DNA of 64,000 nucleotides. Origin: Minisyncoccota bacterium. GTDB taxonomy: Bacteria; Patescibacteriota; Minisyncoccia; Phycocordibacterales; SW-6-46-9. A model generated the notes under the pieces. It saw only the letters and a list, made by a program, of their open reading frames with translations. It was not told the origin of the DNA and did no database searches. The translations under genes were made by a program, and so were the position numbers. Shown here in pieces: positions 1 through 64,000 of this stretch. Location of the stretch: assembly GCA_040905385.1 (NCBI GenBank), contig JBBDRP010000002.1, forward strand, positions 226,292 through 290,291. The letters run 5' to 3'. Within the stretch, counting starts at the first letter, position 1; every line of letters starts with the position of its first letter.

Positions 1-1351
1 GTTCTGTGACTCCGCTAATGATCCAGATGAGTCGCGACCAAACATGAATGTCTGTCCGGTGTGTATGGGGCACCCGGGCACGCTGCCGGTGATTAATAAA
101 GAAGCTGTTCGACAGGTTCTCCGAGTCGGTACGGCGGTCGGTGGAGAGGTAGCCGACTACACCGAGTTTGATCGTAAGAATTACTACTACCCAGATTTAC
201 CAAAAGGGTACCAGATTAGCCAGTATGAGTATCCGTTGATATCTGGTGGAGATCTGGCCGGTGTAGAACTTACACGCATTCATCTCGAAGAGGATACAGG
301 AACCAATATTCATAAGGATGGTCACAGTGTTGTTAATTATAATCGCGCCGGAATTCCACTGATGGAGCTGGTGACTGAACCGGTAATTCATACGGCTGAG
401 GATGCCAAGCAGTTTGCAAAAGAGCTACAACTGCTGCTGCGTACACTCGGTGCGAGTGAAGCTAATCTAGAGAAAGGGGAGATGCGGATTGAGGCAAATA
501 TATCGGTTGCTCCAGAAGGAGCAGACGAGCTGGGTACGAAGGTAGAGGTCAAGAACCTCAACTCATTCCAGGTGGTGTACGACGCAATTGAGTATGAAAT
601 AAAGCGCCAAAGTGAGGCTTTAGATAGCGATGAGGAGCTGGTACAGGAGACTCGTGGCTGGGACGAGAATACAGGGAAGACGGTATCTCAGCGCGTAAAG
701 GAGAGCTCGGATGACTATCGCTACTTTCCAGATCCAGATCTGCCGAAGCTTGTACTCAGTGATATTCCTGAATTCTCTGAGGAGAAAATTTCTGATTCGC
801 TACCTGAGCTTCCTGATACAATTCGCGCACGTCTAGCCGAAAAAGGAGTTGGAGATGATGATATTGATACGCTGCTCCAACGGTCTGATCTGCGCGAGCT
901 TTTTGATACAACTGTTGACAGGACAGGCGATGACGACGAGAAGATTCGACTGGCCGTCAACTACATCACGTCAGATCTAATCGGTCTGGAGCGAGAGCAT
1001 AACGGACAGCAGGAGATAATGTCAGAGAATTTTGCTCACCTGATTGAGATGATTGCTGATGACGATCTGTCTTCACGTGGAGGAAAGGATACGCTGGCAA
1101 TCATGTTTGCTGATGGCGGTGATCCAGATGAGATTGCCAAGAAGCAAGGGCTCCTGCAAAAAAGCAGTAAGGAGGATTTACAGCCGGTCGTTGATGAGAT
1201 TATCACCGAAAACAAATCAGTGGCGGAAGATTATCGATCAGGAGACGAGTCTGTCATTCAGTTTATGATCGGACAAGGGATGAAGAAGACGGGTGGATCA
1301 GCAAATCCGCAGGTCCTGAAACAGCTGTTGGAAGAGACCTTGAAGCAGTAG
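1..1351 (+). CDS. gatB: Asp-tRNA(Asn)/Glu-tRNA(Gln) amidotransferase subunit B, 5' truncated at the window edge; the frame is open from position 2
   Basis: Translation ...NMNVCPVCMGHPGTLPVINKEAV...YYYPDLPKGYQISQ...ETRGWDE... matches conserved GatB motifs. The reading frame runs to the window start. Confidence 0.9.
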   Translation, partial: FCDSANDPDESRPNMNVCPVCMGHPGTLPVINKEAVRQVLRVGTAVGGEVADYTEFDRKNYYYPDLPKGYQISQYEYPLISGGDLAGVELTRIHLEEDTGTNIHKDGHSVVNYNRAGIPLMELVTEPVIHTAEDAKQFAKELQLLLRTLGASEANLEKGEMRIEANISVAPEGADELGTKVEVKNLNSFQVVYDAIEYEIKRQSEALDSDEELVQETRGWDENTGKTVSQRVKESSDDYRYFPDPDLPKLVLSDIPEFSEEKISDSLPELPDTIRARLAEKGVGDDDIDTLLQRSDLRELFDTTVDRTGDDDEKIRLAVNYITSDLIGLEREHNGQQEIMSENFAHLIEMIADDDLSSRGGKDTLAIMFADGGDPDEIAKKQGLLQKSSKEDLQPVVDEIITENKSVAEDYRSGDESVIQFMIGQGMKKTGGSANPQVLKQLLEETLKQ

Positions 1352-2137
1352 CGGTAGGTAATGCGGTAGCTAATAAAGCCCTTTTAGATAGGCATATTAT
1401 ATGAACTGGTAGCTAAATGACTTCTCGTTAAAGCGGGGGTCATTTTGCTTATTATTACAACCTCTAGGAAGATAAGAATATTCGTAAATTCAGAATGTTC
1501 GATCTTTCAGTTACTCTCTAGAATAAAGGTTAGTAAATCCTACTCATGAATTCTGTATAGCGATTAGATAGTGGAGGATAGTAAAAATTAGTTAAATTTT
1601 GGAAAAATAATAAAATCACTGGAGAATAATCTAAAATTTAATCTGGTATCAGCATTATTCGTATAATAAATGTTTAAAATTGCCAAAAATAAAAAATGAG
1701 TATGAATGTGAAATATCTAAATTATAATTATTTTTCTACGTAATTCTTTAAAATATTTACTGCCATAAAATGGTAAATTAACCTACCAAATACATCATAT
1801 TTACCTACCAATGAGCCTTATCTGGGCCATCGACATCAGCTGTCTGCTTACCGGGATTCAAGTATGAGGTTATTTCCTCTAAATTTCATCACTCGGTAAT
1901 GTCAATCTATTAACCCTTACATTCATAATTGGTAGGTACCTTATTTAAGTTGTTTTCGGATATTTTAATTACGGTAGGTATCTAGCTATCGCCTGAGAAA
2001 CATCTATCCTAGAACACTGTAAAATACCCCTCATATCGGCATGACGTGGTGAGTTTTGATTCAAATAATAGGTCTATTACTAGTCATATCGTGTCTCGTT
2101 TGTCCGAGAATCATGTGGATAAGATCGGGCTCAAATA

Positions 2138-5100
2138 TTGTACTATGAATGGCACATGGACGATCAACTGAATTTTGAAAATCAAACCCTTATCACCACG
2201 AACCTGGCGGCAGAGTTGACCGGGTACTCCTCAGACTACATTGGTCAGCTGGCTCGTGATGGTGGTGTTGCCTCGAAGAAAATTGCTGGTCGACGTTTTG
2301 TTGATCGCGATGAGCTGATTGCATATGCTGATGAGAATAAGAAAAGTTTTTCAATTGCTCAATTGCCTGCAGAGCATCGTCCTATATCTGACGAACCAGA
2401 ACCTGTCGAGTCATCGGCAGAGTCAAGCTCTGCACCGGAGGAAACAATAGCGACTGATGAGCAAGCGGACAACGTTGATCAGTCTGTTCCGGAAACTCCT
2501 GCGCCTGATAGTCTGAAAACGCTAGACGATGAGAATTCTGGACTGACCGTCTCTACCGATGAGATCTCTCAAAATAGAGCGTCATCACGATGGCGACTGA
2601 CGCGTGATAAGCACCGCTCGGGTGGTGGCGAGGTTGCGAAGACCTCGGTTTCTCGTTTGCCAGCGATTGCTATGTCACTGATGCTCGTTGCTTCAATTGG
2701 GATTATGTCCTTTGGCATGATTGGTTCGGGCTCTGCATCTGACGCTGGCCAGCATCGAACCTCGGACGATACTCAGTCGGTTGACCAAATAGCTGCATCA
2801 GTCGAGGCTGGATTGCTCGATACATCGGTTCGTTCAGCTGATGCTAAAGAGAAAAGCATTCTAACCTCATCGGTTGACGCGATGTCCTACTCGGTCAAGC
2901 TAGCAGCTGCCGCAGCCGGCACATCACTGAACACGTACGTTTTCCGTCCAGTCCGTAATCTTCTTTCCGATACAATCTACACCGGACTGGCCGGAATACT
3001 GAGGTTTGGTGAAGTCTTCCTCCCTGACTACTTTGGTGATTACTCAGCCGAGTTTGTGCTGAATGATGACGGTGATATTGAGATTGATCGTCAGCGAGCT
3101 GATGAGCAGATGGTGGCAATTACTCGTATCCAGAATCGAAGTCTCAGTGATCGGGTAATCATTACCGCTCTTACGCAGTTGACTGGAGTGACGGCACAGC
3201 TGGCCGAACGTATCGAGGATCCTGAAGCGACTGGTGGTGTCGCCTCACGTGATTTTGTACGTGACCGTATTGATCAGTTGCGGGACATTATGCATGGCAA
3301 CCTAGACTCCTTAATGGATGCTGTTGAGTACGATCACCCGAATGATATCGAGTTGACGACGGCGGATATTGGTACGACCACTTCCGGGGTTCTTGAGGTT
3401 ACCGGACAGACAACATTATCGCAGACACTCATAAACGGTCCGCTTTCGGTAATTGCACCAAACAGCACAAGTTCTAATACGTTGTTTGTGGATACAGCCA
3501 GTGGTCGTGTCGGTATTAATACTGATACACCGCAGTACACGTTGGATGTGAACGGCACCTTTAGAGCTGATTCATTTATCTCTAACTCCACCACTACGGC
3601 GGTTAACTTTACGGCCTCTTCGACTGACACGAATACTCTAACAGCCGACACTGCTACCATCACTGTTCTAACTGTTGGTGATCTTACCGCCACCAGCTCG
3701 GCTGATCTAGCCACGACAACCATTACAGATTTGTCGGCCTCTTCGACCGACACAGATTCGTTGACTGCTGATGATGTAGTAATTACTAATTCCACGACCA
3801 CTAATTCATACATTCAGCAGCTACTTGCTGATAATTCTACGACTACGAATGCGTACGTGACTTCTTTGGTAGCATCATCATCTAACCTCACCAGTGCCCA
3901 GATCGAGGATCTGATTGCCACCAACTCGACAACGACTAATTCTTACATTCAGAATCTCTTGAACGATAATACCACCACAACCAACGCCTACATCACCAAC
4001 CTGATTGCGGAGGACATCACAGTCACTAATGCAACAACGACTAATTCTTACATCCAGCAATTACTAGCCGATAATTCTACGACTACGAATGCGTACGTTA
4101 CCTCACTAGTGGCATCATCATCTGATCTCACCAGTGCCCAGATTGAGGACTTAATCGCGACGAACTCCACTACAACCAACGCCTACATCCAGAAACTTTT
4201 GGTTGATAACTCAACCACTACGAACGCCTTTATTACCTCTCTGGTAGCGGATAACCTGACGGCAACTAGCGGCACCATCACAAATCTCGTAGCTACAGAT
4301 TCGACCACAACCAATGCCTACATCACGAATCTGCTGGCTGACAATTCGACTTCGTCGAATCTTTATTCATCTTCGCTCATTGCAGGCAGTGGAGACATCA
4401 CTGACTTCACCGCTGAGAACGCAACGATTACAAACGCCACCACCACCAACTTCTTTGCGACCCTGGCCAACTTCACCACCGCCTTCTTTGATAACCTCAC
4501 GGCCACCATCGCCGACATTACTAATCTAGAGGTGGACAATGCAACAACGACGAACTTGGTGGCAGTACAGTCCACCACAACCGACGCGTATATTCAGAAT
4601 CTTCTGGCTGACCAGTCGACAACCACAAACTTGACCGTTACAGGCGACACCATACTCGGCAACACAGCATTGGATACGTTGACGGTTAATGCCACTGTTG
4701 AGACCGACCTGGTGCCAAACTCTAACGCTACACTGAATCTCGGTTCTCCATCCTTCTACTGGAACATTGCGTATCTGGATACGATTAATGCCAACAACAT
4801 ATCTGCGGCCTCGACCTCTATCTCTGGAACGCAGGCAGAAAGCTTTACGCTTAATACTGATAATAGTACGCAGGATGGTGAAGATTCAGAGCTAATTTTC
4901 TACCGCGGTCAGGTAACACCGAATGCGGTGATTCAATGGGATTCGGTAGCAGATCGCTTTGATTTCAATCAGTCTCTATATATAAACAATGAATCAGCGT
5001 CGACAACCAATCCGACCTTGGTGGCTGAAGGGGTGATTGGGCAGACGGCTGATCTTTTCCAGCTGGCTTCATCGTCTGGCGACACACTTTTCTCGGTTGG

Positions 5101-8100
5101 GGCGGATGGGTCTGTTGATCTAATTTCGGCTTCAGCTACTGACTTTACTGCTACCAACGCCACTACGACGAACTTCTTCGCAAGCCTCGCCAACTTCACC
5201 ACTGCCTTCTTTGATAACCTCACGGCCACCATCGCGAGTATTACAAACCTCGAGGTCGACAACGCCACGACTACCAACCTAGTTGCCACAGACGCTACGA
5301 CAACTAACCTAACGGCTAGTGGACAGACCGATCTGGCCACAACAAGTGTGACTGGTAATCTGGATGTGAATTCTGGTAGTTTGAGAATAAGCGATTCAGG
5401 ACGCGCTGGGTTTGAGATAGAAAATACTGGCGCGTCATTTACTAATTCATTTATCACTGGAGGAATCGGTAATCCAAAGTTGTTTGCTAACTGGACGTTG
5501 GATGATGAACCAAGCGATGACACAAAGCCAACCTGGGGAACCAAGCTTGCTATCGATCAAGATAGGTTTGAGATTATTCGACTACCGGCCGGAATTGGTG
5601 GTGATTCTGGAACCGGACAGTTGATGGTTGTTGACGCTGCAGGTCAAGTTGGCATTGGTACCTCAACTCCAATCGTTTCTTTAGATATTAATCACACCGA
5701 TGCAGTGCGGCTGCCGGTGGGTACCTCTGCTCAGCGACCAAGTGGTGAGTCAGGATACATCCGCTATAACAGCGATACTGCTCAGTTTGAAGGTTTTTAT
5801 GCTGGAGCGTGGCAGGGCCTGGGTGGTGTCATTGATGTCGACCAGGACACCTACATCACCGCCGAGGAAAGTACCGACGATGATCACCTGCGCTTCTACA
5901 CGGCTGGATCTGAGCAGATGACCATTACTGCTGCGGGTGATGTTGGAATCGGAACAGATAACCCAGCCGAGCGGCTTGAGGTGGCTGGCAGTGGTGGTAC
6001 TCGATTCCTGGTGTCTGATGACACTGGTTACGCCGCTTTCCGATTGGATGCTGCCAGTGGTGAGACGTCGGCCCTTGACTTTGCTCAGGCCGGAACTAAC
6101 ATCTGGGGCTTGGGTATGAAGCAGCAGTCTGGCAATGATGACTTCTGGATCTGGGATGCTCCGTCCGGAGACACACCACGATTTGTTATCGATGCCGTGA
6201 GTGGTGATGTTGGTATCGGCACCACGTCACCAGCCAACACTCTGGATGTAGACGGTGGTATTGATGCCGACACGCTTAATACTGGGCAGGGAGACAACGA
6301 ACTGTACGCGATGGATCAGGATGTTCAGATGACAGATGACGTTACGTTCGCATCGGTAGATACCGCCACCATTACAACCGACAGTTTCTCAGCTACCTCC
6401 GCAGACTTTGTTGACCTGACGGCTGATAACGCCACTACAACCAACTTCTTTGCCTCACTCGCCAACTTCACAACGGCAATCTTTGATAACCTCACGGCCA
6501 CCATCGCCACGATTACGAACCTAGAGGTGGACAATGCAACGACCACGAACCTGGTAGCAACTGATGCAACAACTACCAACCTGACCGCTACTGGACAGAC
6601 GGACTTGGCAACGACGACCGTTACCGGTGATTTCACGGTTAATACAGATAATCTGTATGTAGATGAATCAACTGGCGTTGTCGGGATAGGTATCAATAGC
6701 CCGTCTAGCTATAGCGATAATGTGCTTGATCTTGGTGGTGGTCTAGCATTTGATGGTCAGACAATGTTTAGAAGGTTGGGAAATGATTTTGAGATTGGTG
6801 ACATGCACTCTGGGGATGGTAATATTCATAATCTTTACTTCTTTACTAACGGTAATAGTAATACCGATTTGTCTATTATTGAAAGCGGTAACATTGGTAT
6901 CGCAACACGTACACCGGCTGTATCGTTGGATATAAATGCCACCGATGCAGTGCGGCTGCCGGTTGGTACCTCAGCAGAGCGCCCAAGCGGTGAGGCTGGA
7001 TTCATTCGCTACAACAGCGAAAACAGTCAATTCGAAGGTTTCTATGCCGGGGCGTGGCAGGGCTTAGGCGGTGTCATTGATGTCGACCAGGACACCTACA
7101 TTACCGCCGAGGAAAGCTCGGATGAAGATTACCTGCGCTTCTATACGGCTGGCTCTGAGCGGATGACGGTGACTAATACGGGTGAAGTAGGTATTGGTAC
7201 TACCAGTCCAGAAAATATTTTATCTATAGATACTTCAAATACGAATGATGACGGAATCAGTTTATATGAAAATGGGAATCCGCTTGCTTTTATTGGAGAT
7301 TCATCAGCTTCATTTTCCACAGGGGTCTTGAGGTTGTATTACGAGAATTCTGAAAGAGTTAGAATCAATTCTTCCGGAGATAGTTACTTTAACGGTGGAG
7401 ATATTGGAATTGGCGTTTCAAGTCCAGATGAGTTATTACACGTAGACGGAGATTCAGCAGAGTCTTACATTAAGGTGAGTACTGCATCAGGAGATAAGGC
7501 TGGTATTAAATTTATTGAAGGTTCATCAGATTTATGGACCCTTTATCACGAAAATACCAGTAACTCCTTTAGTGTAAATGAAGATGGAACAGATTATCTG
7601 AGGATAATAAGTGGCGGTAACGTTGGCATCGGTACCACCTCGCCCGCTACAACCCTTGACGTCGCTGGTACCACCACAGCCCAGGCCTTCTCCGTCGGCG
7701 GTGACACCATCAATGACTTCACCGGCCAAGGCTTGAGTGTGGCCAATAACATTTTGAACCTTGATGATGTAGAGACACTCGGCACCTCACTCACCGCCGG
7801 ATCCGTTGTCTTTAGTGATGGCTCAAGCCTGACCGAAGACAATACCAACTTCTTCTGGGATGATGCAAATGACAGGTTGGGAATTGGGACAAATAGTCCA
7901 ACGAGCCCACTTCATATTATTGATTCTGGATTTACACTTGCTGAATTTACTCGTGATTCTACAGCTGGGGCAGGATTTACTCTTAGTAATAATACTGACA
8001 GTATCAACTTTGGACTTGGAGCTGGCGGAGAATTTTTTGCTGGTATTTCTGGTGGTACTGATAATTTCTTTGCAGCAAGTTCAACTACTTTTCAGGTTGG

Positions 8101-11100
8101 CTCTAATTCACGGATTGGATTTACGAGTGGTACAAGCCCAACAGAAAGTAATGTAGACACCAGTCTTTTCCGTAACGCTGCAAATGTATTACGGACCAAC
8201 GATTCATTTATTGTTGATGGAAGTATCGGTATTGGCACGACATCACCAGCTTCCGAGCTTGATGTTTGGGGTGACTTCCGCGCTGGTACCAGCTCGACGC
8301 CGACGTTATTTTCAGATGCATCGACCGGGCGAGTTGGAATTGGAACGTCGAGTCCGGACCATAAACTCACTATTCGCGAAGATACCCCCAACTCTACTTT
8401 TGGTCTACACCTCGACGGTGCAGGTTCCGCCGAACCCACTATTTCCTTTGAAGAGAATGGTGAGGGTGAGAATTTCTTCCTCCGGTATAGTGGGCCTGAT
8501 AACAAATTTTATCTGGGGCGGGGAGTAATACCTGGTTTCTTCAGTCAAGAAGCTATAAGAATGACTATTGAGCGGAATAGCGGTAGAGTCGGAATCGGGA
8601 CGACGAATCCAGCTAGTACTCTTGACGTGGCCGGTACCACCACCGCGCAGGCTTTCTCGGTCGGTGGTGATATCATTAATGACTTTACTGGCACTGGCCT
8701 GAGTGTGGCCGCTAATGTGCTGAACGTTACGCTGAGTCCGTTTAGTACTGATGACCTCTCTGAAGGATCAAATCTGTACTTCACCGATCAGCGAGCGCGC
8801 GATGTCTTTTCTACCGATGCGACGGGACTTACCTACAGCGCGGCTTCGGGAGTACTGAGTCTCACCACCGGTTACAACATTCCACTGACAGCCAGCACCA
8901 CTGACTGGCAGAGCTTTTACGAGACACCGAGTACCCGCATTACCGCCGGTACTGGTCTGAGCTGGAGTGCCAACACGTTGAATACGAATGATATCGAGAC
9001 GCTGACCACCTCCTTCACCGCCGGATCCATCATCTTTAGCGATGGCACCAACCTCGCCCAGGACAATGCCAACTTCTTCTGGGATGATACGAATAATCGA
9101 CTCGGAATTGGGACTACTACACCATCCGCAATTCTGGAAATAGTGGGGGGTGGATCAACGCCGTACCTGCGTATCGGCTCCGGCGGTGGCGGTGCCTACG
9201 CCTTTGAGGTAGATGAGAATGACAAGGTGAGCGTCGGTACCGGCAATGACGATATCTACTTTAATACCTCGGGTGATACGCAGGTGGGTGTAGGAACCTC
9301 TTCGCCAATCTCTGACTTTACCGTTGTGGGTGATTCATACTTCCAGGGCGATGTCGAGGTTACTGGTACGACCAGCGTCGCTAGGTTCAGCGTCGCCACC
9401 GATACCATCACGGACATTACTGGTGACGGTTTGTCGGTGGTTTCGCAGGGCGGTGGAGGACTTGGGCTGACGGTGGATGATATAGAGACACTTTCAACCG
9501 GGCTTAGTGCCGGCTCTATCGTCTTTAGTGATGGCTTATTTCTAACAGAGGATAGCGACAACTTCTTCTGGGATGATGCTAGTAATCGACTCGGTATTGG
9601 GACTAGCAGTCCAAGCGAAACGCTTCAGGTTGCAGGAACCGCTTGGCTTCGCGGCTCAGGGACAACTAACGGATTACTTGTAAACTCAAGCGGAAACGTC
9701 GGCATCGGCACATTATCACCTACCACTACTTTGGAGGTCGCCGGCACCACGACCGCCCAGGCCTTCTCTGTCGGTGGCGATACCATCAATGATTTCACCG
9801 GCCAGGGGCTTTCGGTAGCTAACAATATTCTAAATCTTGATGATGTCGAGACCTTTAGTACCTCACTCTTGGCGGGCTCTGTCGTCTTCTCTGACGGATC
9901 AACATTGACCGAGGACAACGCCAACTTCTTCTGGGACGATGCGAACAATCGGCTGGGAATTGGTACCACCTCGCCAGCTTCCAAGCTGGATGTGTGGGGT
10001 GACTTCCGAGCTGGTACCAGTACGACACCGACGCTGTTTGCTGATACAGCGGCCAATCGAGTAGGGATTGGAACGGTGAGTCCGAGCCATAAACTCACTA
10101 TTCGCGAGGATGCCTCGAACGCTACTTTCGGTATGCACCTCGAAGGCGCAGGTTCTGCCGAACCTACTATTTCTTTTGAAGAGCAGGATGAGGGTGAGAA
10201 TTTTTTCCTCCGGTATAGTGGGGCTGATAATAACTTTTATCTGGGGCGGGGAGTCATACCTGGTTTTGCTAGTCAAGAAGCTATAAGAATGACTATTGAG
10301 CGGGACAGCGACAGAGTCGGTATAGGGACGACGAATCCAGCTAGTACTCTTGACGTGGCCGGAGATATCACCTCTAGCGGCGTTCTGGACATAAATGGTA
10401 CGGGGACCTCGACCTTTGAAGGTGGTATCGATATCGCTGGTTCGATTCTGCCGCGGTCCGACGCTGCCTACGACCTTGGATCTGCCAGCCTACAATGGCG
10501 CGATGTCTACATCAGTTCTGGATCCCTGTACATCGGTGGTCAGAAGGTGCTGGAAGAGGACGCGGATGGAGACATTAATATAACCGCTGACCCAGACCAG
10601 AATCTTAAGCTAACTGCGACCGGTACTGGTAGCGTACAGCTTGGTGCTACTGGCAGCGGAAGCACAAATGTGATAAGCGGAAACTTTGGTATCGGTATCG
10701 GCACCACATCACCTGCCACCACACTTGAGGTTGGTGGCACCGCAACCGTGAATGCGCTGGCGGTTGGTGGGGATACCATCAGTGACTTCACCGGTACAGG
10801 ACTGTCCGTAGCCAGCAATGTGCTGAACGTCTCTTTGGCGTCATTTAGCACAACAGACCTCGCTGAAGGCACAAATCTCTACTTCACCAATGAAAGAGCC
10901 GAGGATGCGGCCGGCGGCATGTTCTCCGGCAATACCGAGACGCTTATTACTGCCACGTATGAGGATGGAGACGGTACGGTTGATCTGGTAGTGGATAACA
11001 ACCTTGCCAACTACTCGAATGCCACCTCACTCTTCCTTGACGGTGTAACCGCTACTGGACTAGAGAAGTCAGGAACTGATGTGGCGCTTACCACCGGCTA

Positions 11101-13117
11101 CAACATTCCACTGACCGCCTCAACGACCGACTGGCAGAGCTTCTACGAGACCCCATCCAGTCGCGTTACCGCCGGCACCGGTCTCTCTTGGAGCACAAAT
11201 ACACTGAATGTAAATGATGTCGAGACGCTGACCACCAGTCTCACCGCCGGATCAATCATCTTTAGCAATGGCACCAACCTCGCCCAGGACAATGCGAACT
11301 TCTTCTGGGACAGTGCTAACAGTCGGCTGGGGATTGGCACCAACGGGCCATCCGCGTTGCTGGAGGTTGCGGCTACTGGCACTACACCGCGTTTCCGCGT
11401 CGAGTCGGCCACTAGTGGCGTCTACGCGCTGGATATTGATGGAGACGACATGGCCACCCTGGGTACCGGTAATGGCCACATCTTTCTGGATACCTCTGGC
11501 ACCACCAATGTAGGTGTGGGTACCTCGACCCCGGCGGTGGACTTCCAGGTCGAGGGAATTGTCCGCCAATCGAACGCGCTTAACTGTGACCTGGAGGCCA
11601 ATGCTAATGGTGATCTGATCTGTGCCGGTACATCTGACTTTAATCTGAAGACGAATATCTTTACCTACAATAGCACCAGCTCGCTGGCAAAGATTAATCA
11701 GCTGGAGGCGCAGACGTATAACTACACGCCGGAGGCGCAGCTGGGTGAGCGCAAGGAGATTGGATTTATTGCCCAGGATGTAGAGAAGATCTTCCCCGAG
11801 CTGGTGGGTGAAAGCAACGGCTACAAGTACATTCGCTACGACAAGCTGACGGTGATTCTGGCCGAGGCGGTCCAGGAGCTGGATGACAAGGTTATCGCGC
11901 TGCAAGCGCAGCAGGCGTCATCAACTGCATCCGGAGATGTGGCTGGTGATAGCGATGGTGCTACTACGTCGGGTACGGAGCAGGTGAATAATGATGACGC
12001 AGAAGAAACTACAGATGAAGCTGAGTCATCGGGAGATGACGAAGTCCCGTCTGAGGAGCAAAGCGACGAAAGCGGGGAAGAAGCATCCTCCAGTATGCTA
12101 GCAGCCGTTGGATCCTGGCTGACTGAGCGGAGGGTAGAGATTACCGACGGTATTGCCCGATTTGTCCGCGGAATCTTCAACTCGGTACGCACCAACCGAC
12201 TTATCGTCGACAACACTCGTGATGATGAAGAGGATGACGAGGATCTTGACCCAGCAGCTGGTACCGGGTTCATTGCTACTGGCGAGCGTTTGGCTGAGAT
12301 AGAGAATAATCAGGCGGCCACCAGCTCGCAGATTATCGTGACCTTTACCCGCGAGATTAATACCTCGTACTGGGTCGAGAAAGCCGAGGGCGCCTTCAGC
12401 GTTCACACCACCGATGATGTGGTGGCCACCACGACCTTTGACTACTTCATTATCGGGGTAGAGATGACCGAGGAGCAGGTGGCATCATCAAGCGCGGTGC
12501 TGCAATCGATCGAGGAGGATGAAGAAGACTCGGACGATGAGAACGGGGGAATGACGCCGATTGATGATGGTGGTGACGAGGAGAGTGGCGATACAGGCGG
12601 TGACAATACTGCCCAGGATGACAGTCAGACCGACTCGGCCGATGACACTGCCTCAACAACCAACGAAACGAACGCAAGTAGCAGTGACCCGTCGAGTGAC
12701 GAAGTGGGTGAGACTGAGGATGATCTGGATACAAGCACCACCACCGCCAGCAGCACACCAGACACGACCACACCGACCATTTCTGGCACCAGTGATGTGA
12801 TTCTTACTGAAGGTGACAGCTTTGATCTACTCGAAGGTGTAACCGCTGAAGATGATATTGATGGCGATATCACTAATAATATTACTGTTGATGAGGGCGG
12901 CTTTGATGCTAATGCTGTCGGTGAATACTTCATCACCTACACTGTCGCAGACCAAGCCGGCAATGAAGCAACAGCCGAACGCACCGTCGTGGTCGAGAAA
13001 GTAGAGGAGGAAGCCGACCCTGACCCTGTGGAGTCAGAAACCGATTCCACAGGGTCTTCAGAGGAAACGGATGAGACTGAGGAGACGGTTTCAACAGAAC
13101 CGACTGATGATGCGTAA
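2138..13117 (+). CDS. Giant (3659 aa) membrane-anchored surface protein. It has an N-terminal HTH-like segment, one TM helix, NSTTTNxYI and VGIGTxSP tail-fibre-like repeats, a Peptidase S74 (endosialidase chaperone) autoprocessing domain, an acidic linker, and a C-terminal DUF5011/Ig-like domain.
   Basis: Single uninterrupted ORF. TM helix LPAIAMSLMLVASIGIMSFGMIGSG at aa 174-197. Repeated VGIGTTSPASTLDV motifs (phage tail fibre repeat). DFNLKTNIFTYN...IGFIAQDVEKIFPELV...YDKLTVILAEAVQEL matches Peptidase_S74. ISGTSDVILTEGDSFDLLEGVTAEDDIDGDIT...TYTVADQAGNEATAERTVVV matches DUF5011. Confidence 0.85.
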   Translation: MYYEWHMDDQLNFENQTLITTNLAAELTGYSSDYIGQLARDGGVASKKIAGRRFVDRDELIAYADENKKSFSIAQLPAEHRPISDEPEPVESSAESSSAPEETIATDEQADNVDQSVPETPAPDSLKTLDDENSGLTVSTDEISQNRASSRWRLTRDKHRSGGGEVAKTSVSRLPAIAMSLMLVASIGIMSFGMIGSGSASDAGQHRTSDDTQSVDQIAASVEAGLLDTSVRSADAKEKSILTSSVDAMSYSVKLAAAAAGTSLNTYVFRPVRNLLSDTIYTGLAGILRFGEVFLPDYFGDYSAEFVLNDDGDIEIDRQRADEQMVAITRIQNRSLSDRVIITALTQLTGVTAQLAERIEDPEATGGVASRDFVRDRIDQLRDIMHGNLDSLMDAVEYDHPNDIELTTADIGTTTSGVLEVTGQTTLSQTLINGPLSVIAPNSTSSNTLFVDTASGRVGINTDTPQYTLDVNGTFRADSFISNSTTTAVNFTASSTDTNTLTADTATITVLTVGDLTATSSADLATTTITDLSASSTDTDSLTADDVVITNSTTTNSYIQQLLADNSTTTNAYVTSLVASSSNLTSAQIEDLIATNSTTTNSYIQNLLNDNTTTTNAYITNLIAEDITVTNATTTNSYIQQLLADNSTTTNAYVTSLVASSSDLTSAQIEDLIATNSTTTNAYIQKLLVDNSTTTNAFITSLVADNLTATSGTITNLVATDSTTTNAYITNLLADNSTSSNLYSSSLIAGSGDITDFTAENATITNATTTNFFATLANFTTAFFDNLTATIADITNLEVDNATTTNLVAVQSTTTDAYIQNLLADQSTTTNLTVTGDTILGNTALDTLTVNATVETDLVPNSNATLNLGSPSFYWNIAYLDTINANNISAASTSISGTQAESFTLNTDNSTQDGEDSELIFYRGQVTPNAVIQWDSVADRFDFNQSLYINNESASTTNPTLVAEGVIGQTADLFQLASSSGDTLFSVGADGSVDLISASATDFTATNATTTNFFASLANFTTAFFDNLTATIASITNLEVDNATTTNLVATDATTTNLTASGQTDLATTSVTGNLDVNSGSLRISDSGRAGFEIENTGASFTNSFITGGIGNPKLFANWTLDDEPSDDTKPTWGTKLAIDQDRFEIIRLPAGIGGDSGTGQLMVVDAAGQVGIGTSTPIVSLDINHTDAVRLPVGTSAQRPSGESGYIRYNSDTAQFEGFYAGAWQGLGGVIDVDQDTYITAEESTDDDHLRFYTAGSEQMTITAAGDVGIGTDNPAERLEVAGSGGTRFLVSDDTGYAAFRLDAASGETSALDFAQAGTNIWGLGMKQQSGNDDFWIWDAPSGDTPRFVIDAVSGDVGIGTTSPANTLDVDGGIDADTLNTGQGDNELYAMDQDVQMTDDVTFASVDTATITTDSFSATSADFVDLTADNATTTNFFASLANFTTAIFDNLTATIATITNLEVDNATTTNLVATDATTTNLTATGQTDLATTTVTGDFTVNTDNLYVDESTGVVGIGINSPSSYSDNVLDLGGGLAFDGQTMFRRLGNDFEIGDMHSGDGNIHNLYFFTNGNSNTDLSIIESGNIGIATRTPAVSLDINATDAVRLPVGTSAERPSGEAGFIRYNSENSQFEGFYAGAWQGLGGVIDVDQDTYITAEESSDEDYLRFYTAGSERMTVTNTGEVGIGTTSPENILSIDTSNTNDDGISLYENGNPLAFIGDSSASFSTGVLRLYYENSERVRINSSGDSYFNGGDIGIGVSSPDELLHVDGDSAESYIKVSTASGDKAGIKFIEGSSDLWTLYHENTSNSFSVNEDGTDYLRIISGGNVGIGTTSPATTLDVAGTTTAQAFSVGGDTINDFTGQGLSVANNILNLDDVETLGTSLTAGSVVFSDGSSLTEDNTNFFWDDANDRLGIGTNSPTSPLHIIDSGFTLAEFTRDSTAGAGFTLSNNTDSINFGLGAGGEFFAGISGGTDNFFAASSTTFQVGSNSRIGFTSGTSPTESNVDTSLFRNAANVLRTNDSFIVDGSIGIGTTSPASELDVWGDFRAGTSSTPTLFSDASTGRVGIGTSSPDHKLTIREDTPNSTFGLHLDGAGSAEPTISFEENGEGENFFLRYSGPDNKFYLGRGVIPGFFSQEAIRMTIERNSGRVGIGTTNPASTLDVAGTTTAQAFSVGGDIINDFTGTGLSVAANVLNVTLSPFSTDDLSEGSNLYFTDQRARDVFSTDATGLTYSAASGVLSLTTGYNIPLTASTTDWQSFYETPSTRITAGTGLSWSANTLNTNDIETLTTSFTAGSIIFSDGTNLAQDNANFFWDDTNNRLGIGTTTPSAILEIVGGGSTPYLRIGSGGGGAYAFEVDENDKVSVGTGNDDIYFNTSGDTQVGVGTSSPISDFTVVGDSYFQGDVEVTGTTSVARFSVATDTITDITGDGLSVVSQGGGGLGLTVDDIETLSTGLSAGSIVFSDGLFLTEDSDNFFWDDASNRLGIGTSSPSETLQVAGTAWLRGSGTTNGLLVNSSGNVGIGTLSPTTTLEVAGTTTAQAFSVGGDTINDFTGQGLSVANNILNLDDVETFSTSLLAGSVVFSDGSTLTEDNANFFWDDANNRLGIGTTSPASKLDVWGDFRAGTSTTPTLFADTAANRVGIGTVSPSHKLTIREDASNATFGMHLEGAGSAEPTISFEEQDEGENFFLRYSGADNNFYLGRGVIPGFASQEAIRMTIERDSDRVGIGTTNPASTLDVAGDITSSGVLDINGTGTSTFEGGIDIAGSILPRSDAAYDLGSASLQWRDVYISSGSLYIGGQKVLEEDADGDINITADPDQNLKLTATGTGSVQLGATGSGSTNVISGNFGIGIGTTSPATTLEVGGTATVNALAVGGDTISDFTGTGLSVASNVLNVSLASFSTTDLAEGTNLYFTNERAEDAAGGMFSGNTETLITATYEDGDGTVDLVVDNNLANYSNATSLFLDGVTATGLEKSGTDVALTTGYNIPLTASTTDWQSFYETPSSRVTAGTGLSWSTNTLNVNDVETLTTSLTAGSIIFSNGTNLAQDNANFFWDSANSRLGIGTNGPSALLEVAATGTTPRFRVESATSGVYALDIDGDDMATLGTGNGHIFLDTSGTTNVGVGTSTPAVDFQVEGIVRQSNALNCDLEANANGDLICAGTSDFNLKTNIFTYNSTSSLAKINQLEAQTYNYTPEAQLGERKEIGFIAQDVEKIFPELVGESNGYKYIRYDKLTVILAEAVQELDDKVIALQAQQASSTASGDVAGDSDGATTSGTEQVNNDDAEETTDEAESSGDDEVPSEEQSDESGEEASSSMLAAVGSWLTERRVEITDGIARFVRGIFNSVRTNRLIVDNTRDDEEDDEDLDPAAGTGFIATGERLAEIENNQAATSSQIIVTFTREINTSYWVEKAEGAFSVHTTDDVVATTTFDYFIIGVEMTEEQVASSSAVLQSIEEDEEDSDDENGGMTPIDDGGDEESGDTGGDNTAQDDSQTDSADDTASTTNETNASSSDPSSDEVGETEDDLDTSTTTASSTPDTTTPTISGTSDVILTEGDSFDLLEGVTAEDDIDGDITNNITVDEGGFDANAVGEYFITYTVADQAGNEATAERTVVVEKVEEEADPDPVESETDSTGSSEETDETEETVSTEPTDDA
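7615..10345 (+). repeat. Intragenic segmental duplication inside giant gene 1. A ~0.65-1 kb protein-coding module appears twice with near-identical amino-acid sequence.
   Basis: aa stretch VGIGTTSPATTLDVAGTTTAQAFSVGGDTINDFTGQGLSVANNILNLDDVETL...FFWDDANDRLGIGT (nt ~7615-7880) recurs at nt ~9705-9965. The following SPASELDVWGDFRAGTS...GRGVIPGFFSQEAIRMTIER...STLDVAG (nt ~8240-8640) recurs at ~9975-10350. Confidence 0.8.
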
Positions 13118-13126
13118 GACAACATC

Positions 13127-13153
13127 GTCTGTAACAATCGGATTGTTACAGAC
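13127..13153. repeat. Perfect 13-bp-stem palindrome GTCTGTAACAATC-G-GATTGTTACAGAC. It is a REP-like hairpin between giant genes 1 and 2, sharing the outer GTCTGTAA/TTACAGAC stem with the hairpins at 19769-20683.
   Basis: Read directly from the sequence. 30 bp after the stop codon of gene 1, 24 bp before the start of gene 2. Confidence 0.8.
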
Positions 13154-13176
13154 ACCTAGTATTAGGGCTTAAATTT

Positions 13177-16100
13177 ATGAGTACGAATTTTATACAATCG
13201 GTGAAAGGCTTTATTAGCGAGAATACGCGTCTGGCGGCGGTATTGTTGGTGGTCTTTTTGGCGCTGGTAACCTTGCTCGTGTTGGGGGTCAGCAGTATTC
13301 AGGCGACCTGGTACAGCGACACGAGTGGCAGCGGAACCTGGGACTATCGTCAGCGGATCATTATCGATAGCGACCAGGTTGACTCGAATCTGCAAGACTT
13401 TCCTGTTTACGTTGATCTTGTTGATCTCGGCAGCCAATTTTTTAGTAACGTCGCGGCCGACGGTGGTGATATTCGCGTGACCAATGCGGTTGGTGAGGAG
13501 CTGCCGCGAGAGGTTGTTTCCGTCGACACCGCCTCCTCGACGGGAGAGCTGCACTTCAAGGCCGATAATCTCTCCAGCACGGCGGACACGACCTTCTATA
13601 TTTATTATGGTAATGCTGATACAGGTAATTACGCCACCAGCAGCACGTACGGTGCCCAGAATGTTTGGACGAATAATGAGGCAGCAGTATGGCACCTTAA
13701 TGAAGATCCCAGCGGTACGGCACCGCAGATACTTGATAGCACCGTAAATAATATTCATGGAACCACTGGTGGCTCGATGACGAGTGCTGATTCTGTTCTT
13801 GGAAGACTTGGCAGGGCGCTTGATTTCGACGGTACTGATGATGATGTAGAAATTCCGGATAACATTTTAATAAACATAGCTGACTCATATGACCAGAAAA
13901 CTCAAACAGTATGGTTCAAGGCTGATGAGGTAACTAGTCGGCAGGTCATCTGGGAGGAAGGTGGTTTTGCAAACGGTATAAATATATATGTAGATAGTGG
14001 TACATTGTACGGCCGAGCCTGGAGTGATAGCGAAAGCTGGTCAAAGGAGCTACAGGTAACAACCAGTGTGGCGGCAGATACGTGGTATCAGGTTTATCTG
14101 GTTCTTGATGCACCGAATGATTCACTTGAAATGTTTGTTAATGGTAGTTCAGTGGGGACGGATAATAAGACAGACGGTAATTTTCATAGTGGTCACGGTA
14201 ACGATATTGGTATTGGTAAAGTACAGGGAGATACGAGAACCCACGTAGGAGATGAAGTAGGTTTAGAATTTAACGGTGTTATTGATGAAGTTAGGCATAT
14301 CAATGAAGATCTGCGTTCTGCCGACTGGATCGCCGCCGAATACACCAACCAAAACGCACCAAATACCTTCTACACCGCTGGCAGCCAGGAAACGCAAAGC
14401 TCATCCAACGTGCCGTTTGGTGACAACCCGGGTGGTGACTTTGCCGACGGGGACTGGGACTTCCGCGAGAAGATTACCATCCACGCTGATCAGGTTGATG
14501 CGAACCTTTCCGACTTTCCGGTGTATGTCGACCTGGCTGATATGAGTGTCAGCTTTTTCGCCAATACATCCGTTAACTGTGGTGATATACGTATGACCAA
14601 TGCTTCCGGTACCGAGCTGGCGCGCGAGGTGGTGGCGTGTGATACGTCAGCCGAGACCGGTGAGCTGCACTTCAAGGCTGACTCACTTTCCAGTACTACG
14701 GACACCGTTTTTTATATTTATTATGATAATCCAGATGCTCATGACTACGTAGTAGATGCCACGTATGGGGCGCAGAATGTCTGGACGAATAACCACGTTG
14801 GTGTGTGGCATCTGAATGAAAGCTCAGGAAACACTCTTGATTCAACATCAAATAATAATGACGCAACAACTAACGGCCCTATACAGGGAGTAGAGGGACA
14901 AGTTGGAGATGCTTACTCTTTTGATGGGGCGGATGACTACGTAGAAATCGATAATTTAATCGACGAAATCCCAAATACGTTTTCTGTCTGGGTAAAAGTA
15001 GCGACTGATGTTGGTGATGGAAGAATAGGAGTCATTGCAGGTAATTATCCTGGTGATGGTTCCGCTATAAATATTGAAGGATATTTCAATGGTGAGGTAA
15101 GGATGTATTGGAATGGCGGACAGGAAAATATAAGATACGAAACGGATATAAGAACTGGCGAATGGGAGCATTTGGTATTTGTGAGAGATGTAGCAGCTGA
15201 TGAGATCAGATTATACCGTAATGGTATTAATATACCGAAGACAAGTGATGCGGGAGATGACGTAACACTAGCAGACAACAATAATAAGTTCAGAATTGGT
15301 TCCGATCATCCGAGCGATAGAGAGCCTTTCGAAGGTGATATAGATAATCTTCATATCTATAACACTGATCTCTCTGAAGAAGAAATCTCCGCTATATACA
15401 ACAACCAGAACTCACCATCCACCTTCTACACCATCTCTGGCGGTGTTTCTGCAGCGCCGGTGCTGCTGACTCCAGAAGACACGTCCACTGAGGTGGTGCG
15501 CAACCCGACTCTGGACTGGGAGCCGGTACAAAACGCTGGTGAGTATCAGGTGCAGGTGTCGCCGACCTCGACCTTCTCATCCATCGTGGTGGATGCAGAT
15601 GTGAGCACCAGCGAGATAACCCTGGGCACGCCGTACCCATCACTGAATGCCAGCACGACCTATCACTGGCGCGTGCGGACGGTGGATGGGCAGGACTTCG
15701 GTACGTGGTCAACTGATTTCGAATTTACGACAGCGGCTGGTCTGGCCGGCAGCGGTACCGAGGCCGATCCGTACCTTGTCAGCACCCCACAGGATCTGGA
15801 TGATGTTCGCAATGATTTGACTGCTTATTACAGGCAGGAAAATGATATTGATCTTACTTTCGATACGCAGGATCCAGCGGGATTATTTTACAATTCAGGT
15901 CAAGGCTGGATTACGATTGATGATTTCGAGGGTGATTATGATCTCAATGGGTATTCTGTCCTGGGAATGTTTCAAGATAGGTCAGGTTTTTATAATCGAG
16001 GACTGTTTAGATTAATCAATGCAGGAACCTTACATGACGGCCACATTGATGGAGATATTACAGGAATTGATTCTAATACAGAGGGTTCAGGTGTTGCAGT

Positions 16101-19100
16101 AGCAACAATTGGTTCAACAGGAGGTGTTCATCGGGTTAAAACAACAGGAAGTGTAGTAGCACAGAGAACAGATTTCTTCGTAACAAATGCTGCTGGTATT
16201 ACAAGTAATAACAATGGAAGCATATCAGATTCTTATAATGAGGCAGTTATTAAACAGGGTCTTGATGAGGGAGAACCTACTAGATATGGTGGAATAGCTG
16301 GACAAAATACCTCAAATATTAATAGGGTTCTGAATACTGGAAATGTTATTGTAACAACAGCAACAAGTGTCGGAGCAGTTCGGGGTTTGGACTCTGCTGG
16401 AGATATATCTAATTCTTTTTATGATCAAGATGTCGTTGATGTCGATGACCCAGAAGCAACCGGATTAACCACTGCTAATGCACAGTCTTTATCAACGTAT
16501 GAAAATGCTGGTTGGGACATTGTCCCGATCGAGCATCACGACGGGCGGAAGTCGACGGCGACCTGGTACATCGACGACGGCAACGACTACCCGCGCCTGT
16601 GGTTCGAGTACGAGGGAGAGGGTTGGTACGACGACGGCTGGAGCCACCGCGAGAAGGTCACGATCAACGCCAGCGAGGTGGATGCGACGCTGGAAGACTT
16701 TCCGGTCTATGTTGACCTGGCTGATTTCGGCGCCACCTTTTTTGCCAATGTTGATGGCGACGGCGGCGACATCCGCGTCACCAAGGCGGACGGTACTACC
16801 GAGCTCCCGCGTGAAGTGGTATCAGTAGATACCGGCGGATCCTCCGGCGAGCTGCACTTCAAGGCCGACCGTCTCTCCAGCACCACCGACACGACCTTCT
16901 ACGTCTATTATGGCAATCCAGATGCGATAGATTATGTGACAGATTATGCGTATGGTGCTGAGAATGTGTGGACAAATGGAACGCAACTGGTATACCACCT
17001 GCAGGATGATCCATCTGGTACCGGTCCGCAGATAAATGACTCAACCAGCGGTGGGTATGATGGTACTGCAAGCTCCATGCAAAGCAGTGACAGTGTTACC
17101 GGAAAGGTTGGAAAAGCTCTAGCTTTTGATGGCACGAAGTATATCGATACGGGTACTGAGTATGTTGGAGATACCGGTTTATTCGCTGATGGTAATGAGA
17201 ATTTCACTGTCAGTATCTGGTCAAAAATTAATTCGGGTGATGAAGGTACCCTGATTGCTCGCGCTGGTGGCTCTTCAGGAAGTAGGACTTTTCAGCTTGT
17301 TTCGTGGCCATCAGGAAATGAAACGCCAGGATATTACCTACGTGGAGAGTTAACTGCAACTAATTTAGGCTTTGATGACGGAACCTGGCACCAGACGACA
17401 CTCGTTTGGAATGGTTCCCAAATGGATTATTATCTGGATGGTGAGTACATGAGTAGCCCGGCAGTTGGTACTGCCGCTGAAGAAATCGGTGAAGCCATCA
17501 TTCTCGGAGCCAGAACTGGTGGTTCTGGTTTTTTGCTCGAAGGTCTTCTTGACGAGCCACGTATCTGGGATCGTGCATTATCTCAGCATGAAGTATCTGC
17601 CGAATACACTAACCAAAATGATCCATCCACCTTTTACACCGTTGCTGGTACCGAGGACGTCATCACCATGGACGGCACCGGTACGGCGGGTAATCCGTAC
17701 CTCATTGAGACGCCACAGGATCTAGATGATGTTCGCAAAGACCTCAATGCCTACTACCAACTGGCCAATGATATCGACCTGACCTTTGATACGCAGAACG
17801 CGGACGGAGATTTCTATAATGGCGGCAGCGGATGGGATCCAATCGCCACGACGAGCGCTAATTCTTTTACTGGTAGCCTTGATTTCGAGGGATATAAAAT
17901 TAGTGGATTAATGATAAATAAGCCATCAGAAAATAATCAATCATTATTTGGCTTCACTGATGGAGTAGAGTTTAACGATGTTTGGATTGAGGCAGATATT
18001 ACAGGACGTTTCAGAGCAACTATACTGACCTCACTTAATACTGGTGTATCAGTTGTTAATGGCATTAAAGCCGAAGGTGTTATAACAGGAGAAGGCAGTT
18101 CAACTGCTGAAATAGGTATAGTTGTAGGGTATCACGAAGGAACTTTCACCGTAAATGATGCCTCTTTTGATGTTCAGATTAATAATCCAAACAATCTTAA
18201 ACGAGTGGGTGGAGCTGTTGGTCACAACTATTTTGCTGGGGATGAGTTTACTGTTAACAGAGGCTTAACGAGAGGGCTATATAACTTCGATACAACAGTT
18301 GATGATACAGATCCTTTTATTGGTAATAGAGGCGCTACGAGTGTTGTTAATGATAGTTTTATTGATAGTGAGACAAGTGGTTTTCCTGCAGTAGATATTG
18401 ATGATAATACTACCTCTCTTACCACTGCCGAGGCGCAGGATATCGATACGTACCTGGATGCTGGCTGGGACATTATTGATATATCTCAGCATGATGGGGA
18501 GCGTGCGACGGCCATCTGGTTTATAGACGACGGTAATGATTACCCGCGCCTATGGTTCGAGCGTGACGGGGTAGAGAGTACGAACTTTGGCGACAGTGCG
18601 GACGGTGACTTTGTCGACACCGACTGGGGCTATCGCGAAAAGATTACCATTAACGCCAGCGAGGTGGATGCAACGTTGACCGATTTTCCGGTCTATATCG
18701 ACCTGGCCGATCTCGATAGTGAGTTTTTCGACAACGTGAAAAGTGATGGTGGTGATATCCGCGTGACGGCTGCTGACGGTACAACCGAGCTGGCGCGCGA
18801 GGTTGTGTCCATAGATACAGCGGCCCAGACGGGTGAGTTACACTTCAAGGCGCCATCACTTTCGGCCTCGACTAATACCGAGTTCTACATCTATTTTGGT
18901 AACTCTAGCGCGGTGGATTACCAGGCCGGGGATACGTACGGACGCAATGCGATGTGGAGCAATGGCTACAAGTCCGTCTACCACATGCAGGAAGATCCGT
19001 CCAGGACGGCACCACAGATAATCGACTCAACCGGTGGTGACAAGGCGACCAGTAGTGGGGCAATGACTATCGATGACAGTGTTTCTGGCCAGCTGGCTGG

Positions 19101-19737
19101 AAATGCCCTTGATTTTGATGGTAGTGATGATCATGTTCATATGCCGGAGCGACACACAGGTGGTGAAAGTGAGGTGACGCTATCGCTGTGGTTGAACCCA
19201 GTTTCCTGCGGATCGTCACAGGCGATTTACGACGAAGCCTGGGATGACGATCCTGATCAACCACGTTACTGGCAATTTGCCATCGATTGTGGCACTTGGT
19301 ATACCCGTGATACTAGCACTGGAAAGACCGGTAGTCGCAATAATGACCTTTCCTTACCAGCCTTGACTAATGGATCCTGGCAGCATCTGACCTTTGCTTA
19401 CAGCGCAGGTAGTGGTTATAAGCGAATCTATCTGGACGGAGCCCAGTCAGCTGAGACAACCAATAGCGTTGATCAGCTTACAAGTGATGAGGCTGGATTC
19501 GACTTCATTGCTCGACCCAATGATGGTAGCTATTTTGATGGCAATATTGATGAGGTTCGGGTAGCAACTGCACAGCGATCACAAAGCTGGATCGCCGCCG
19601 AATACACCAACCAAAACGCTCCATCCACCTTCTACACCGTTGGTGATGCGCAGACCGTGGATGAGAGTGCTGCAGAAGGAAACTCGGCCACAGAAATCCG
19701 CGGCGGCGAGTTCCGCGGCGGCGTAGAGTTCAGATAA
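13177..19737 (+). CDS. Giant (2186 aa) surface protein with N-terminal signal/TM anchor, four DUF2341-like modules each followed by a LamG/concanavalin-like (Laminin_G_3) domain, and an FN3 domain. C-terminus ends in ...IRGGEFRGGVEFR.
   Basis: Repeated W(D/Q)YR(Q/E)KITI...DFPVYVDL..GGDIRVT..G.EL.REVVS.DT...GELHFKAD...FYIYYGN modules (DUF2341-like). VWHLNE...DS..N.N.GT...LDEVRI.N LamG_3 signatures. PTLDWEPVQNAGEYQVQVSPTSTFSS...YHWRVRTVDGQ FN3. Confidence 0.85.
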   Translation: MSTNFIQSVKGFISENTRLAAVLLVVFLALVTLLVLGVSSIQATWYSDTSGSGTWDYRQRIIIDSDQVDSNLQDFPVYVDLVDLGSQFFSNVAADGGDIRVTNAVGEELPREVVSVDTASSTGELHFKADNLSSTADTTFYIYYGNADTGNYATSSTYGAQNVWTNNEAAVWHLNEDPSGTAPQILDSTVNNIHGTTGGSMTSADSVLGRLGRALDFDGTDDDVEIPDNILINIADSYDQKTQTVWFKADEVTSRQVIWEEGGFANGINIYVDSGTLYGRAWSDSESWSKELQVTTSVAADTWYQVYLVLDAPNDSLEMFVNGSSVGTDNKTDGNFHSGHGNDIGIGKVQGDTRTHVGDEVGLEFNGVIDEVRHINEDLRSADWIAAEYTNQNAPNTFYTAGSQETQSSSNVPFGDNPGGDFADGDWDFREKITIHADQVDANLSDFPVYVDLADMSVSFFANTSVNCGDIRMTNASGTELAREVVACDTSAETGELHFKADSLSSTTDTVFYIYYDNPDAHDYVVDATYGAQNVWTNNHVGVWHLNESSGNTLDSTSNNNDATTNGPIQGVEGQVGDAYSFDGADDYVEIDNLIDEIPNTFSVWVKVATDVGDGRIGVIAGNYPGDGSAINIEGYFNGEVRMYWNGGQENIRYETDIRTGEWEHLVFVRDVAADEIRLYRNGINIPKTSDAGDDVTLADNNNKFRIGSDHPSDREPFEGDIDNLHIYNTDLSEEEISAIYNNQNSPSTFYTISGGVSAAPVLLTPEDTSTEVVRNPTLDWEPVQNAGEYQVQVSPTSTFSSIVVDADVSTSEITLGTPYPSLNASTTYHWRVRTVDGQDFGTWSTDFEFTTAAGLAGSGTEADPYLVSTPQDLDDVRNDLTAYYRQENDIDLTFDTQDPAGLFYNSGQGWITIDDFEGDYDLNGYSVLGMFQDRSGFYNRGLFRLINAGTLHDGHIDGDITGIDSNTEGSGVAVATIGSTGGVHRVKTTGSVVAQRTDFFVTNAAGITSNNNGSISDSYNEAVIKQGLDEGEPTRYGGIAGQNTSNINRVLNTGNVIVTTATSVGAVRGLDSAGDISNSFYDQDVVDVDDPEATGLTTANAQSLSTYENAGWDIVPIEHHDGRKSTATWYIDDGNDYPRLWFEYEGEGWYDDGWSHREKVTINASEVDATLEDFPVYVDLADFGATFFANVDGDGGDIRVTKADGTTELPREVVSVDTGGSSGELHFKADRLSSTTDTTFYVYYGNPDAIDYVTDYAYGAENVWTNGTQLVYHLQDDPSGTGPQINDSTSGGYDGTASSMQSSDSVTGKVGKALAFDGTKYIDTGTEYVGDTGLFADGNENFTVSIWSKINSGDEGTLIARAGGSSGSRTFQLVSWPSGNETPGYYLRGELTATNLGFDDGTWHQTTLVWNGSQMDYYLDGEYMSSPAVGTAAEEIGEAIILGARTGGSGFLLEGLLDEPRIWDRALSQHEVSAEYTNQNDPSTFYTVAGTEDVITMDGTGTAGNPYLIETPQDLDDVRKDLNAYYQLANDIDLTFDTQNADGDFYNGGSGWDPIATTSANSFTGSLDFEGYKISGLMINKPSENNQSLFGFTDGVEFNDVWIEADITGRFRATILTSLNTGVSVVNGIKAEGVITGEGSSTAEIGIVVGYHEGTFTVNDASFDVQINNPNNLKRVGGAVGHNYFAGDEFTVNRGLTRGLYNFDTTVDDTDPFIGNRGATSVVNDSFIDSETSGFPAVDIDDNTTSLTTAEAQDIDTYLDAGWDIIDISQHDGERATAIWFIDDGNDYPRLWFERDGVESTNFGDSADGDFVDTDWGYREKITINASEVDATLTDFPVYIDLADLDSEFFDNVKSDGGDIRVTAADGTTELAREVVSIDTAAQTGELHFKAPSLSASTNTEFYIYFGNSSAVDYQAGDTYGRNAMWSNGYKSVYHMQEDPSRTAPQIIDSTGGDKATSSGAMTIDDSVSGQLAGNALDFDGSDDHVHMPERHTGGESEVTLSLWLNPVSCGSSQAIYDEAWDDDPDQPRYWQFAIDCGTWYTRDTSTGKTGSRNNDLSLPALTNGSWQHLTFAYSAGSGYKRIYLDGAQSAETTNSVDQLTSDEAGFDFIARPNDGSYFDGNIDEVRVATAQRSQSWIAAEYTNQNAPSTFYTVGDAQTVDESAAEGNSATEIRGGEFRGGVEFR

Positions 19738-19768
19738 AACCCTCACCCAACCACCACCTCTACGTCTC

Positions 19769-19791
19769 GTAAGGATAACATCCTTGCAGAC
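19769..19791. repeat. REP-like hairpin copy 1 (GTAAGGATAACATCCTTGCAGAC) upstream of the HUH transposase
   Basis: Core palindrome AAGGAT-AAC-ATCCTT. The same 23-mer recurs at 20658-20680 and, with a perfect 12-bp stem, at 20531-20560. Confidence 0.8.
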
Positions 19792-19822
19792 ACTATAAGA
19801 TAAGCCTTAAATTCAACATTCT

Positions 19823-20503
19823 ATGCTTTTACACATTATAAAACGAGGAGGACGCGGCCTGCCGATTGTTGCGGATGACGATGATCGCTGGCGATATCTG
19901 AAATGTCTGTATTATCTAAATGATAAAAATCATCCGATAGGTTGGGAGCGTGATGTTGAAGCGCTTGGTTCTGGACTGCACTTTCAACGCCCGGAATCGT
20001 GGGGTGGTGAGCGCGATCCGTACGTCGATATCCTGTCGTACTGTCTGATGGATAATCATTACCATCTATTCGTTTCCGAGCGCGATGAGGGCATGATGGC
20101 GGCTTTTACGAGGTCGCTAAATAAAAGCATGTCGCAGGCCTATAATGAAAAGCAAGACACAAGCGGAAGTATCTTTCAAGGCCCGCCCAAGAAAAAGTTT
20201 GTTGAGGATGACGCCTACCTGAAATTCCTGTACGTCTATGTCAACGTCAAGAATCCCTTCGAGCGGTATCAGGGCGGCATTCGGAAGGCGATCGAGAATT
20301 TTGATGACGCCTGGGAGTTTGCGCTCGAATACGATTTCTCTAGCTTACCAGATTGTGCGGGTGACCGGGCGTCACCCATCGTGTCGCTGGATATATTTCG
20401 GGATGCATTTTCAAGCTCCGCCGAGTTCAAAGAGTTCGCCCGCGAGCAGATGCATCGGTACGGGCAGTTTCTGGAAGATGTCGATGCGGATGACTTAGAG
20501 TAG
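19823..20503 (+). CDS. tnpA: IS200/IS605-family / REP-associated (RAYT-like) HUH tyrosine transposase (Y1_Tnp)
   Basis: HuH motif MDNHYHLFV (nt ~20055-20080) and catalytic-Tyr region LYVYVNVKNPFE (compare E. coli RayT YIYINPVKHG). At 226 aa it is slightly longer than typical TnpA. Flanked by directly oriented REP-like hairpins. Confidence 0.7.
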   Translation: MLLHIIKRGGRGLPIVADDDDRWRYLKCLYYLNDKNHPIGWERDVEALGSGLHFQRPESWGGERDPYVDILSYCLMDNHYHLFVSERDEGMMAAFTRSLNKSMSQAYNEKQDTSGSIFQGPPKKKFVEDDAYLKFLYVYVNVKNPFERYQGGIRKAIENFDDAWEFALEYDFSSLPDCAGDRASPIVSLDIFRDAFSSSAEFKEFAREQMHRYGQFLEDVDADDLE

Positions 20504-20530
20504 AGAAAAGGACAGAGAGGGAGTGTCTCG

Positions 20531-20560
20531 GTGTCTGTAAGGATAACATCCTTACAGACT
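20531..20560. repeat. REP-like hairpin copy 2 with a perfect 12-bp stem, GTCTGTAAGGAT-AAC-ATCCTTACAGAC
   Basis: Read directly. 28 bp downstream of the transposase stop codon. Confidence 0.85.
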
Positions 20561-20655
20561 GAGGTTAGTAGAAATTCACAGGAATAGATGTCGAAAGTCG
20601 AGAATGTGGGTTAAAATGAAGGCTAAGTACGCGGTGGTTGCCCGGGGTCTAGGGT

Positions 20656-20683
20656 CTTGTAAGGATAACATCCTTGCAGACGA
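20656..20683. repeat. REP-like hairpin copy 3 (TTGTAAGGATAACATCCTTGCAGACGAG), same orientation as copies 1 and 2
   Basis: Near-identical to copy 1 including 4 flanking bases. 45 bp upstream of giant gene 3. Confidence 0.8.
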
Positions 20684-20727
20684 GGAAAAGGATGATGAGG
20701 GTGGGGAGGTGACGGGAAATTACGCTA

Positions 20728-23700
20728 GTGATGATTTTAGAATTTTATAAAAAAGTTAAGGAGTTTATCGGGCGGCATCCGCGGATGGTGGCGGTGGTGG
20801 GGGTGACGGTCGCGGTGCTCGTGATACTGGGAAGTGTTGGCACGCAGGCGGCGTGGTACTCATCAACCGGCGACGGCCCGACCTGGCAGTACCGCCAGAA
20901 GATTACCATCGATGCCGACCAGGTAGATGCCGAGCTGACCGACTTTCCCGTCTACGTTGATTTATCAGATTTTGGTAGTGATTTTTTTAGTAATGTCGCG
21001 GCAGATGGTGGGGATATTCGCATCACTACCGCCGATGGCACCACCGAGCTGGCGCGTGAGGTCGTCTCGGTAGACACGGCTTCATCAACCGGGGAGCTAC
21101 ACTTCAAGGCTGATAGCCTTAGCGCCTCAAGCGACAGCGAGTTTTTTATATACTACGGCAGTAGCGGCGCAAGTGATTATGCTGTTACGGATACGTACGG
21201 CCGCAATGCGGTGTGGAGTGATTATCGTTTTGTATCACATGACGCTGGTTACACTGACTCTAGTGGCGCTCTTGCTCAAGGAACTTTGTTTAATGGTATA
21301 ACGCCAAATGATTCAGCGGGAATAATTGGAAAAGCAACGCTTTTTGACAAACCTTCACAGCAGTATGTTCAACTTGGTGACACAATCATACCTCCAAGCA
21401 GTGATTTTACGTTTGATGTTTGGGCTGAGCAGTTTGATTTTACAGGAACTACTGTATCAGATGAATCATTAATACTTACTCAAAATGATTCTGGAAGCAC
21501 AAATGCTACTTTTGTGCACGGTTCTAATGCAAGACAAAACCATATTACTGGTCTGTGGGATATTAATAATAGCAGAACTCTAGAAGGTCCTGATATAAGA
21601 GGAAATGGCTGGGTAAAATTACAGATAAGAAGAGATGGTAATGAATTTAATTTATTCCATAACAATGTCCTTCAGGATGCGACCACCACAGCCATCACAA
21701 TTCCTGATGCAGCAAACGCTTATTTGGGTGCGTATGAAAATAATGGACCAGAAAGATTTTTCACAGGTTTAATTTCAGAAGTTAGATCTGCATATACTGC
21801 TCGGTCTGATGATTGGATTGCTACTGAGTACACCAATCAAAATAATACAACTGATTTCTATACCATCGGCGCTCAGGACACCCAGCCGGATTCGAACGTC
21901 GCTTTTGGGGCGAATTCGTACGGCGACTTTGCGGATACTCGCTGGAGCCACCGTGAGAAGATCACGATTGACGCCGCCCAGGTCGATGCGGATCTAGCCG
22001 ACTTTCCGGTCTATGTAGACCTGGCCGACCTATCGACAACATTTTTCCAAAATACCAACGTAACCTGTGGCGACATCCGTGTCACGGCCGGCGACGGCCT
22101 GACCGAGCTGGCTCGCGAGGTGGTGGCGTGTGATACGGCCTCATCCACTGGTGAGCTTCACTTCAAGGCCGACAGCTTATCGGCTTCTTCAGACACCGAG
22201 TTCTACATCTACTACGGCAACAACTCAGCCAATAACTACATCCATGATGAGCAGTTTGGGCGAGATAATGTGTGGTCGGATGGGTATGCTGGTGTATGGC
22301 ATCTAAGCGAAGGTTCAGGTGAGGCCCGTGACTCAACAGCTAACAGCAGTAACGGTACAAATAATGGTGCCACTCAGGGCGTAGTCGGGCAGGTAGGTGG
22401 CGGGTATGATTTCGATGGTACGGATGATTATGTAAAGATTACAGAAAATTTCGTCTCTTCTCCAAGTGAGCTGACTATTTCTGCCTGGTTTAAGAAGGAA
22501 AGTGGCGGTGATGTGTATGAGACTGTTTTACATAAGGGTTCAGCCGATACTGTCGGCAGTAGTGATTACTGGCTAGGAGTAAGTGGTGACGATAACTTAA
22601 CCGCCACTATTGGTGCCAATACTGGCGTTGGATGGGATGCTGGTGAAACTACTACTTCAGTAAATCTCGGACAATGGTATCACATGGCTGCTACCTGGGA
22701 CGGGTCTGTTGTTGAGGTTTATCTAGATGGTCAATTTAATAAGCAGTACAGTCTGAGTTCTTACGGTGATCTGAACACGGACACCAGATTCGGTTCATCT
22801 GCAGACGGTACAAATTATCAGTTTAGAGGTACTGCCAGTGAGATTAGGATTTATAACAAAAGTATTTCCGGTGACGAGATCTCCGCAACTTACCGCAACC
22901 AGAACTCACCAACCACTTTCTACACCGTCGGGGTGAATGAAGCTTCGGCCGGGCTGTTTGGTGATAACCCGTCCGGTGACTTTGCCGACGCCGACTGGGG
23001 GTATCGCGAGAAGATCACGATTGACGCCGATCAGGTCGGTGCAACTCTGACTGACTTTCCGGTCTACGTCGACCTTTCCAACTTGTCCGCAACCTTTTTT
23101 GATAATGTCACCGCCAGTGGTGGCGACATCCGTGTGACCGCCGGCGACGGCACTACCCAGCTGGCGCGGGAAGTTGTCTCGGTCAATACAGCCTCCTCGA
23201 CCGGTGAGCTGCATTTTAAGGCTGACTCAATATCGAGCACGACCGACACCAGCTTCTACATCTACTACGGTAATCCGAATGCTGATGATTATGCGGTAGG
23301 TGATACCTACGGCGCCGAGAATGTGTGGTCGAATGAGACACTAGCAGCATTCCACCTTGAGGAAAATGCTGTGAATAGTTCCGATGATAATTTCAATGGA
23401 ACAATAAACGGAAGTCCTGCCTGGGTGACTGGTGTTATTTACAGTGCTTTGGACTTCTTGGGTACTAATGGTAATAATGTCGAAATATCGAGTGCATTGC
23501 AATCAGACATTACAAATAATTCTTACACGGTTAAAGCATGGATAAATCCAAGATTAACTGGTTCTAGTAATCAAGCAATTATAGATACAGGTAGTGAAGG
23601 AGATGGTCAGATGCGCTTCTTTATGAATGACACAGATGGGTCGTTCAAGATACAAAACACAGCCAGTTTTACTGGCACAGGAGTAAGGTCTTCAGCTGGG

Positions 23701-26700
23701 ATCTTAACCGCGGATATATGGAATCAGGTTGTAGCGGTTGTAAATGGTACTAGCGCAATTTTGTATCATAACGGTCAGGAGATAACTTCAGGAACAATCG
23801 ATGCATATACAGGTAATGGCAATAATATTGCTTTTGGTGATAAACCACTAAGTTCAGGGTCTAGCATGAATGCTCTTAATGGGTCTCTGGATGAAGTTTA
23901 TATTTACAATAGTTTATTGTCTACTGACTGGATTGCCGCCGAGTACACTAACCAGTCTACCACTACTGACTTCTACACCGTCGGTAGCCTGGAAGAGCCG
24001 AGCACCGTCTTTGGCGACGATACCGATGGTGACTTTGCTGACACCGACTGGACGTATCGCGAGAAGATCACCATCAACGCCGACCAGGTGGAGGAGACGC
24101 TGACCGACTTCCCGGTCTATGTTGATCTGTCTGATTTCGGATCACAGTTTTTCAACAATGTCCGCAGTGATGGTGGTGATATTCGCATCACCGCCAGCGA
24201 CGGCACGACCGAGCTGGCGAGGGAAGTCGTCTCTGTGGACACTGCCTCATCGACCGGGGAAATCCATTTCAAGGCCGACGAGATCGACGCCGAGGCCGAT
24301 ACCGACTTTTACATTTACTATGGCAATACCGCCGCGGTCGACTACGTCGTTACGGATACGTACGGCCGTAACGCGGTGTGGAGTAACGGCTATGCTGGAG
24401 TTTGGCACACAGGCGAAGACTCTGCTACACAAACGTTTGATTCTACTGGTAACAATAATACGGGAAACTTTCAGGATAACTTACCAACCACGCAGTCTGG
24501 AAAGATTGGAGATACGCAAGATTTTGATGGCACTAGTGATTATATTGATGCGGGTACTGACTCTAGCCTAGACATCACAACTGAAATCACGGTCGGTGTC
24601 TGGGTGAATCCTGATAATACTGGTGGTGACTATACAGGAATAGTAAATAAAAGCAGAGCAGATACGGCTGGTTTCTGGATGGGGTATTCAGCGAACGGTG
24701 ATATAGTTAGATGGGAGACTAATGATGCAGGAGGAAGTTGGCATGAAGTTGATATGCCTTTAATAGATGCCGAAGTAGGAGAATGGAATCACTTCGTAGG
24801 TGTTTATGATGGTAGTGAGCTTATAGGTTATAAAAATGGTTCTCAATCAGGAACTCCTGATAGTTTTACTGGAGAATTTGAAACTACAACTAATTCCCTA
24901 AAGTTTGGAGATTTTGAGGTTGCGGATAGATGGTTTGATGGCATGCTTGATGAGATTCGTATCTCCAGTGCTGCGCGCTCTGCCGACTGGATCGCCACCG
25001 AATACAACAACCAAAATGCTCCTAGTAGCTTCTACACCATCTCTGGCAGCCCTTCCGAAGCGCCGGTGCTGCTGACTCCGGAAGATACGGCCACCGAGGT
25101 GAGCCGGGCGCCGACGCTGGACTGGCAACCGGTCCAATCAGCTACCGAGTACCAGGTGCAGGTGTCGCCAACCTCGACCTTCTCATCTATCACGGTGGAT
25201 GCGAACGCAACCGACAGCGAGATAGCTCTGGGCACGCCGTATCCGTCATTGGATGCCAGCACAACCTATCACTGGCGCGTACGCACGGTGGATGGGCAGA
25301 GCTTCGGCGCCTGGTCCACCGACTTTTCCTTTACGACAGCTGCTGGTCTGGCCGGCAGCGGTACCGAGGCCGATCCGTACCTCATCAGTACTCCACAAGA
25401 CCTGGATGACATTCGCAATGACCTGGATGCCTACTACCGACTTACGCAGGATATTGATCTGACCTTTGATACACGGGATCCAAATGGAGATTTTTATAAT
25501 GCTGGTGATGGTTGGCAGGAAATAGATAACTTTGATGGTGAATTCGATATGGGTGGATATAGTATTATCGGAGCCCGAATTTTTAATGGATTTTTTGATA
25601 ACATTGGATCAAATGGGCTTATACATTCAGGAAAATTTGCCGATTGCGAAGTTCATGGAGGATATGATCAAGGAGTTATTAACGAAACAGGAGGGGCAGG
25701 ATTAATTAAAGAAGTTGTAGTAGATAATTGTTCTGTGGCGTCGGGCAATACTACAAGCCGTAGAATTGGTGGATTTAGCGGTAGAGGAATCTCTTCTCAG
25801 GATGTTATTTCACGTAATCTTGTGCTCGGTGGAGAAGGTGATAAGGGTGCAAACACTGGACGAGTTTTTGATACCAAGGTGTACACACGAAACCTCATTC
25901 ACAATGTGAGTTGGGAGGGTGTAAGTGGTCAAACTGAAAATCCTCTTTTTGGGTGGATTCAATCTGGTGGAAATCCGACGGTAAATGATGTGTTTTTTGA
26001 TGATGATACGCTTGATTATGCCGGAACTCGAACTGACCAAGGTACCGGGCTAACTACCACCGAGGCGCAGGATATTACTACGTATGAAAATGCTGGGTGG
26101 GACATCGTTCCGATTGCTCAGCACGACGGGCAGCGGTCAACAGCAATTTGGTACATCGATGATGGCAATGATTATCCACGTCTGTGGTTCGAGTACGAGG
26201 GTGAGGGCTGGAAAGATGGCTGGAGCCACCGTGAGAAGGTCACGATCAAGTCATCGGCGGTGGATGCGACGCTGGAAGACTTTCCGGTCTATGTCGACCT
26301 AGCTGATTTCGGCGCCACGTTCTTTAATAACGTCCGTACTGATGGTGGCGATATTCGTGTCACCAAGGCGGACGGTACTACCGAGCTGGCCCGGGAGGTT
26401 GTCTCGGTAGATACCGCCTCCTCGACCGGTGAGTTACACTTCAAGGCCGACCGCCTCGCCAGCACCACCGACACAACCTTCTACGTTTATTATGGTAATC
26501 CAGATGCGTCCGAGTACGCGACTGATTATGCGTATGGTCGCAATGTTGTCTGGAGCGATTATGAAAACGTCTACCACCTCGACGAGCAAGGAGACGGTAC
26601 CACCGGAGAGCATATCGACTCAGCCGGTAACCACGACCTGACGGCTGGATACTTTTCTGCTGGTATTCCGAATCGAGTTGATGGAAACCTCGGGTACGCG

Positions 26701-29700
26701 CAGCAGTTTAACGGAACTGATACATCAATTGGTGGTGTATTTAATCTGAGTGCTAAGGATGAAATGGTCGTGTCGGTATGGGCGCAACCAACGGCCAGCG
26801 GGCAGTCCAGCCGGTCGGGAATATTTGGATACAGTGAATATAACGTTAGTTCAGCCTATCGATTGGGTGGATTTAGATTTACAAGCAGTGATTTAGGTGG
26901 GCTTGATATCTATCTAGATGATGGAAGTGCCGAGTGGTTTAACTCCACACTGACACTGAATCTCAACCAATGGAATTACATGGTGGGTAGATTTGAATCA
27001 GGGGTTACAAAAGATATTCTTATCAATGACCAGTGGGATGAACGTACTGCACCGACAGGCAGTTTGGCAGCGGGGACCTCAAGCATAGCACTTGGTGAAG
27101 TGCAGGAAGATCCTGTGAACCGCCGATTTCAGGGGCTCATTTCCGAGGCTCGCTACAGCACCGTAAAGAGGAGCCAGGAATTTTATGCCGCTGAGTATAC
27201 GAACCAATCGACCACCACCGATTTCTATACGGTCGATACGACACCAATCCAGATTGACAGCATCGAGGATTTGGATGATGTACGCAACGACCTATCAGCC
27301 AGTTATGAGTTGACGCGCAACCTGGATTTCGACGACTGCGCCTCTTATGACACCTGTGCCAATATGGACACCTACACAACCGGCAGTGGGTGGGACCCAA
27401 TTGGCACGAGTGGCGACCCTTTTACAGGTCAATTTGATTTCAAAGGACACTCAATTACCGGATTAATGATAAATAGATCTAGCACCGACTATCAAGGACT
27501 TTTCGGGGCCTTGGGACTTGATGGTTATATTCATAGCGGTTCAATTATTAATGCAGATGTTATCGGTGAGAAACGTACTGCAGTACTTGTTGGTTTCATG
27601 GATGGAAATGCACTTGTCGAACATATTTCTATTAGGAATAGTACTGTTGGAGGGTCGTACAGTGGTAACAAGGGACTGTTAGTTGGATGGTTAAATAGCA
27701 CTACTTCTCTGATAAGAGATTCTTATGCTCAAGGGCAAGCAATTGTAGGTAATTATAGTGCTGCAGCTGGAGAAATACATCCTGTTGATGCTCAGTTTCC
27801 TTCTGAAAATCTTTACTTTGTCGGAACTCTTGATTATGGTGCCAGTAGCCCTGTTGGAGGTATTGATGCGGCAGATAATGCTTTAAATAGTTTTTATGAT
27901 CAGGATGTTGCAGGAGAAATTTTTGGAGCAGATCCAGGAAATGCAACAACAACGGTCATAATGCAGGACATTGATACGTATATTAATGCTGGCTGGGACA
28001 TCGTCCCGATCGAAGAGCATGACGGGCAGGAGTCGACGGCGACCTGGTTTATTGATGATGGTAATGACTATCCGAAGCTGTGGTTTGAACGCGAGGGGGC
28101 CCAAAGCACAGCGTTTGGCGACGACCCCGACGGCGACTTTGCCGACACCGACTGGAGCCACCGCGAGAAGATCACCATCAACCCCGACAAGGTGCCGACG
28201 GTTACAAGTAGCGTTAATTCGCGCGTCACGCAATCCAGTGATGATGCTGAGGAAAAGCTTTCCGATAATAGTATGCTTATCTCAAGTTCTGATCTTGAAC
28301 TTATCGCTGATGGCACGTCGCCTGGCGGCGATCAAGAGATCGGACTGCGTTTCCAGAACATTACTATTCCCCAGGGTGCCGTGATCACCAACGCCTACAT
28401 CGAGTTCCAGACCGACGAGACCAACAGCACTACCACCAACCTAACCTTCCGCGCGGAGGATAATAACGATACGACGACCTTTACTACCGGTAGTGGTGAC
28501 ATTACCAACCGATCCAAGACAGCCGCCTCGGTTGATTGGAACAACGTGCCGGCCTGGAATACGATTAGCGAAAAGCATCAGACCCCGGATCTGTCGGCGG
28601 TGGTGCAGGAGGTGGTTGATCGCGCCGGCTGGCAGAGTGGTAACGCGATGGCGATGTTTGTCACTGGTGACGGAACCCGGATTGCCGAGGCATATGATGG
28701 CGAGGCGGCCAATGCACCGCTGCTGCATATCGAGTACGAATCTCCAGCGGCAACCTTGACGGATTTTCCAGTTTATGTTGATCTGGCCGATCTGTCGGAT
28801 ACGTTTTTCGTCTACGTAGCAAATGACGGGGCGGACATCCGCGTGACGGCCGGTGACGGGCTGACCGAGCTTCCGCGGGAAGTCGTGTCTGTGGATAGCG
28901 TCGGGAAGACGGGTGAGCTGCACTTCAAGGCCGATGCAGTATACGGGTCGGTCGGGACTGAGTTCTACATCTACTACGGTAATCCGTTTGCTGTGAATTA
29001 TTCAGCCACGGATACGTATGGTGCTCAGAATGTGTGGAATAGTAATTATGTGTTGGTTAGCCATGATGGAGGTGCCACAGATTCAACAAGCAATGGAAAT
29101 AATGGAACTGCTAATGGTGATGCTACTGCAGGGATAGCTACTGGTAAAGTTGGTACTGCTGCAGAATTTGATGGAGTTAGTGATTCATTCCAGATAGCAG
29201 ACGACGCTTCGCTTGATACACCCTCCGCAATCACTATTACAGCTTGGGTAAATGCGAACTCATTCAAGTCTGACTTCAGCGAAATTGTTAGTAAGAAGTT
29301 TGATACTGGTTATGATTTCTTGGTCGACAATGATGCTGGCACAAACGATTTGGAATTCATAAGTTTTGATGCAGATATTCTTCAGTATTCCAACGATAAC
29401 GTGGTTGCCACTAGTACTTGGTCTCATGTGGCTGTTACATATGATAAATCAAATGTAAATTTTTATGCGGATGGCTCGTATGAAGGAGGCGGTGCAGAGA
29501 CGGCAGATATTGGTACGAATAATGAGGATCTGTATATCGGTAGCGATGCAGGTAATAGCTGGGAGTGGAATGGACTTATTGATGAAGTCAGGATACTCTC
29601 TAGTTCTCAATCTGCTGACTGGATTACAGTCGAGTATAATAACCAGTCGTCTCCATCCACCTTCTACTCTGTAGGTACGCAGGAGATTAGCGGCGAAGAC

Positions 29701-30423
29701 ACGATACCGCCGTATCCAGATCCGAGCGAGTTTGCCGTGGCACCAGATGGGGCCAGCACGTCGTCGATCACGATGACGGCTGCCACCTCTACGGACGGCG
29801 AGGGATCAACCCCGGTCGAGTACTACTTCAACTACCAGGCGTGTGCTGCCGATGCCGGCACCGGCTGGAGTCACTCTGGTTGGTTGGTGGAGACGTCGTA
29901 TACCGACGAGAATCTCCAGGTTAACCAGTGCTACAGCTACCGCGTAAAGACCCGGGATAGCCTGGGTAACGAGACGGCGTACTCGGCAACATCCAGTGCC
30001 TACACCGCCGCCGCAATTCCGGACGCGCCGTCACTTTCCAACCCGACGGAGACGACGCTGGACTTGGTGAACAATGAAGGTGCCAACCCAACCGCTAATC
30101 CCGACACCACCTTTGCGGTACAAGTCAGCGATACCTCACCAGGAGACCAGACCTGGACAAACCAGTACGTCAACGCCAGTGGTGAGCCGTCAGCCACCGC
30201 CGTCTGGCTGACAGACAGCCAGCTGAGCGGCTTGACGGTTACCATGCTGGAGCCGAACATCACCTACACCTTCCGCACCAAGGCTCGCAATGAAGACGGT
30301 GACGAGACCGGCTGGTCGGCGACAACCGTGGCCTCGACCTCGTCTGACTACCCAGATGAGACGGACACCTCAACCCGTCTGCGCGGCGGCTCGACCATCC
30401 GCGGTGGCAGCACAGCGCAGTAA
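20728..30423 (+). CDS. Giant (3231 aa) surface protein, paralogous to gene 2. Has an N-terminal TM anchor, at least seven DUF2341-like modules interleaved with LamG_3 domains, two FN3 domains and a distinct insert domain (nt ~28225-28745). C-terminus ends in ...LRGGSTIRGGSTAQ.
   Basis: Same module signatures as 13177-19737. Long near-identical stretches shared with gene 2 (e.g. AAGLAGSGTEADPYL.STPQDLDD.RNDL; TTAEAQDI.TY.NAGWDIVPI..HDG..STA.WYIDDGNDYP.LWFE). Terminal FN3: YYFNYQACAADAGTGWSHSGWL...YSYRVKTRDSLGNET. Confidence 0.85.
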   Translation: MMILEFYKKVKEFIGRHPRMVAVVGVTVAVLVILGSVGTQAAWYSSTGDGPTWQYRQKITIDADQVDAELTDFPVYVDLSDFGSDFFSNVAADGGDIRITTADGTTELAREVVSVDTASSTGELHFKADSLSASSDSEFFIYYGSSGASDYAVTDTYGRNAVWSDYRFVSHDAGYTDSSGALAQGTLFNGITPNDSAGIIGKATLFDKPSQQYVQLGDTIIPPSSDFTFDVWAEQFDFTGTTVSDESLILTQNDSGSTNATFVHGSNARQNHITGLWDINNSRTLEGPDIRGNGWVKLQIRRDGNEFNLFHNNVLQDATTTAITIPDAANAYLGAYENNGPERFFTGLISEVRSAYTARSDDWIATEYTNQNNTTDFYTIGAQDTQPDSNVAFGANSYGDFADTRWSHREKITIDAAQVDADLADFPVYVDLADLSTTFFQNTNVTCGDIRVTAGDGLTELAREVVACDTASSTGELHFKADSLSASSDTEFYIYYGNNSANNYIHDEQFGRDNVWSDGYAGVWHLSEGSGEARDSTANSSNGTNNGATQGVVGQVGGGYDFDGTDDYVKITENFVSSPSELTISAWFKKESGGDVYETVLHKGSADTVGSSDYWLGVSGDDNLTATIGANTGVGWDAGETTTSVNLGQWYHMAATWDGSVVEVYLDGQFNKQYSLSSYGDLNTDTRFGSSADGTNYQFRGTASEIRIYNKSISGDEISATYRNQNSPTTFYTVGVNEASAGLFGDNPSGDFADADWGYREKITIDADQVGATLTDFPVYVDLSNLSATFFDNVTASGGDIRVTAGDGTTQLAREVVSVNTASSTGELHFKADSISSTTDTSFYIYYGNPNADDYAVGDTYGAENVWSNETLAAFHLEENAVNSSDDNFNGTINGSPAWVTGVIYSALDFLGTNGNNVEISSALQSDITNNSYTVKAWINPRLTGSSNQAIIDTGSEGDGQMRFFMNDTDGSFKIQNTASFTGTGVRSSAGILTADIWNQVVAVVNGTSAILYHNGQEITSGTIDAYTGNGNNIAFGDKPLSSGSSMNALNGSLDEVYIYNSLLSTDWIAAEYTNQSTTTDFYTVGSLEEPSTVFGDDTDGDFADTDWTYREKITINADQVEETLTDFPVYVDLSDFGSQFFNNVRSDGGDIRITASDGTTELAREVVSVDTASSTGEIHFKADEIDAEADTDFYIYYGNTAAVDYVVTDTYGRNAVWSNGYAGVWHTGEDSATQTFDSTGNNNTGNFQDNLPTTQSGKIGDTQDFDGTSDYIDAGTDSSLDITTEITVGVWVNPDNTGGDYTGIVNKSRADTAGFWMGYSANGDIVRWETNDAGGSWHEVDMPLIDAEVGEWNHFVGVYDGSELIGYKNGSQSGTPDSFTGEFETTTNSLKFGDFEVADRWFDGMLDEIRISSAARSADWIATEYNNQNAPSSFYTISGSPSEAPVLLTPEDTATEVSRAPTLDWQPVQSATEYQVQVSPTSTFSSITVDANATDSEIALGTPYPSLDASTTYHWRVRTVDGQSFGAWSTDFSFTTAAGLAGSGTEADPYLISTPQDLDDIRNDLDAYYRLTQDIDLTFDTRDPNGDFYNAGDGWQEIDNFDGEFDMGGYSIIGARIFNGFFDNIGSNGLIHSGKFADCEVHGGYDQGVINETGGAGLIKEVVVDNCSVASGNTTSRRIGGFSGRGISSQDVISRNLVLGGEGDKGANTGRVFDTKVYTRNLIHNVSWEGVSGQTENPLFGWIQSGGNPTVNDVFFDDDTLDYAGTRTDQGTGLTTTEAQDITTYENAGWDIVPIAQHDGQRSTAIWYIDDGNDYPRLWFEYEGEGWKDGWSHREKVTIKSSAVDATLEDFPVYVDLADFGATFFNNVRTDGGDIRVTKADGTTELAREVVSVDTASSTGELHFKADRLASTTDTTFYVYYGNPDASEYATDYAYGRNVVWSDYENVYHLDEQGDGTTGEHIDSAGNHDLTAGYFSAGIPNRVDGNLGYAQQFNGTDTSIGGVFNLSAKDEMVVSVWAQPTASGQSSRSGIFGYSEYNVSSAYRLGGFRFTSSDLGGLDIYLDDGSAEWFNSTLTLNLNQWNYMVGRFESGVTKDILINDQWDERTAPTGSLAAGTSSIALGEVQEDPVNRRFQGLISEARYSTVKRSQEFYAAEYTNQSTTTDFYTVDTTPIQIDSIEDLDDVRNDLSASYELTRNLDFDDCASYDTCANMDTYTTGSGWDPIGTSGDPFTGQFDFKGHSITGLMINRSSTDYQGLFGALGLDGYIHSGSIINADVIGEKRTAVLVGFMDGNALVEHISIRNSTVGGSYSGNKGLLVGWLNSTTSLIRDSYAQGQAIVGNYSAAAGEIHPVDAQFPSENLYFVGTLDYGASSPVGGIDAADNALNSFYDQDVAGEIFGADPGNATTTVIMQDIDTYINAGWDIVPIEEHDGQESTATWFIDDGNDYPKLWFEREGAQSTAFGDDPDGDFADTDWSHREKITINPDKVPTVTSSVNSRVTQSSDDAEEKLSDNSMLISSSDLELIADGTSPGGDQEIGLRFQNITIPQGAVITNAYIEFQTDETNSTTTNLTFRAEDNNDTTTFTTGSGDITNRSKTAASVDWNNVPAWNTISEKHQTPDLSAVVQEVVDRAGWQSGNAMAMFVTGDGTRIAEAYDGEAANAPLLHIEYESPAATLTDFPVYVDLADLSDTFFVYVANDGADIRVTAGDGLTELPREVVSVDSVGKTGELHFKADAVYGSVGTEFYIYYGNPFAVNYSATDTYGAQNVWNSNYVLVSHDGGATDSTSNGNNGTANGDATAGIATGKVGTAAEFDGVSDSFQIADDASLDTPSAITITAWVNANSFKSDFSEIVSKKFDTGYDFLVDNDAGTNDLEFISFDADILQYSNDNVVATSTWSHVAVTYDKSNVNFYADGSYEGGGAETADIGTNNEDLYIGSDAGNSWEWNGLIDEVRILSSSQSADWITVEYNNQSSPSTFYSVGTQEISGEDTIPPYPDPSEFAVAPDGASTSSITMTAATSTDGEGSTPVEYYFNYQACAADAGTGWSHSGWLVETSYTDENLQVNQCYSYRVKTRDSLGNETAYSATSSAYTAAAIPDAPSLSNPTETTLDLVNNEGANPTANPDTTFAVQVSDTSPGDQTWTNQYVNASGEPSATAVWLTDSQLSGLTVTMLEPNITYTFRTKARNEDGDETGWSATTVASTSSDYPDETDTSTRLRGGSTIRGGSTAQ

Positions 30424-30426
30424 ATC

Positions 30427-30452
30427 AAAAAAGCGTTATGCGCTTTTTTGAT
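30427..30452 (+). terminator. Rho-independent terminator after giant gene 3
   Basis: AAAAAAGCG-TTAT-GCGCTTTTTTGA hairpin followed by a T-run, immediately after the stop codon. Confidence 0.75.
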
Positions 30453-30481
30453 TTAGAGGTAAGAGCTAAGAGACATGATAT

Positions 30482-30886
30482 ATGAGCAAAGAACCCAAAA
30501 AGGAGAACAAAATTACATCATTCACTGATCTGACAACGTGGCAAAAAGGCCATGAACTAGTAGTGGAGATTTATGAGACAACCGAGGAGTTTCCTAAGCG
30601 AGAGGTGTATGCGCTTACCGACCAAATTCATCGATCGGCTGTATCAGTTACTTCCAACATTGCTGAAGGGTTTGGTCGTTTTAGCTACGCCGATAGACTA
30701 CATTTTTACCGCATGGCTCGTGGATCACTGACAGAATTACAGAATCAACTCTTGATTGCTCGTGATGTTGGGTATCTCGGCACGGACAAATTTAAAGCCT
30801 TGGCAAGTAAAACCACTACGGTAGAGAAATTACTACAAGGCTTGATTCGAGCCACGAGTGATAGGAAAGATTCACATACCTCTTAG
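30482..30886 (+). CDS. Four-helix-bundle protein (23S rRNA intervening-sequence protein family, TIGR02436-like)
   Basis: ...TDLTTWQKGHELVVEIYETTEEFPKREVYALTDQIHRSAVSVTSNIAEGFGRFSYADRLHFYRMARGSLTELQNQLLIARDVGYL... matches the family pattern (W..A..L...IY.....FP..E...L..Q..R...SI..NIAEG). Confidence 0.75.
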   Translation: MSKEPKKENKITSFTDLTTWQKGHELVVEIYETTEEFPKREVYALTDQIHRSAVSVTSNIAEGFGRFSYADRLHFYRMARGSLTELQNQLLIARDVGYLGTDKFKALASKTTTVEKLLQGLIRATSDRKDSHTS

Positions 30887-31033
30887 CTCTTGTCTCTTGG
30901 ATGTGAAATGCTCTGATATATGTGATTTTGCTACAATGCATAGGAATCGCAGGTGTGGATAGTAAAACCTGTACCTCTGTTATACTAAAGGAGTAGCTTT
31001 TTTTAACTAACTCTTTATATGATGTAAGCCTAT

Positions 31034-32254
31034 ATGTCGCATAAGATCCTCATGTTTGGTTGGGAATTTCCGCCGCATAACAGTGGGGGTCTTGGCGTTG
31101 CCTGTGAGGGAATTGCCCGCGCCTTGGTGCGGGCGGGGCATAATCTGCACTTTGTGCTGCCACGTTCTTACGATCTACTCGATAAAAACATCTCCTTTGT
31201 ATTTGCTGATACCGAGCGCGAGACGCTCAAGGTGACGCCGATCGCCTCGACGCTGTACTCGCCGTATGCCACCAGTACCAGCTACCAAGAGGCAGTGAAA
31301 AAGGGGCTGATAGCACCCGGTCCGTACGGAAACTCACTAATGGCCGAGGTGATGCGGTACAGCTATCAGGCTGGTGCTATTGCGGAGGAGACTGATCCAG
31401 ATATCATCCACGCTCATGACTGGCTGTCCTTTCCGGCGGCGATGGCGGCGAAGCGGGCGACTGGTAAGCCCTTCGTGGCGCATGTGCACGCCACCGAGTA
31501 TGACCGGACCGGTGGTAACGGGCTCAACCAAGAGGTTTATGATATCGAGCGGGCCGGGGTGCAGGCGGCCGATAAGGTGCTCGCTGTTAGCGCCTTTACC
31601 CGCCAGACGCTAATTGACCATTACGGGCTAGATCCAAAAAAGGCTGGTGTCGCCCACAACGGTATCGAGAGCGAGCAGAAGCCGAAGCTACAGCCGGTAC
31701 TAAAGAATATAAAGAATCGTGGCGGTAAGATTGTGCTTTTTCTCGGTCGGATCACGATCCAGAAGGGGCCGGATTACCTGATGGAGGCGGCGCGTCGGCT
31801 TTTGGAAATCCGCGACGACACCTACTTTGTAGTGGCCGGATCCGGGGATATGCATGACCAAATGGTCGAGCGAGCTGCCGAGTTAGGTCTGGCCGACCGG
31901 GTATTTTTTCCGGGATTTGTGCGTGGCTGGAAGATTGATCAGCTGTATCAATCAGCCGATCTTTTTGTGATGCCGTCGGTGTCCGAGCCGTTTGGTATTA
32001 CGCCGCTGGAGGCGCTGATGAACAAGACGCCGGTTTTGATTTCCAAGCAGTCCGGAGTTTCGGAGGTGCTGGATCACGCGCTGACCGTCGACTTTTGGGA
32101 TACCGAGAAGATGGCCGACCAGATGAATGCGGTACTGGAGCACCCGGCGCTGTATGCCGAGCTGTCACGAAACGGGAATAATGAGGTGCATAAGATTAGC
32201 TGGGATGATACTGCTCGGTCTATTACTGCTGCGTACGATTTGGTTGCTGGGTAA
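31034..32254 (+). CDS. GT4-family glycosyltransferase, archaeal-type glycogen(starch) synthase-like
   Basis: N-terminal ILMFGWEFPPHNSGGLGVACEGIARALVRAGH (E..PP..GGLG motif). C-terminal GT-B fold with EPFGITPLEA (glycosyl transferase group 1). Confidence 0.8.
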   Translation: MSHKILMFGWEFPPHNSGGLGVACEGIARALVRAGHNLHFVLPRSYDLLDKNISFVFADTERETLKVTPIASTLYSPYATSTSYQEAVKKGLIAPGPYGNSLMAEVMRYSYQAGAIAEETDPDIIHAHDWLSFPAAMAAKRATGKPFVAHVHATEYDRTGGNGLNQEVYDIERAGVQAADKVLAVSAFTRQTLIDHYGLDPKKAGVAHNGIESEQKPKLQPVLKNIKNRGGKIVLFLGRITIQKGPDYLMEAARRLLEIRDDTYFVVAGSGDMHDQMVERAAELGLADRVFFPGFVRGWKIDQLYQSADLFVMPSVSEPFGITPLEALMNKTPVLISKQSGVSEVLDHALTVDFWDTEKMADQMNAVLEHPALYAELSRNGNNEVHKISWDDTARSITAAYDLVAG

Positions 32255-32287
32255 AGATTCGTAATTTTTAGCTCTTAGCTCATACCT

Positions 32288-32310
32288 TTCAGAACATGGA
32301 ATGTTCTGAA
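32288..32310. repeat. Palindromic hairpin TTCAGAACAT-GGA-ATGTTCTGAA between the GT4 and GH57 genes. Same core as 35761-35779.
   Basis: 10-bp stem read directly, followed by AAAAA. The second copy CAGAACAT-GAA-ATGTTCTG lies between the GH15 and MFS genes. Confidence 0.7.
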
Positions 32311-32336
32311 AAACCCGTGATATAATAAATACACAT

Positions 32337-33605
32337 ATGGCCACTGTTTGTTTTTATTTTCAAGTACACCAGCCGTACCGCCTGCGGAACTTTTCTATTT
32401 TTGAGACCACGGAGGCAGCTGACGGCACGCCTCGAGACTATTTTTCTGATGTGTCCGAGACGTCGAGAAATAATAGGAGGGTGATGCAGAAGGTGGCACG
32501 TAAGTCCTACTTGCCAACCAATCAGACCTTATTGAAGCTACTGCGCGATCATCCCGAATTTCGCGTCTCTTTTTCCTTTTCTGGACTTGCGCTGGAGCAG
32601 TTTGCCGAGTTTGCTCCGGAGGTCTTGGAGTCATTTAAGGCACTGGTTGGTACTGGCCAAGTCGAAGTGCTTTCCGAGACGTATCATCACTCGCTGGCCT
32701 TCTTTTATGACAGGGATGAGTTCACCAACCAGGTTGCCGAGCATGGCGAGCTAATTTACGACCTGTTTGGCGTCACCCCACGCGTATTTCGGAATACGGA
32801 GCTCGCCTACAATAATGATCTGGGCCAGTGGGCAGACGAGCACGGCTACGACGGAGTACTGGCAGAGGGCTGGGATCCGGTGCTGGAGTGGCGTTCGCCA
32901 AACTTTGTGTACCAGCCGCCTGGTGCCGAAAAGACCCGACTTCTGCTGAAAAATTACAAGCTTAGCGATGATATTGCCTTCCGATTTTCAGATAGAGACT
33001 GGAAGGGTTGGCCACTAACGGCCGAGAAGTTTGCCGGCTGGGTGAGCGACCATAACGCCGCCCGAGATACCAGCGGCGAGCTGATAAATCTGTTTATTGA
33101 TTACGAGACCTTTGGCGAGCACCAGTGGGAGGATACGGGTATTTTTGACTTCTTGAGGAAGTTGCCGGCTGCACTTCTGGAGCATCCGGACAACGCCTTC
33201 ATGACACCGTCAGAGGTGATTGCTAATCATGAAGTTCGCGACGAGATGGACATTCCGCACACGGTGACCTGGGCAGATACCGAGCGCGACCTATCGGCCT
33301 GGCTCGGCAACGAGATGCAGCAGTCGGCGGTCAAGGCGCTGTATGATCTGAAACCGCTCGTGGTGGCCACGGACGACCCGGACATTCTTCGTGACTGGCA
33401 GCGCCTGCAGACGTCAGACCACCTGTACTACATGTGCACGAAGTGGTCTGCCGATGGTGATGTGCATGCGTATTTCAATCCGTATGATTCACCATACGAG
33501 GCGTTTGTGACCTACATGAATGTACTTACTGATCTACGTGAGCGCTGCGCGCCGCAGAACGAGTCTCCCACAGCCATGGCTCCCGCGGCAGTTGAAGTTG
33601 GGTAA
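32337..33605 (+). CDS. Glycoside hydrolase family 57 (alpha-amylase / alpha-glucan branching or 4-alpha-glucanotransferase-like)
   Basis: N-terminal FYFQVHQPYRL GH57 signature. Length 422 aa fits the GH57 catalytic (beta/alpha)7 region. Confidence 0.7.
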   Translation: MATVCFYFQVHQPYRLRNFSIFETTEAADGTPRDYFSDVSETSRNNRRVMQKVARKSYLPTNQTLLKLLRDHPEFRVSFSFSGLALEQFAEFAPEVLESFKALVGTGQVEVLSETYHHSLAFFYDRDEFTNQVAEHGELIYDLFGVTPRVFRNTELAYNNDLGQWADEHGYDGVLAEGWDPVLEWRSPNFVYQPPGAEKTRLLLKNYKLSDDIAFRFSDRDWKGWPLTAEKFAGWVSDHNAARDTSGELINLFIDYETFGEHQWEDTGIFDFLRKLPAALLEHPDNAFMTPSEVIANHEVRDEMDIPHTVTWADTERDLSAWLGNEMQQSAVKALYDLKPLVVATDDPDILRDWQRLQTSDHLYYMCTKWSADGDVHAYFNPYDSPYEAFVTYMNVLTDLRERCAPQNESPTAMAPAAVEVG

Positions 33606-33631
33606 TTTTCTACGGTATAATAGAAGCAGCG

Positions 33632-33769
33632 AGTAGAAAGCCGAAAGTTCAAAGTCTGTAAAGTCATAAAGGATCTTTACAAAATATAGCCGTGACGGCA
33701 TACTCACTCTCTCGATTTATAAGGAAAATCTAATTGCAACTTTTAACTTTTTACTTTTGACTAATTTTT
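33632..33769. repeat. ~135-bp intergenic element, copy 1. Has inverted AAAGTC/ACTTT-rich arms (GTAGAAAGCCGAAAGTTCAAAGTCTGTAAAGTC ... AACTTTTAACTTTTTACTTTTGAC) and a conserved core GGAAAATCTAATTGCAAC.
   Basis: Homologous to 37010-37129 (core GAAAAATCTAATTGTAAC, arms GTCGAAAGTCTAAAGTCAAAAGTCGTAAAGTT / AACTTTCGACATTTGACTTTTAGC). Immediately upstream of the GH15 start. Confidence 0.7.
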
Positions 33770-33772
33770 AAT

Positions 33773-35758
33773 ATGCCACGATCATTTACAGCCGGAAATG
33801 GAGAGATGCTTGTCGGAGTCGATGAGTATGGTTTCATGCAGGATCTCTACTATCCACACATCGGATTAGAGAACCATGTTGGTGATGCACACCAACACCG
33901 CATCGGTATTTTTGTTGATGGTGGAATTCACTGGCTGTCGGACAAGGATTTTGAGGTTTTGGCCACAACAAATCCGGAGACGATGATGTCCGATATCGTG
34001 GCCCGTAACACTAAGATCGGTGTAACAGTGACCATGCAGGACGTTGTTTATAATGAGAAGCCAATTTTAGTACGTGAGGTAACGGTGAAAAATACCTGGG
34101 ATGTGGTCCGAGATATAACATTGTATTTTGGTCAGGAGTTCGAGATTAGTCAGTCACGGCAGGCGAGTACTGCATACTTTGACCCAGCCAATGAATGCAT
34201 CATCCATTACCGCGGTCGCCGCGCCTTTTTGATGAACGCGGTTGATGATGACGGTTCTTTTACACAGTATACGACTGGTGTTTCCGGGATTGAGAACAAA
34301 GAGGGATCCTGGCGTGATGCCGAGGATGGTCAGCTGCAGGGTAATCCAATAGAGCACGGACCGGCTGATTCTGTTTTTGGACTGGAGCGTTCGTACGAAG
34401 GCAAGTCTGAGCGCACCACCTACTTCTGGCTGGTGGCAGGAAAGTCTATTAATGAGGTAATCAGGCTTAACAAGTATGTTCACGACCGTACACCGGAGCA
34501 CCTGCTTAAAACAACGAGTAACTACTGGCGTGCCTGGCTGGATCGCTGTCCGGATCATTTTCATGACCTTTCCGAGCCGGCGCAGGATCTCTTTAGTCGG
34601 TCGTTGTTAATTATTCGAGCGCATGCCGACAAGGATGGCGGTATTCTGGCTTCGAGTGATTCGGATATGCTGCAGCGGGGTAAGGACTCGTACGAGTATG
34701 TTTGGCCGCGGGATGGTTCCTACATCACCCGAGCGCTGGATCAGGTGGGCGCCTGGAAGGTCAGTGAACGGTTCTTTTACTTCATGAATTACGTTATGGA
34801 CGGTGACGGCTACCTAATGCATAAGTATGGTCCGGACGGGTCGCTGGGATCATCCTGGCATCCGTGGTTTTATCAGGATATGTACCAGTTGCCGATTCAG
34901 GAGGATGAGACGGCAACGGTTCTGCATACGCTGTGGCAGCATTACCAGCAGTCGCAGGACCTAGAGTTCATTGAGAGTATTTACAACTCCTTTATAGAAC
35001 GAGCGGCGAACTTTTTGATAACCTATCGACACCACGAAACCAAGCTTCCAAAACGCAGTTATGATCTCTGGGAGGAGCGGATTGGTGTGCATACCTACAC
35101 GGCCGCGTCGGTGTATGGTGGCCTGCAGGCAGCTAGCAATTTTGCGGGACTTTTGGGTAAGGATGTCGAGGAGAAGCATTACAAAGCCAAGGCAAATGAG
35201 ATCAAGGATGCAATTTTGAAGTATTTATATAACGAGGACGAGGGCTGCTTTGTACGGAGTGGTGAGACCGAGGATGGTGCCTTTGTTCAGGACACCACCA
35301 TTGATTTTTCATCTACGTTTGGTGTCTGGTACTTTGGCGTACTGCCGGGTCGAGACGATCGACTAGTTAACTCGATGGCGATGACGCAGGAAGCACTAGG
35401 TGTACCTGGTGTTGGTGGCTTTGCTCGTTACGAAGGTGATACCTACTATCGCAACAAAAATCATGAAGGTGTGACTGCACCCGGTAATCCGTGGTTTGTG
35501 ACAACATTATGGTACGCCCAGTACGTGACCGAGCTAGCTGACAATGAAGAGGAGATCAAGCAGGTGGCGCATATTCTGGAGTGGGTGACAGACCACACTA
35601 CGACGGCTGGGCTGCTTTCCGAGCAGCTAGATCTTAAGACTAGCGAGCCGCTGTCGGCAACACCATTGGTCTGGAGCCACGGGGAGTACGTTATTACCGT
35701 GGTGAAGTATCTCGAGAAGCTTGAGGAGCTTGGGCTCTGCCGCAATTGTAAGAAGTAG
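33773..35758 (+). CDS. GH15-family glucoamylase / glucodextranase-like (bacterial-archaeal type, N-terminal beta domain + (alpha/alpha)6 barrel)
   Basis: YEYVWPRDGSYITRAL (GH15 W.RD motif), ...SSWHPWFYQ..., 661 aa. Confidence 0.8.
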   Translation: MPRSFTAGNGEMLVGVDEYGFMQDLYYPHIGLENHVGDAHQHRIGIFVDGGIHWLSDKDFEVLATTNPETMMSDIVARNTKIGVTVTMQDVVYNEKPILVREVTVKNTWDVVRDITLYFGQEFEISQSRQASTAYFDPANECIIHYRGRRAFLMNAVDDDGSFTQYTTGVSGIENKEGSWRDAEDGQLQGNPIEHGPADSVFGLERSYEGKSERTTYFWLVAGKSINEVIRLNKYVHDRTPEHLLKTTSNYWRAWLDRCPDHFHDLSEPAQDLFSRSLLIIRAHADKDGGILASSDSDMLQRGKDSYEYVWPRDGSYITRALDQVGAWKVSERFFYFMNYVMDGDGYLMHKYGPDGSLGSSWHPWFYQDMYQLPIQEDETATVLHTLWQHYQQSQDLEFIESIYNSFIERAANFLITYRHHETKLPKRSYDLWEERIGVHTYTAASVYGGLQAASNFAGLLGKDVEEKHYKAKANEIKDAILKYLYNEDEGCFVRSGETEDGAFVQDTTIDFSSTFGVWYFGVLPGRDDRLVNSMAMTQEALGVPGVGGFARYEGDTYYRNKNHEGVTAPGNPWFVTTLWYAQYVTELADNEEEIKQVAHILEWVTDHTTTAGLLSEQLDLKTSEPLSATPLVWSHGEYVITVVKYLEKLEELGLCRNCKK

Positions 35759-35760
35759 CT

Positions 35761-35779
35761 CAGAACATGAAATGTTCTG
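35761..35779. terminator. Shared hairpin between the convergent GH15 (+) and MFS (-) genes (CAGAACAT-GAA-ATGTTCTG)
   Basis: 8-bp stem in the 21-bp gap between two converging stop codons. No strong T-run; function as a terminator is inferred. Confidence 0.5.
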
Positions 35780-37000
35780 CTACAGCGTATCGACAATTGG
35801 AAGGGCAAGTAACCCACCAACTAAGAGCAGGCCGGCGACACCAACAAAGATAAACTCAAACGGTGCAAAGAGAAGTACTGCACTTGCCAGTACCGGAGCA
35901 ACAATATATGCAAGTGGTCTGATCATTCTCAGGACAGACAACTCATCGGTGTCATAACTTTCGACATGCTTAAAGAAGTAGCCGTCGGACATGACTTCGA
36001 TCATAGTGGCGCCGATACGAGTTCCAAATAGCAGAGCTGCCCATACCCAGATCTCGGTGCTCTCTACAAAGCCCAGTAGAGCGGTAAAGAAGGCAGCAAT
36101 GATAAATCCACCGATTAGGAGTTCCTTTTCACCAAGATAGTGGTCAGCGATCTCTCCGAGAGGACGACCCAGTAAGACAAAGGGAATTAGCATAATAGAA
36201 AAGATAATTCCAATAGCACTAAAGGAGAGACCGATGAATTGGTAGAGGTAGATTGGGGTGTATACGACCATCATGGCGTAAAACATATTCAGTACGAGCA
36301 TAGTTCCAAGTGTAAAACGGACGTTTACATCGCGCCAGACTCTTTTGAGACTTTTCCAGAGCGTTGTGCGGGCATAATCAGCGTCGGGGAAGTTACTGAA
36401 CTTCTTTAGAAGAATCGTTAGCAGCGGCAGAATAACAACAGCTGAAATTAGATAAATCTGCCAGAAGGTATCCTCACCGACGGCGAATCCGGCAATCAGC
36501 GGTCCTAGAATGAAGGCGATGTAGGTAAGAGTAATCAAGGTTCCGCGAATCTCGCCTGTCTTGGAATCATCAGAAAATTTCTCTAAAAATATATCTAGGT
36601 TAAAGCGAATCACGGCGGTAAGCATCCAGTGTGCCATGAAGGCAGTGATAAGCAGCCAGATAGGAGCGCTTTGGATAGCCAAAATACTCACGGCGATTAG
36701 TTCTGCAATTACCAGAGCAAGCGTAGTAGCATAGTTACCAAACTTCGGTAGCGCTCGGGTAACAGCAGACATGGTCATGATTGCCAGCACAGCCGCGGCG
36801 CTAAAGGCGATACTGGTTGATGTCTCGGAAAGTATGGTGTTCAAAAAGTTGGAGTTAATGTACAGCGGAAAGACGTAATGCAGCGTAAAGAAGAAGTACA
36901 TGATGTACACCACAACTCGCAGCTCCTCAGGGGAATCTGGCTTATCCTCGGTATCCTCAGTCCTTGTGCGTTTGAGATGGAATGGTACGTGAATTTGCAT
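35780..37000 (-). CDS. Polytopic membrane transporter, probably MFS family
   Basis: 406 aa with ~11-12 hydrophobic helices. No specific family motif recognised. Confidence 0.6.
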   Translation of the reverse strand: MQIHVPFHLKRTRTEDTEDKPDSPEELRVVVYIMYFFFTLHYVFPLYINSNFLNTILSETSTSIAFSAAAVLAIMTMSAVTRALPKFGNYATTLALVIAELIAVSILAIQSAPIWLLITAFMAHWMLTAVIRFNLDIFLEKFSDDSKTGEIRGTLITLTYIAFILGPLIAGFAVGEDTFWQIYLISAVVILPLLTILLKKFSNFPDADYARTTLWKSLKRVWRDVNVRFTLGTMLVLNMFYAMMVVYTPIYLYQFIGLSFSAIGIIFSIMLIPFVLLGRPLGEIADHYLGEKELLIGGFIIAAFFTALLGFVESTEIWVWAALLFGTRIGATMIEVMSDGYFFKHVESYDTDELSVLRMIRPLAYIVAPVLASAVLLFAPFEFIFVGVAGLLLVGGLLALPIVDTL

Positions 37001-37009
37001 ATTTAAAAG

Positions 37010-37129
37010 AGTCGAAAGTCTAAAGTCAAAAGTCGTAAAGTTTAACGTTCATAATATCACGCCTCCAGTTTGGATTTATTAGAAAAATCTAATTGTAACT
37101 TTCGACATTTGACTTTTAGCTTTTAACTT
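37010..37129. repeat. ~135-bp intergenic element, copy 2 (see 33632-33769)
   Basis: Same arm and core sequences as copy 1. Lies immediately upstream (on the minus strand) of the MFS start. Confidence 0.7.
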
Positions 37130-37158
37130 AACTTGTTCTTACCTAGTATAACAAAAAA

Positions 37159-37187
37159 CCTGGGAACATAATGTTCCCAGGTTTTTT
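37159..37187. terminator. Bidirectional rho-independent terminator
   Basis: AAAAAA-CCTGGGAACAT-AA-TGTTCCCAGG-TTTTTT: a 10-bp GC-containing stem flanked by an A-run and a T-run. Confidence 0.8.
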
Positions 37188-37199
37188 AAATAACTCACC

Positions 37200-37830
37200 G
37201 GGTTGAGTTATTTAGCCAGCGTGAAGGATGGCCAGTATTTATCTATTACAAAAGCCGCCATCTTCTCGATAGCGGCTTTCTCGAACGACTTGAATGAGCA
37301 CCCGATATCTCTTGCTGCTAAGCAGGAAGAGAACGGTTGTGCGAATTTACCCGCACACTCGAAGCTTCGAGTGTTAGCTGGCAAAGCCAGCGCGGGTTTA
37401 TGTCCGGAAATTATATGTAATTTCCCTGGACCAAGTCGGCGGGTAAAGCGAGCGCTTCGACTTGCGGAGTGCTCGCGGCTTCCGAAGTCAAGACTTCTTA
37501 TCTTGTTATTTGATTAGCGAAGTCGAGCGACTCAAGTCGGCGGAATAAGCTTGGTGCCGTGGAGTACACGGTGCCAAGCGGCTTAGGGAGTTTAAGTAGC
37601 AATCTGGCGAACTGTTAATTACTCGAAGGACTCAAGTCCGCACGAGTGCTCGCAAATCACAAAACTTTGTAGATAGCGTAGACATGAAGCGAGCTGAAAA
37701 TCTTCGACACAGTAGTGCGAAGATTTCAGTGAGCCAACACTAAGGATGGAATGGATCATATCGAACTATTGATTAATCCAACGCCTCAAGGCGGTAAAAA
37801 TTGTCGGAAATTACATTCTGTTGTAGACTG
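37200..37830. ncRNA. Candidate large structured non-coding RNA region (~630 bp, ORF-free, dense hairpins). Strand and identity unknown.
   Basis: Only a spurious 104-aa ORF. Contains a perfect 20-nt palindrome ACACTCGAAGCTTCGAGTGT (37355-37374); a 12-bp stem CTTGGTGCCGTG-GAGUA-CACGGTGCCAAG with two G-U wobbles (37550-37578); GTCCGGAAATTA-TATG-TAATTTCCCTGGAC; CTGAAAATCTTCG...CGAAGATTTCAG; and repeated words AAGTCGGCGG, CTCAAGTC, GAGTGCTCGC. Confidence 0.3.
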
Positions 37831-37831
37831 C

Positions 37832-39589
37832 CTATACTCCGATAACCACCGGAATCACAAGCGGTTCCTTGCCCGTCTCCTGTCGGAGGTAGCTGCGGGT
37901 TCGTTCGGTTAGCTTGCTCTTTACGTAGTCAAAGTTAACTGACTTACGGCCTTTAGCAGCCTCCTCGACAACATTGCGAACGAGGTCACGTGTGTCGGAA
38001 AGAAGTTTCTTGCTTTCTCGGAGATAGACAAATCCGCGGCTGATAAGATCCGGAGACTTACGCAGCTTCCCGTTCTTTGGGTTAATGGCCACGATTATTA
38101 CGAAGATACCTTCAGTCTGTAGTATTTCGCGATCACGGATGACAACATCCTGAATGTTACCAATACTGAGTCCATCAACGGTAAGTGTCTCTCCAGCGGC
38201 CTTTTGCGGCAGCTTTTCGAACTTTGTACCGTTCTCTTTAATTTCCACAATGGATCCATTCTCGGGAACAATTACGTGATTATCTGGCATACCAAGATCC
38301 TTGGTAGCTAGCTTCTTGTGCAGCTCGAGCATATAACGGTTTCCGTGCTGTGGCATGAAGAATTTTGGCTTCAGCATTTCGTGCAGCCAACGAATTTCAC
38401 CACGGTTTCCGTGTCCGGAAGCATGAACGTGTAGGTCAGTGGTTTTTGAGGTAATGATATCGGCACCCGAGGCCGCAATGTTGTCCTTTAGTGATGCCAC
38501 TGCTTTTTCGTTTCCAGGTACAACCGACGCAGATAGTACGACAGTGTCCTGCCCGTTAAAGGCTAGATGATGGTGGGTCTGGTTTGCCATACGGTTGAGG
38601 GCGGCAAATTCCTCTCCCTGTGATCCGGTAGCAAGAATCAAAATCTCGTTTGGTTGGTAGTTATCGACATCCTTGCCTTGAATAAATATGCCATCTGGTG
38701 CCTTGATGAGCCCGGCTTCCTGCGCAACAGCAACGTTCGTACGCATGGATCGACCTTCAAGTACGACTTTGCGGTTGTACTGACCAGCCAAATCAATAAT
38801 TCGTGCCATACGTTCGATTAGCGAGGCGAAGGAGGCAATGATCAGTCGTCCGTGCGTCTGCTGGAAGATTTTTTCTAGGTCGCGGTGTACCTTCCATTCC
38901 GGTACTCCGAATCCAGGATTCTCAATGTTAGTGGAGTCCATCATCAGCATCAGAACATCCTTCTCGGCGACTTTTTTGTATACTTGCTGCTCTTTCTCGG
39001 AAACAGTTCCATCCACGTGGTCCAGCTCGAAGTCGGCCTGGTTGATAATCTGTCCGTATGGTGTGTCGATGATGACACCCATAGAGTCAGGAATTGTGTG
39101 TGCCATCTCATAGAATCGTACTGGTGTGCTACCGAGCGTGATTTCATCCTCACCCGTAACGACATGAATATCAAGTGGTTCGTTGTCAGGAAATTCTTCC
39201 TGACGCTTTAAAATCATCAGTTTAGAAAAACTGCGACAGTAAATTGGAGGATTGCCGATACGATCCATAATATAGGGAATACCACCGATGTGGTCGAGGT
39301 GACCGTGAGTGATGACGAGACCGCGAATTTTATCTTTGTGCTCCTCGAGGTAACGAGTATTTGGAAGCACATAATCAATTCCAGGTAGATCTTCACTTTC
39401 AAAGCTGTATCCGCAGTCGATGATAATGATGTCATTGGCTGTCTCTATCATGGCCATGTTGCGTCCGACCTCCTCGACTCCGGACAGCGGAATGATGCGA
39501 ATGTCTCCTTCGGCGACTTCAGGAATTGGATCGCCTTTGCGTTCATCTAATTCTCTGTGTTGTAGATTGGTAGTTGTGTATCGTCCCAT
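37832..39589 (-). CDS. rnj: Ribonuclease J (metallo-beta-lactamase / beta-CASP RNase)
   Basis: ...IIPLSGVEEVGRNMAMIETANDIIIIDCG...LVITHGHLDHIGGIPY... HxHxDH motif and beta-CASP layout, 585 aa. Confidence 0.9.
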   Translation of the reverse strand: MGRYTTTNLQHRELDERKGDPIPEVAEGDIRIIPLSGVEEVGRNMAMIETANDIIIIDCGYSFESEDLPGIDYVLPNTRYLEEHKDKIRGLVITHGHLDHIGGIPYIMDRIGNPPIYCRSFSKLMILKRQEEFPDNEPLDIHVVTGEDEITLGSTPVRFYEMAHTIPDSMGVIIDTPYGQIINQADFELDHVDGTVSEKEQQVYKKVAEKDVLMLMMDSTNIENPGFGVPEWKVHRDLEKIFQQTHGRLIIASFASLIERMARIIDLAGQYNRKVVLEGRSMRTNVAVAQEAGLIKAPDGIFIQGKDVDNYQPNEILILATGSQGEEFAALNRMANQTHHHLAFNGQDTVVLSASVVPGNEKAVASLKDNIAASGADIITSKTTDLHVHASGHGNRGEIRWLHEMLKPKFFMPQHGNRYMLELHKKLATKDLGMPDNHVIVPENGSIVEIKENGTKFEKLPQKAAGETLTVDGLSIGNIQDVVIRDREILQTEGIFVIIVAINPKNGKLRKSPDLISRGFVYLRESKKLLSDTRDLVRNVVEEAAKGRKSVNFDYVKSKLTERTRSYLRQETGKEPLVIPVVIGV

Positions 39590-39768
39590 AATTTATTAGC
39601 TTCGAGCTCTTAGCTTTTAGCTTATAAGTTAGATCTAGACTGTTTTGGTTATCAGCTAGATTTTGAATAATAATGCGAATTGAACAAACTCGCGGGATAC
39701 AGGAACAATGTTTTGATCCCGTATCGGCGGGCTCATTTTTTGGTTTGTACGTTCGTTGACCCCTTTGT

Positions 39769-41481
39769 CTATCGGCTGGCTTTTTCGGCATTGGTCTGGT
39801 CGTCATCCAGAAATATATTCCAGAGTTTTGTGGTACTGGTATGCCAGTCAGTAATGCGGGCAAAGCGGTCGGATGGTGTGGTGATTGGTGGAATGGCGGC
39901 ATTTCTTATGTTGTCGGGAAGTATGTAGATGAAGCTAGGGCTGTAGACAAAGCTGGCGGGTTGGTCGTCTGTGATTGTTTCGGTAATCTCACTCTGCAGG
40001 TTATCGCGAACCACAGTGGAGGTGGCAACGCGCCACTGGGAAAGCGCATCATCAATGCTGGAGTTGGTGTATATTGCAAGATTTAGCCCGGGATCATCCT
40101 GACCACTGGAGTGCCAGAATGGGTAGAGGTCGCCGCTCTGGTTGATAACCTGACCGAAAAGCAGCGCTTCGTAATCTCGTGGACGAATAATACTCTGTGT
40201 TAATTCATTTACTGGCAGCGTAGTGACCGTAACCGAGACACCGATATCCTCCCAGCTTTCAGCGATGCGGTTAGCGGTCTCCTGAAGCGCTGGAATTGCT
40301 GCTGTGGTCAGCTCGATCGATAGCGTTTCGCCATCTTCATTGACCCGTGTATCGCCAGATTCTTCCCACCCAGCCGTTGTTAATGTTTCCCTAGCTGCTC
40401 TGATGGTTGAGGAACTTACTTCCTCAGCTGGACGAATACTTGGTAGCGGTCCGTCAAGTGGTTTACCGTATCCGTACAGAGCCTCCTGGATAATTTCTCT
40501 GCGTGGAATCACGGAATCCAGCGCTCGGCGCAGATCTGCCTCAACCAGCACCTCATTGTTGTTCTGGTTGTAGTAAATGGCGAATACTCGGTTCAGCGAT
40601 TTGCTGACTATCTGTGTGTTATTAGTATTCAGCTCATCTACAGCGTGTGGGTCAGCACCATAAAAGCCATCAATATCTTCAGAACGGAAGGCGTCAGTAA
40701 CTGCGTTGGCATCAGTGAAAAAGGAAAGCGAGACACGTTTTATATACGGGGTACTGTGGTACGTCTCGGCAGCAGTTAGATCGTAACGGTTCGGAATTCC
40801 TTCTTCGTTGCGAATAATGTCAGCTACCTGGTACGGTCCGGCACCAACCGGTCGGACATTAAGGCTCGAGAAAGAGATTGAACTGATGGTTTCATTCTCC
40901 CAAAGATGGGCGGGTAGAATACCGATACGAGCTGTATACGGAAAGCTTGTAAATGGCTGCGAAAGATTGAAGGCGACAGTCTTATCGTCAATTACCTCGA
41001 CACTGATACTGTTCCAGTCGGACTGTTGTGGGCTATTGACCACCGGGTCTTGAATCAGGGAGATGGTGAAGGCAATATCCTCGGCCGTCACCGGCTGCCC
41101 ATCATGAAAGACAGCATCATCACGGATAGTAAAGGTGTAGGTCTCGCCGTTCTCTGAGACCTCCATAGCTTCTGCTAGGTCAAGCGTAATGTCACCGCTG
41201 GTGGTGAGTTTCGTAAGTCCGGCGTGTACTAGTGCTGACAGGTCGCGGTCGGCGTCACTGCGGGCCAGAACTGGATTAATATACTGTGGGAAGCCGACAA
41301 TGCCTTCATGATAGTGACCACCCCGAGTTGGGATAACGGTAGAGGCATTATCTTGTAACTGGTTTAGTAGCCCCATACCACCAAGCGTGACCAGTACAAC
41401 CAGCACTGAAAACACTACCAGCTCGAGTGGAGAGAGATTGTGGTAAGCATGACGAAGTTGGCTGTAAAGGGGTATTTCCAT
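39769..41481 (-). CDS. Membrane-anchored extracellular solute-binding protein, family 5 (peptide/oligosaccharide ABC-type SBP), no adjacent permease genes
   Basis: N-terminal TM helix, then a typical SBP_bac_5 layout (…YINPVLARSDADRDLSALVHAGL…, 570 aa). Confidence 0.75.
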   Translation of the reverse strand: MEIPLYSQLRHAYHNLSPLELVVFSVLVVLVTLGGMGLLNQLQDNASTVIPTRGGHYHEGIVGFPQYINPVLARSDADRDLSALVHAGLTKLTTSGDITLDLAEAMEVSENGETYTFTIRDDAVFHDGQPVTAEDIAFTISLIQDPVVNSPQQSDWNSISVEVIDDKTVAFNLSQPFTSFPYTARIGILPAHLWENETISSISFSSLNVRPVGAGPYQVADIIRNEEGIPNRYDLTAAETYHSTPYIKRVSLSFFTDANAVTDAFRSEDIDGFYGADPHAVDELNTNNTQIVSKSLNRVFAIYYNQNNNEVLVEADLRRALDSVIPRREIIQEALYGYGKPLDGPLPSIRPAEEVSSSTIRAARETLTTAGWEESGDTRVNEDGETLSIELTTAAIPALQETANRIAESWEDIGVSVTVTTLPVNELTQSIIRPRDYEALLFGQVINQSGDLYPFWHSSGQDDPGLNLAIYTNSSIDDALSQWRVATSTVVRDNLQSEITETITDDQPASFVYSPSFIYILPDNIRNAAIPPITTPSDRFARITDWHTSTTKLWNIFLDDDQTNAEKASR

Positions 41482-41520
41482 GTGTATATAAGGAGAGTGG
41501 TTTTCTATGCAGTTTGACTG

Positions 41521-41751
41521 CTAGATAAGAAAGCTAATGAAGGATGCTAAGGCAAAAAGAATCGCGATAACAATCGTGGCTTTGAATAGGGTTTTATCGA
41601 AGCCGCGTCGTGTACGACCACCTCCACCGGAATCTCCACCACCAAATACGGCACCCAGACTAGCGTCTGTTTGTTGCATTAGTATGGCTGTCACAAGAAT
41701 GACAGACAGGAATATTTGGATGTAGGGAAGAATGGAGCTCATAGCGTTCAC
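41521..41751 (-). CDS. secG: Preprotein translocase subunit SecG
   Basis: 76 aa, two TM helices, LMQQ...GLGAVFGGG motif. Confidence 0.75.
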   Translation of the reverse strand: MNAMSSILPYIQIFLSVILVTAILMQQTDASLGAVFGGGDSGGGGRTRRGFDKTLFKATIVIAILFALASFISFLI

Positions 41752-42018
41752 GTAGGTAGTATTGTAGCAGATGTGAATTTATTTACAACAGCGGTCGTTC
41801 GCACTCCTCCTTTGTGTGCGCACGAATAAACCACGCATTACGCGTGGTTTTTCTCTGCTCGTCCCGCTTTAGCGGGACTGTGCAAGGCTTCACAAAGGAG
41901 AGTACTCACTTAGTAGTACATTTCCAATCTTTTGTAATATAAATAGATTCAGGAAGGAGGTGCGCATATTACGTATTTATAAGCCTGCAATTTTAATTGC
42001 AGGCGCTCTTAAAGCGAA

Positions 42019-42147
42019 CCCACTCCTTCTCAGCTACCTCTCGGAGGCTGATTTGCTCGGTTTCTTCTTTTTGAAGAAAAATCAGCCGAGAGTGAGCGCA
42101 ATTTCTCGCTGGAGAAATTGACGCGTGTATGCTGAGAAGGTAGTGGG
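42019..42147. repeat. ~130-nt compound hairpin structure. Outer inverted repeat CCCACTCCTTCTCAGC / GCTGAGAAGGTAGTGGG encloses two stable inner hairpins (CTCTCGGAGGCTGATTT...AAAATCAGCCGAGAG and GCGCAATTTCTC-GCTG-GAGAAATTGACGCG).
   Basis: Read directly. Lies between secG (-) and the groES promoter. No ORF. Confidence 0.6.
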
Positions 42148-42158
42148 TGAGCGCCCAC

Positions 42159-42187
42159 TTGAAACGGAAGAGCGTGGCGCGTATAAT
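42159..42187 (+). promoter_or_regulatory. Sigma70-type promoter TTGAAA-N17-TATAAT for groES-groEL. An inverted repeat CTGCACT-N19-AGTGCAG (42192-42224) in the 5' UTR is a candidate operator.
   Basis: Consensus hexamers at optimal spacing ~100 bp upstream of the groES ATG. The IR is not a canonical CIRCE. Confidence 0.5.
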
Positions 42188-42290
42188 GTGCCTGCACTAA
42201 TGAATTCTGTAGTTGACAGTGCAGCCACTATATCGACCGCGTGTGGTCGGTAATTTATGATTATTAAAGACGTTAAAAATACAAAAAACT

Positions 42291-42617
42291 ATGGCAAAGA
42301 AAAAGAATCCTGTTGGAATTAAACCGCTTGCCGACCGAGTCTTGATACGAGAAGAGACGGCAGACGAAGGAGAGAAAAAGACGGAGTCAGGAATCATCAT
42401 TCCAGATACGGTTGGCGATGACAACGCTCGTGGTGCTAATCGCGGTGAAGTTGTGGCAGTTGGTGACGGAAAGGTTGATGACGATGGAAAGAAGCTCGAG
42501 ATTCCCGTAAAGGCTGGCGACATTGTTATCTTTAGCTGGGGTGAGCAGCTAACGATTGATGAGATTGATTACCACCTTGTTGATCAGAGCAATATTCTTG
42601 CAGTAGTTGAGGGGTAG
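42291..42617 (+). CDS. groES: Co-chaperonin GroES
   Basis: IKPLADRVLIR...ESGIIIPDT...GEVVAVGDGK... Confidence 0.95.
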   Translation: MAKKKNPVGIKPLADRVLIREETADEGEKKTESGIIIPDTVGDDNARGANRGEVVAVGDGKVDDDGKKLEIPVKAGDIVIFSWGEQLTIDEIDYHLVDQSNILAVVEG

Positions 42618-42651
42618 AGGTTTATTATTTCTAATCTAAATCATATTTACT

Positions 42652-44304
42652 ATGTCTAAAAACGTTATCTTTCATGAGGAGGCACGTCAGAAGCTGATGG
42701 CTGGAATCGACAAGGTTGCGAATGCGGTAAAGGTGACGATTGGTCCGCGTGGACGCAATGTTGTACTGGATAAGGGCTACGGAGCGCCGACCATTACTAA
42801 TGATGGAGTTTCCATTGCTAAGGAAATTTCGCTCAAGAACAAGTTCGAAAACATGGGGGCCGAGATTATCAAGGAGGTAGCCGAGAAGACCAACACGGCA
42901 GCTGGTGACGGAACCTCGACAGCCACGATTCTGGCTCACGCCATTATGACCGAGGGGCTGAAGCGAACAACGCTCGGTGCCAATGCAATGGTGATTCGTG
43001 AGGGTATCGAGGAGGCCGCTCGTGACGCGGTAGAGGAGCTAATGAAGACGGCGACCAATGTACGCGGTGACGACATTCAGCGTGTGGCAGCTATCGCTGC
43101 CGAGAGCGAGAAGCTTGGTGAAATCATTGCCGACACGATGGAGAAGGTCGGCAAGGACGGTGTGGTGACGGTAGAGGAGTCACGTACCACCGGACTGTCT
43201 TCGGAGGTGGTTGAGGGACTAGAGTTTGATAAAGGATTTGTGTCACCGTACATGGTGACCGATTCAGAACGTATGGAGGCGGTGTATGAAGACACGGCGG
43301 TGCTGGTAACCGACCAGAAGATCTCAAGTGCTAAGGATATTCTACCACTGCTGGAGAGTCTGGCACAGGGAGGCCAAAAGGAGCTGGTGATTATCGCTGA
43401 TGATATTGAGGGCGAGGCACTAGCGACGTTTGTGGTTAACAAGCTTCGCGGTGGATTTAACGTGCTGGCTATCGAAGCACCTGGGTTTGGTGACGCCAAG
43501 AAGGATCGACTCGAGGATATTGCGACGGTCGTTGGTGCGCAGGTTATCTCAGAAGATCGTGGACACTCGCTGGACAAGGCAACCGAGTCAATGCTCGGAA
43601 AGGCCGGAAAGATTATTGCCTCAGAAGACAAGACAACCATCGTAGGAGGCGCAGGAACCAAGAAGGATATCGAGGCCCGTGCCGAGAAACTTCGCACGCA
43701 GGCCGAGCATGCTGATGCATCTTATGCTCGTGAGAAGCTCGAAAAGCGTGCCGCTGCATTGACCGGTGGAGTGGCGGTAATCCGGGTTGGTGCTGCTACC
43801 GAGACCGAGATGAAGTATCTCAAGCTGAAGATCGAGGATGCGGTGAATGCTACCAAGGCCGCTATTGAAGAAGGGGTCGTTGATGGTGGTGGAGCCGCGT
43901 TGGTAAAGATTGGCAAGAAGCTTCGCGACAAGCTCGAGAAGATGGATGCCAATGATGATCACAAGGTTGGGTACATGATTCTTACCCGCGCGCTGGACGC
44001 ACCGTTCAAGCAGATTGTTCAGAACGCCGGAAATGAAGAGGCGTCGGCCGTGCTGCATGACGTTCGTATCGGCAAAAAAGGATACGATGCCAAGAACAAC
44101 GTGATTGTAGACAACATCTCCTCAGCTGGAATTATTGATCCGGCTAAGGTGGTGCGAACGGGAATCGAGAACGCTGCCTCTGCAGCCGCAATTCTCCTGA
44201 CTACGGAGGCGGCAGTTGCTGAAGACCCAGACGATGATGATGATCAGCAGGGTGGCGGTGGCATGCCGGGTGGAATGGGTGGCGGTATGCCGGGTATGAT
44301 GTAG
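42652..44304 (+). CDS. groEL: Chaperonin GroEL (C-terminal GGM repeat)
   Basis: ...[17 protein letters not shown]...[13 protein letters not shown]... and C-terminal [16 protein letters not shown]. Confidence 0.97.
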
Positions 44305-44366
44305 TAAAAATCTATGGCGGACAGTGATCCGCAGACACTCTTGCGCGCTTGAGCGCTTCGAGAAAG

Positions 44367-44398
44367 CCACCGTCTCTGCGACGGCGGCTTTTGTTATT
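44367..44398 (+). terminator. Probable groEL terminator hairpin
   Basis: AAAGCCACCGTC-TCTGC-GACGGCGGCTTTTGTT. Confidence 0.55.
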
Positions 44399-44399
44399 A

Positions 44400-44680
44400 A
44401 ACTATCTACAACAGATAGTGATGGGAGAACGTAGTTGACGGCTTGAGCCGTTGGATTGATTGGTAGTCGAGCCAGGAAAGCCGCCAGCACTCCGCCAGTC
44501 GGAGCACTGGCTTATAACCGAATGGTTTGGGAAAATAGCCGTCTCCTGGACGGTCATTTTTGTTATCGGATAACCAGTAAGGTTTTACACTGGAAACCAC
44601 AAAATCTGCGGAAGGTCTTACAGAAAGCAGGTACTCGTTCGTATTGCGAAAAGACCGCCGGTTGACGGTCTTTTTTTAAT
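44400..44680 (+). ncRNA. Candidate ORF-free transcript (~270 nt) ending in a strong terminator; possible small RNA or leader
   Basis: No ORF of 60 aa or more on the + strand. Internal hairpin GCCAGCACTCCG-CCAGT-CGGAGCACTGGC with a symmetric 2x2 internal loop. Terminator AGACCG-CCGGTTGA-CGGTCT-TTTTTTT at 44650-44678. Confidence 0.35.
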
Positions 44681-44766
44681 GGAGGGTATTAATTGACATA
44701 AGATATATATAAATGTAAAGTAAAAATAGAAACTAAAATGTTAATTCTTTAGAAACGGAGGCCATC

Positions 44767-45357
44767 ATGGCCAATATCCTAATAGTAGAAGGCGACAGCC
44801 GTCAAGTGAAGTCGGCGATTGATCATCTAGGTGAAAAGAATGAACTTGTCATATTAAACTGTGACTATACTGGTTTTGTTAGTCTTGAACTGTTTGATTT
44901 CATTCTTATTGACTTACTAAAAACCAGACTTCCTGATCCGGATTATTACAGGTTTGGAAGAGAGAGGATGATTTTCAAGGAAGCTTTTAATCTTCTCGAT
45001 AGATTAGTCATACGAGGAATTGCTTTTGTTGGTAATCCTTGTAATCCAGAAGAAAAGTTTAATAAAGATGTTCTTTCACTTTTTGCTAGATCGTACAAGT
45101 TTTGCTTTCCTAATCCTCCTAGATATGAACACTTCCGTGCAATATCTTCTAGGGGAGAAAAGTCTGAGCTGAGAAATTCTCTAGTTATGTTTAATCACAT
45201 GATTGATGAATATAAATACCTATTGACTCCGGAGGGTAATAGACTAAGAACAGCTTCATTATCTTTAGATCAAATAAGTGATCTTTGTTACAACAAAGAT
45301 CATGTTCCAGAAATACCTTGGAAGGAGGTTGTCCACGCTCTTGAACTTCCAAAATAA
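44767..45357 (+). CDS. Hypothetical protein. The N-terminal ~110 aa resemble a degenerate CheY-like receiver fold (MANILIVEGD...FDFILIDLL); the C-terminal domain is unknown.
   Basis: Receiver-like beta1/beta3 motifs by eye only. No output domain recognised. Confidence 0.5.
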   Translation: MANILIVEGDSRQVKSAIDHLGEKNELVILNCDYTGFVSLELFDFILIDLLKTRLPDPDYYRFGRERMIFKEAFNLLDRLVIRGIAFVGNPCNPEEKFNKDVLSLFARSYKFCFPNPPRYEHFRAISSRGEKSELRNSLVMFNHMIDEYKYLLTPEGNRLRTASLSLDQISDLCYNKDHVPEIPWKEVVHALELPK

Positions 45358-45422
45358 TCACAAAATTAAAATTAAAAGCCAACCGAGCTTCTTGGTTGGC
45401 TTTTTAATATGCTACTCTTGAG

Positions 45423-45962
45423 ATGTATAAAGATTATCCGCTTAAGATTAAAAAGCATATGCGTCGATTATCGAACAAAGCCATTATCACCACGTCGTTT
45501 GGCCGTATTTTTTCTTCAATTTTTGTCGTTCCTGGGTTACGCATGCTTCTTGCAAATATTCAAGAAACAACCTCGGAAGAAATACTCTCTTCTGGATTGA
45601 CTCTTGCGATTACCATAGCCTTGTTTCTACTCGTGATTGTTTACTCGGTTTTGTGGGTCAGGTGGTATTACTACGAGGTCGCTCCAGATGAATTCAAGAA
45701 GGAGTATGGTGTTATTTCTAAAAGCTACACTTCAATTCCCTACAGCCGTATTCAGAATGTGAACATCGAACGAAGTCTACTGGAACGAATGCTGGGAATC
45801 TCAACACTGCAGATCCAGACAGCTGGAACTGGAATGATTCAAGCTGAGGGAAGAGTTCCTGGAATTGAAAAGGATACTGCCGAAGAAGTTCGTGAGGCAA
45901 TTCTTAGCAAATCACGCAGCGGTCGACAAGCTGGGCAGGGAGTCCCTGAACCGGGAGTTTAA
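45423..45962 (+). CDS. Membrane protein with a bacterial PH domain (YdbS/YdbT-like, bPH_2/DUF304)
   Basis: Two TM helices, then ...YGVISKSYTSIPYSRIQNVNIERSLLERMLGISTLQIQTAG.... Confidence 0.7.
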   Translation: MYKDYPLKIKKHMRRLSNKAIITTSFGRIFSSIFVVPGLRMLLANIQETTSEEILSSGLTLAITIALFLLVIVYSVLWVRWYYYEVAPDEFKKEYGVISKSYTSIPYSRIQNVNIERSLLERMLGISTLQIQTAGTGMIQAEGRVPGIEKDTAEEVREAILSKSRSGRQAGQGVPEPGV

Positions 45963-45990
45963 ACAGTCATGATACAAGTCACGCATGTAA

Positions 45991-46015
45991 AAGACCGCCA
46001 CTCAGCGGTCTTTTG
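45991..46015 (+). terminator. Rho-independent terminator
   Basis: AGACCGC-CACTCA-GCGGTCT-TTTG. Confidence 0.65.
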
Positions 46016-46071
46016 TTATTCAATTCAGACATACTCCGGATACTTATTGTGAGGATGGTGGAGGTATCCAA

Positions 46072-46347
46072 TTAGGAGCAGCAAAATGACTGTACGAAAA
46101 AAAGATCGTACAAGCCACCAACAAGAGCAATTATAAAAAGGCCAATCAATCCCCATTTGGCGTACTTGCCGTATCTGCTTTTATCCTTGTCAGTAAAAAT
46201 TTTTGTATAGAGGTATGAACCGAAGCCAAACAGTGTCATGCAGATTCCCACAAATGCGAGCAGCGGTTGTAGCTGATAAACGCTTGATATCAGGACAATA
46301 ATCGCAAAAGAGATAATCCCTAATACTGTACGAGTGGTTTGTGTCAT
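46072..46347 (-). CDS. Small hypothetical membrane protein (91 aa, 3 predicted TM helices)
   Basis: ORF with hydrophobic segments only. Confidence 0.45.
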   Translation of the reverse strand: MTQTTRTVLGIISFAIIVLISSVYQLQPLLAFVGICMTLFGFGSYLYTKIFTDKDKSRYGKYAKWGLIGLFIIALVGGLYDLFFVQSFCCS

Positions 46348-46452
46348 GTATATATACTACTATCCACCAAGGTCAGAAATCACTACATAGGTCTAACCTC
46401 TGTAAATTTCCCAGAGTCTTTCATGTGGGCGTGATATACTATATTCATACTA

Positions 46453-48074
46453 TGCCTTCTGGATTAAATTCTAACGCTGGCTTCGCTGCTCTTTCAATTG
46501 TGCTGTTTATTGGTGGTATCATCGCCGCTAGTACGGTTGGTTACGTTGGCTACCAGGTCCTACAGGAGGATCAGCCGACTGAGAGTATGGCGACGACCAG
46601 TGATTTTTATACTGAAGACAGGGCAGCGACATCCAGCTCATCCGTTCTGGATTTCTGGAAGACATACCGCAACGATGAGCATGGTTTTTCGTTGCGGTAC
46701 CCAGAGATATACGGTGATTTTAAAGATGTCGATGGATGGGCACATGATTCGGAACTAGAATCGTTTCAAACCCAGGCTTCTGGTTACCCAAATTTTTCCG
46801 TTAAAATTCATGACATAGATACGTTTGCAGCCGGAGCGGATGTTGGCGGCACGTGGCCGCATTACTATATTTCCGAGGAAGATCGTTGGATTGCCCGATC
46901 TAGCAACGCCACATCATCACCGTCCACTGGAGACAGTGTTGGGTATACCGCATCTGGTCACAAAGTATACTTTTTTGAGACAGCCAATATACCGAGTCGA
47001 AAAGAAACCTACGCCATTCCTGTACCGGATCAAAATCTGATGGTCGAATTGAGTTTTCTATACAACACTGTTCAAGAAAGTTCTTCATATACGACAGAAG
47101 ATGTTGATAGAGAAAAAATATTCTCATCCTTTGATTTTTACGCCGATATTTCCGCTACATCTGAATCTGATTCATGGCAGACGTACCGGAATGGAGAGTA
47201 CGGTTTTTCTTTCCAGTATCCAGAAGACTGGCGGGTGAGCACCGGCGAATCAGAAGGAAAAGATGAAGTGGTGGTACGAGTTGTGAATCCTGAATATGCC
47301 GGTGCTTCGGATACTGATATCCCGGCTGAGCAGTTTCTTGTGCGTAAAAAAAGCCCACAAGACTGCCAATTCGGGGAGTTAACAAAGATCAAAGGCAGGA
47401 ATGCCTTTGATACCGGTTGGGCCGAAAGTAGATTTACCGGACTTCCGCAGCGTGATATATGCTTTGATGTTGCAGATACTGGAACGTCAGAAAGAGATGC
47501 AGAGATAAAGATATCACTGAGTGGACGGAATGAGGCTTCAGTAAATACAATGAATAGAATTCTGAATTCTTTCGACTTTACTGCTATACCAGATATTCCG
47601 TTAACACTCCATGATATTGATGTGCAGTACACAGATAAATTACTGAATAATTCGGAATTTACGAAAGAAATTAATGTTAATACAAACACTACCAATATTA
47701 GTGTTCGAAAACCAATCAAGTTTGCTGTGTGGAATAGGGTTGGAACAGATGATGAACCATTGGCAGTAATTAATTTATTGTATGAGGTTAAAGACAGTAC
47801 TCCTACTGGATATGAGATAATTCTATTTGATATTGATGCCGGTAATAATATTTCTAATCCGACAAAGATTGATTCTGGTTATACAGCAGGTAGTTACAGC
47901 CAGAACTCTGAATCTTTTTCGCTTAATGCTATTGATACACAGGGACATTTTTCAATTAATCTCGAAGTTCGTATACCTGAGATCGTTGCTGGTAGTGATC
48001 AGGTTAGATATATCGAAAAAGAGTTTAGTTACATGAATGAAGATGTTGTTACTGTCAGTAGTAATGAGGATTAA
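46453..48074 (+). CDS. Secreted or membrane-anchored hypothetical protein with two PsbP/Mog1-like (DUF1795-like) domains. The start is probably the internal ATG at 46453 (MPSGLNS...), not 46341.
   Basis: TM helix FAALSIVLFIGGIIAASTVGYVGY. Twice-repeated W.TYRN.E.GFS..YPE(DW) domain-start motif (aa ~70 and ~270 of the long ORF). Taking 46341 as start would overlap the upstream minus-strand gene. Confidence 0.55.
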
Positions 48075-48176
48075 TAGTAGTTATACGTATATAGACAGAA
48101 GCTTGTTATGGATAGATAACGATAACTAATATAAAGGTGCTATAATAGAGGTGTATTACCAACTAACGTATTTACT

Positions 48177-48737
48177 ATGTCAACAGCTTTAATTATTATC
48201 ATCGTTCTGTTAGCGGTCCCAGTTCTGTACGGAATCGTCCGTTACAACAGCTTCATCGCCCAAGTTGCTCGTGTTGACGAGGCCTGGGCCGACATCGACG
48301 TGCAGCTCAAGCGTCGCTACGACCTGATTCCGAACCTGATGGACACGGTAAAGGGCTATATGCAGCATGAGCAGGAGACCTTCCAGAAGGTGACCGAAGC
48401 CCGCACGATGGCGATGCAGGCCGGTACGGTTAAAGAGCACGAGGGTGCCGAGAATATGCTTAGCGGCGCCTTGAAGTCACTGTTTGCTGTCTCGGAAAGC
48501 TACCCGGAGCTACGTGCTACCGAGAACTTTCAGAAGTTTCAGGATGAGCTAGCCGACACAGAGAACAAGATTCAGGCAGCTCGACGCTTCTACAACGCCA
48601 ACGTTCGTGACTACAACACTGATGTTGATCAGTTTCCGGCTAACGTAATTGCAAACATGGCTAGTTTCGATAAGCGTGACTTCTTCGAGCTAGAAGAAGA
48701 ATCAGTTGAGCGGGAAAACATAGACGTCGAGTTCTAA
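48177..48737 (+). CDS. lemA: LemA family protein
   Basis: TM helix, then RYNSFIAQVARVDEAWADIDVQLKRRYDLIPNLMDTVKGY (LemA signature). Confidence 0.85.
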   Translation: MSTALIIIIVLLAVPVLYGIVRYNSFIAQVARVDEAWADIDVQLKRRYDLIPNLMDTVKGYMQHEQETFQKVTEARTMAMQAGTVKEHEGAENMLSGALKSLFAVSESYPELRATENFQKFQDELADTENKIQAARRFYNANVRDYNTDVDQFPANVIANMASFDKRDFFELEEESVERENIDVEF

Positions 48738-48823
48738 TCCAGTTTCCTAACTGTAGTTGATTAAACATCAACTCTACGTACGTGATTTAACTATTTATGC
48801 ATATACACGGACGGATAATTTCA

Positions 48824-48853
48824 GCAAGCCTCATTCTTGGGCTTGCTTTGTTC
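48824..48853 (+). terminator. Rho-independent terminator
   Basis: CAGCAAGCC-TCATTCTTG-GGCTTGCTTTGTT. Confidence 0.6.
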
Positions 48854-48986
48854 GTGGGCTATCTGGCAGCTGCCGAGGTTGCTGCTGAGAGGACGTCGAT
48901 TTCCTGCTTCATACCTAATACCTCTTTTTTCTAATTCTCTATAATGGACTTTTTGCCTTACAGTCTTTATACTTTAGACTAATACC

Positions 48987-49886
48987 ATGGCAACACTATA
49001 TGGTGACCAATCGGCGAATAGAAAGAAAACCTGGGCCCTGATGGCCGGTTTCTTGATCGTGATTATTCTGCTTGGTTGGGCGGCTAGCTGGTACTTTAAC
49101 TCGCAGATTATTCTCTTTGTGGCGGTGGGGTTTTCACTGGTCATGAACGGCATCAGCTTCTGGTTTTCACACAAGATTGCGCTCAAGAGTGCCGGTGCGG
49201 AGGAGGCTGACCCGAAGCAGTATCAGGAGCTGCACAATCTTGTCGAGAACCTCTGCATCACCGCTGGTATTCAGAAGCCAGGTGTATACATCATCGAGGA
49301 TCCGTCTCCAAATGCCTTTGCTACCGGGCGTAATGAAGAGACAGCCGCCGTGGCGGTTACAACGGGGCTGCTACAGCTACTGGATCGGTCCGAGCTAGAG
49401 GGAGTGATTGCCCACGAGATTGCCCACATCACCAATCGAGATATCCTGCTGTCCTCGATGGTCGTGGTATTGGTTGGGTTTGTGACGCTGCTTTCTGACT
49501 TTTTTCTGCGCTGGTCGCTTTTCGGTGGCGGTGGTAGTGACAATCGGGCAGGACTTCTCTTCGCTATTGTTGGAATCGCACTGGCAATTCTGTCGCCGAT
49601 TATTGCTATGATTATTCAGCTGGCCATCTCTCGCAAGCGTGAGTTTCTCGCCGATGCTAGTGGGGCACTTTTGACTCGGTATCCGGAGGGGTTAGCAAAT
49701 GCACTACGAAAGATTGATTCATCGGTAAGCGATCGACCACTCAGCCGGGCTAACCACGCGACGGCACATCTGTACTTTGAGAATCCGTACGGGGGAGACG
49801 ACTCAAAAAAAGGATTTCTAACCAAGGCGTTTATGACCCACCCACCGACCAGTGAGCGGATTAATGCTCTGATGAGTCAACAGTAG
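48987..49886 (+). CDS. htpX: Zn-metalloprotease HtpX (peptidase M48)
   Basis: HEIAHI (HExxH) motif, 4 TM helices, typical HtpX length. Confidence 0.9.
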   Translation: MATLYGDQSANRKKTWALMAGFLIVIILLGWAASWYFNSQIILFVAVGFSLVMNGISFWFSHKIALKSAGAEEADPKQYQELHNLVENLCITAGIQKPGVYIIEDPSPNAFATGRNEETAAVAVTTGLLQLLDRSELEGVIAHEIAHITNRDILLSSMVVVLVGFVTLLSDFFLRWSLFGGGGSDNRAGLLFAIVGIALAILSPIIAMIIQLAISRKREFLADASGALLTRYPEGLANALRKIDSSVSDRPLSRANHATAHLYFENPYGGDDSKKGFLTKAFMTHPPTSERINALMSQQ

Positions 49887-50210
49887 TGCCGAACATTTGC
49901 CAGAAGAGAAGTAGCGGCTGCCAGTTTTAGTACATGATTATGCAAAAGTTTATTATTCGAGCACGTAAAGGCCTTATTTTTAGCTACAATAAATAGCACA
50001 CAAAACTGTGGATAAGTCTACTTGACTCTGTATACCGTTTTGCTAATATATGTGTACGGGCAAAGACAGAGACATTAAAAATCAAAGTTGAGTCGGTACT
50101 TACGACAACCGCATCACTACGATGCATACACCATACACACCCACTCAACACACACATTTTTAACTCACTCTCAATCTTTCCCACACAACACATATTCATT
50201 TCATTTATAA

Positions 50211-50234
50211 TTCTGCATTTGCAGAATTTTTTTA
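50211..50234 (+). terminator. AT-rich hairpin + T8 (TTCTGCATTTGCAGAATTTTTTTA) ending a G-depleted CA-rich tract
   Basis: Read directly. The stem is weak (6 bp). Confidence 0.4.
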
Positions 50235-50349
50235 TTACATACAGCTATTGACCGCAAGAGCTAATTAGAATAATATGTGGCTGCTGAGACATAATCCCCT
50301 TTGTTTCAGCAGGTTACCAATACAGGTAATTCCATCCCACACTCCTACG

Positions 50350-50380
50350 GGCCCGAGCCAGCTAAGCTCGGGCCTTTTTT
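50350..50380 (+). terminator. Strong rho-independent terminator
   Basis: GGCCCGAGC-CAGCTAA-GCTCGGGCC-TTTTTT, with no ORF upstream. Confidence 0.75.
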
Positions 50381-50471
50381 ATTTAATAAAATGAAAACTT
50401 TAGGTATACTGACAGCATACGTAGCATTCATAGAGGGGTGACAGAGTGGATGAAAAAAATATTATTACAGC

Positions 50472-50557
50472 GGAGGGATGACAGAGCGGTCGATTGTGCA
50501 CGCTTGGAAAGCGTGTGTGCGTTCTTCGCACCGCGGGTTCGAATCCCGCTCCCTCCG
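50472..50557 (+). tRNA. tRNA-Ser (anticodon GGA), class II with long variable arm
   Basis: Acceptor GGAGGGA/TCCCTCC + G, 3-bp D-stem, anticodon loop TTGGAAA, variable hairpin GTGCG-TTCT-CGCAC, T-arm GCGGG-TTCGAAT-CCCGC. Confidence 0.9.
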
Positions 50558-50577
50558 CTGTGGTTGTATTTTTTCGC
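50541..50577 (+). repeat. Direct repeat copy 1: last 17 nt of tRNA-Ser + 20 nt trailer (GAATCCCGCTCCCTCCGCTGTGGTTGTATTTTTTCGC)
   Basis: Identical sequence (with one extra T) at 50691-50728. Confidence 0.85.
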
Positions 50578-50690
50578 GCTCTCTGCAGAATTTGAACGAG
50601 TTGGATTTTTAAGGAGAAAAGAAAGCGCATTTCTGCGCTTTCGTGAGGCGTGGTGACGGAAATTTTGAGTCAGCAAAATTATCTGTGACC

Positions 50691-50728
50691 GAATCCCGCT
50701 CCCTCCGCTGTGGTTGTATTTTTTTCGC
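50691..50728 (+). repeat. Direct repeat copy 2 of the tRNA-Ser 3' end + trailer (att-like scar)
   Basis: See 50541-50577. 113 bp separate the copies. Confidence 0.85.
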
Positions 50729-50799
50729 CCCCCTCAGTATTGAATAACCAACAAGTACTTCGTGTGTTTGTTGGTGGTTAAATAGGTATAATTATAAAT

Positions 50800-51123
50800 A
50801 TGACAAATACAAAGTTAGTAAAATTTAAGTTTAAATTGGGTACTAAACAAATTTGGCTAGATTGGTCAAAGGAGTTAAAGCGAAGGGAAGATGAAGTAAT
50901 TGAGACACTTAAAAATGAAGGTGTTGTTTCTGAATCTTGTTATATGTCAGATGATGGCGAGCATGTTTATTATTTTATGGAAGCAGAAGATTTTGAGAAA
51001 GTAAAAAGGGCTGTTAGTGAAAATCCTCATCCTATTGACAGTGATCATAAAAAGGCCAGAGAAAGTAGTCTAGATTTTGTTTCAAAATTAGAATGTCTTT
51101 TTCATTTTAGTAACAGAAATTAA
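50800..51123 (+). CDS. Hypothetical protein (107 aa), markedly more AT-rich than neighbours; extended -10 TGGTTAAATAGGTATAAT 8 bp upstream
   Basis: ORF only. Compositional contrast visible by eye. Confidence 0.5.
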   Translation: MTNTKLVKFKFKLGTKQIWLDWSKELKRREDEVIETLKNEGVVSESCYMSDDGEHVYYFMEAEDFEKVKRAVSENPHPIDSDHKKARESSLDFVSKLECLFHFSNRN

Positions 51124-51190
51124 CGTTATTAGAACCTTAAAACGTTATACTAAAAAGTATTAAAAACATAGTGGTATACTGGAGTCAGTT

Positions 51191-51715
51191 ATGAAGCGCC
51201 ACCACATTATCCTTACAACGGTTTTCCTAACCCTGGCTGTCATTTTTGTGGCTGGATGGTATCTACTGCCGATTGAGTTGTTTCCGGATCGCGATACAAC
51301 CAACAACAGCGATATAACCCAGTACGCTGTTTGGGAGCACGAAGATCGTTGTTTCTATTTAGATGTGGCAGATACCTCTACGCTCCGGCGTCAAGGTCTC
51401 TCTGGACGCGAGTCTCTCGGATCCAACGAGGGCATGCTTTTTCTGTATCGTTTGTCGGGTGAGTACGGCTTCTGGATGCGGGACATGAACTTTCCAATTG
51501 ACATCATCTGGTTGGATCGAAACGACGAGATTGTCACTATTGTATCGTCCGCATTACCGGATTCGTATCCGGAAATTTATTATCCTGACAATTCTGCCAG
51601 AAAGATCATCGAAGTCTCGGCCGGTGTAGCTGAGAAGCTCGATTTGAATATTGGCGATCGGCTAGATGTGTCCCCGGCAACCTCGACTCCGTCGGTTGAT
51701 TGCGCGATGCTTTGA
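51191..51715 (+). CDS. DUF192 (COG1430) domain protein with N-terminal TM anchor
   Basis: ...YLDVADTSTLRRQGLSGRESLGSNEGMLFLY...FWMRDMNFPIDIIWLDRNDEIVTI.... Confidence 0.75.
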   Translation: MKRHHIILTTVFLTLAVIFVAGWYLLPIELFPDRDTTNNSDITQYAVWEHEDRCFYLDVADTSTLRRQGLSGRESLGSNEGMLFLYRLSGEYGFWMRDMNFPIDIIWLDRNDEIVTIVSSALPDSYPEIYYPDNSARKIIEVSAGVAEKLDLNIGDRLDVSPATSTPSVDCAML

Positions 51716-51862
51716 CGATGTATTTTACAAGCATGCAAGAGAGTTTTCTTGTCGTTTAAAACCGTAAATGAAATGATCTCACCCCATTTTCTGTACTATA
51801 ATTAGATACACAACTCAATACGATTACTGTACTTTACTAATTCTTAACGCCACACATTTTAA

Positions 51863-53197
51863 ATGTCAAAAACTACATCCCAAGATTCTGATACAGCAGG
51901 ATTTTCAGTCACGGAGGCTGAAAAAATTGTCGGTAATGTCCTAAAACGCGACGGTAGCAAGGTTGCGTTTGATATTGATAAAATTGTCGCTGCTATTATG
52001 GGCGCTATGAGCGAAGCTGAAGAGGGAACCGAAGACGATGCCCGACAAGTAGCTGAAAATGTCCTGATGGAGCTGGCTCGTATAAAGGATCGCTACGCGA
52101 CGTTTCTGCCGTCGGTAGAAGGGATTCAGGACCATGTCGAGAAGGAGCTCATTAAGGCCAACTATGCCGCTACGGCCAAGGCCTATATTTTGTATCGGCA
52201 TCGACAGGCTGAGCTACGTGAGCGTAACCTGTTTCGTCCACGTCAGAATCTCAAGCCGTACGAGTATCCCGAGCTGGCCGAGTACGTCGATGCTATCCGG
52301 CACTCCTACTGGATTCATACCGAGTTTAACTACACCTCGGATATCAATGACTACAAAGCCAACATTACGGATGTGGAGCAGAGCGCCATCAAGAACTCCA
52401 TGCTGGCGATTGCGCAGATCGAGGTGGCGGTAAAGACTTTCTGGGGTGATTTGTATAAGAAGATGCCGAAGCCAGAGATCGGGGCAGTCGGTTATACGTT
52501 TGCTGAAAGTGAGGTTCGTCACATGCAGGCGTACTCACATCTGCTGGAAATTCTTGGCCTGAATGGTGAGTTTAAACACCTTACCGAGGTGCCAGTAATC
52601 AAGGAAAGAATTGATTACCTGAATCGGGCGGCAGCACCATCGCATAATGACAACGATCGCGAGTATACGCGCTCCATATTTCTGTTCTCCTTGTTTGTAG
52701 AGCATGTATCACTGTTCAGTCAGTTCCTGATCATTATGGCCTTTCAGAAGCACAAGAACCTCTTTAAGGGCATCTCTAACGTCGTCGAGGCTACCTCAAA
52801 GGAAGAGCAGATTCACGGTCTGTTTGGAATTGACCTCGTAAATCAGATTAAAAAAGAAGAGCCACGTTGGTTTGATGACGAGTACGAGCAATCGGTGCGC
52901 AACATGTGCCGGGAGGCGATGGCGACCGAGGAAAAGCTGGTCGACTGGATCTTCGAGGCTGGCGAGCTTGATTTTCTTCCTAAGCAGGTGGTGCATGAGT
53001 TCCTCAAGCACCGTATGAACAACTCCTTGAAATCAATTGGCTATGCGCCAGAGTTTGATACTGATAAAGATCTTGTGGCCGAAACAGCCTGGTTTAACGA
53101 AGAGGTGATTGCCACCAAGCATGTCGACTTCTTCCAGAAGCGCTCCATCAATTACTCCAAAAAGACGCAGAGTGTCACCTCTGATGACCTCTTCTAA
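51863..53197 (+). CDS. nrdB: Ribonucleotide reductase small subunit (NrdB, ferritin-like di-metal R2) with an N-terminal ATP-cone
   Basis: N-term VLKRDGSKVAFDIDKIVAAI (ATP-cone). R2 core ...EVRHMQAYSHLLE..., ...SLFSQFLIIMAFQ... Precedent: ATP-cone-containing NrdB proteins are described in the literature. Confidence 0.8.
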   Translation: MSKTTSQDSDTAGFSVTEAEKIVGNVLKRDGSKVAFDIDKIVAAIMGAMSEAEEGTEDDARQVAENVLMELARIKDRYATFLPSVEGIQDHVEKELIKANYAATAKAYILYRHRQAELRERNLFRPRQNLKPYEYPELAEYVDAIRHSYWIHTEFNYTSDINDYKANITDVEQSAIKNSMLAIAQIEVAVKTFWGDLYKKMPKPEIGAVGYTFAESEVRHMQAYSHLLEILGLNGEFKHLTEVPVIKERIDYLNRAAAPSHNDNDREYTRSIFLFSLFVEHVSLFSQFLIIMAFQKHKNLFKGISNVVEATSKEEQIHGLFGIDLVNQIKKEEPRWFDDEYEQSVRNMCREAMATEEKLVDWIFEAGELDFLPKQVVHEFLKHRMNNSLKSIGYAPEFDTDKDLVAETAWFNEEVIATKHVDFFQKRSINYSKKTQSVTSDDLF

Positions 53198-53244
53198 CGA
53201 TGACCGGGGAGTGCTTATTTACCACCTAACACACAGTCACTGAT

Positions 53245-54921
53245 ATGTCATACGAATGGTTAAACGAACAGTCACAAACATTTCTCGAGCGTGGGTACCT
53301 GGTTGGCGACCAGACGCCGAAGGGGAGAATTCGCGAGATTGCTGAAACCGCCGAAGAATACCTCCAGAAGGACGGCTTCGCCGATAAGTTCGAGGACTAC
53401 ATGTCCAAGGGCTACATCTCATTGGCTAGTCCAGTTTGGAGTAACTTTGGGCTGGATCGGGGGTTACCAATCAGCTGCTTTGGATCTGACATTGCCGATA
53501 ATATGAGCAGTATTTTATATACACAGGCGGAGGTTGGCATTATGAGTAAGTACGGTGGGGGAACCTCAGCTCACTTTGGTAATCTGCGCGAGCGTGGTGC
53601 CTCGATTTCTAACAATGGTCAGTCCAACGGTCCGGTCCACTTTATGCAGCTTTTTGACAAGATGGTTGATGTAGTTAGCCAGGGAAATGTGCGCCGCGGA
53701 AATATGGCGACGTATCTTCCGGTTGAACATCCAGACATCATGGAGTTTCTAGATATTGGTACTGAAGGAAACGAGATTCAGGGGCTGACTCACGCCGTAA
53801 CAGTTGGGGATGATTGGATGCAGGAAATGGTGGACGGCGATGACGAGAAGCGCGCCATCTGGGCCAAGGTTATCCAGCGTCGTGGAGAGATCGGCTATCC
53901 GTACATTATGTTTTCTGATAATGCCAACAACAACCGACCACAGGTTTACAAGGATAAGGACATGCGTATCAAGGCCACGAACCTGTGTTCGGAAATCATG
54001 CTGCCATCAGACGAGGATCTTTCCTTTGTCTGCTGCCTGTCTTCAGTGAATCTCCTCCACTACAACGAATGGAAGGACACCGACCTGATTGAGACCGTGA
54101 CGTACTTTCTGGATGCCGTTATGGAGGACTTCATCGTCTCGCTGGAACGGCTGCGTGACTCTGACGAAGAGGAGGATCAGCAGTCATTTGAGTTCATGAA
54201 ACGAGCGCATAAGTTTGCCAAGGAGCACCGTGCTGTTGGGGTCGGTGTGTTGGGTTGGCACTCATTCCTGCAGTCCCGTAGCATTCCGATGGAAAGCCAG
54301 GAGGCTGATCAGCTGAACGTAGAAATATTTAAAAATCTTAAAGAAAAAACGTATGCTGCCTCCGAGGAAATGGCGCAGGTGTACGGTGAGCCGGAGGTCC
54401 TGAAAGGCTACGGTCGGCGTAATACGACGACGATGGCGATTGCACCAACTACCTCATCATCCTTTATTTTGGGGCAGGTTTCGCAAAGCATCGAGCCGCT
54501 GATGAGTAACTGTTACGTAAAGGATCTGGCCAAGATAAAGACCACCATTCGCAATCCATACCTGAAAGAAATTCTCAAGGAGAAGGGGAAGGATACGGTG
54601 GAAACCTGGGACAGCATTCGCGACAATGATGGGTCCGTCCAGCACCTGGATTATCTTTCCGAGCATGAGAAGGAGGTGTTTCGCACCTACGCAGAGATGG
54701 ATCAGGCCAAGATTATTGAGCAGGCAGCGGTACGTCAGCAGTACATTGACCAGGGACAGTCTCTGAACGTACTGGTTGGTCCGGAGGCTTCGGCTAAGGA
54801 TATCAATGAGCTGTATCTGAAGGCGTGGCGAAACGGGGTCAAGGCACTGTACTATCAGCACAGCATGAACGCTGCCCAGCAGCTGAGTCGGAAGAAGATT
54901 TGTGCGGCTTGTGAAGCGTAA
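53245..54921 (+). CDS. nrdA: Class I ribonucleotide reductase large subunit (NrdA/NrdE-like), short form without ATP-cone
   Basis: Catalytic NLCSEIMLP motif and C-terminal redox pair KICAACEA. 558 aa. Confidence 0.75.
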   Translation: MSYEWLNEQSQTFLERGYLVGDQTPKGRIREIAETAEEYLQKDGFADKFEDYMSKGYISLASPVWSNFGLDRGLPISCFGSDIADNMSSILYTQAEVGIMSKYGGGTSAHFGNLRERGASISNNGQSNGPVHFMQLFDKMVDVVSQGNVRRGNMATYLPVEHPDIMEFLDIGTEGNEIQGLTHAVTVGDDWMQEMVDGDDEKRAIWAKVIQRRGEIGYPYIMFSDNANNNRPQVYKDKDMRIKATNLCSEIMLPSDEDLSFVCCLSSVNLLHYNEWKDTDLIETVTYFLDAVMEDFIVSLERLRDSDEEEDQQSFEFMKRAHKFAKEHRAVGVGVLGWHSFLQSRSIPMESQEADQLNVEIFKNLKEKTYAASEEMAQVYGEPEVLKGYGRRNTTTMAIAPTTSSSFILGQVSQSIEPLMSNCYVKDLAKIKTTIRNPYLKEILKEKGKDTVETWDSIRDNDGSVQHLDYLSEHEKEVFRTYAEMDQAKIIEQAAVRQQYIDQGQSLNVLVGPEASAKDINELYLKAWRNGVKALYYQHSMNAAQQLSRKKICAACEA

Positions 54922-54949
54922 CGTAAATACCAATCTTTTGCGTGCGCAC

Positions 54950-54975
54950 AAATAAATCCCTGCGAGGATTTTTAT
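54950..54975 (+). terminator. Weak hairpin + T-run after nrdA (AAATCCCTGCGAGGATTTTTA)
   Basis: 5-6 bp stem. Confidence 0.35.
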
Positions 54976-55062
54976 CCGCTCAGGCGCTCAGTTTGATAGA
55001 AATCGGACATCATACTGAGCGCCTTGCGCAAGGCTCCGAAAAAGAGGTATTTACTCAGTTCA

Positions 55063-55093
55063 TCGATTTTATTTTCTTTGAAAATAAAATCGG
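55063..55093. repeat. 13-bp-stem hairpin TCGATTTTATTTTC-TTT-GAAAATAAAATCGG immediately preceding motif-family copy A
   Basis: Read directly. Confidence 0.7.
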
Positions 55094-55396
55094 AAAGGAA
55101 GTCCGAACAAAACAAGGTGCTCGCATTGAAGTTTCTTGCCTAATCTATAGTTATGTTACTCGGCTTCGTCTCTTTAAGTAAAGCTAAGAAGTATCCCTGT
55201 GCTGAAGCTAGAACAGTACATAGATAAGAGGTAATTTTTGCCCAAAAAACGACCCAGAACGGCTATTTATTTTGGTTGAAAAAAGTCGATATTGAATTAT
55301 TCCATCTTATTTTTAGAGATGTTTTTTATAGCCAGCTACTGCGCACTAGTTAAACGATATCTTTTACAAATATGCAATTAAGGTTTTTGTTTAGCA

Positions 55397-55426
55397 TCTA
55401 TCAGTAAAAATAATTTTACTGATAGA
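55397..55426. promoter_or_regulatory. Perfect inverted repeat TCTATCAGTAAAA-ATAA-TTTTACTGATAGA ~65 bp upstream of the class-II-like RNR gene; candidate operator
   Basis: 13-bp arms read directly. Not a canonical NrdR box. Confidence 0.4.
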
Positions 55427-55491
55427 AACATAATATAATACATAAACAATTAAATAATGTTTCGGTTTTAAAATCTAATTATTTATTCTTT

Positions 55492-57819
55492 ATGTCTCAA
55501 TCAGCATCTCAATTAGGGGAGGGTAAAAGAAATGTATCAGTGGATGAAGCTGAAAAAATTATTGGTAAAGTCATGAAGCGTGATGGTGCTATTGTTGATT
55601 TTAATATTGATAATATTGCGAACGCTATTTTCTCTGCAATGAAAGAGACGGAAGAGGGATCTAAATCAGCAGCAGAAAAAGTTGCCAAGCGTGTTTTAAC
55701 AGAGCTCGTTCGTATCAAGGAGCGATACGCTACCTTCGTCCCTTCTGTTGAAGGAATTCAGGACCATGTAGAGAAGGCACTTATGCGAGCTGACTTTCCG
55801 CAGACGGCCAAGGCTTATATTTTATATCGAGAGAAGCGATCGCAAGAGAGAGAGCAAAAAACCTATGTAGTTCCCGAGGAGGTTAAGCAGGCGGTGGCTG
55901 AGTCAAGTCAGTATTTCGGCAGTTCTTATCAGGAGTTTATTTTTTACCGCACCTACTCTCGTTGGCGAGATGATCTCGGTCGGCGGGAAACTTGGACGGA
56001 GGCCATCGATCGGTATATGGATTTCATGCGTGAGAATGTTGGCAACAAAATAACTGAATCTGAGTATAAGGAAGTTCGTCAGGCTATGCTGGATATGGAA
56101 ATTATGCCTTCGATGCGACTACTTTGGTCGTCCGGTAAGGCGGCTCGGGAGTCAAATGTTTGGGCGTACAACTGTTCTTATTTAGCACCAACTCGGTTGC
56201 GAGATTTTCCCGAAATGATGTATATCCTTATGTGTGGAGCTGGTTTAGGCTACTCGGTTGAGACTGAGAATATTGGGCAGTTACCGCAGATAATTAAGCA
56301 AACAGGAGAGCAGCTAGAGACACATGTGGTGGCTGATAATAAAGAGGGTTGGGCTGATGCTTTTCTTCATGGTCTTGAGACGTGGTATGCCGGTAAGGAT
56401 ATTGAGTTTGATTACTCGAAGGTGCGTCCGAAAGGGGCTCGCTTGAAGACGGCTGGTGGTACAGCCAGCGGTCCGCAGCCGCTGAAGAACTTAATGGCTT
56501 TTTCTCGTGAGAAAATTCTTGCTCGACAAGGTAAGCGACTATCAACCATTGATGTGCATGACATAATTTGTAAAATCGGAGAGATTGTAGTATCTGGTGG
56601 AGTGCGACGATCGGCCTTGATTTCGTTGTCAGATCTTGGTGACGAGGATATGCGTGATGCTAAAAAAGGGCGCTTCTTTGACACGGAACCGCAGCGAGCC
56701 ATGGCCAACAACTCAGCAGTTTATGAAGAAAAACCATCACCAGGAACCTTTCTGTCTGAGTGGACAGCGTTGGTGAAAAGTAATTCTGGAGAACGCGGTA
56801 TCTTTAATCGCGGTGGCCTGGAGGAGCAGCTACCCGAGCGCCGTGCAAAAATATTTCGCGAGAAAGAGGAGAATGGAGATATGAGTTTCCGGCCAGGAGT
56901 TAATCCGTGTGGTGAAATTATTCTGCAGAGCCGACAGTTTTGCAATCTTACCAATGTGGTAATACGGAAAGGGGATACCGTGAAAGAGCTGAAGCGGCGT
57001 ATGCGGCTGGCGAGTCTGCTTGGTACGTACCAAGCAACCTTGACAAAGTTCAAGTATCTGTCTGAGGAATGGAAGCAGAACTGTGACCAAGAGCGCTTAC
57101 TTGGCGTTGCCTTTACTGGCTATTATGACAACGAGGCGGTACGCGATGATAAGGTGATGGAGGAGCTTAAAAACGAAGCCGTAGCCGCCAATGATAAGTA
57201 TGCGGAACGTCTTGGTATTAGTAAATCAACCTGTGTGACTACGGTGAAGCCAAGTGGAAACTCATCCCAGCTAACTGACACAGCTTCGGGAATGCATCCA
57301 CGCTACGCTCCGTACTACATTAGACGCGTACGAATCAGCGATACTGATCCTTTGTTTAAATTAATGAAGGAAGAAGGGGTGTCGTACCAGCCTGAGGTTG
57401 GTCAGACTGAGGATACAGCCAATACGTTTGTGCTAGAGTTTCCGCTGAAAGCACCGGAAGGAGCCATCACAACTAAGGATGTTAGTGCCTTAGATCTACT
57501 TAAGGAGTGGCGCCGCGTCAAGGAGCATTACACAGAACATAATCCTTCAATCACGATTTCGGTTGGTGATGATGAGTGGATTGAAGTGGCTAACTTTCTG
57601 TATAAAAATTGGGAGACGGTTGGTGGACTGTCATTTCTGCCACGAACTGACCACGTTTACGACTTAGCTCCGTATGAGCCAATCTCGAAGGAGGAGTACG
57701 AAGAGATGGTTTCCCAGGTGCCGGATGTTGACTTTGCTAAGCTGTCCGCTATCGAGGCGACAGATAATACCGAGGGATCAAAGGAGTTTGCCTGCGTGTC
57801 TGGAGAGTGTCCAATTTAG
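55492..57819 (+). CDS. Ribonucleotide reductase, class II (adenosylcobalamin-dependent, NrdJ-like) with N-terminal ATP-cone
   Basis: N-term VMKRDGAIVDFNIDNIANAIFSA (ATP-cone). NPCGEIILQSRQFCNLTNV active-site motif typical of class II. 775 aa. Confidence 0.65.
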   Translation: MSQSASQLGEGKRNVSVDEAEKIIGKVMKRDGAIVDFNIDNIANAIFSAMKETEEGSKSAAEKVAKRVLTELVRIKERYATFVPSVEGIQDHVEKALMRADFPQTAKAYILYREKRSQEREQKTYVVPEEVKQAVAESSQYFGSSYQEFIFYRTYSRWRDDLGRRETWTEAIDRYMDFMRENVGNKITESEYKEVRQAMLDMEIMPSMRLLWSSGKAARESNVWAYNCSYLAPTRLRDFPEMMYILMCGAGLGYSVETENIGQLPQIIKQTGEQLETHVVADNKEGWADAFLHGLETWYAGKDIEFDYSKVRPKGARLKTAGGTASGPQPLKNLMAFSREKILARQGKRLSTIDVHDIICKIGEIVVSGGVRRSALISLSDLGDEDMRDAKKGRFFDTEPQRAMANNSAVYEEKPSPGTFLSEWTALVKSNSGERGIFNRGGLEEQLPERRAKIFREKEENGDMSFRPGVNPCGEIILQSRQFCNLTNVVIRKGDTVKELKRRMRLASLLGTYQATLTKFKYLSEEWKQNCDQERLLGVAFTGYYDNEAVRDDKVMEELKNEAVAANDKYAERLGISKSTCVTTVKPSGNSSQLTDTASGMHPRYAPYYIRRVRISDTDPLFKLMKEEGVSYQPEVGQTEDTANTFVLEFPLKAPEGAITTKDVSALDLLKEWRRVKEHYTEHNPSITISVGDDEWIEVANFLYKNWETVGGLSFLPRTDHVYDLAPYEPISKEEYEEMVSQVPDVDFAKLSAIEATDNTEGSKEFACVSGECPI

Positions 57820-57834
57820 AATAAAAAGGTTGGT

Positions 57835-58161
57835 TTGATTTATACACAATCAAATGTTATAATTATCATTGGTGATTGCGTAGTCGCCCCCCACCACTTT
57901 GTGCATTACGTTTACGTTTTAAAAAGTCAGAAGGATAAAAAGCTCTACATTGGAGTGACGGAAGATCTTAAACGACGTTTTGCTGAGCATCAAAATGGAG
58001 AAAATCGCTCAACGAAACATCGTCGTCCGTTTACACTTGTTTACTACGAAGCATTTAGAGCCAAAGTAGATGCTCATGAAAGAGAGCGGAAGCTAAAACA
58101 GTTTAAGAATTCGTATAAACATCTAAAGGATCGTATTGGTAAATGTATTGATAGTGCATAA
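57835..58161 (+). CDS. GIY-YIG nuclease superfamily protein (YhbQ/UPF0213-like); alternative GTG start near 57900
   Basis: VHYVYVLKSQKDKKLYIGVTEDLKRRFAEHQNG...RRPFTLVYYEAF GIY-YIG core. Confidence 0.75.
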   Translation: MIYTQSNVIIIIGDCVVAPHHFVHYVYVLKSQKDKKLYIGVTEDLKRRFAEHQNGENRSTKHRRPFTLVYYEAFRAKVDAHERERKLKQFKNSYKHLKDRIGKCIDSA

Positions 58162-58495
58162 AGTGGTGGGGGGAGGAAAGTCCGAACACACCCTGATTTT
58201 TTAATCTGGAGCACGTAGCGGGTAACTCCCGTCAGTCGTAAGACTGTGGTGCGAACAGTGACGCTGAAATTTGAAAGGGTTTCAGCATCCCCCACTTTTA
58301 AAGGTAGCGGATGAACTTGGTGGCAACACTAAGGTGAAACGGCTAAATCTGTACGTGTGTGCAAGGCCGTATTCCAGCCTCCGGGCTGGTCTGAGCCGCT
58401 TGAGTACAGTGGTAACACTGTACCTAGACAAATGACTACAACGGAACTTATGTAACGTAGGTTTCTAAACAGAATTCGGCTTACGGATCACCAAA
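58162..58495 (+). ncRNA. rnpB: RNase P RNA (bacterial type). The 5' boundary is uncertain and may overlap the end of the GIY-YIG ORF.
   Basis: P4 5' strand GGAGGAAAGUCCGAAC (58172-58187) and 3' strand ACAGAAUUCGGCUUACGG (58469-58486), with a compensatory CCGAA/UUCGG change relative to the E. coli CCGGG/CCCGG. Spacing ~290 nt as in E. coli. Short P1 UGGUG/CACCA. Confidence 0.6.
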
Positions 58496-58503
58496 ATATA
58501 CGA

Positions 58504-58532
58504 AAAAGCCACCCTGACGGTGGCTTTTTCTT
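58504..58532 (+). terminator. Rho-independent terminator after rnpB
   Basis: AAGCCACC-CTGA-CGGTGGCTT-TTTC. Confidence 0.7.
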
Positions 58533-58595
58533 TTAGCTTGACGCTGAGGTTATTCGTATATTTTTTCTTTCAGCACGCTATAATAGGAAGGCATT

Positions 58596-60278
58596 ATGTT
58601 TAAGCGCATTCTCTTTTTTCTGAGTAAAAAAATCACTGGTTTACACCAGGCTGCGTATATTATTGGGTTCTTTACGCTGCTTAGCCAGGTCTTGGGCTTG
58701 GTGCGTGATCGTCTGCTTGCTTATAACTTCGGCGCCGATACAACGGTGGATATCTACTACGCGGCTTTCCGTATTCCGGACATTATTCTGGTTGTGGCAG
58801 GATCCGTTGTTTCCATATCAGTCTTGGTTCCATTTCTTACCAAGAAGATATCTCAGAGCAAAGAGGTTGCAGAAGAGTTCATTGATACAGTCTTCACGAT
58901 ATTCTTTATTGGAGTTATTACGATCTGTATCCCGCTTTACTTCCTGATGCCGAACCTGATTCCGGTTGTCTTTCCCGGAATTACGGACGCAGTAGCCCAG
59001 GCTAATCTGATCTTTTTGGCTCGGCTATTCCTCCTATCGCCAATCCTGCTGGGGCTGTCTAACATCTTTGCGTCCATTATTCAGGTACACCGGCGATTTC
59101 TTATCTACGCGATTTCACCGCTTCTCTATAATTTAGGTATTATTATTGGTATTGTGGCGCTCTACCCGTATTTCGGGATTACAGGGCTTGGACTTGGAGT
59201 TGTTCTCGGAGTGCTGATGCATGTTGGAATTCAGCTGCCGTTTATTATCAAGAAGGGGTTCGTTCCACGCTGGTTTTTTCCTGCTGACCGTAGCGAGATC
59301 TGGAAGGTGGTGCGCAACTCTTTGCCGCGAACCTTCACGCTTTCGATTGATAAACTGGCCCTACTATTTCTCGTTAGCTTGGCATCGCTTATTGGTTCGG
59401 GTTCAATTGCGATCTTTAACTATGCCTGGAACCTACAGTCGGTGCCAATGGCGCTGGTTGGGGCCAGCTATTCATTGGCGGCTTTTCCGGTGTTGTCGCA
59501 GTTGTTTGCTGATGGTGATATGAAGGGATTTATGCGCCAGGTGCAGACAGCCATCCGGCATGTTGTCTTCTGGTCGCTACCGATCCTGTCACTTTTTATT
59601 GTTCTGCGGGCGCAGATAGTTCGTACCATTCTTGGGGCTGGAGAGTTCGGCTGGCTGGCGACACGATTGACAGCGGCATCGCTGTCGCTTTTCGTGATTT
59701 CGGTAGTGGCACAAAGCCTGGTGCTGGTACTGGTTCGAGCCTACTATGCAGCTGATGATACAATGACGCCGCTGATAACCAGTGTGATTGGCGGTACGAC
59801 GATTCTGGGTGGTGCCTACGGTCTAATGGCGGCCTTTCAGAATATTCCGGTATTTCGATTCTTTCTCGAGAATTTGCTGCGCGTACGCGGGATAGAAGGT
59901 ACTGGTGTATTGGTGCTGCCGCTGGCGTACTCACTGGGAATGGTAGTAATGGTAGCCATCCTGTGGTACTTTTTTCAGGACAAGTTTGGTCTCTTTCCAG
60001 CTGATATGTATCGCTCGCTCTGGCAGTCAGCTGGTTCAGCCATAGTTGGTGGCTTCGTTGCCTACGGTGGTCTGCTGCTGTTTGGAAATTGGCTTGCGCT
60101 TACAACCGGGCTCGGTATCTTCCTACAGGGATTTTTGGCTGGTATTACCGGCATCGCAGCGATGATTTTGACTTTGTGGCTGATGGATAATCAAGAACTT
60201 GAGGAGATGTGGCAGGCTGTGCGTGAACGTTACTGGCATGTATCCGTAGAAGCCATCGGTCCAGCCGAACAACAATAA
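58596..60278 (+). CDS. murJ: Lipid II flippase MurJ (MviN)
   Basis: ...LSQVLGLVRDRLLAYNFGADTTVDIYYAAFRIPDI..., 12-14 TM helices, 560 aa. Confidence 0.85.
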   Translation: MFKRILFFLSKKITGLHQAAYIIGFFTLLSQVLGLVRDRLLAYNFGADTTVDIYYAAFRIPDIILVVAGSVVSISVLVPFLTKKISQSKEVAEEFIDTVFTIFFIGVITICIPLYFLMPNLIPVVFPGITDAVAQANLIFLARLFLLSPILLGLSNIFASIIQVHRRFLIYAISPLLYNLGIIIGIVALYPYFGITGLGLGVVLGVLMHVGIQLPFIIKKGFVPRWFFPADRSEIWKVVRNSLPRTFTLSIDKLALLFLVSLASLIGSGSIAIFNYAWNLQSVPMALVGASYSLAAFPVLSQLFADGDMKGFMRQVQTAIRHVVFWSLPILSLFIVLRAQIVRTILGAGEFGWLATRLTAASLSLFVISVVAQSLVLVLVRAYYAADDTMTPLITSVIGGTTILGGAYGLMAAFQNIPVFRFFLENLLRVRGIEGTGVLVLPLAYSLGMVVMVAILWYFFQDKFGLFPADMYRSLWQSAGSAIVGGFVAYGGLLLFGNWLALTTGLGIFLQGFLAGITGIAAMILTLWLMDNQELEEMWQAVRERYWHVSVEAIGPAEQQ

Positions 60279-60366
60279 ATTATGAATAATATCCGAAATT
60301 TCATCATAATAGCCTGTCCCACTTCGCGCAGAGCGCTTCGCGGGGCAGGTATAGACCATTTTTATC

Positions 60367-62151
60367 ATGGATAATATTAGAAATTTCAGCATAATTGCAC
60401 ATATCGACCACGGTAAGAGCACCCTGGCGGATCGGATGCTGGAGGTGACTGGAACGATTTCTGATCGTGATATGCAGGAGCAGGTGCTGGACCAGATGGA
60501 TCTCGAGCGAGAGCGTGGTATTACCATCAAGATGACACCGGTGACAATGAAGTATGAAGCCAATGGCGCGGCGTATGAGCTGAATCTTATCGATACCCCT
60601 GGTCACGTTGATTTTTCCTACGAAGTCTCACGAGCCATGCGAGCAGTTGAAGGTGCCGTTCTGTTGGTGGATTCGACGCAGGGTATCGAGGCGCAGACAT
60701 TGGCCGTGTTGTCGATTGCTCAGGAGCAGCAGTTGACGATTGTACCAGCGGTAACCAAGATTGATGCCAAGAATGCTCGACCGGAAGAGGTGGCGCTAGA
60801 GCTGGCGGAGCTGCTTTCGGTAGAAATGGATGATATTGCTCGTGTTTCTGGCAAGACCGGTGAGGGAGTCGATGATCTACTGCGCCGTGTGATCCGGAAC
60901 GTGCCGGCTCCGACCCAGCGAGATACAAAAACTTCACAAGGATTAGTTTTTGATTTTGATTACTCATCGCACCGCGGCATTGTGGCGTATACACGTATTT
61001 TCTCTGGTGAGTTCTCTAAAAATAACAAGTTGAAGCTAGTGGCGGCAGACCGTACCTTTATCCCGGCAGAGGTTGGTGTCTTCTCACCGACAGCGGTGCC
61101 CCAGAGGGAGCTCAATGCGGGATCGGTCGGGTACGTGGTAACAGGTATCAAGGAGCCCGGAGTCGTATCTATTGGTGACACAATCACAACGGCTGATGCC
61201 AGTATCGAGCCGTTGGCTGGGTATGATCCGCCACAGCCGGTGGTGTGGGCCAGCGTTTTTCCGGAAAATCAGGATCAGTTCACCTCACTCGAGCAGGCAC
61301 TGGAGCGCCTGCTTTTGACTGATTCATCCCTACAGTACGAACGCGAAAAAAGTGCCGGTCTGGGTCAGGGATTTCGCTGTGGTTTTTTAGGGCGATTGCA
61401 TATGGAGGTTGCTATTGAGCGACTTCGCCGTGACTATAATCTGGATCTTATTACGACTAGCCCGTCGGTAGCCTTTCGGGTGACCACGAATAATGGGGAG
61501 ACCGAGACAATCCGTACGCCGTCACGCTTTCCGCATTATGGCGAGATAAAGGAGATTCAGGAGCCCTGGGTATCGGTTACCATTCGTACGCCCAACGACT
61601 ACATGAGCGACATTATGAGCATTGTGTACGAGCATGAAGGAGAGGTGGTTGATACGCAGTCGGGGCAGTCGGATCGTTTGACGGTGGTGGCCGAGATGCC
61701 GCTACGTGAGCTAATGCGTGGATTTTTTACGGCGCTGAAGCAGTCATCATCGGGATTTGCTTCGCTTTCTTACGAGGTCGTGGCGTACCAGCCAGCCGAG
61801 GTGACGCGTCTGGAGGTCCTGGTGGCCGGCGAGCGGGTACCAGCACTGGCCACTATTGTTTCCAAGCAGCGGGTGGATCGTCAGGCCCGGGAAATCGTTG
61901 AGAAGCTCAAAGACTTACTACCACAGCAGGTAGTATCAGTCCGAATCCAGGCTGAGTCTCAGGGGCGCATAATTGCCTCCGAGACGTTACGAGCGAGTCG
62001 TAAGGATGTAACGGCCGGATTGTACGGTGGTGACTTCTCGCGCAAGAAAAAGAAGCTGAAGGCGCAGCGAGAAGGCAAGAAGAAACTTCAGGATCGCGTT
62101 AGCGTCCGAATTCCGTCCGAGGTGTATATAAAGATGATGCGGGATGACTAG
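60367..62151 (+). CDS. lepA: Translation elongation factor 4 (LepA)
   Basis: IRNFSIIAHIDHGKSTLADRML...DTPGHVDF..., C-terminal LepA-specific domain. Confidence 0.95.
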   Translation: MDNIRNFSIIAHIDHGKSTLADRMLEVTGTISDRDMQEQVLDQMDLERERGITIKMTPVTMKYEANGAAYELNLIDTPGHVDFSYEVSRAMRAVEGAVLLVDSTQGIEAQTLAVLSIAQEQQLTIVPAVTKIDAKNARPEEVALELAELLSVEMDDIARVSGKTGEGVDDLLRRVIRNVPAPTQRDTKTSQGLVFDFDYSSHRGIVAYTRIFSGEFSKNNKLKLVAADRTFIPAEVGVFSPTAVPQRELNAGSVGYVVTGIKEPGVVSIGDTITTADASIEPLAGYDPPQPVVWASVFPENQDQFTSLEQALERLLLTDSSLQYEREKSAGLGQGFRCGFLGRLHMEVAIERLRRDYNLDLITTSPSVAFRVTTNNGETETIRTPSRFPHYGEIKEIQEPWVSVTIRTPNDYMSDIMSIVYEHEGEVVDTQSGQSDRLTVVAEMPLRELMRGFFTALKQSSSGFASLSYEVVAYQPAEVTRLEVLVAGERVPALATIVSKQRVDRQAREIVEKLKDLLPQQVVSVRIQAESQGRIIASETLRASRKDVTAGLYGGDFSRKKKKLKAQREGKKKLQDRVSVRIPSEVYIKMMRDD

Positions 62152-62301
62152 CTCGTTACGCCGGCGATGGGGGTATATAGCAAGATCATTCCCAGAATTA
62201 GTACCACTGTCACTACGATGGTAATAATTCTCAGCATTTTTCTGTTTTCCTTTCCAAACATATATAATGTATAAAGCTAATAAATTCGTAACTTCAGTAT
62301 A

Positions 62302-62679
62302 ATGCCTCGACGCACTACAAACAAATTACAACGGGTGATTTATTCGATTCCTTTTTTGATTTTTCTAACGGTAATGGTGGTTTTGGTAGTTATGGCGGCC
62401 TGGAATATGTATCAGACCAGCTACGGAACCGAGCAACGTCTAGAGCGTCTGCGAGCCGAACACCAGGAACTTCAGCAGCGAGAGGAGATTGTCTCTAATG
62501 ATGCGTTGAACGTATCCACCGAGCGTGGATTGGAGGCTGAGATTCGCGAGAAGTTTTCAGTAGCTGCGGAGGGGGAGCGGGTGATTGTACTGGTTGATGA
62601 TAAGGATCAGCCGGCGACCACGACCGAACCAGAAGCTTCATGGTGGCAGAGGACACTTTCCTCTATCTGGCCATTTTAG
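62302..62679 (+). CDS. Septum formation initiator family protein (FtsB/DivIC-like)
   Basis: N-terminal TM helix followed by coiled coil LERLRAEHQELQQREEIV. Confidence 0.55.
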   Translation: MPRRTTNKLQRVIYSIPFLIFLTVMVVLVVMAAWNMYQTSYGTEQRLERLRAEHQELQQREEIVSNDALNVSTERGLEAEIREKFSVAAEGERVIVLVDDKDQPATTTEPEASWWQRTLSSIWPF

Positions 62680-62769
62680 AGACGGTCTAAATATGCTATA
62701 ATCCTGTTAATTATTCATCATTAACCGCGGAGTGGAGAAATACCCGGACACACTTCGTTTAATATTTAT

Positions 62770-63015
62770 ATGAAAAAAGTTACCATTTACTCTACACCGA
62801 CATGCCAGTACTGCGAGGCGGCAAAAGAATACATGAAGGAGCACGAGATTGATTACAAAGATTACGATGTATCTTCCGACACCGACCGACGCAAGGAGAT
62901 GATTGAGAAGTCAGGACAGATGGGCGTTCCGGTTATCGTCATTGGTGAGGAGATGATGGTTGGATTTGAGCAGGACAAGTTTGAGGAGTTACTGGCGTCA
63001 CAAAGCGAAGAATAA
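62770..63015 (+). CDS. Glutaredoxin-like protein (NrdH/YruB-like thioredoxin fold)
   Basis: VTIYSTPTCQYCEAAKEYM...GVPVIVIG CxxC motif. Confidence 0.8.
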   Translation: MKKVTIYSTPTCQYCEAAKEYMKEHEIDYKDYDVSSDTDRRKEMIEKSGQMGVPVIVIGEEMMVGFEQDKFEELLASQSEE

Positions 63016-63043
63016 CTCGTACCCCTGTTTTGCTTCGGCACGA

Positions 63044-63070
63044 AAAGACGCCCAGCGGGCGTCTTTTCTC
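63044..63070 (+). terminator. Rho-independent terminator
   Basis: AAGACGCC-CAGC-GGGCGTCTT-TTCT. Confidence 0.7.
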
Positions 63071-63217
63071 ATATCTCAGCCTCGCTCCTCCGACACATGT
63101 CGGAGACCATGCTCGCTTGGCTTACGAAGTCCGAACAAAACAGAGTACTCGCTTTATAGTTTCCTACACAAACTACGAATGCGTATAGACTTTTGAAGGG
63201 ACGTGCTGTATTTATTG

Positions 63218-63290
63218 TCTCTCTGCCAGGAGTCGAACCTGAATTTGGTCCTTAGGAGGGACCCGTTCTATCCAGTTGAACTACAGAGAG
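63218..63290 (-). tRNA. tRNA-Arg (anticodon CCT)
   Basis: Reverse complement folds as CTCTCTG-TA-GTTC-AACTGGATA-GAAC-G-GGTCC-CTCCTAA-GGACC-AAAT-TCAGG-TTCGACT-CCTGG-CAGAGAG-A. Confidence 0.85.
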
Positions 63291-63328
63291 ATATCGGCAT
63301 AATAGCATTTTAGCCACAAGATGTACGA

Positions 63329-63622
63329 ATGGTCTATTTTTGCTATACTAGGTCTATGGAAAATAAGGACTTTAAAAATATGGAGCAGAATATGGAACGC
63401 AAGCTTCGCGAGACCAGAGAGCTGGCTGAACGCAACAACGAAATACTGCAAAAGCTGTACCGTTCGATGATGTGGAGCAGAGTTATGTGGGTTCTGTACT
63501 TAGTGATTATTATCGGTATAGCAATCGGAGCCTTTTACTTTCTGGAGCCGTACTGGGACACGGTTATGGAGGCGTATGACAGTGTCCGTGGTCAGATTCA
63601 GTTCTCAACTCCACAGGGATAG
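63329..63622 (+). CDS. Small hypothetical membrane protein; likely start at the internal ATG 63356 (MENKDFK...)
   Basis: Coiled N-terminus plus one TM helix. No homology recognised. Confidence 0.4.
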   Translation: MVYFCYTRSMENKDFKNMEQNMERKLRETRELAERNNEILQKLYRSMMWSRVMWVLYLVIIIGIAIGAFYFLEPYWDTVMEAYDSVRGQIQFSTPQG

Positions 63623-63740
63623 TCTATAATTGTTTTTGTGCTTTTCTTCAATACGTTAAGCACTGCTTGGCGTATTGACTGAGATTACATTGAAAAAATA
63701 ATCTCAGATGGGTATATTAAAGTAGATCCGTAACAATACG

Positions 63741-63850
63741 CTGGAGTAGCTCAGGGGATAAAACAGCATCTGCTTGCTGTTTTATCCGATCTACCTGCAG
63801 GGTAGAATCGCGTATGTTCCGCCTTTGCGGAACCAGCGATAGGAGGAAGA
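63741..63850 (+). other. tRNA-like element. The first 20 nt are identical to the 5' end of tRNA-Phe (ACGCTGGAGTAGCTCAGGGG), fused to a perfect 13-bp-stem hairpin (GGATAAAACAGCA-TCTGCT-TGCTGTTTTATCC), two further stem-loops and a CCAGCG segment complementary to the 5' end.
   Basis: Read directly. Does not fold as a canonical tRNA (no D-stem partner). Confidence 0.35.
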
Positions 63851-63920
63851 GCTTGCTCTAGCCCTGTGGAATAAAAAGAATTAGTTTCGTTTCATTGTTT
63901 TGTGGGTTATATTAGTACAT

Positions 63921-63992
63921 ACGCTGGAGTAGCTCAGGGGTAGAGCACCTGTTTGAAGCACAGGGTGTCGTCGGTTCGATTCCGGCCTCCAG
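63921..63992 (+). tRNA. tRNA-Phe (anticodon GAA)
   Basis: GCTGGAG-TA-GCTC-AGGGGTA-GAGC-A-CCTGT-TTGAAGC-ACAGG-GTGTC-GTCGG-TTCGATT-CCGGC-CTCCAGC-A. Confidence 0.9.
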
Positions 63993-64000
63993 CACAAACG

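Follow-up and report, generated by a model that had tools for sequence, protein, structure and literature searches.

Repeat copies in the window

In the window, the 64,000-nt stretch of DNA analysed here, complete copies of a dispersed palindromic repeat are located in the divergent spacer between secG and groES, behind the RNR alpha gene and in the spacer between grx and a tRNA-Arg gene. Fragments lie behind groEL and downstream of the RNR alpha copy, a possible one lies in the spacer between the RNase J and MFS genes, and an RNase P RNA gene is present in the same region (Table 1).

Table 1. Positions of the repeat copies, their parts and the neighbouring RNA genes in the window
Feature	Position	Strand	Remarks
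Copy A, possible 3'-arm remnant	37634-37653	+	CCGCAC-GA-GTGCTCGC, AAAACA segment possibly deleted
E1, complete but shortened element	41796-41920	+	secG/groES divergent spacer; arms CTCCTCCTTTGTG / CACAAAGGAGAG
E2, complete element	42004-42153	-	tail-to-tail with E1; arms CCTTCTCAGC / GCTGAGAAGG
Degenerate 3' arm and canonical terminator	44606-44692 (arm 44606-44641; terminator 44649-44677)	+	behind groEL
E3, diverged complete element	54922-55064	+	directly behind RNR alpha stop codon; arms ATACCAATCTTTT / AAAAAGAGGTATT
Copy B, orphan 3' arm and right flank	55098-55155 (arm 55098-55124)	+	
RNase P RNA	58135-58499	+	RF00010, 68.2 bits, E 2e-19, full length; outside the repeat family
C, complete element	63014-63162	+	covariance model R1, 165.8 bits, E 2.5e-52
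C, 5' arm	63016-63041	+	begins right behind the glutaredoxin (grx) stop codon
C, hairpin P2, terminator-like	63042-63068	+	followed by TCATATCTC
C, hairpin P3	63088-63105	+	second, extended hairpin
C, linker ACCATGC...TTAC	63106-63125	+	
C, 3' arm (copy C)	63126-63152	+	pairs with the 5' arm
Right flank travelling with C	63153-63217	+	up to the tRNA-Arg gene
tRNA-Arg gene	63217-63290	-	

An initial annotation had reported a 40-55-nt intergenic motif in three copies, here called A, B and C. All three strings are present on the + strand, with copy C exactly where it had been placed (63126-63164), copy A at 37634-37669, one nucleotide away from its reported start, and copy B occupying 55098-55135 instead of 55100-55150. 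A search with the pattern AAGTCCG-N{4,20}-GTRCTCGC returned three matches in the window against none in 100 dinucleotide shuffles, and the motif is real. Copies B and C are clear homologues with 84% identity along 38 nt and alignments to one and the same element in relatives, but copy A has only two 10-nt blocks in common with them, with a 6-nt gap between, and the word GGAAAGGAAGTCCGAAC that had been assigned to it belongs to copy B. Likewise, the claim that A and B directly follow a hairpin holds for copy B (perfect 13-bp stem, 55064-55092) and not for copy A, where about 60 nt separate the motif from the end of the nearest strong hairpin upstream.

The flagged motif is the 3' (right-hand) arm of a larger, hairpin-rich repeat of about 125-155 nt which contains no ORF, and the 5' arm of this repeat is an inverted repeat of the motif located about 100 nt upstream. 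What had been taken for a self-contained unit is actually one arm of a larger paired structure; 40-55 nt was too short, and three copies were too few, as the window holds four full copies in addition to arm remnants. Three of these four (E1, E2 and E3) carry no recognisable form of the reported motif.

Over 160 nt, element C has 86% identity with the L002 element that follows RNR alpha (L numbers denote loci of relatives); L002, L003 and L006 have no copy in their orthologous grx-tRNA-Arg spacer. The right flank of element C and that of the RNR-alpha element in L006/L007 show 82% identity along 67 nt. E1 and E2, both outside the seed of covariance model R1, scored 27.6 bits (E 2.9e-7) and 36.1 bits (E 4.7e-10) with it, while E3, also outside the model seed, scored 39.2 bits with R2 (E 2e-9; whole window, filters off) and 22.6 bits with R1. 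At the orthologous site, L002 carries an element with which E3 aligns column for column. The site of E1 equals L008 1698-1851, and no copy is present there in L034, L036 and L037.

The remaining pieces are arms or parts of arms. Copy B is 80-82% identical over 50 nt to positions 11788-11837 of L002-L005, and a search for its partner 5' arm gave no match. The piece behind groEL aligns locally with L002 126-209 and is the orthologue of the 3' end of the element at L002 17-168, an element that scores 144.7 bits with the covariance model. Copy A fits the two-block pattern, yet reaches only 0.8 bits with the family model, and judging from its letters it is at best a putative 3'-arm remnant with a deletion. 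It sits within a strain-specific insertion of 530-700 nt, the RNase J-MFS spacer being 830 nt long in the window against 120-165 nt in L034, L036 and L037. We also considered this region as an array of full elements and rejected it, as only mini-hairpins of 12-13 bits on the minus strand were found. Copies A and B and the arm behind groEL would be decayed remnants of complete elements.

Fold, covariation and conserved words

The predicted fold of the unit is a three-way junction, in which the 5' and 3' arms form a closing helix P1 of about 20 bp around P2 and P3/P4. The covariance model recovers 11 distinct copies, and in these 91.2% of the cells are paired, compared with 72% in shuffles and 40-50% in slid controls. 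Double changes have occurred in 37 of the 42 pairs, a level reached by none of 500 shuffles, and covariation is present in all five helices. The structural covariation that the initial annotation had proposed to look for is thus found, and the structure is conserved by compensatory change: at least five unrelated P1 arm sequences occur in the family and the arms still pair. Minimum free energy (MFE) z-scores across the copies range from -2.6 to -10, the latter value belonging to E2 (-68.9 kcal/mol). A common fold of the 130 nt around copies A, B and C was searched for and rejected, with no shared structure and weak z-scores, because the partner arm lies upstream.

Several unpaired words, namely a CCAGCG loop, CTCATRTCTC, ACCATGC and CCGAAG, are kept even where the arms have changed wholly. 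The unit is bracketed by a pentamer YTCRY, usually CTCGC, which is present at both ends of all copies and is the same word at each site, and the termini of the element read CTCGCAC...GTGCTCGC.

P2 is a G+C-rich hairpin flanked by an A-run and a T-run, with GAAAAGRCGCCC-AGC-GGGCGTCTTTTC and then TCAT in most copies, and as modelled it resembles a bidirectional intrinsic terminator. The T-run is lacking in L008a and E2. A simple consensus terminator scan of 62950-63400 did not call P2, because the A-run pairs with the T-run. A pseudoknot in which the P2 loop would pair with the ACCATGCCCGCTC linker was also considered and rejected; the two are complementary in L002, and by eye this is not kept in L008a.

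The strand on which the structure would act is ambiguous from wobble counts and MFE. The wobble cells comprise 16 G.U against 29 A.C, with no strand asymmetry, two strain-level stem SNPs point one each way, and MFE is lower on the minus strand in all 11 copies.

Genomic position and turnover between strains

Eight of the 11 copies begin 0-12 nt past the stop codon of a co-oriented gene (RNR alpha, grx, groEL or rpoD), and these genes ahead of the elements are syntenic core genes. Convergent genes flank C, L008c and L008b, while E1 and E2 are located between divergent promoters, where no known transcript enters either of them. A separate canonical terminator follows within 15-50 nt downstream of two copies, L002 17-168 and L002 11676-11825. 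Strain-specific gene insertions are located just downstream of elements, comprising class II RNR and GIY-YIG genes in the window and two ORFs in L006, and the inserted genes themselves have no element behind them. The element adjoins such gene insertions and also inversions of RNA genes.

Comparison with relatives reveals that the copies are dispersed and turn over between strains. The right-hand 28 kb of the window holds four copies, against none in about 92 kb of L034, L036, L037 and L010, and the secG/groES spacer contains zero, one or two copies depending on the strain. Element C resembles the RNR-alpha copy of L002, which is not its orthologue, more closely (87% identity) than its orthologue in L008 (only 73%). 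L002 and L006 share the flanks of the RNR-alpha site (33/40 and 27/35 positions identical), but between them, exactly from one CTCGC repeat to the other, the interior has been replaced and agrees no better than by chance (69/127). Copies are present or absent at the grx and secG/groES spacers, but there the spacers differ over their entire length, and none of those compared shows a clean empty site whose flanks are preserved.

Searching public genomes with the pattern CATGY-N11-15-GAAGYYYGAAYRAAACAG gave seven matches, of which one is real (L016, Paceibacterota). The same pattern gave 16 matches in metagenomes, the real ones coming from strains already compared, and none in viral contigs. These counts suggest either a narrow repeat family or arms that vary too much to be caught by a pattern. 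The repeat is carried by a small group, a narrow clade of tiny-genome Candidatus Paceibacterota (CPR).

RNase P and other known RNAs

A resemblance of the motif to the P4 strand of RNase P RNA had also been pointed out. The word in question was correctly located at 58172-58187 and lies inside a real RNase P RNA, with the P4 word AAGTCCGAAC at 58178-58187. The link itself does not hold, as the likeness consists of an 11-nt identity, AAGTCCGAACA, which is common to B, C and RNase P, together with a partner strand, UUCGGC, that is also alike. The repeat has no other feature of RNase P, and the word is not kept within the family, whose other members carry GAAGCCCGAAC, GAAGCCTGAAC or wholly different arms at that place. 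The RF00010 model gives no match over the copies at 37634, 55098 and 63126 even at E<=10 and matches only the true gene, which rules out an RNase P pseudogene. The resemblance is an 11-nt coincidence.

The copies in the window and in L002, L006, L008 and L016 match no Rfam family, and ARAGORN is likewise blank at the copies, so that a tRNA, a tmRNA or another known RNA was rejected. The motif was also rejected as a sigma-70 promoter, as no copy has a qualifying -35/-10 pair, and no sigma-70-like site was found ahead of the copies. A family of small-RNA genes, one of the three options offered by the initial annotation, is unsupported: most copies have no room for a promoter of their own because they start 0-12 nt past a stop codon, and two lie between divergent promoters. 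The option that comes nearest is a REP-type element, in the sense of a dispersed palindromic intergenic repeat which is present or absent between strains.

Comparison with known intergenic repeats

The ERIC/IRU repeats of Enterobacteria and the Correia (CREE) repeats of Neisseria are similarly non-coding, imperfect palindromes of about 100-150 bp, located in intergenic regions near genes. They are often co-transcribed, vary in presence between strains and can give terminators or long hairpins sensitive to RNase III. However, they have no sequence similarity to the present repeat, their copies are alike with fixed terminal repeats (with a TA duplication in Correia), whereas here the arms differ completely between copies, pairing and short words being all that is retained, and the three-way junction and the location of copies right at stop codons set the present repeat apart. 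MITEs share with the repeat its small size, terminal inverted arms (a pairing of about 20 bp in every copy of this short non-coding unit), short flanking direct repeats, strain-variable copy number and decayed remnants. Unlike in MITEs, the arm sequence is not conserved and the flanking pentamer is the same everywhere, and neither the window nor about 400 kb of loci revealed a transposase, a recombinase, a parent IS or a terminal repeat shared with one.

REP/BIME elements with their RAYT and the pneumococcal BOX and RUP elements are also dispersed, structured intergenic repeats with covarying stems, often located at gene 3' ends, where they influence mRNA stability or termination. A REP, however, consists of one 20-40-nt hairpin headed by GTAG, and BOX is modular (A-B-C), none of them being homologous to the repeat described here, which is a junction of 150 nt without a GTAG head; no RAYT/Y1 transposase is present in the examined sequence. 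Full-text literature yielded no description of such a repeat in CPR/Parcubacteria. By its sequence, it would be a new and previously undescribed family of a familiar bacterial intergenic-repeat kind.

Origin and possible role of the repeat

The explanation that we put forward, with about an even chance of being right, is a dispersed palindromic repeat that is specific to the lineage, is of the same kind as MITEs, ERIC and Correia elements and gives terminators to gene ends, the termination itself being predicted. As DNA, the unit would spread by copying or exchange from one intergenic site to another, either through recombination at the conserved termini or by an enzyme that reads the fold and not the arm sequence. 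It might persist since P2 behind a stop codon would terminate transcription of the upstream gene, and between convergent genes that of the opposing gene too. Where transcripts read through, exonucleases could be stopped by the folded junction. If P2 terminates efficiently, P1 would have no RNA role, because the 3' arm would then be untranscribed. The variable arms are unlike a terminal inverted repeat bound by a transposase, and the pentamer, being identical at every site, may be a part of the element and not a target duplication. Conserved unpaired words and covariation in every helix would be compatible with a functional RNA as well.

Such an RNA, which we regard as unlikely but worth serious attention, would be a cis-acting 3'-UTR element on the + strand, transcribed with the upstream gene. 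The whole junction would form in read-through transcripts and act through its unpaired words, for example by protein binding or in mRNA decay by RNase J/Y or through RNase III cutting the 20-bp P1. Covariation in all five helices and the survival of unpaired words through a complete change of the arms argue for it, as do the consistent orientation next to a stop codon in eight of 11 copies and the canonical terminators past the two L002 copies, which suggest transcription through the element. However, the wobble counts (16 against 29) show no strand bias and lean in the wrong direction for the + strand, which also has the higher MFE in every copy, E1 and E2 lie between divergent promoters with E2 inverted, no Rfam family matches, and close relatives can do without the element at each site. 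A site for recombination of single-stranded DNA, analogous to the attC sites of integrons and read by its fold and short termini, with units swapped at CTCGC behind genes, is in our view very unlikely. It would account for the variable arms with a conserved fold and fixed short terminal words, for the location directly behind ORFs in their orientation, for the exact exchange of the interior between CTCGC repeats in L002 and L006 and for the strain-specific genes just downstream, but no RYYYAAC/GTTRRRY core sites, nearby IntI integrase or cassette array were seen, conserved core genes and not cassettes precede the elements, and the inserted genes are not followed by an element.

The least probable reading, to which we give hardly any weight, is the original one of a self-contained 40-55-nt small-RNA gene, a shared protein-binding site or a motif tied to RNase P. 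It draws on the word shared by B, C and RNase P and on the inner part of P1 (UUCGGC / AAGUCCGAA), which resembles both P4 strands. The covariance-model results already contradict it, as the motif pairs and covaries with a 5' arm about 100 nt upstream; moreover, different words occupy that place in other members, the RNase P model matches the true gene only and no promoter-like site precedes the motif. A junction recognised by its shape and not by its sequence, either as a 3'-end RNA module on core mRNAs or as a recombination site of single-stranded DNA, is a doubtful prospect, under which the element would be no junk. In the former case it would govern decay or termination of the RNR, GroEL, RpoD and glutaredoxin mRNAs. 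In the latter, exchange at CTCGC right behind stop codons would involve the units together with neighbouring genes, for instance the class II RNR, in an attC-like system without an integron.

CPR genomes are very small, about 0.8 Mb here, and to our knowledge almost nothing is known about their non-coding DNA. The repeat family takes up several of the few long spacers. As a dispersed palindromic repeat, it may serve as a marker of strain-level genome change, because it adjoins gene insertions and inversions of RNA genes, and it would show how terminators may be acquired. For RNA biologists, it offers a well-covarying three-way junction to test.

The motif is one strand of a larger element

The three strings reported in the initial annotation (copies A, B and C) exist on the + strand, and the pattern AAGTCCG-N{4,20}-GTRCTCGC matches three times in the window as against 0 in 100 dinucleotide-preserving shuffles. 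Comparison with the related strains L002–L005 reveals that, just past the RNR alpha stop codon, homology spans ~160 nt around copy C, beyond the motif. This unit opens with CTCGYACCYCTGTTTTGYTTCGGCAC, an inverted repeat of the motif, and the inverted arms are 21 nt each, 86% complementary and 99 nt apart. RNAalifold analysis of seven copies predicts a three-way junction, formed by a ~20 bp closing helix in which the 5' arm is paired with the 3' arm (P1), a G+C-rich hairpin with an A-run 5' of it and TTTTCTCAT 3' of it (P2), and a two-part hairpin (P3/P4). The motif corresponds to the 3' strand of P1 together with GTRCTCGC, the conserved terminus.

Copies B and C share 84% identity across 38 nt; copy B, which consists of an unpartnered 3' arm and its right flank, is located 35 nt past the complete element E3 and aligns with L002 11788–11837. 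Copy A has only the two end blocks in common, the AAAACA segment being missing, and at 0.8 bits it is not recognised by the covariance model. Because the two blocks should rarely be matched by chance (by rough estimate ~0.004 times per window-sized sequence), we tentatively read copy A as a deleted arm remnant. It lies inside a strain-specific 530–700-nt insertion in the RNase J-MFS spacer, which measures 830 nt in the window (37000–37832) versus 120–165 nt in L034, L036 and L037.

Two covariance models were used, R1 built from seven close copies and R2 from 11 copies and run with filters off. The additional copies found in the R1 and R2 searches therefore bring the full copies in the window to four. 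Strict-pattern scans of public data recover only this clade, namely one GTDB genome (L016) and metagenome strains already in the comparison, and the same scan of public viral contigs gave no match.

Motif copies, complete elements and related features in the window
Feature	Position	Strand	Context and score
Copy A	37634–37669	+	RNase J-MFS spacer
Copy B	55098–55135	+	Orphan 3' arm
Copy C	63126–63164	+	Within element C
Element C	63014–63162	+	Complete ~150-nt unit
E1	41796–41920	+	R1 27.6 bits, E 2.9e-7; outside R1 seed
E2	42004–42153	-	R1 36 bits, E 4.7e-10; outside R1 seed
E3	54922–55064	+	Directly behind RNR alpha stop codon; R2 39 bits, E 2e-9; R1 22.6 bits
Degenerate arm and terminator	44606–44692		Behind groEL; orthologous to 3' end of L002 17–168
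RNase P RNA	58135–58499	+	Rfam 68 bits, E 2e-19 (gathering score 100); GIY-YIG ORF overlaps 5' end

Structure is kept while sequence is not

Across 11 distinct copies, standard pairs occupy 91.2% of cells versus 72.4% after shuffling, and 40–50% of cells pair when partners are slid by 1–3 columns. Covariation, proposed earlier as a check, is borne out, with changes on both sides in 37 of the 42 pairs and 0 of 500 shuffles reaching any of these measures, in an alignment that was fitted to the covariance model and so favours the structure; an independent MAFFT/RNAalifold alignment has 19 of 42 pairs compensated. Every copy is far more stable than its shuffles (MFE z-scores -2.6 to -10). P1 has at least five mutually unrelated sequences (CTGTTTTGYTTCGG; GTTCTCCAGAAGAG; CCTTCTCAGC; CTCCTTTGTG; ATACCAATCTTTT). 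All of them keep the unpaired words CCAGCG (P2 loop), CTCATRTCTC, ACCATGC and CCGAAG, and in all of them the pentamer YTCRY brackets both ends.

The + strand carries 16 G.U cells versus 29 A.C cells (A.C being G.U on the minus strand), MFE is lower on the minus strand in 11/11 copies with mixed z-scores, and of the stem SNPs between the near-identical L002 and L003 one gives G.U on the + strand and another on the minus strand. Neither strand thus bears a clear RNA signature; in a small sample of related copies, this fits a DNA-level palindrome or a recent origin.

Gene context and turnover between strains

Eight of the 11 copies begin 0–12 nt past the stop codon of a co-oriented gene: RNR alpha (four strains), glutaredoxin (grx, two), groEL and rpoD (L016). 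Three of these have convergent units on either side (grx and tRNA-Arg for two copies; RNR alpha and the inverted RNase P gene of L008 for the third), and a bidirectional terminator there would act for both genes. The secG/groES divergent spacer holds all three exceptions, E1, E2 and L008 1698–1851. Of these, E1 and E2 lie tail-to-tail; each begins at the upstream boundary of a good predicted sigma-70 promoter that points away from it, and no known transcript runs into them.

Syntenic contigs of relatives (L002–L010, L034–L037) have RNR alpha identities to the window of 94, 92, 86 and 85%; in L037, the most distant, RNase J is 75% identical. The grx-tRNA-Arg spacer holds an element in the window and L008; in L002, L003 and L006 it holds an ordinary terminator. 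Element C shares 87% identity with the L002 copy behind RNR alpha and only 73% with the L008 copy at its own orthologous site, and its right flank matches that of the L006 RNR-alpha copy. Element C thus resembles a recent copy from a different site. When L002 and L006 are compared at the RNR-alpha site, the flanks are kept (33/40 and 27/35 identical), but the interior, from one CTCGC word to the other, is no more similar than by chance (69/127). The secG/groES spacer has 0, 1 or 2 copies depending on the strain, and ~92 kb of four relatives contain 0 copies versus four in the right-hand 28 kb of the window.

RNA genes, insertions and other repeats nearby

Rfam models match three tRNAs in the window and, below the gathering score, an RNase P RNA over its full length. 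The RNase P gene is inverted, relative to the window and L002, in L008 (11949–12314, -, 109 bits) and L010 (~6720–7020, -). In the window the interval from RNR alpha to RNase P holds, at 55492–58161, a class II (B12-type) RNR gene that encodes an ATP-cone and, after it, the GIY-YIG ORF (57835–58161, Pfam 7e-17). L010 also has a class II RNR there (4329–6653), L006 two unrelated small ORFs (8107–8786), and L002–L005, L008 and L009 no gene. Lying immediately 3' of the RNR-alpha element, this interval has the appearance of an insertion hotspot. Some relatives, unlike the window, have genes for a large serine recombinase and an HNH endonuclease beside the RNR operon (L006 1331–3862, L003 6793–7707). 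A candidate regulator site is the 30-nt near-perfect palindrome ATCTATCAGTAAAAATAATTTTACTGATAG (55397–55426), which precedes the start codon of the class II RNR by ~70 nt. tRNA-Ser(GGA) is on the + strand in the window (50472–50558) versus the minus strand in L002 (7774–7859), L006 (3929–4014) and L008 (7766–7851), a small RNA-gene inversion among otherwise collinear genes.

The extra DNA of the RNase J-MFS spacer is hairpin-packed, and Rfam gave no match in 37000–37832. The words (C)TCAAGTC(G/C)GC recur in it at intervals of ~100 nt (37432, 37532 and 37632), and its minus strand has two mini-hairpins with family-like termini (37284–37347 and 37679–37739, 12–13 bits). An inverted repeat with AAGTC/GACTT words every 8–9 nt (37010–37050 and 37095–37130; agtcgaaagtctaaagtcaaaagtcg ... 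cgacatttgacttttagc) flanks the MFS gene start region and could be an operator-like array. The terminators at 44360–44400 (+) and 37240–37290 (-) have the common frame GAGAAAGCC-N-GGCGGCTTTTGT(T/A)AT, and 37446–37481 matches the reverse strand of 44478–44513 at 86% identity; there are therefore further small repeat families in the spacers of this strain. Window 1–33000 holds very large ORFs built from 1–2-kb coding repeats (families of up to 12 copies, 60–85% identity), and the products of their counterparts in relatives exceed 1,700–3,000 aa.

Nature of the element

The data establish the anatomy, covariation and turnover of the element. For its nature, we favour, with the chances evenly balanced, a palindromic intergenic repeat that is specific to the lineage and of the same kind as ERIC, Correia, MITE and REP elements; it would be copied or exchanged from spacer to spacer and retained behind genes because P2 would end transcription. 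However, no transposase or recombinase was found in the window or the loci searched, and the compared spacers include no clean empty site. A transposase-bound terminal repeat is conserved in sequence whereas the arms of the element are not, the constant pentamer could belong to the element itself instead of marking a target duplication, and P2 was not called by a simple terminator scan. The main rival, a functional 3'-UTR RNA, is a lesser but real prospect: all helices covary, unpaired words are conserved and two copies have a separate canonical terminator just downstream, but strand bias is absent, some copies lie in a promoter spacer and the element is dispensable.

An attC-like recombination site would account for the conservation of shape rather than sequence and for the exact swap of the interior; its defining features are absent, however, and we consider it improbable. 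Slightly more improbable still is the original proposal of a self-contained motif or a link to RNase P. The 10-mer AAGTCCGMAC has four exact matches in the window, the fourth being the P4 strand of RNase P. The RNase P word noted there is real, but the data contradict both parts of the proposal.

Rfam gave no match for the element and no description of such a repeat was found in the literature. The element constitutes a new family within a known type of repeat, in a bacterial group from which such repeats had not been described. Its interest would grow should the fold turn out to be what is recognised in an RNA or a recombination system.

Follow-up and report, generated by a model that had tools for sequence, protein, structure and literature searches.

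The elaborate hairpins in the spacer between secG and groES are two head-to-head copies, A and B, of one folded repeat family. We consider it probable that these structures are dispersed, non-coding, structure-constrained repeat copies of the REP or MITE type, which sit in the spacer as passengers rather than as heat-shock regulators. The groESL operon itself has an ordinary strong promoter of the sigma-70 type, near consensus, followed by a structured leader and no CIRCE. The DNA comes from a member of Candidatus Paceibacterota with a highly streamlined genome of 784 kb, and we refer to the 64-kb stretch that was analysed as the window.

The secG and groES genes are divergently transcribed, so two promoters lie within the spacer. 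Gene order around the pair is conserved in relatives, in which both promoters are retained in spacers of 162–273 nt; the spacer here measures 539 nt, and it is long because it holds copies A and B together with an accessory hairpin, P0 (Table 1). Translation of secG probably begins at the ATG at 41742, yielding a product of 73 aa as in relatives, which moves the limits of the spacer to 41743–42290. Folding of the 539-nt spacer gave z-scores of −9.3 for the plus strand and −11.0 for the minus strand. All of the sequence features listed in the initial annotation are present where it placed them, far beyond chance. These include the near-consensus groES promoter, which matches the consensus at all positions but one; a TTGAC(N)-N17/18-TATAAT-type promoter stands at the equivalent position in seven of eight relatives, and the promoter is kept in relatives without the repeat element. 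On the secG side, TGCTACAAT and a −35-like hexamer can be read at the equivalent position in L010 and L020, with the hexamers aligned by eye. We also considered whether the elements had donated the −35 hexamers, and rejected this because the same promoters occur in relatives that lack the elements. An exact look-up of both possible SecG products gave no match, and a scan of genome contigs with GroES returned matches from distant phyla only (35–46% identity).

Table 1. Features of the secG–groES spacer, and the two further repeat copies in the window
Feature	Position	Strand	Basis and remarks
secG promoter, TTGTAA-N16-TACAAT	41761–41788	−	promoter scan; extended −10, TGcTACAAT
Copy A, 5'-GTGAGTAC...GAGTGCGAAC-3' on the minus strand	41797–41909	−	CM; clusters with the window copy after the reductase gene
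Copy A helix P3: A-run, 9-bp stem, T-run	41828–41856		inverted-repeat and terminator scans
Copy A helix P2, GTCCCGCT-N2-AGCGGGAC	41861–41878		inverted-repeat scan
Possible solo fragment like the repeat 3' end, CAGGAAGGAGGTGCGCA	41950–41966	+	inferred from sequence; inverted repeat
Hairpin P0, GCCTGCAATT-TT-AATTGCAGGC	41983–42004		inverted-repeat scan; 9 nt before the copy B 5' end
Copy B, the 'nested hairpin', three-way junction	42014–42152	+	CM, 158 bits
Copy B helices P1; P2; P3	42018–42037/42128–42148; 42038–42092; 42095–42124	+	fold
groES-groEL promoter, TTGAAA-N17-TATAAT	42159–42187	+	11/12 consensus positions
groES leader stem-loop 1, CTGCACT-N19-AGTGCAG	42192–42198/42218–42224	+	inverted-repeat scan
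groES leader stem-loop 2	42231–42252	+	hairpin of different sequence at the same position in relatives
Copy after the ribonucleotide reductase alpha gene	54923–55054	−	CM, 92 bits
Copy after the glutaredoxin-like ORF (62770–63015)	63015–63152	−	CM, 95 bits

Members of the family fold into a three-way junction of about 113–155 nt, with a YGAR/YGAR tandem G.A motif as its closure. The outer helix (P1) is long, has a pyrimidine-rich 5' arm and a purine-rich 3' arm, and encloses a variable hairpin (P2) and a second hairpin (P3); in many copies P3 is preceded by an A-run and followed by a T-run, which gives it the look of a bidirectional terminator. Copy B is the nested structure that had been described as an outer inverted repeat enclosing two long hairpins, and both parts of that description hold: the outer repeat pairs perfectly over 10 nt (42025–42034 with 42131–42140) and extends in the fold to the full P1, while the two enclosed hairpins are P2 and P3. 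The closing motif of copy B is CGAA/TGAG. The 137-nt nested element has a predicted folding energy of −70.1 kcal/mol (z = −8.1), a value reached by none of 200 shuffled sequences; folded as DNA, its z-score is −9.6.

Searches with blastn-short of the spacer against the window gave no paralogues, and the other window copies emerged only by structure-aware search. We searched the window and the relatives' loci with CM models (among them R1 and R2), and the family was detected only within a narrow clade, in approximately 1 Mb of sampled loci. Four copies were found in the window. Outside the spacer, one lies with its 3' end 1 nt from the stop codon of the reductase gene and antisense to that gene, and the other overlaps, with its 3' end, the last base of the stop codon of the glutaredoxin-like ORF; a tRNA-Arg gene lies 64 nt upstream of the latter copy on the same strand. 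In relatives, blastn had first given a counterpart of copy B just after groEL, in reverse orientation (L021–L024), and CM searches added copies after groEL (L012, L029 and L109), after the reductase gene (L109–L114) and in L022 (two copies), L025, L030 and L058. Further sites include the interval between the solute-binding-protein and RNase J genes and positions beside unrelated genes in L058. P0-like hairpins precede several other copies, and P0 has been duplicated along with the element. Rfam 15 at gathering thresholds reported nothing but tRNAs; at E-values up to 5–10 only chance-level hits appeared, on copy A (RNAI, E = 0.84; Leu_leader, E = 1.7), and none on other copies. Pattern scans of viral contigs gave four matches, none family-like by nhmmer profile, which we read as chance. 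Full-text literature searches gave no report of such a repeat family in these bacteria.

The fold is held by compensatory change. In an alignment of seven copies, 93.5% of pair cells are standard and 41 of 51 pairs are compensatory, and with eleven copies the values are 90.9% and 45 of 51, the paired percentages being inflated in both cases because the alignments were fitted to the model. Slid alignments gave 37–50% paired, and none of 500 shuffles reached the observed values. Between copy B and its counterpart at L022:5683–5820, 22 of 51 pairs are compensatory in this comparison alone. The YGAR/YGAR ends covary as well, and their flanking pairs are kept in 10 of 11 copies; the ends of the elements read RYGARYAC...GTRCGARY. 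YGAR is the classical context for sheared tandem G.A pairs, in DNA and in RNA. We also considered the YGAR ends as a target-site duplication, but the tetranucleotides differ in four copies and always in a manner that preserves base pairing, indicating that the ends are structural. By eye, there is no CUGAUGA/GAAA core of a hammerhead ribozyme, and the G.A pairs lie within a continuous helix without the 3-nt bulge of a K-turn.

One strand is consistently the better folder. In none of ten copies does the antisense strand fold better than the sense strand, whose advantage reaches 17.8 kcal/mol. There are 20 G.U pairs against 5 A.C pairs, and reverse complements score approximately 17–21 bits in CM searches versus 74–141 bits for the sense strand. 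In six of seven distinct site types the sense strand is opposite to the majority-gene strand, an orientation bias that could reflect function rather than neutrality.

Copy A accounts for a second structure in the spacer. The initial annotation had noted a hairpin with a T-run near the secG end and took it as a hint of a small transcript; the hairpin is instead helix P3 of inverted copy A, which was recovered with models R1 (44 bits, E = 4e-8) and R2 (77 bits, E = 1e-18) and whose reverse complement scored only 16–21 bits. The P3 arms, AAACCACGC-N5-GCGTGGTTT, occupy 41828–41850 and are followed by TTTCT. To judge from sequence, this helix looks like a terminator on both strands: the pattern of a G+C-rich stem and T-run was called on the minus strand by the scan and can be read on the plus strand from GCGTGGTTTTTCT. 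The 3' end of copy A lies 8 nt from the secG −35 hexamer, and an orthologue is present at L030:338–450, in a relative with 87% identity. Copies A and B are only 44% identical and fall into different sub-clusters, so we rejected the idea that they form a REPIN-like doublet.

Several other candidates within the spacer were set aside. An ORF at 41960–42121 (53 aa) was rejected as a type I toxin, having a poor hydrophobic segment, overlapping P0 and copy B, and lying in a region missing in relatives. Genes for 6S, SRP, tmRNA or RNase P were excluded from the spacer by negative results with Rfam and ARAGORN; the RNase P RNA is located elsewhere in the window, at 58135–58499. GC skew is positive across the whole window with no switch, which speaks against a replication origin. 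Separately, the possible solo fragment at 41950–41966 appears to resemble, at the level of sequence, a remnant in the sister species (AAAGAGAGGTGCGAAC) just before the sister groES −35 hexamer.

Copies of the repeat are gained, lost and replaced between sister species. In the sister species, the site after the glutaredoxin-like ORF carries no copy, only a plain terminator. The window copy at this site is 88% identical to the sister copy after the reductase gene, above the 82% identity of groEL DNA, whereas identity between the window and sister copies that share the post-reductase site is only 48%. Turnover extends to strains: the copy after groEL is present or absent among strains with identical GroEL protein, and three of four strain differences in a 1.5-kb stretch fall inside a 139-nt element. 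Neither a transposase nor a target-site duplication or a clean empty-versus-filled junction came to light. At the sole empty site the whole spacer has been replaced, and movement could therefore have occurred by recombination or gene conversion instead of transposition.

The position of copy B next to a chaperone operon invites the reading that the nested structure regulates groES-groEL in cis, whether as an RNA thermometer, as a leader or by binding a heat-shock regulator; the initial annotation had suggested a small RNA or an RNA thermometer-like element. Among the copies that we found, the one most similar to copy B (57% identity) also flanks groESL, after groEL in L022, and post-groEL copies recur in three lineages. 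However, thermometers such as ROSE, fourU and similar elements lie in the 5' UTR and pair with the Shine-Dalgarno sequence or the AUG, whereas copy B ends at 42152, 7 nt upstream of a −35 hexamer that starts at 42159. It thus lies outside the predicted mRNA, no Shine-Dalgarno or AUG pairing is possible from its position, and the promoter is one that relatives have without the element. A role as groES thermometer or leader is therefore excluded for copies A and B alike, both of which are located upstream of the promoters. Moreover, the structure is not specific to groES, since it belongs to a dispersed repeat with members downstream of the reductase and glutaredoxin genes, in the interval between the solute-binding-protein gene and the RNase J gene, and beside the unrelated genes in L058. 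In the groES upstream regions of relatives, the promoter and the CTGCACT inverted repeat downstream of it are kept in the sister species, but the nested structure is missing there and in most relatives, the copy B site lacking the element in the sister species and five others. We conclude that a cis-regulatory role for the nested structure is extremely improbable.

The window likewise gave no sign of groESL control by HrcA. The initial annotation had observed that the CTGCACT repeat is not a canonical CIRCE, and this is correct: CIRCE (TTAGCACTC-N9-GAGTGCTAA) has no match in the window at up to 3 mismatches and none in any locus with a GroEL at least 58% identical, whereas the identical scan finds 18 textbook sites in distant loci. 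There is no HrcA domain among the ORFs scanned, which come from 64 kb of the 784-kb genome. Like CIRCE, the CTGCACT repeat consists of inverted arms placed after the −10 hexamer and ahead of the groES start, and the two have a GCACT...AGTGC core in common. Unlike CIRCE, it has a spacing of 19 nt rather than 9, its arms differ, and it is not conserved in relatives, while canonical CIRCE is missing from the whole sampled clade. The further suggestion of a divergent HrcA site is without support, since the repeat is unique in the window and sister loci and its place is taken by unrelated stem-loops in other relatives.

Those same stem-loops bear on what the CTGCACT repeat does. It forms the first of two leader hairpins, beginning approximately at the predicted groES transcription start (near 42194) directly after the −10 hexamer; the hairpins end about 40 nt before the AUG, and the A/U-rich leader that follows the second has no clear Shine-Dalgarno sequence. 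Counting from the −10 hexamer to where the repeat ends, 46 of 47 nt are identical between the window and the sister species, including the 19-nt loop, although groEL DNA is only 82% identical; the −35/−10 spacer and the second hairpin have diverged. GCACTAA and TGTAGTTG are also partly retained in L020. Near-perfect identity that includes the loop exceeds the needs of a generic stabiliser hairpin and, together with the overlap of the transcription start, would suit a DNA operator of a lineage-specific groESL repressor. We regard an operator as possible but as the less likely reading. The half-site centres are 26 bp apart, approximately 2.5 helical turns; the motif has a single occurrence in the 64 kb and the sister loci; and no regulator is recognisable among the Pfam-annotated window ORFs. 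The presence of unrelated hairpins at the same position in other relatives points more readily to a structural role of the RNA than to an operator recognised by its sequence. Stem-loops at the 5' terminus stabilise bacterial mRNAs against 5'-end-dependent decay, for example in the ompA, aprE and ermC leaders. As in those leaders, the CTGCACT stem starts no more than a few nucleotides from the predicted 5' end and structure rather than sequence is kept among relatives, and the organism encodes RNase J; unlike them, the stem carries an unusually long loop of 19 nt, with a sequence that is conserved in the sister species. The repeat most likely acts at the RNA level, where it would provide 5'-end protection or a leader-binding site.

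Among known classes, the repeat family invites comparison with REP sequences and REPINs, which owe their mobility to RAYT (RayT) tyrosine transposases (Nunvar 2010, PMC2817692; Bertels and Rainey 2011, PMC3116915). Like these, it is dispersed, non-coding and extragenic, with a fold maintained by compensatory change; copies often lie in 3' regions beside terminators, one strand folds preferentially, and a RayT-like gene is present in the same genome. It differs in forming three-way junctions rather than 20–40-nt palindromes or simple doublets, in lacking a GTAG or CGTC tag, in its modest density (four copies in 64 kb), and in that the repeat flanking the gene is not the dispersed one.

The RayT-like ORF, at 19823–20503, suggests that the repeats could be REPIN-like and moved as folded single-stranded DNA by its product, an HUH tyrosine transposase. 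The ORF has an HYH motif and weak matches to Y1_Tnp (Pfam, E = 5e-4) and REP_Tyr_transpos (NCBIfam, E = 0.018), JGI has given the name RayT to an 84%-identical homologue, and PF01797 is present in many homologues. Enzymes of this kind target one strand of a DNA hairpin, which would explain both the strand-specific fold and the tolerance of G.T pairs, and the YGAR context suits tandem G.A pairs in DNA too. However, the gene is flanked by hairpins of its own (GTAAGGATAACATCCTTRC, 27–35 nt, three copies, nowhere else in the window) that are unlike the three-way-junction family, and it is syntenic in the sister species, where its flanking hairpins covary. In addition, for three of the four copies in the window the sense strand coincides with the leading-strand template, as deduced from the uniformly positive GC skew. 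Mobilisation by this enzyme is accordingly quite unlikely. A likeness between the P0 of copy B and the RayT-flanking hairpins (GYCTGYAA...TTRCAGRC) involves one copy only and is taken as coincidence.

Bacterial MITE-like structured repeats (Correia/NEMIS, ERIC, BOX and RUP; reviewed in PMC3184786 and PMC10969869) provide a second comparison. They too are approximately 100–150 nt long, intergenic, found in either orientation to genes and complementary over long terminal stretches; they vary in presence among close relatives, and can donate terminators or adjoin promoters. As with MITEs, the family combines presence or absence at orthologous sites with closer paralogues elsewhere than at the same site. 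In contrast to them, the ends are complementary within a copy but covary between copies, with no fixed common inverted repeat, the internal hairpins are branched, the tandem G.A clamp is conserved, and no target-site duplication or parent insertion sequence was found. Integron attC sites share a conserved structure on variable sequence, positions right after ORF stops with the folded strand antisense to the ORF, and variable neighbouring gene content. However, the repeats have no RYYYAAC/GTTRRRY core sites, are not arrayed, and in some cases lie upstream of promoters; no integrase or attI is found nearby, and none of the annotated window ORFs is an integrase.

Compensatory change between old copies, the conserved G.A clamp and a consistently better-folding strand are also to be expected of a functional RNA family. 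Accordingly, the repeats could be genes for, or processed pieces of, a multi-copy trans-acting structured ncRNA, two such genes lying beside groES. Such an RNA would bind protein or mRNA through the conserved but unpaired GGA, GCAUGG, GAGA and YGUG motifs and the tandem G.A clamp. All helices covary strongly and unpaired nucleotides are conserved, the better folder is always the same strand, G.U pairs are far above A.C pairs, CM scores are strongly strand-specific, and some copies persist at one locus across lineages, such as copy A in the window and L030. Against this, flanks and promoter scans reveal no conserved promoter upstream of the 5' ends, and in several copies the 4–10 nt that separate the 5' end from a terminator-like hairpin upstream of it are too few for one. 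No T-run follows the closing helix, and P3, which looks like a terminator, would truncate the RNA before P1 could close. Considering also how freely copies disappear or are exchanged for others, both between sister species and between strains, and that none matches Rfam, we judge a trans-acting RNA to be unlikely.

We favour the passenger interpretation, in which the repeats would be a selfish or duplicative element of the REP or MITE type that is presumably mobile. Its copies occupy the few gaps that a compact genome permits, namely flush with stop codons, in the interval from a stop codon to a terminator, or immediately before −35 hexamers. Copies A and B lie between two older, conserved divergent promoters, outside both predicted transcripts, which makes them most likely passengers and at most insulators or spacers. 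The folded state may be adopted by single-stranded DNA or by RNA, and individual copies may have side-effects as terminators or insulators. More speculatively, and with a lower probability, the repeats might constitute a new class of element of candidate-phyla-radiation bacteria that works single-stranded, either as structure-recognised mobile DNA, perhaps with the RayT-like HUH enzyme or another partner, or as multi-copy trans-acting RNA with a junction clamped by tandem G.A pairs; in both cases it would prefer sites against stop codons and promoters and would reshape terminators and intergenic architecture in minimal genomes.

The striking structure upstream of groES is thus no evidence for unusual heat-shock control. 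It indicates instead that a streamlined Paceibacterota genome tolerates and turns over large, strongly folded repeats. If mobile, these would be one of few instances of repeats proliferating in a candidate-phyla-radiation genome and might serve as a marker of strain-level variation; if they are RNAs, they would form a new structured RNA class. The repeats also appear to provide terminators downstream of essential genes or to take their place, a point of relevance to the layout of transcription in compact genomes.

All features that the initial annotation listed in the secG-groES spacer were found: an outer repeat (~42019-42147) enclosing two hairpins, a TTGAAA-N17-TATAAT promoter (42159-42187) matching 11 of 12 consensus positions, the inverted repeat CTGCACT-N19-AGTGCAG at 42192-42224 (the leader repeat), and the hairpin AAACCACGC...GCGTGGTTTTT at 41828-41856. 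Compared with shuffled sequence, the spacer folds with z = -9.3 and -11.0 on the two strands, and the nested element alone with z = -8.1 as RNA and -9.6 as DNA. GroEL has its best matches among Candidatus Paceibacterota proteins (Parcubacteria, candidate phyla radiation).

We compared contigs whose GroEL is 79-95% identical to that of the window. Gene order is kept: the genes for RNase J, the solute-binding protein and SecG share one strand, and groES-groEL lie on the opposite one. The secG-groES spacer measures 162-273 nt in six lineages, 493 nt in locus L030 and 539 nt in the window. By our own reading of the sequences, relatives retain the secG-side promoter (extended -10, TGnTACAAT, with a -35-like hexamer), and a TTGAC(N)-N17/18-TATAAT-type promoter lies 59-130 nt 5′ of groES in seven of eight sequences; the groES promoter is ordinary and conserved. 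The window's extra DNA fills the interval separating the two -35 hexamers and so belongs to neither predicted transcript. The only public contig with the exact window GroES (L001, Logan contig SRR27977661_1700037) starts at window position 42102, inside helix P3 of the nested element (copy B), and its assembly may have broken at a repeat or hairpin.

A low-stringency blastn search of the relatives' loci with the window-specific segment gave a 131-nt match in L021-L024. The match begins 5 nt past the groEL stop codon, runs in the reverse orientation and has a terminator hairpin after it. Copy B and this counterpart have in common the motifs CTTCTCA, CCTCTCGGAG, GGTTTC, CGAGAGTG, GACGYGTGTA and TGAGAAG, and differ in a compensatory manner in all three helices, with 22 of 51 pairs altered on both sides. 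A first covariance model, built from these two sequences and searched without filters, found further copies in the window (see table) and in L022 and L025. Models rebuilt from 7 and then 11 sequences added copies after groEL (L012, L029, L109), after the reductase alpha gene (L109-L114) and in L058, as well as an orthologue of copy A in L030. Nothing else reached E < 0.05 in the ~0.98 Mb of loci searched, which come mostly from more distant bacteria, so the family looks confined to a narrow Paceibacterota clade. No Rfam family matched any copy, and a full-text literature search found no such repeat family described in Patescibacteria, which is weak negative evidence. Between the MFS transporter and RNase J genes, a strongly structured stretch contains a multi-hairpin segment closed by YGAR...YGAR ends; this segment may be a distant relative of the family, although its covariance-model matches are not significant.

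Coordinates of features in the window
Feature	Position	Strand	Remarks
secG	likely ATG at 41742	-	73 aa, matching relatives
groES	42291-42617		opposite strand to secG
groEL	42652-44304		follows groES
Repeat copy A	41797-41909	-	two-sequence covariance model
Repeat copy B	42014-42152	+	nested hairpin
Repeat copy	54923-55054	-	two-sequence covariance model
Repeat copy	63015-63152	-	two-sequence covariance model
Second leader hairpin	42231-42252		groES leader
Upstream ORF	42257-42322	+	21 codons, groES leader; overlaps groES start out of frame
RayT-like gene	19823-20503	+	226 aa, HYH motif
RayT-flanking hairpins	19757-19791, 20525-20559, 20647-20681		same orientation
Giant ORFs	2138-13117, 13177-19737, 20728-30423		3659, 2186, 3231 aa; Laminin_G_3/ConA-like, DUF2341 and Ig-like domains
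23S-rRNA-IVP / bAvd-like protein	30482-30886		small four-helix bundle, after giant ORFs
Structured stretch	37001-37831		831 nt without ORF of at least 120 aa; best 150-nt window z = -6.7
Multi-hairpin segment	37359-37528		170 nt
Spacer before tRNA-Ser	49887-50471		585 nt; long A/T- and CA-rich hairpin, z = -8.3 around 50087
Class II-like ribonucleotide reductase gene	55492-57819	+	775 aa; ATP-cone, RNR_Alpha, B12-RNR insertion domain
RNase P RNA	58135-58499	+	divergent bacterial; 68 bits, E = 6e-19; missed at Rfam gathering score 100
Segment before tRNA-Phe	63741-63922	+	begins with duplicated tRNA start
tRNA-Phe	63923-63995

The copies are 113-154 nt long, with 5′ RYGARYAC and 3′ GTRCGARY ends. 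The two YGAR tetranucleotides are opposed, and their Y and R positions covary so that flanking pairs are kept and a tandem G.A is left in 10 of 11 copies. The long outer helix P1 has a pyrimidine-rich 5′ arm and a purine-rich 3′ arm, which accounts for the anti-Shine-Dalgarno-like and Shine-Dalgarno-like strings in the spacer. A three-way junction then leads to P2, a variable hairpin often with a GGA bulge, a GCATGG internal loop and a GAGA closing, and to P3, which has a GCNG-type loop and is followed by YGTG. Several copies have an A-run 5′ and a T-run 3′ of P3, making it terminator-like on both strands. An accessory hairpin, P0, lies 4-10 nt 5′ of several copies and was co-duplicated with the element in at least one case.

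Standard pairs make up 93.5% of the 7-copy alignment and 90.9% of the 11-copy alignment (slid controls, 37-50% and 39-46%), and 41 and 45 of the 51 pairs, respectively, show compensatory change; none of 500 shuffles reached the observed value in either case. Because both alignments were fitted to the model, these counts lean towards the structure; the initial two-sequence MAFFT alignment gives the same picture independently. Scores are 74-141 bits for the model strand, against 17-21 bits for its reverse complement. In each of the 10 copies folded, the model strand does as well as or better than its complement, with a margin of up to 17.8 kcal/mol, and G.U pairs outnumber A.C pairs by 20 to 5.

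In one type of placement the element's 3′ end comes within 0-5 nt of a convergent stop codon: that of groEL (L012, L022), of the reductase alpha gene (window, L109) or of a glutaredoxin-like ORF (62770-63015). The better-folding strand at these sites is antisense to the mRNA, so the constraint is seemingly not on those mRNAs. Elsewhere, the L025 copy lies 128 nt past groEL, the L058 copy points toward a start codon and ends 20 nt 5′ of it, and L022 has another copy between two co-directional genes. Copy A, like its L030 orthologue, points toward the secG promoter, 8 nt from the -35 hexamer, and copy B toward the groES promoter, 6 nt from its -35 hexamer. We found no conserved promoter 5′ of the copies and no T-run after the closing helix. 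The proposal that the nested structure is a heat-shock regulator is unsupported, since it is a repeat-family member outside both predicted transcripts; nor is a heat-shock-regulatory reading of the T-run hairpin, which falls within copy A, supported.

The leader repeat is a separate matter. Transcription is predicted to start ~7 nt past the -10 hexamer, so that the CTGCACT arm opens the groES mRNA; a second hairpin follows, and the rest of the leader is A/U-rich and lacks a clear Shine-Dalgarno sequence. The upstream ORF in this leader is probably not meaningful, since its ATG is missing in the sister species. As annotated, the leader repeat is not a CIRCE element: a scan that recovers 18 sites in distant loci gives no CIRCE-like site in the window, nor in any locus whose GroEL reaches 58% identity. 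All eight relatives have in common a promoter, a stem-loop 0-6 nt from the predicted start, a second stem-loop and an A/U-rich leader, with unrelated stem-loop sequences, which argues for a structural role at the RNA level. With an RNase J gene adjacent, protection of the mRNA 5′ end is a reasonable guess. Speaking against a purely generic role, window and sister differ at 1 of the 47 nt that run from the -10 hexamer to the end of the leader repeat, its 19-nt loop included, while their groEL DNA is 82% identical; L020 retains GCACTAA and TGTAGTTG. A lineage-specific protein or RNA partner is therefore conceivable, if rather unlikely. The CTGCACT motif occurs once in the window and sister loci. 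We read the leader repeat as a 5′ stem-loop whose function is uncertain and may be specific to the lineage.

The window also encodes a RayT-like HUH tyrosine transposase, between two giant surface-protein genes. Its matches are weak (Pfam Y1_Tnp, E = 5e-4; NCBIfam REP-associated tyrosine transposase, E = 0.018); an 84% identical homologue is named RayT by JGI, and many homologues contain PF01797. Three REP-like hairpins of 27-35 nt (GTAAGGAT-AAC-ATCCTTRC) flank the gene and occur nowhere else in the window; the sister species (L119) has the gene in a syntenic position, and the hairpins there have covaried. In this candidate-phyla-radiation genome the gene may represent a domesticated RAYT. As RayT-type enzymes act on one folded DNA strand, mobilisation of the repeat family by this enzyme is an attractive link, but nothing here supports it, and the flanking hairpins are unlike the three-way-junction family. 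The region of the giant ORFs and the bAvd-like protein is not a complete diversity-generating retroelement, there being no reverse transcriptase gene nearby.

Copies turn over among close relatives. In the sister species (GroEL 95% identical), the secG-groES spacer lacks both A and B and keeps only a short string resembling the repeat 3′ end, GAGGTGCGAAC-GACCAC-TTGATG. Its post-glutaredoxin site is empty, with a plain terminator in place of the element. Between the post-glutaredoxin copy of the window and the post-reductase copy of the sister, identity is 88%, with 171 nt of homology including P0; at the post-reductase site itself, window and sister copies share only 48% identity. The post-groEL copy is present or absent among strains with identical GroEL protein, and the window has only a fragment of the repeat 5′ end and a P0 terminator there (~44625-44678). 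Between two sister-species strains, three of four differences in a 1.5-kb stretch sit within the element. We found neither a target-site duplication nor a clean insertion junction; that copies move by transposition, and not by recombination or gene conversion, is therefore an inference.

Gene content also varies. The groEL-lemA interval (window 44305-48176) differs among strains with identical GroEL protein, with no genes in L026 and L028, one in L010 (bPH_2), one in L012 (369 aa, no Pfam match) and three in the window. The 775-aa reductase gene, between the post-reductase repeat and the RNase P RNA, is missing from the sister interval (L109, where the reductase alpha gene extends to 11677 and MurJ begins at 12458); the sister RNase P RNA (L109:12005-12359) scores 99.6 bits. 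A 304-aa HNH endonuclease gene between SOUL and DUF192 genes is present in sister-species strains L110 (6793-7707) and L113 (4890-5804) and absent from L109. A duplicate of the 18 nt that open tRNA-Phe (GCTGGAGTAGCTCAGGGG) lies at 63741, with a ~165-nt structured segment after it (z = -7.9). The distance from the preceding called ORF to tRNA-Phe is ~27 nt in the sister (L109) and ~300 nt in the window, which looks like an insertion carrying a duplicate tRNA 5′ end.

The family fails the defining features of each named family compared. Unlike REP, it has neither a GTAG or CGTC tag nor a short palindrome; unlike REPIN/RAYT, it differs from the repeat flanking the RayT-like gene; unlike MITEs, it has no fixed terminal inverted repeat or target duplication; and unlike attC, it has no core sites or integrase. 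We conclude that the turnover pattern fits an element that is duplicative and dispensable; a fixed regulatory site would not behave in this way. In being dispersed, extragenic, structure-preserving, terminator-associated and gained or lost between relatives, the family behaves most like REP/REPIN or MITE-type structured repeats.

Follow-up and report, generated by a model that had tools for sequence, protein, structure and literature searches.

Between the heat-shock protease gene htpX (Peptidase_M48, 48987-49886) and tRNA-Ser(GGA) (50472-50558) lies a 585-bp spacer in which 90 consecutive nucleotides contain no G. What this spacer encodes, and why one base is missing from so long a part of it, is the question that we address here in a 64,000-nucleotide stretch of DNA (the window). 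The host is an uncultivated, halophilic member of the Paceibacterota (Patescibacteria/CPR) of salt-lake origin, and its closest relatives are MAGs and contigs of hypersaline sites. The gene order is groES-groEL, two small genes, a PsbP_2-domain protein, LemA, HtpX, the 585-bp spacer, tRNA-Ser(GGA), DUF6176, DUF192 and the ribonucleotide reductase genes. In relatives, the PsbP_2-domain protein has counterparts with DUF2207.

We consider it likely that the spacer is a conserved cassette of two independently transcribed predicted small non-coding RNA genes on the + strand, here called sRNA-1 and sRNA-2. The sequence displays the generic hallmarks of trans-encoded sRNAs: a predicted promoter of their own, a Rho-independent terminator, no conserved ORF and a conserved secondary structure. 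The features referred to throughout are as follows.

49887-50004, + strand: htpX-proximal spacer, without a terminator or significant structure (fold z = +1.23)
50007-50015, - strand: 9-mer TTATCCACA (TGTGGATAA on the + strand), an exact match to the DnaA-box consensus, lying 6 nt upstream of the promoter 1 -35
50022-50049, + strand: predicted promoter 1 from a consensus scan (-35 TTGACT, 16-nt spacer, extended -10 TGcTAATAT)
50056-50235, + strand: predicted sRNA-1, ~180 nt, its start placed from the promoter and its end from the terminator
50058-50097, + strand: 5' arm of the sRNA-1 long hairpin, purine-rich, holding every helix G, with all 5 C bulged
50076-50140, + strand: apical domain, nearly invariant, made up of the hairpin GCAUC-ACUAC-GAUGC (50111-50125) and flanking loops
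50125-50214, + strand: G-free CA-rich tract, reaching from the apical loop (its 3' side) through the 3' arm and the tail into the first bases of terminator 1
50139-50182, + strand: 3' arm of the long hairpin, G-free
50183-50208, + strand: single-stranded tail, G-free, with an unpaired probability of ~0.9-1.0
50209-50235, + strand: predicted terminator 1, stem-loop 50209-50228 with an 8-bp stem and a T-run to 50235
50248-50276, + strand: predicted promoter 2 from a consensus scan (-35 TTGACC, 17-nt spacer, -10 TAATAT)
50283-50381, + strand: predicted sRNA-2, ~100 nt, with two hairpins, a C-rich linker and terminator 2
50282-50311, + strand: sRNA-2 hairpin 1, loop AUAAUCCCCU
50312-50331, + strand: sRNA-2 hairpin 2
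50332-50348, + strand: C-rich linker of sRNA-2, CCAUCCCACACUCCUAC, 17 nt, unpaired
50349-50381, + strand: predicted terminator 2, stem-loop 50349-50375 with 10 pairs, 8 of them G-C, and a T-run to 50381

Composition and persistence of the G-free tract

The initial annotation had described a G-poor, CA-rich tract of ~90 nt, and an exact count bears this out: positions 50125-50214 form a G-free run of 90 nt (A31 C31 T28 G0). The wider span given for it, 50095-50215, was called almost devoid of G; this holds for the 90-nt core, while the span as a whole contains 7 G. The second-longest G-free run in the 64 kb measures 39 nt, and in a set of 200 shuffles the longest run lacking G or lacking C was 41 nt on average and never more than 62 nt. 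At a G frequency of 0.20, that of the spacer outside the tract, a 90-nt G-free run is expected ~3e-4 times per window, both strands included. The run is not a product of chance. A C-free run at 1562-1616, considered as a minus-strand analogue of the tract, was rejected as merely AT-rich spacer.

Loci encoding relatives of HtpX were taken from genome and metagenome collections and through exact-protein look-ups. Among them, the cassette is known in three sequence versions, each directly downstream of htpX: that of the window, which is identical to the Logan contig L161; that of L082, shared with L081, L165, L168 and L169; and that of L162. HtpX identity to the window is 88-90% in the L082 group and 88% in L162. 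Conservation of the tract in relatives, proposed earlier as a check, was found in both, with a G-free state retained over 81 nt in L082 and over 53 nt plus one G in L162. Alignment of the versions gives 33 variable columns within 50125-50214, 3 of which contain a G, and two of these lie in the terminator stems of the relatives. Within 50125-50208, the sole G across versions is a compensatory one, in L162. Assuming that 1/3 of substitutions lead to G, we roughly estimate P ~1e-4 to 1e-6 for such scarcity. As read from this alignment, the absence of G through ~30 substitutions argues that its exclusion from the tract is under selection rather than a side effect of pairing or CA-repeat slippage.

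Predicted promoters and terminators, and distribution of the cassette

The cassette runs in the order box, promoter 1, sRNA-1, terminator 1, promoter 2, sRNA-2, terminator 2. Both terminators named in the initial annotation (50211-50234 and a strong one at 50350-50380) were recovered, at 50209-50235 and 50349-50381, and a sigma-70-like promoter precedes each at a suitable distance, promoter 1 with its extended -10 being near-consensus. Promoter-like matches are not enriched in the region (4 versus 2.7 +/- 1.4 in shuffles), so the case for the promoters rests on their conservation. The -35 of promoter 1 is invariant in L082 and L162 and its -10 region is conserved; promoter 2 is conserved in L082, and its counterpart in L162 reads TTGACT, 17 nt, TATAAG. 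A 35-nt block comprising the promoter 1 -35 and TGTGGATAA is 100% identical between the window and L082, as against ~76% for the spacer overall. The stem of terminator 1 differs in sequence in all three versions and retains its pairing, with 4 pairs altered on both sides. One or two short transcripts had been predicted from the terminators; that prediction gains strength from two diverged relatives, in which promoter, RNA and terminator are conserved together and the stems show compensatory changes.

Upstream of promoter 1, and within the 35-nt block, the 9-mer TTATCCACA is invariant in all three cassette versions. Because DnaA-box matches in the window are as numerous as chance predicts (15 found, 15.1 expected), we treat the idea that DnaA may bind at the predicted box (50007-50015) as only a lead. 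A replication origin with a DnaA-box cluster was rejected on the same count and on a monotonic cumulative GC skew.

The htpX-proximal part of the spacer is ~76% identical to L082 and ~74% to L083. It is absent in L162, where the cassette begins 8 nt past the htpX stop codon. L083 departs from the window precisely where the 35-nt block has its left edge, and continues into an unrelated AT-rich coding segment. From the htpX stop to promoter 1, a terminator scan and folding of 49884-50060 detected neither a terminator nor a stable fold. Since no terminator separates htpX from sRNA-1, htpX read-through probably ends at terminator 1, and the sRNA-1 sequence would then double as an htpX 3' UTR. The spacer is also a hot spot, with inserts that differ between relatives and with tRNA-fragment scars.

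We searched for further members with covariance models. Model R1 (sRNA-1) scores 177-195 bits on the three versions and matches these only; model R2 (sRNA-2) scores 95-106 bits on them. No other R1 or R2 member was found in the window plus 79 loci (524 kb), nor a second copy within the window; R2 gave a weak match to L164 (E = 0.14). An exact-pattern scan of viral contigs for the invariant apical hairpin returned 0 matches, and distant blastn searches of phage and plasmid collections returned no match to the cassette. Across the whole window, Rfam 15 at gathering thresholds identifies tRNAs only (no RsaE, 6C, LhrC, CsrB/RsmZ or 6S), and at E <= 10 over 49800-50800 it offers no family for either unit, the best for sRNA-1 being a chance EBV match. 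The cassette is very narrowly distributed, its three sequence versions all coming from hypersaline metagenomes.

Folds and coding potential of the predicted RNAs

The predicted sRNA-1 folds with an MFE of -41 kcal/mol (z = -9.58; z = -8.37 for the L082 homologue) into a long bulged hairpin whose two arms differ sharply in composition. Its 30 long-range pairs in the window comprise 11 G-C, 12 A-U, 7 U-A and 0 C-G. Pairs with C on the 5' arm number 0/30, 0/26 and 1/28 in the three versions, and the remaining C of that arm are all bulged. The hairpin is capped by a 13+13-nt internal loop plus a 5-bp hairpin. This apical domain, and not the G-free tail, is the most conserved part of the RNA: its 17-mer CGCATCACTACGATGCA is exact in 7/7 cassette loci, and the invariant loop sequence is AYACACCAYACAC. 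The tail is variable in sequence and measures 26 nt in the window, 20 nt in L082 and 14 nt in L162.

Earlier, the tract had been taken to be unstructured. This describes ~60% of it, namely the apical loop side and the CA-rich tail; in the MFE structure, 37 of the 90 tract nucleotides pair with the upstream purine-rich arm (z = -9.6), and the mean unpaired probability is 0.59. Folding and comparison together make the tract most likely the 3' half of sRNA-1, a structurally supported candidate RNA. Across the sRNA-1 alignment, 92.4% of cells are paired, as opposed to 36-51% when the partners are slid. Five pairs change on both sides, 4 in the terminator and 1 in the long hairpin, where A-U becomes C-G in L162 and brings the sole G into the L162 tract. 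In L082, several basal pairs of the long hairpin become A-C in the alignment, and the hairpin refolds in a shifted register. Support for a conserved structure in the long hairpin is therefore best described as modest, its covariation consisting of one compensatory pair among three distinct sequence versions.

Structure in sRNA-2 appears solid, and the comparative support for it is strong. The RNA folds with an MFE of -40 kcal/mol (z = -6.29), and over four aligned rows its 23 pairs have 89/89 informative cells occupied by standard pairs, versus 25-43% in slid controls. Changes on both sides affect 9/23 pairs, and 0/500 shuffles did as well. The C-rich unpaired motifs of sRNA-2 are not retained in L082. 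A CCCAC-type motif recurs where sRNA-2 is unpaired and is found at the base of sRNA-1, too, and it is present in the sRNA-2-like units of the more distant relatives L164, L166 and L167.

The spacer had been annotated as holding no plausible ORF. No ORF in it is conserved, and to that extent the statement stands; ORFs of 71 aa (49984-50199, - strand) and 40 aa (50088-50210, + strand) do exist, and on L161 a gene caller reported a 69-aa version of the former (1683-1892, equivalent to window 49984-50193). A small protein could thus be proposed, either this 69-71-aa product or a His/Thr-rich + strand peptide (MHTP...), whose ATG and first 4-6 codons (MHTPH/YT) are common to the three versions and whose HTHSTHTFLT segment differs between the window and L082 by four substitutions at third positions. 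Among 5.8 billion proteins, however, the minus-strand ORF has no homologue other than itself, and L082 lacks it. The peptide read from the + strand ATG has 13, 40 or 28 aa in the three versions, its frame being shifted by 1-, 2- and 3-nt indels. Its L082 form continues through the terminator, the conserved + strand frame has no start codon in the window, and the ATG sits inside the invariant apical hairpin stem. We consider a small protein very improbable and this reading largely refuted.

Proposed roles and competing explanations

Both RNAs are, on our model, most likely lineage-specific riboregulators, and we picture them as stable and trans-acting. In each, a helix starts within 1-3 nt of the predicted start and a terminator hairpin stands at the end. 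Stable sRNAs are usually built in this way, with a 5' helix and a terminator hairpin, in settings where decay depends on the 5' end, and the 5'-terminal hairpins would shield both RNAs from RNase J, whose gene lies in the window at 37832-39589. The G-free unpaired segments would remain accessible because RNA without G cannot self-pair by G-C or G-U, and they could pair with G/U-rich target sites or bind a single-strand RNA-binding protein. Exclusion of G from the 3' arm would force a single fold, and an arm without G would stay unstructured if opening or cleavage freed it from the hairpin. The invariance of the apex points to a specific partner, which may be a protein; a peak of conservation there is as compatible with protein binding as with base pairing, or more so.

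Candidate targets were sought with RNAduplex, pairing four unpaired segments with 29 gene-start regions of the window; they did not outperform shuffled segments. AT-rich sequence without any GGAGG-like motif occupies the 25 nt in front of the 29 long ORFs, and some of the genes look leaderless. Many Parcubacteria lack an anti-Shine-Dalgarno sequence (PMC9297842). An anti-Shine-Dalgarno seed is unlikely for both reasons. The initial annotation had also envisaged a seed or sponge, which is possible for the unpaired ~60% of the tract and not for the paired ~40%. Its suggestion of a CsrA binding preference fails outright: a CsrA sponge requires several GGA motifs in loops or single-stranded stretches, and none is possible in 50125-50214, with its 0 G.

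In their general design, the two units resemble the C-rich-seed sRNAs RsaE/RoxS, mycobacterial 6C, Listeria LhrC and IsrR, which are 100-180 nt long with their own promoter and intrinsic terminator (PMC6486639, PMC4132741, PMC5419742, PMC9410917). Hfq-independent Gram-positive sRNAs of this kind use unpaired G-free C/A-rich seeds (PMC6486639, PMC4132741, PMC5419742, PMC9410917), and C-rich, G-poor unpaired loops and linkers are found here too, as UCCCC in an sRNA-2 loop and CCCACACUCCU in the linker. The tandem arrangement of the two genes recalls the LhrC copies, and an RNase J decay context is shared with the hosts of Hfq-independent Gram-positive sRNAs. Neither unit, however, matches the Rfam models of RsaE, 6C, LhrC and IsrR in sequence or structure; those sRNAs target Shine-Dalgarno sequences, a motif that the window genes lack, and a wholly G-free tract of 90 nt with a strictly one-sided hairpin sets sRNA-1 apart from those families. 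For sRNA-2, the best sub-threshold match is mmgR/suhB (RF00519), which scores 26.8 bits (E = 0.003 on 1 kb) where the gathering score is 41. The two share a hairpin, a C-rich unpaired motif and a terminator, mostly in the terminator and linker, but the mmgR/suhB family is alphaproteobacterial, unlike the host of sRNA-2.

Two alternatives make use of the position of the tract behind htpX. In one, which we regard as unlikely, the RNA titrates or loads a protein, with the tract as a platform for a single-strand RNA-binding protein that handles htpX read-through or is held by a decoy. The best compositional match is a Rho rut site, a term for 60-80 nt of RNA that is single-stranded, rich in C, poor in G and furnished with YC dimers (PMC6144790). 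The tract has the ~80-90 nt of C-rich, G-free sequence and the many YC dimers of rut sites and C>G bubbles (C 31, G 0 and 14 YC dimers in 90 nt; 18 YC in 81 nt in L082; 13-18 over the versions), htpX has no terminator of its own upstream, and the invariant apical loops suggest a specific ligand. Unlike a rut site, however, the tract lies inside a separately promoted small transcript, ~40% of it is predicted to be locked in a hairpin that would form as soon as it is transcribed, and a predicted efficient intrinsic terminator follows at once, within 25 nt, so that Rho would not be needed. For CsrA, titration is excluded by the lack of GGA. The other alternative, slightly more doubtful to us, is a purely cis-acting htpX 3' UTR in which hairpin and terminator 1 stabilise or terminate htpX mRNA and no independent sRNA-1 exists. 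It accommodates the lack of a terminator from the htpX stop to terminator 1, the element's start 8 nt past the stop in L162 and its constant place directly downstream of htpX. Yet nothing in the spacer is better conserved than the -35 and the upstream box (35 nt at 100%, against 90% for HtpX), which is hard to explain without a promoter, and a 3' stabiliser needs no 125-nt asymmetric hairpin with an invariant apex. Small RNAs of the DapZ and MicL type are embedded in 3' UTRs and have an internal promoter. The sRNA-1 gene is similar in that its promoter comes right after the stop of the upstream gene (8 nt in L162) and its terminator is probably common with that gene, but it differs from DapZ and MicL in that its promoter lies in the spacer and not in the coding region.

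Length, fold or composition could each be read in another way. A divergent 6S-like RNA, binding RNA polymerase as an open-promoter mimic, would account for the ~180 nt, the long irregular hairpin, the 13+13-nt internal loop near the apex and the strong promoter. Against this, Rfam 6S (RF00013) gives no match even at E <= 10, the helix past the bubble, at 5 bp, is not long enough to imitate upstream promoter DNA, the 3' end consists of a tail and terminator not paired with the 5' end, and three lineages only carry the RNA whereas 6S is broadly conserved; we hold this reading to be very unlikely. That the tract has no function and is low-complexity DNA left by the decay of a CA microsatellite, in a spacer prone to recombination, strikes us as barely credible. 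CA-repeat-like stretches with 2-nt indels between versions, and the differing inserts and tRNA-fragment scars of this hot spot, would suit it, but slippage leaves unexplained the purine-rich complementary arm, the compensation, the invariant apex, the conserved promoter and terminator and the avoidance of G. A leader-peptide attenuator or riboswitch was rejected: the 84 nt preceding terminator 1 have no G and so cannot pair with the C of its 5' half (AAUUCUGC), which leaves no antiterminator, and a conserved promoter stands downstream of terminator 1.

A bolder extension, which we rate as improbable, would make sRNA-1 a new class of regulatory RNA of ultra-small bacteria that do not use Shine-Dalgarno sequences. 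Its one-sided hairpin would release the G-free arm and tail, through heat-shock melting, RNase III cleavage or strand displacement, as a long CA-rich decoy, free of structure, that would capture a general binder of single-stranded RNA (Rho, S1/30S subunit or a cold-shock-type protein). The RNA would be transcribed with or beside the heat-shock protease gene htpX, from a promoter gated by DnaA through the conserved box. If true, the decoy would link replication or stress status to global RNA handling.

Returning to the two riboregulators, sRNA-1 and sRNA-2 would by design be ordinary bacterial sRNA genes. Neither can be assigned to a described family by sequence or structure, and the hairpin of sRNA-1, one-sided and strictly G-free, is an unusual variant. 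Its compositional rule is rare, with G excluded from 80-90 nt and G-C pairs oriented one way. In the literature searched, we found no described sRNAs of Patescibacteria (CPR), and a TM7x transcriptome preprint speaks of 'no currently validated small RNAs' (10.1101/2022.03.25.485537). Regulatory RNAs of this radiation are essentially uncharted, and the spacer offers a well-delimited candidate pair in a genome of ~0.8 Mb. If expressed, the pair would be among the first sRNA families defined in the Patescibacteria and would provide a handle on post-transcriptional control without Shine-Dalgarno-led initiation. Practical value is limited by the very narrow distribution and the lack of cultures. 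At the same place in L001 (HtpX 77%) lies a G-poor structured region of ~160 nt, unmatched by R1, which we treat as an analogue of sRNA-1 and not a homologue.

Loci downstream of htpX in relatives

We compared the window's cassette, which comprises a 9-mer identical to the DnaA-box consensus and two predicted small RNA genes (sRNA-1 and sRNA-2) with their promoters and terminators, with loci around HtpX relatives from genome and metagenome collections (L-numbered, each with its own coordinates). Relatives with HtpX of 79-87% identity carry other promoter-to-terminator units immediately 3' of htpX:

L164 1884-2050, L166 2096-2290 and L167 2033-2230: sRNA-2-like unit with a CCCAC motif, directly after htpX
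L002, L084, L085 and L086: common unit of ~130 nt, just after htpX
L087 and L170: tandemly repeated units, just after htpX

A further locus, with HtpX 77% identical, has the following at the position equivalent to the cassette:

L001 4985-5305: promoter-like site, strong fold and G-poor stretch

This region folds strongly (z = -6.2), and its G-poor, C/U/A-rich stretch spans ~160 nt, with 6 G across its most G-depleted 80 nt. The covariance model of sRNA-1 found no match in the G-poor region of L001 (4985-5305).

Elsewhere the cassette is replaced or missing. In L083, an AT-rich segment that is apparently coding takes its place from 3763 (equivalent to window 50004), and the breakpoint coincides exactly with the left boundary of the block that holds the conserved box and promoter. 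In L163 (HtpX 88%), nothing but an inverted tRNA-Ser separates htpX from DUF192, after which comes ribonucleotide reductase (2904-3162). Comparison with this locus places the window's sRNA cassette, together with the DUF6176 gene, in a variable segment that is flanked by conserved neighbours. The spacer 3' of htpX seems to be a hot spot in which small RNA cassettes differ from lineage to lineage.

Probable rearrangement scars at tRNA-Ser

The tRNA gene that bounds the spacer is flanked by scars:

50472-50558, +: tRNA-Ser(GGA)
50433-50449: 17-nt copy of the tRNA 5' end, 88% identical, 40 nt upstream of the gene
50540-50574 and 50690-50724: exact 35-nt direct repeat, copies 150 nt apart, containing the final 19 nt of the tRNA and 16 nt downstream

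The tRNA lies on the + strand in the window; in L163, L084, L086, L087, L082 and L003 it is encoded on the strand opposite to htpX. Together, the scars and the strand switch look like traces of past integration, excision or inversion at this site.

Gene calls and gene starts

Public annotation places a 69-aa protein antisense to sRNA-1, at 49984-50193 (-), corresponding to 1683-1892 of the identical public contig L161. The protein database holds its product as a singleton, and the call is most likely spurious. The 25-nt regions preceding 29 long ORFs of the window (for example, 50775-50799) contain no Shine-Dalgarno-like motifs. In several genes a TATAAT box stands 10-15 nt ahead of the ATG, and such genes, including DUF6176 at 50800 and ORFs at 32337 and 58596, may be leaderless.

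Other genes in the window

2138-13117, 13177-19737 and 20728-30423: three very large ORFs in a row (3659, 2186 and 3231 aa)
51863-57819: ribonucleotide reductases, with class I-type small and large chains, then a second reductase, of the B12 type, that carries an ATP-cone
57835-58161: small GIY-YIG protein, next after the B12-type reductase

The GIY-YIG gene could be homing-endonuclease-like. A second exact DnaA-box 9-mer lies at 2114-2122, just upstream of the 3659-aa ORF. The window also encodes a homologue of the 23S rRNA intervening-sequence protein (30482-30886) and an ORF (19823-20503) that matches an IS200-like transposase weakly, below threshold.

Follow-up and report, generated by a model that had tools for sequence, protein, structure and literature searches.

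The tRNA-Ser(GGA) gene of a Minisyncoccota bacterium is followed by a second, partial copy of its own 3′ end, and beyond this copy lies an AT-rich gene of the DUF6176 family. The locus raises the question of how the copy arose, and whether the neighbouring gene arrived by the same route. In tDNA islands, as catalogued by Islander, an intact tRNA gene with a same-orientation 3′ fragment downstream is the defining configuration, the known crossover subsites are the anticodon loop, the T loop and the T/acceptor junction, the criteria include an integrase gene inside the interval and a length of 2-200 kb, and only tyrosine integrases are known to target tDNAs (PMC4383910). The window is the whole stretch of 64,000 nt that was analysed, and the recombinase and repeat searches covered these 64 kb of a 784-kb genome. 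The genes run from LemA and HtpX (48987-49886) through ~590 nt of non-coding DNA to the tRNA gene, the repeat, DUF6176 and DUF192 (51191-51715), followed 3′ of DUF192 by a class I ribonucleotide reductase pair and then a class II reductase. The features of the locus are listed in Table 1.

The tRNA-Ser(GGA) gene scores 55 bits against the Rfam model RF00005, whose gathering score is 29. As read from the sequence, its T-arm consists of GCGGG (50533-37), the loop TTCGAAT (50538-44) and CCCGC (50545-49), followed by the 3′ strand of the acceptor stem and the discriminator base, which ends the gene at 50557. An exact direct repeat of 35 nt, CGAATCCCGCTCCCTCCGCTGTGGTTGTATTTTTT, occupies 50540-50574 and 50690-50724, combining 18 nt of the tRNA end with 17 nt of trailer; past an indel of T6/T7 both copies go on with CGC, for a total of 38/39 nt (50540-50577 versus 50690-50728) and a start-to-start distance of 150 nt. 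The repeat thus holds the last 18 nt of the tRNA gene, from C56 in the T-loop to the discriminator base, and ~20 nt of trailer, and its left edge, 50540, is the third base of the T-loop. The tRNA-derived part of the second copy (50690-50708, + strand) begins 133 nt past the 3′ end of the gene. No match to the repeat arose in 100 dinucleotide-preserving shuffles with up to 3 mismatches allowed; the repeat is real, and a chance match is ruled out. No significant similarity extends beyond its left or right edge, where the flanks align no better than shuffled sequence, so that the edges are sharp, and the 64-kb window contains no further copy, intact or degenerate, that could mark the far end of a larger island with DUF6176 inside. 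The sequence-only reading had described a repeat of 37/38 nt, 150 bp downstream, with 113 bp between the copies, and had likened it to an attL/attR signature. The duplication stands, although its coordinates were off by one base and the distance between copies measures 112 nt; the orientation, the side and the T-loop left boundary all fit the pair left by a tRNA-targeting integrase.

Table 1. Positions of the features discussed at the tRNA-Ser(GGA) locus (window coordinates)
Feature	Position	Strand	Basis or remark
tRNA-Ser promoter -10 box TATACT	50405-50410	+	Promoter scan, TTAATA-16-TATACT
Decayed tRNA-Ser 5′ fragment (positions 1-22), AGAGGGGTGACAGAGTGGATGA	50432-50453	+	Matches the relatives' tRNA 5′ end
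Intact tRNA-Ser(GGA) gene	50472-50557 (50557/8)	+	ARAGORN; Rfam RF00005; CCA not encoded
Direct repeat copy 1, attL-like	50540-50577	+	T-loop C56 to tRNA 3′ end plus 20 nt of trailer
Spacer between repeat copies, presumed remnant of inserted DNA	50578-50689	.	112 nt
Intrinsic-terminator-like hairpin for a leftward transcript	50621-50642	-	9-bp stem, tail TTTTCTCCTT
Direct repeat copy 2, attR-like displaced tRNA 3′ fragment plus trailer	50690-50728	+	Repeat search; border of contig L001
-10 box TATAAT	50787-50792	+	7 nt before the DUF6176 ATG, read from sequence; near-leaderless mRNA predicted
DUF6176 gene, 107 aa, lineage-specific low-GC accessory gene	50800-51123	+	Pfam PF19673, E 1.8e-17
Homology to relatives resumes (DUF192 promoter and start region)	51171-51190	+	Aligns to L029, L030, L033 and L034

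As the genome is a metagenome-assembled genome (MAG), and as the locus is strain-variable in other samples with contigs breaking at the tRNA, the assembler might have created the repeat by following a chimeric path through this variable DNA. Independent Logan contigs from the same run (SRR27977661) speak against this: contig L002 has its end at 50569, and contig L001 its start at 50695, with the first k-mer specific to copy 2. At k=31 these are the last k-mer found only on one side of the 35-nt repeat and the first found only on the other. Contigs bordering the 35-mer exactly need reads that run between spacer and repeat on either side, so that both copies must occur together in one or more genomes of the sample. 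A true 35-nt repeat would interrupt an assembly graph of k=31 at just these places; the repeat is therefore unlikely to stem from the assembler, and a chimeric path through the MAG is hardly credible.

The 112-nt spacer offers little to identify. It contains no credible ORF, the overlapping ORFs being spurious frames across the tRNA gene, and no inverted repeat at its ends; the rest of the window and 0.5 Mb of related loci show no significant similarity to it. Spacer and copy 2 together fold no better than shuffled sequence (z -0.77) and have no match in Rfam. The hairpin reported earlier between the copies is present, with arms GAAAGCGCA/TGCGCTTTC and a loop of 4 nt, and scores as a minus-strand intrinsic terminator. 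A likeness of the spacer to the related locus L031 (18 nt), suggestive in a small search, was dropped at E 0.18 in a larger one.

Nine related tRNA-Ser loci were available for comparison: L025, found via an HtpX homologue, L028-L034, collected by scanning metagenome contigs for the tRNA body, and L057+L064, found via HtpX and DUF192 homologues. Identity to these loci is 72-80% (DNA) in the flanking genes and 95-98% in the tRNA-Ser(GGA) itself (9 loci), and the nearest HtpX homologue in the protein collection has ~88% identity. The 3′ repeat occurs in none of the eight related loci with a visible tRNA 3′ flank and is lineage-specific; a duplication shared by all relatives, which the sequence-only reading had named as the sign of an ancestral structure, is not what the comparison returned. 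DUF6176, too, is found at this locus in none of the relatives.

The most informative relative is L057+L064. L057 carries HtpX, then a conserved non-coding region, a promoter block (TTTAGGTATACT...) and the first 15 nt of the tRNA, and it keeps, just 5′ of its tRNA start, the block TTTAGGTATACTnACAGCATA found at the tRNA-Ser promoter of the window. L064 begins in the tRNA T-arm and has 68 nt from the tRNA 3′ end to the DUF192 start codon; GTGGTATACTG, in the promoter and start region of DUF192, aligns to it. Both contigs come from the same run (SRR31660265) and share an acceptor-stem variant. Linked through the tRNA, they would represent an empty site in the orientation of the window, with the tRNA 68 nt from DUF192. 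Compared with this site, the window has ~560 nt extra 3′ of the tRNA, made up of the 112-nt spacer, the displaced 3′ fragment and the DUF6176 gene, and 40 nt extra 5′ of it; homology to relatives resumes at 51171, 20 nt 5′ of the DUF192 start. L057+L064 are ~20-28% diverged from the window, and they are without the whole ~560 nt, not merely the 150 nt bounded by the repeat.

Across the relatives the DNA 3′ of tRNA-Ser differs from one to the next and is low in GC. The flank measures 54 nt and holds no cargo in L025, and an ORF occupies it in L030 (unknown), L031 (PQ-loop-like) and L032 (membrane); in L029 the gene of an HNH homing endonuclease begins the flank at a distance of 65 nt from the tRNA, and that of a large serine recombinase comes next. 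L029 and L022, two contigs of one JGI sample, share 153 nt at their ends (99.3% identity) and join into a composite in the order HtpX, ORF364, metK, ORF108, recombinase A, recombinase B, HNH, tRNA-Ser and DUF192, in which an island of ~6.6 kb with 31-38% GC and two large serine recombinases lies between htpX and the tRNA 3′ end; there is no tRNA fragment at the borders of this island. Serine recombinases are the only recombinases seen at the site in relatives. Several metagenome contigs stop at or near the tRNA 3′ end, as expected of a strain-variable site. The comparison across related genomes that had been proposed thus revealed variable low-GC insertions, including the recombinase island of ~6.6 kb, and the 3′ flank of tRNA-Ser(GGA) is a hot spot where the DNA differs in each lineage.

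The orientation of the tRNA gene is not fixed within the group. It is parallel to htpX and DUF192 in the window and in L057+L064, and antiparallel to both, with its 3′ end facing htpX, in L025, L028, L031, L032 and the L022+L029 composite; in L029, L030, L033 and L034 it likewise diverges from DUF192. Both orientations being present, the block of promoter and tRNA must have been inverted at least once. This inversion did not make the repeat, because L057+L064 share the orientation of the window and have no repeat. A whole-block inversion common to L031/L028 was considered and set aside, the 13-nt match in question (51146-51158) being too weak (E 0.39).

A further tRNA remnant, the 22-nt fragment at 50432-50453 that the first reading did not mention, lies on the 5′ side. 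It matches the relatives' tRNA at 18/22 positions and the window's own tRNA at 17/22, includes a 14-nt stretch, GAGGGGTGACAGAG, that agrees exactly with the 5′ end of the relatives' gene, and ends in the D-loop; in L057 the tRNA begins at the orthologous position. The fragment keeps the ancestral G7, which in the intact gene is A7, paired with T66; T66 is also present in both 3′ copies. Over its 22 nt the fragment has accumulated 4-5 changes, whereas the 38 nt of the 3′ copy show none; by our own calculation, which assumes neutrality, the probability of 38 unchanged bases at the ~18% divergence of the 5′ fragment is ~5e-4. A perfect 3′ copy beside a 17/22 5′ fragment therefore speaks for two events of different age. 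A 5′ copy is also present in L031, where 66 nt of the tRNA (98.5% identity) lie 177 nt upstream of the intact gene and end at the T-stem/T-loop border. The 3′ copy of the window and the 5′ copy of L031 are two independent fragments with T-loop breakpoints.

The DUF6176 gene (PF19673) encodes a full-length member of its family, scoring 63.7 bits against a cut-off of 27 over residues 3-104 of 107, and has 75 homologues at E 1e-3 or better, mostly in Patescibacteria. Its structure model (pLDDT 94.5) has its best PDB matches among barrels of the ABM/mutarotase type, and the protein is predicted to adopt a dimeric alpha+beta-barrel fold, ferredoxin-like as in ABM monooxygenases and sugar mutarotases; the modelled fold suggests no mobile-element function. 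In the 19 genome loci and 5 further contigs with the closest DUF6176 homologues (76-81% identity), contexts varied and none of the window neighbours was present. Because the gene is absent at the locus in every relative, has its closest homologues in unrelated neighbourhoods and is missing from a putative empty site in the same orientation, it was most probably acquired. A conserved mobile cassette around it was rejected, as nucleotide homology to the 19 other loci ends at the coding sequence. tRNA-derived repeats were found around DUF6176 in none of L006, L007, L008 and L019, and L008 has unrelated repeats of ~85 nt. A serine recombinase lies 4 kb from the DUF6176 gene in L003, and a C-terminal serine recombinase remnant directly follows the gene in L008.

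The sequence-only reading had taken the AT-richness of this ORF and its own strong -10 as signs of foreign origin and had associated it with the repeat. Its GC content is indeed 30.6% against 47.9% for the window; however, DUF6176 genes lie below the GC of their host locus in 18/19 loci, and because these show the same deficit, the low GC is partly a family trait. The -10 box close to the ATG is no sign of foreign origin, because the core gene DUF192 has the same layout, with TATACT at 51176-51181 and its ATG at 51191, conserved in L025, L030 and L064. Acquisition is favoured by the absence of the gene in relatives, but the gene stands outside the repeat-bounded interval, beyond copy 2, so that a simple model of attL, element and attR does not make it the cargo of that event. 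Two origins are conceivable: the hot spot may have gained it at an earlier date, or it may belong to an older element that has since lost its far end.

Enzymes and partner sites were sought as well. No recombinase was found among the window ORFs of >=180 aa scanned against Pfam, and there is no integrase in the repeat-bounded interval; tblastn with both relatives' recombinases detected no serine recombinase or remnant in the window (E<=50 within 50400-51300), and the window region holds no homing endonuclease gene. The earlier description of the interval as a remnant and not an intact island agrees with this lack of a recombinase gene in or near it. The attP that was expected among phages did not appear in IMG/VR: of four patterns, the 24-nt core and the trailer junction gave 0 matches each and the other junction patterns chance matches only, while a relaxed 21-mer hit only unrelated high-GC taxa.

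The best explanation, to which we give about an even chance, is that the tRNA hot spot bears the scar of an integration whose insert has almost wholly gone, and that DUF6176 was a separate gain. Mobile DNA would have carried an attP copy of tRNA-Ser from the T-loop to the 3′ end plus ~20 nt of trailer, with the predicted junction ...AATTATCTGTGAC-CGAATCCCGCTCCCTCCGCTGTGGTTGTATTTTTT-CGCGCTCTCTGCAG... or the same core with other arms. An integrase, most likely of the tyrosine type, would have recombined this attP with the chromosomal tRNA-Ser gene, regenerating a working tRNA (attL, 50540-50577) and moving the old 3′ end downstream (attR, 50690-50728). A later deletion would then have removed nearly all the inserted DNA and left 112 nt, in which the minus-strand terminator would be what survives of a leftward gene. 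DUF6176 would have reached the hot spot independently and probably before that, and the decayed 5′ fragment would record a still older rearrangement. Several observations were counted against this model: 20 nt of the identity block are non-tRNA; the D-loop, where the 5′ fragment stops, is not among the known crossover sites; the searches yielded neither an integrase nor an attP, and DUF6176 lies outside the interval with no decayed third copy beyond it; and the one real island in a relative has serine recombinases and no end tRNA fragment.

Some of these observations also lend weight to the main alternative, in which the repeat is a by-product of illegitimate recombination or double-strand-break repair as foreign DNA was patched in beside the tRNA, no att-specific integrase being involved and the tRNA pieces being repair footprints. 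Cleavage by a homing endonuclease such as that of L029 is a possible trigger, and the HNH gene there, 65 nt from the tRNA 3′ end, fits; so do the partial tRNA copies on both sides of the intact gene, the 5′ one ending in the D-loop and not at an integrase subsite, the 20 nt of non-tRNA trailer within the repeat, the want of an integrase or attP, and the serine type of the only recombinases at the site in relatives. Yet the edges of the repeat are sharp and the configuration is canonical, the homing endonuclease gene is absent from the window region, and a breakpoint within the 7-nt T-loop is common to the left edge of the repeat and to the L031 fragment, a coincidence for which we estimate random odds of ~(11/86)^2. 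Because of these two independent T-loop breakpoints, in the 3′ copy of the window and the 5′ copy of L031, the balance tips to site-specific recombination, and we consider repair unlikely, if well short of negligible.

Other readings carry much less weight. That the 150-bp unit (38-nt repeat and 112-nt spacer) is a miniature non-autonomous element, still movable by an integrase encoded elsewhere, would fit two intact and identical repeat copies, but the spacer occurs once in the window, is absent from 0.5 Mb of related loci and has no terminal inverted repeats, no integrase was seen in the 64 kb, and a 150-bp circle is a poor recombination substrate; we regard it as improbable. Slightly less plausible still is that the tRNA-Ser(GGA) 3′ flank serves this Paceibacterota clade as a dedicated landing pad, with which ultra-small CPR genomes would capture genes in the manner of an integron. 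A recombinase supplied in trans would use an att site in the T-loop to swap accessory genes in and out one at a time, each in the orientation of the tRNA, the 38-nt repeat would be the residue of a recent exchange, and the opposite tRNA orientations would reflect the same recombinase acting on inverted sites. Copy 2 might alternatively be functional, as a terminator, a processing signal or a tRNA-like leader insulating or regulating DUF6176, and be kept by selection, as its perfect conservation, its terminal T7 run and its position 71 nt upstream of DUF6176 could suggest. Its absence in every relative, the fold of spacer and copy 2 (no better than shuffled, z -0.77) and the DUF6176 homologues elsewhere, which have no such upstream element and whose nucleotide homology is limited to the coding sequence, make this very improbable. 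Tandem duplication was rejected, only 38 nt of the 150-nt unit being repeated and the flanks aligning like shuffled sequence, as was a transposon or MITE, for which the spacer ends have no inverted repeat and 38 nt is too long for a target-site duplication; typical target-site duplications are far shorter.

The preferred reading, an integration scar, makes the feature a further instance of a well-known type, real but ordinary. Like the tyrosine-integrase islands of Islander, the locus has an intact and functional tRNA and a same-orientation downstream 3′ fragment that starts in the T-loop, and its flank is low in GC and variable between relatives; in the terms of those islands, the cognate fragment in the same orientation, the 3′ fragment downstream and the known crossover subsite are all present, while the integrase in the interval and a length of 2-200 kb are absent and no matching attP turned up in IMG/VR. 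It differs from them in an interval of 112-150 nt, as opposed to 2-200 kb, that holds no integrase or other gene, in the absence of a known attP partner, in a low-GC gene that lies outside the interval, and in a host belonging to Patescibacteria/CPR. The large-serine-recombinase element of L022+L029 occupies the same hot spot, from htpX to the 3′ end of the same tRNA-Ser, and homologous recombinases or remnants lie near DUF6176 genes in L003 and L008; in contrast to the window, the L022+L029 island has no tRNA fragment, and the window has no such gene or remnant, a gene combining Resolvase, Recombinase and Zn_ribbon_recom not being found at the locus by tblastn. Serine integrases cross over at a 2-bp core and are not known to leave long direct repeats. 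Free-standing homing endonuclease genes, of which phage T4 SegB is an example beside tRNA genes, have a counterpart in the HNH gene directly 3′ of tRNA-Ser in L029, whereas the window has no endonuclease gene. Such genes spread by break repair and co-convert flanking DNA, and homing normally leaves no 38-nt direct repeat.

Few integrated mobile elements and attachment sites have been documented in Patescibacteria/CPR, with their genomes of <1 Mb, and in these bacteria the present locus, anchored by comparison with relatives, exemplifies a tRNA gene that acts as a hot spot of recombination. Three states can be followed across related genomes, namely a putative empty site, a nearly emptied scar and a 6.6-kb island bearing recombinases, the second of them resting on the preferred reading. 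The locus also illustrates the entry of a small accessory gene, DUF6176, into a conserved neighbourhood of htpX, tRNA, DUF192 and ribonucleotide reductase (RNR), and it marks where the MAG assemblies of this clade break. The 38-mer can serve as a query for the missing element. Besides the comparative map of the hot spot and the recombinase island of a relative, the analysis yielded a conserved candidate small RNA just upstream.

In a relative, a recombinase island occupies the stretch from htpX to the 3′ end of the same tRNA-Ser gene. The island is spread over two metagenome contigs, L022 and L029, whose join rests on a contig-end overlap of 153 nt at 99.3 % identity. It encodes two large serine recombinases, convergent and 56 % identical to each other, together with an HNH homing endonuclease carrying HNH_repeat domains, metK and two uncharacterised ORFs. 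The borders of this island contain no tRNA fragment.

Coordinates of the features described in this part of the analysis
Feature	Location	Strand	Remarks
Recombinase island, ~6.6 kb	L022 3645-7844 + L029 5415-2901		low-GC; JGI sample 3300023049
5′ pseudo-copy of tRNA-Ser, 66 nt	L031 5520-5585	-	
Direct repeats, ~85 nt	L008 4769-4853 and 6577-6684		
Large serine recombinase, C-terminal remnant	L008 6331-6450	-	directly after DUF6176, other strand
Candidate small RNA, ~100 nt	window 50248-50385	+	between htpX and tRNA-Ser
Promoter of candidate small RNA	window 50248-50276		TTGACC-17-TAATAT
Intrinsic terminator of candidate small RNA	window 50349-50375 + T run		third hairpin
Extended acceptor stem	window 50467-50478 with 50550-50561		
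Three giant ORFs (3659, 2186, 3231 aa)	window 2138-13117, 13177-19737, 20728-30423	+	
226-aa ORF	window 19823-20503		between giant ORFs
Ribonucleotide reductase region ORFs	window 51863-53197, 53245-54921, 55492-57819		

L008 is a locus harbouring a homologue of the DUF6176 gene that lies beyond the second repeat copy in the window. Two direct repeats, which start with the last bases of tRNA-Gln and are 84-95 % identical with a 23-nt indel, enclose a 1.8-kb segment in which the DUF6176 homologue is accompanied by an ORF of 259 aa; the recombinase remnant directly follows the homologue. At the related tRNA-Ser locus L031, a pseudo-copy lies 177 nt upstream (in the tRNA sense direction) of the intact gene at 5248-5334, to which it is 98.5 % identical; it breaks off where the T-stem meets the T-loop. 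L031 5201-5218 may in addition hold a degenerate 3′ tRNA fragment (about 15 of 18 positions by eye, BLAST match not significant).

The orientation of the tRNA-Ser gene is itself variable. Comparison of window 50400-50560, comprising the promoter and tRNA, with the related loci L025, L028-L034, L057 and L064 revealed that this block flips between the same flanking genes, htpX and DUF192, across related lineages: the window shares the parallel orientation with L057+L064 (one sample, putatively linked via the tRNA), and most relatives have the antiparallel one. In the tRNA precursor, the leader sequence ACAGC (5′) and the trailer sequence GCTGT (3′) lengthen the acceptor stem to 12 perfect base pairs, an extension that is also present in L031 and absent in L030.

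Upstream of the tRNA, a candidate small RNA containing three hairpins folds with an MFE of -42.7 kcal/mol (z -6.9). Its promoter, hairpins and terminator are kept in L057, L058, L026 and L027, with compensatory changes in 7 of 23 pairs, and the surrounding block (49893-50382) is 81-86 % conserved, compared with 75 % for the htpX coding region. No Rfam family was assigned to it, the top match, mmgR/suhB, reaching 26.8 bits where 41 are required.

Elsewhere in the window, 48738-48986 is devoid of the DUF2207 gene found between LemA and HtpX in L022, L025, L026 and L027; its reduction to ~60 nt of the 5′ end (48812-48872) relative to these loci implies that ~1.8-1.9 kb was deleted in the window lineage. 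The 226-aa ORF weakly matches an IS200-like Y1 transposase, at a sub-threshold score (E 5e-4, 20.6 bits, cut-off 23). Of the two adjacent ribonucleotide reductase subunits, the small one has an N-terminal ATP-cone and the large one (558 aa) lacks such a domain; the class II reductase encoded after this pair has an ATP-cone of its own.
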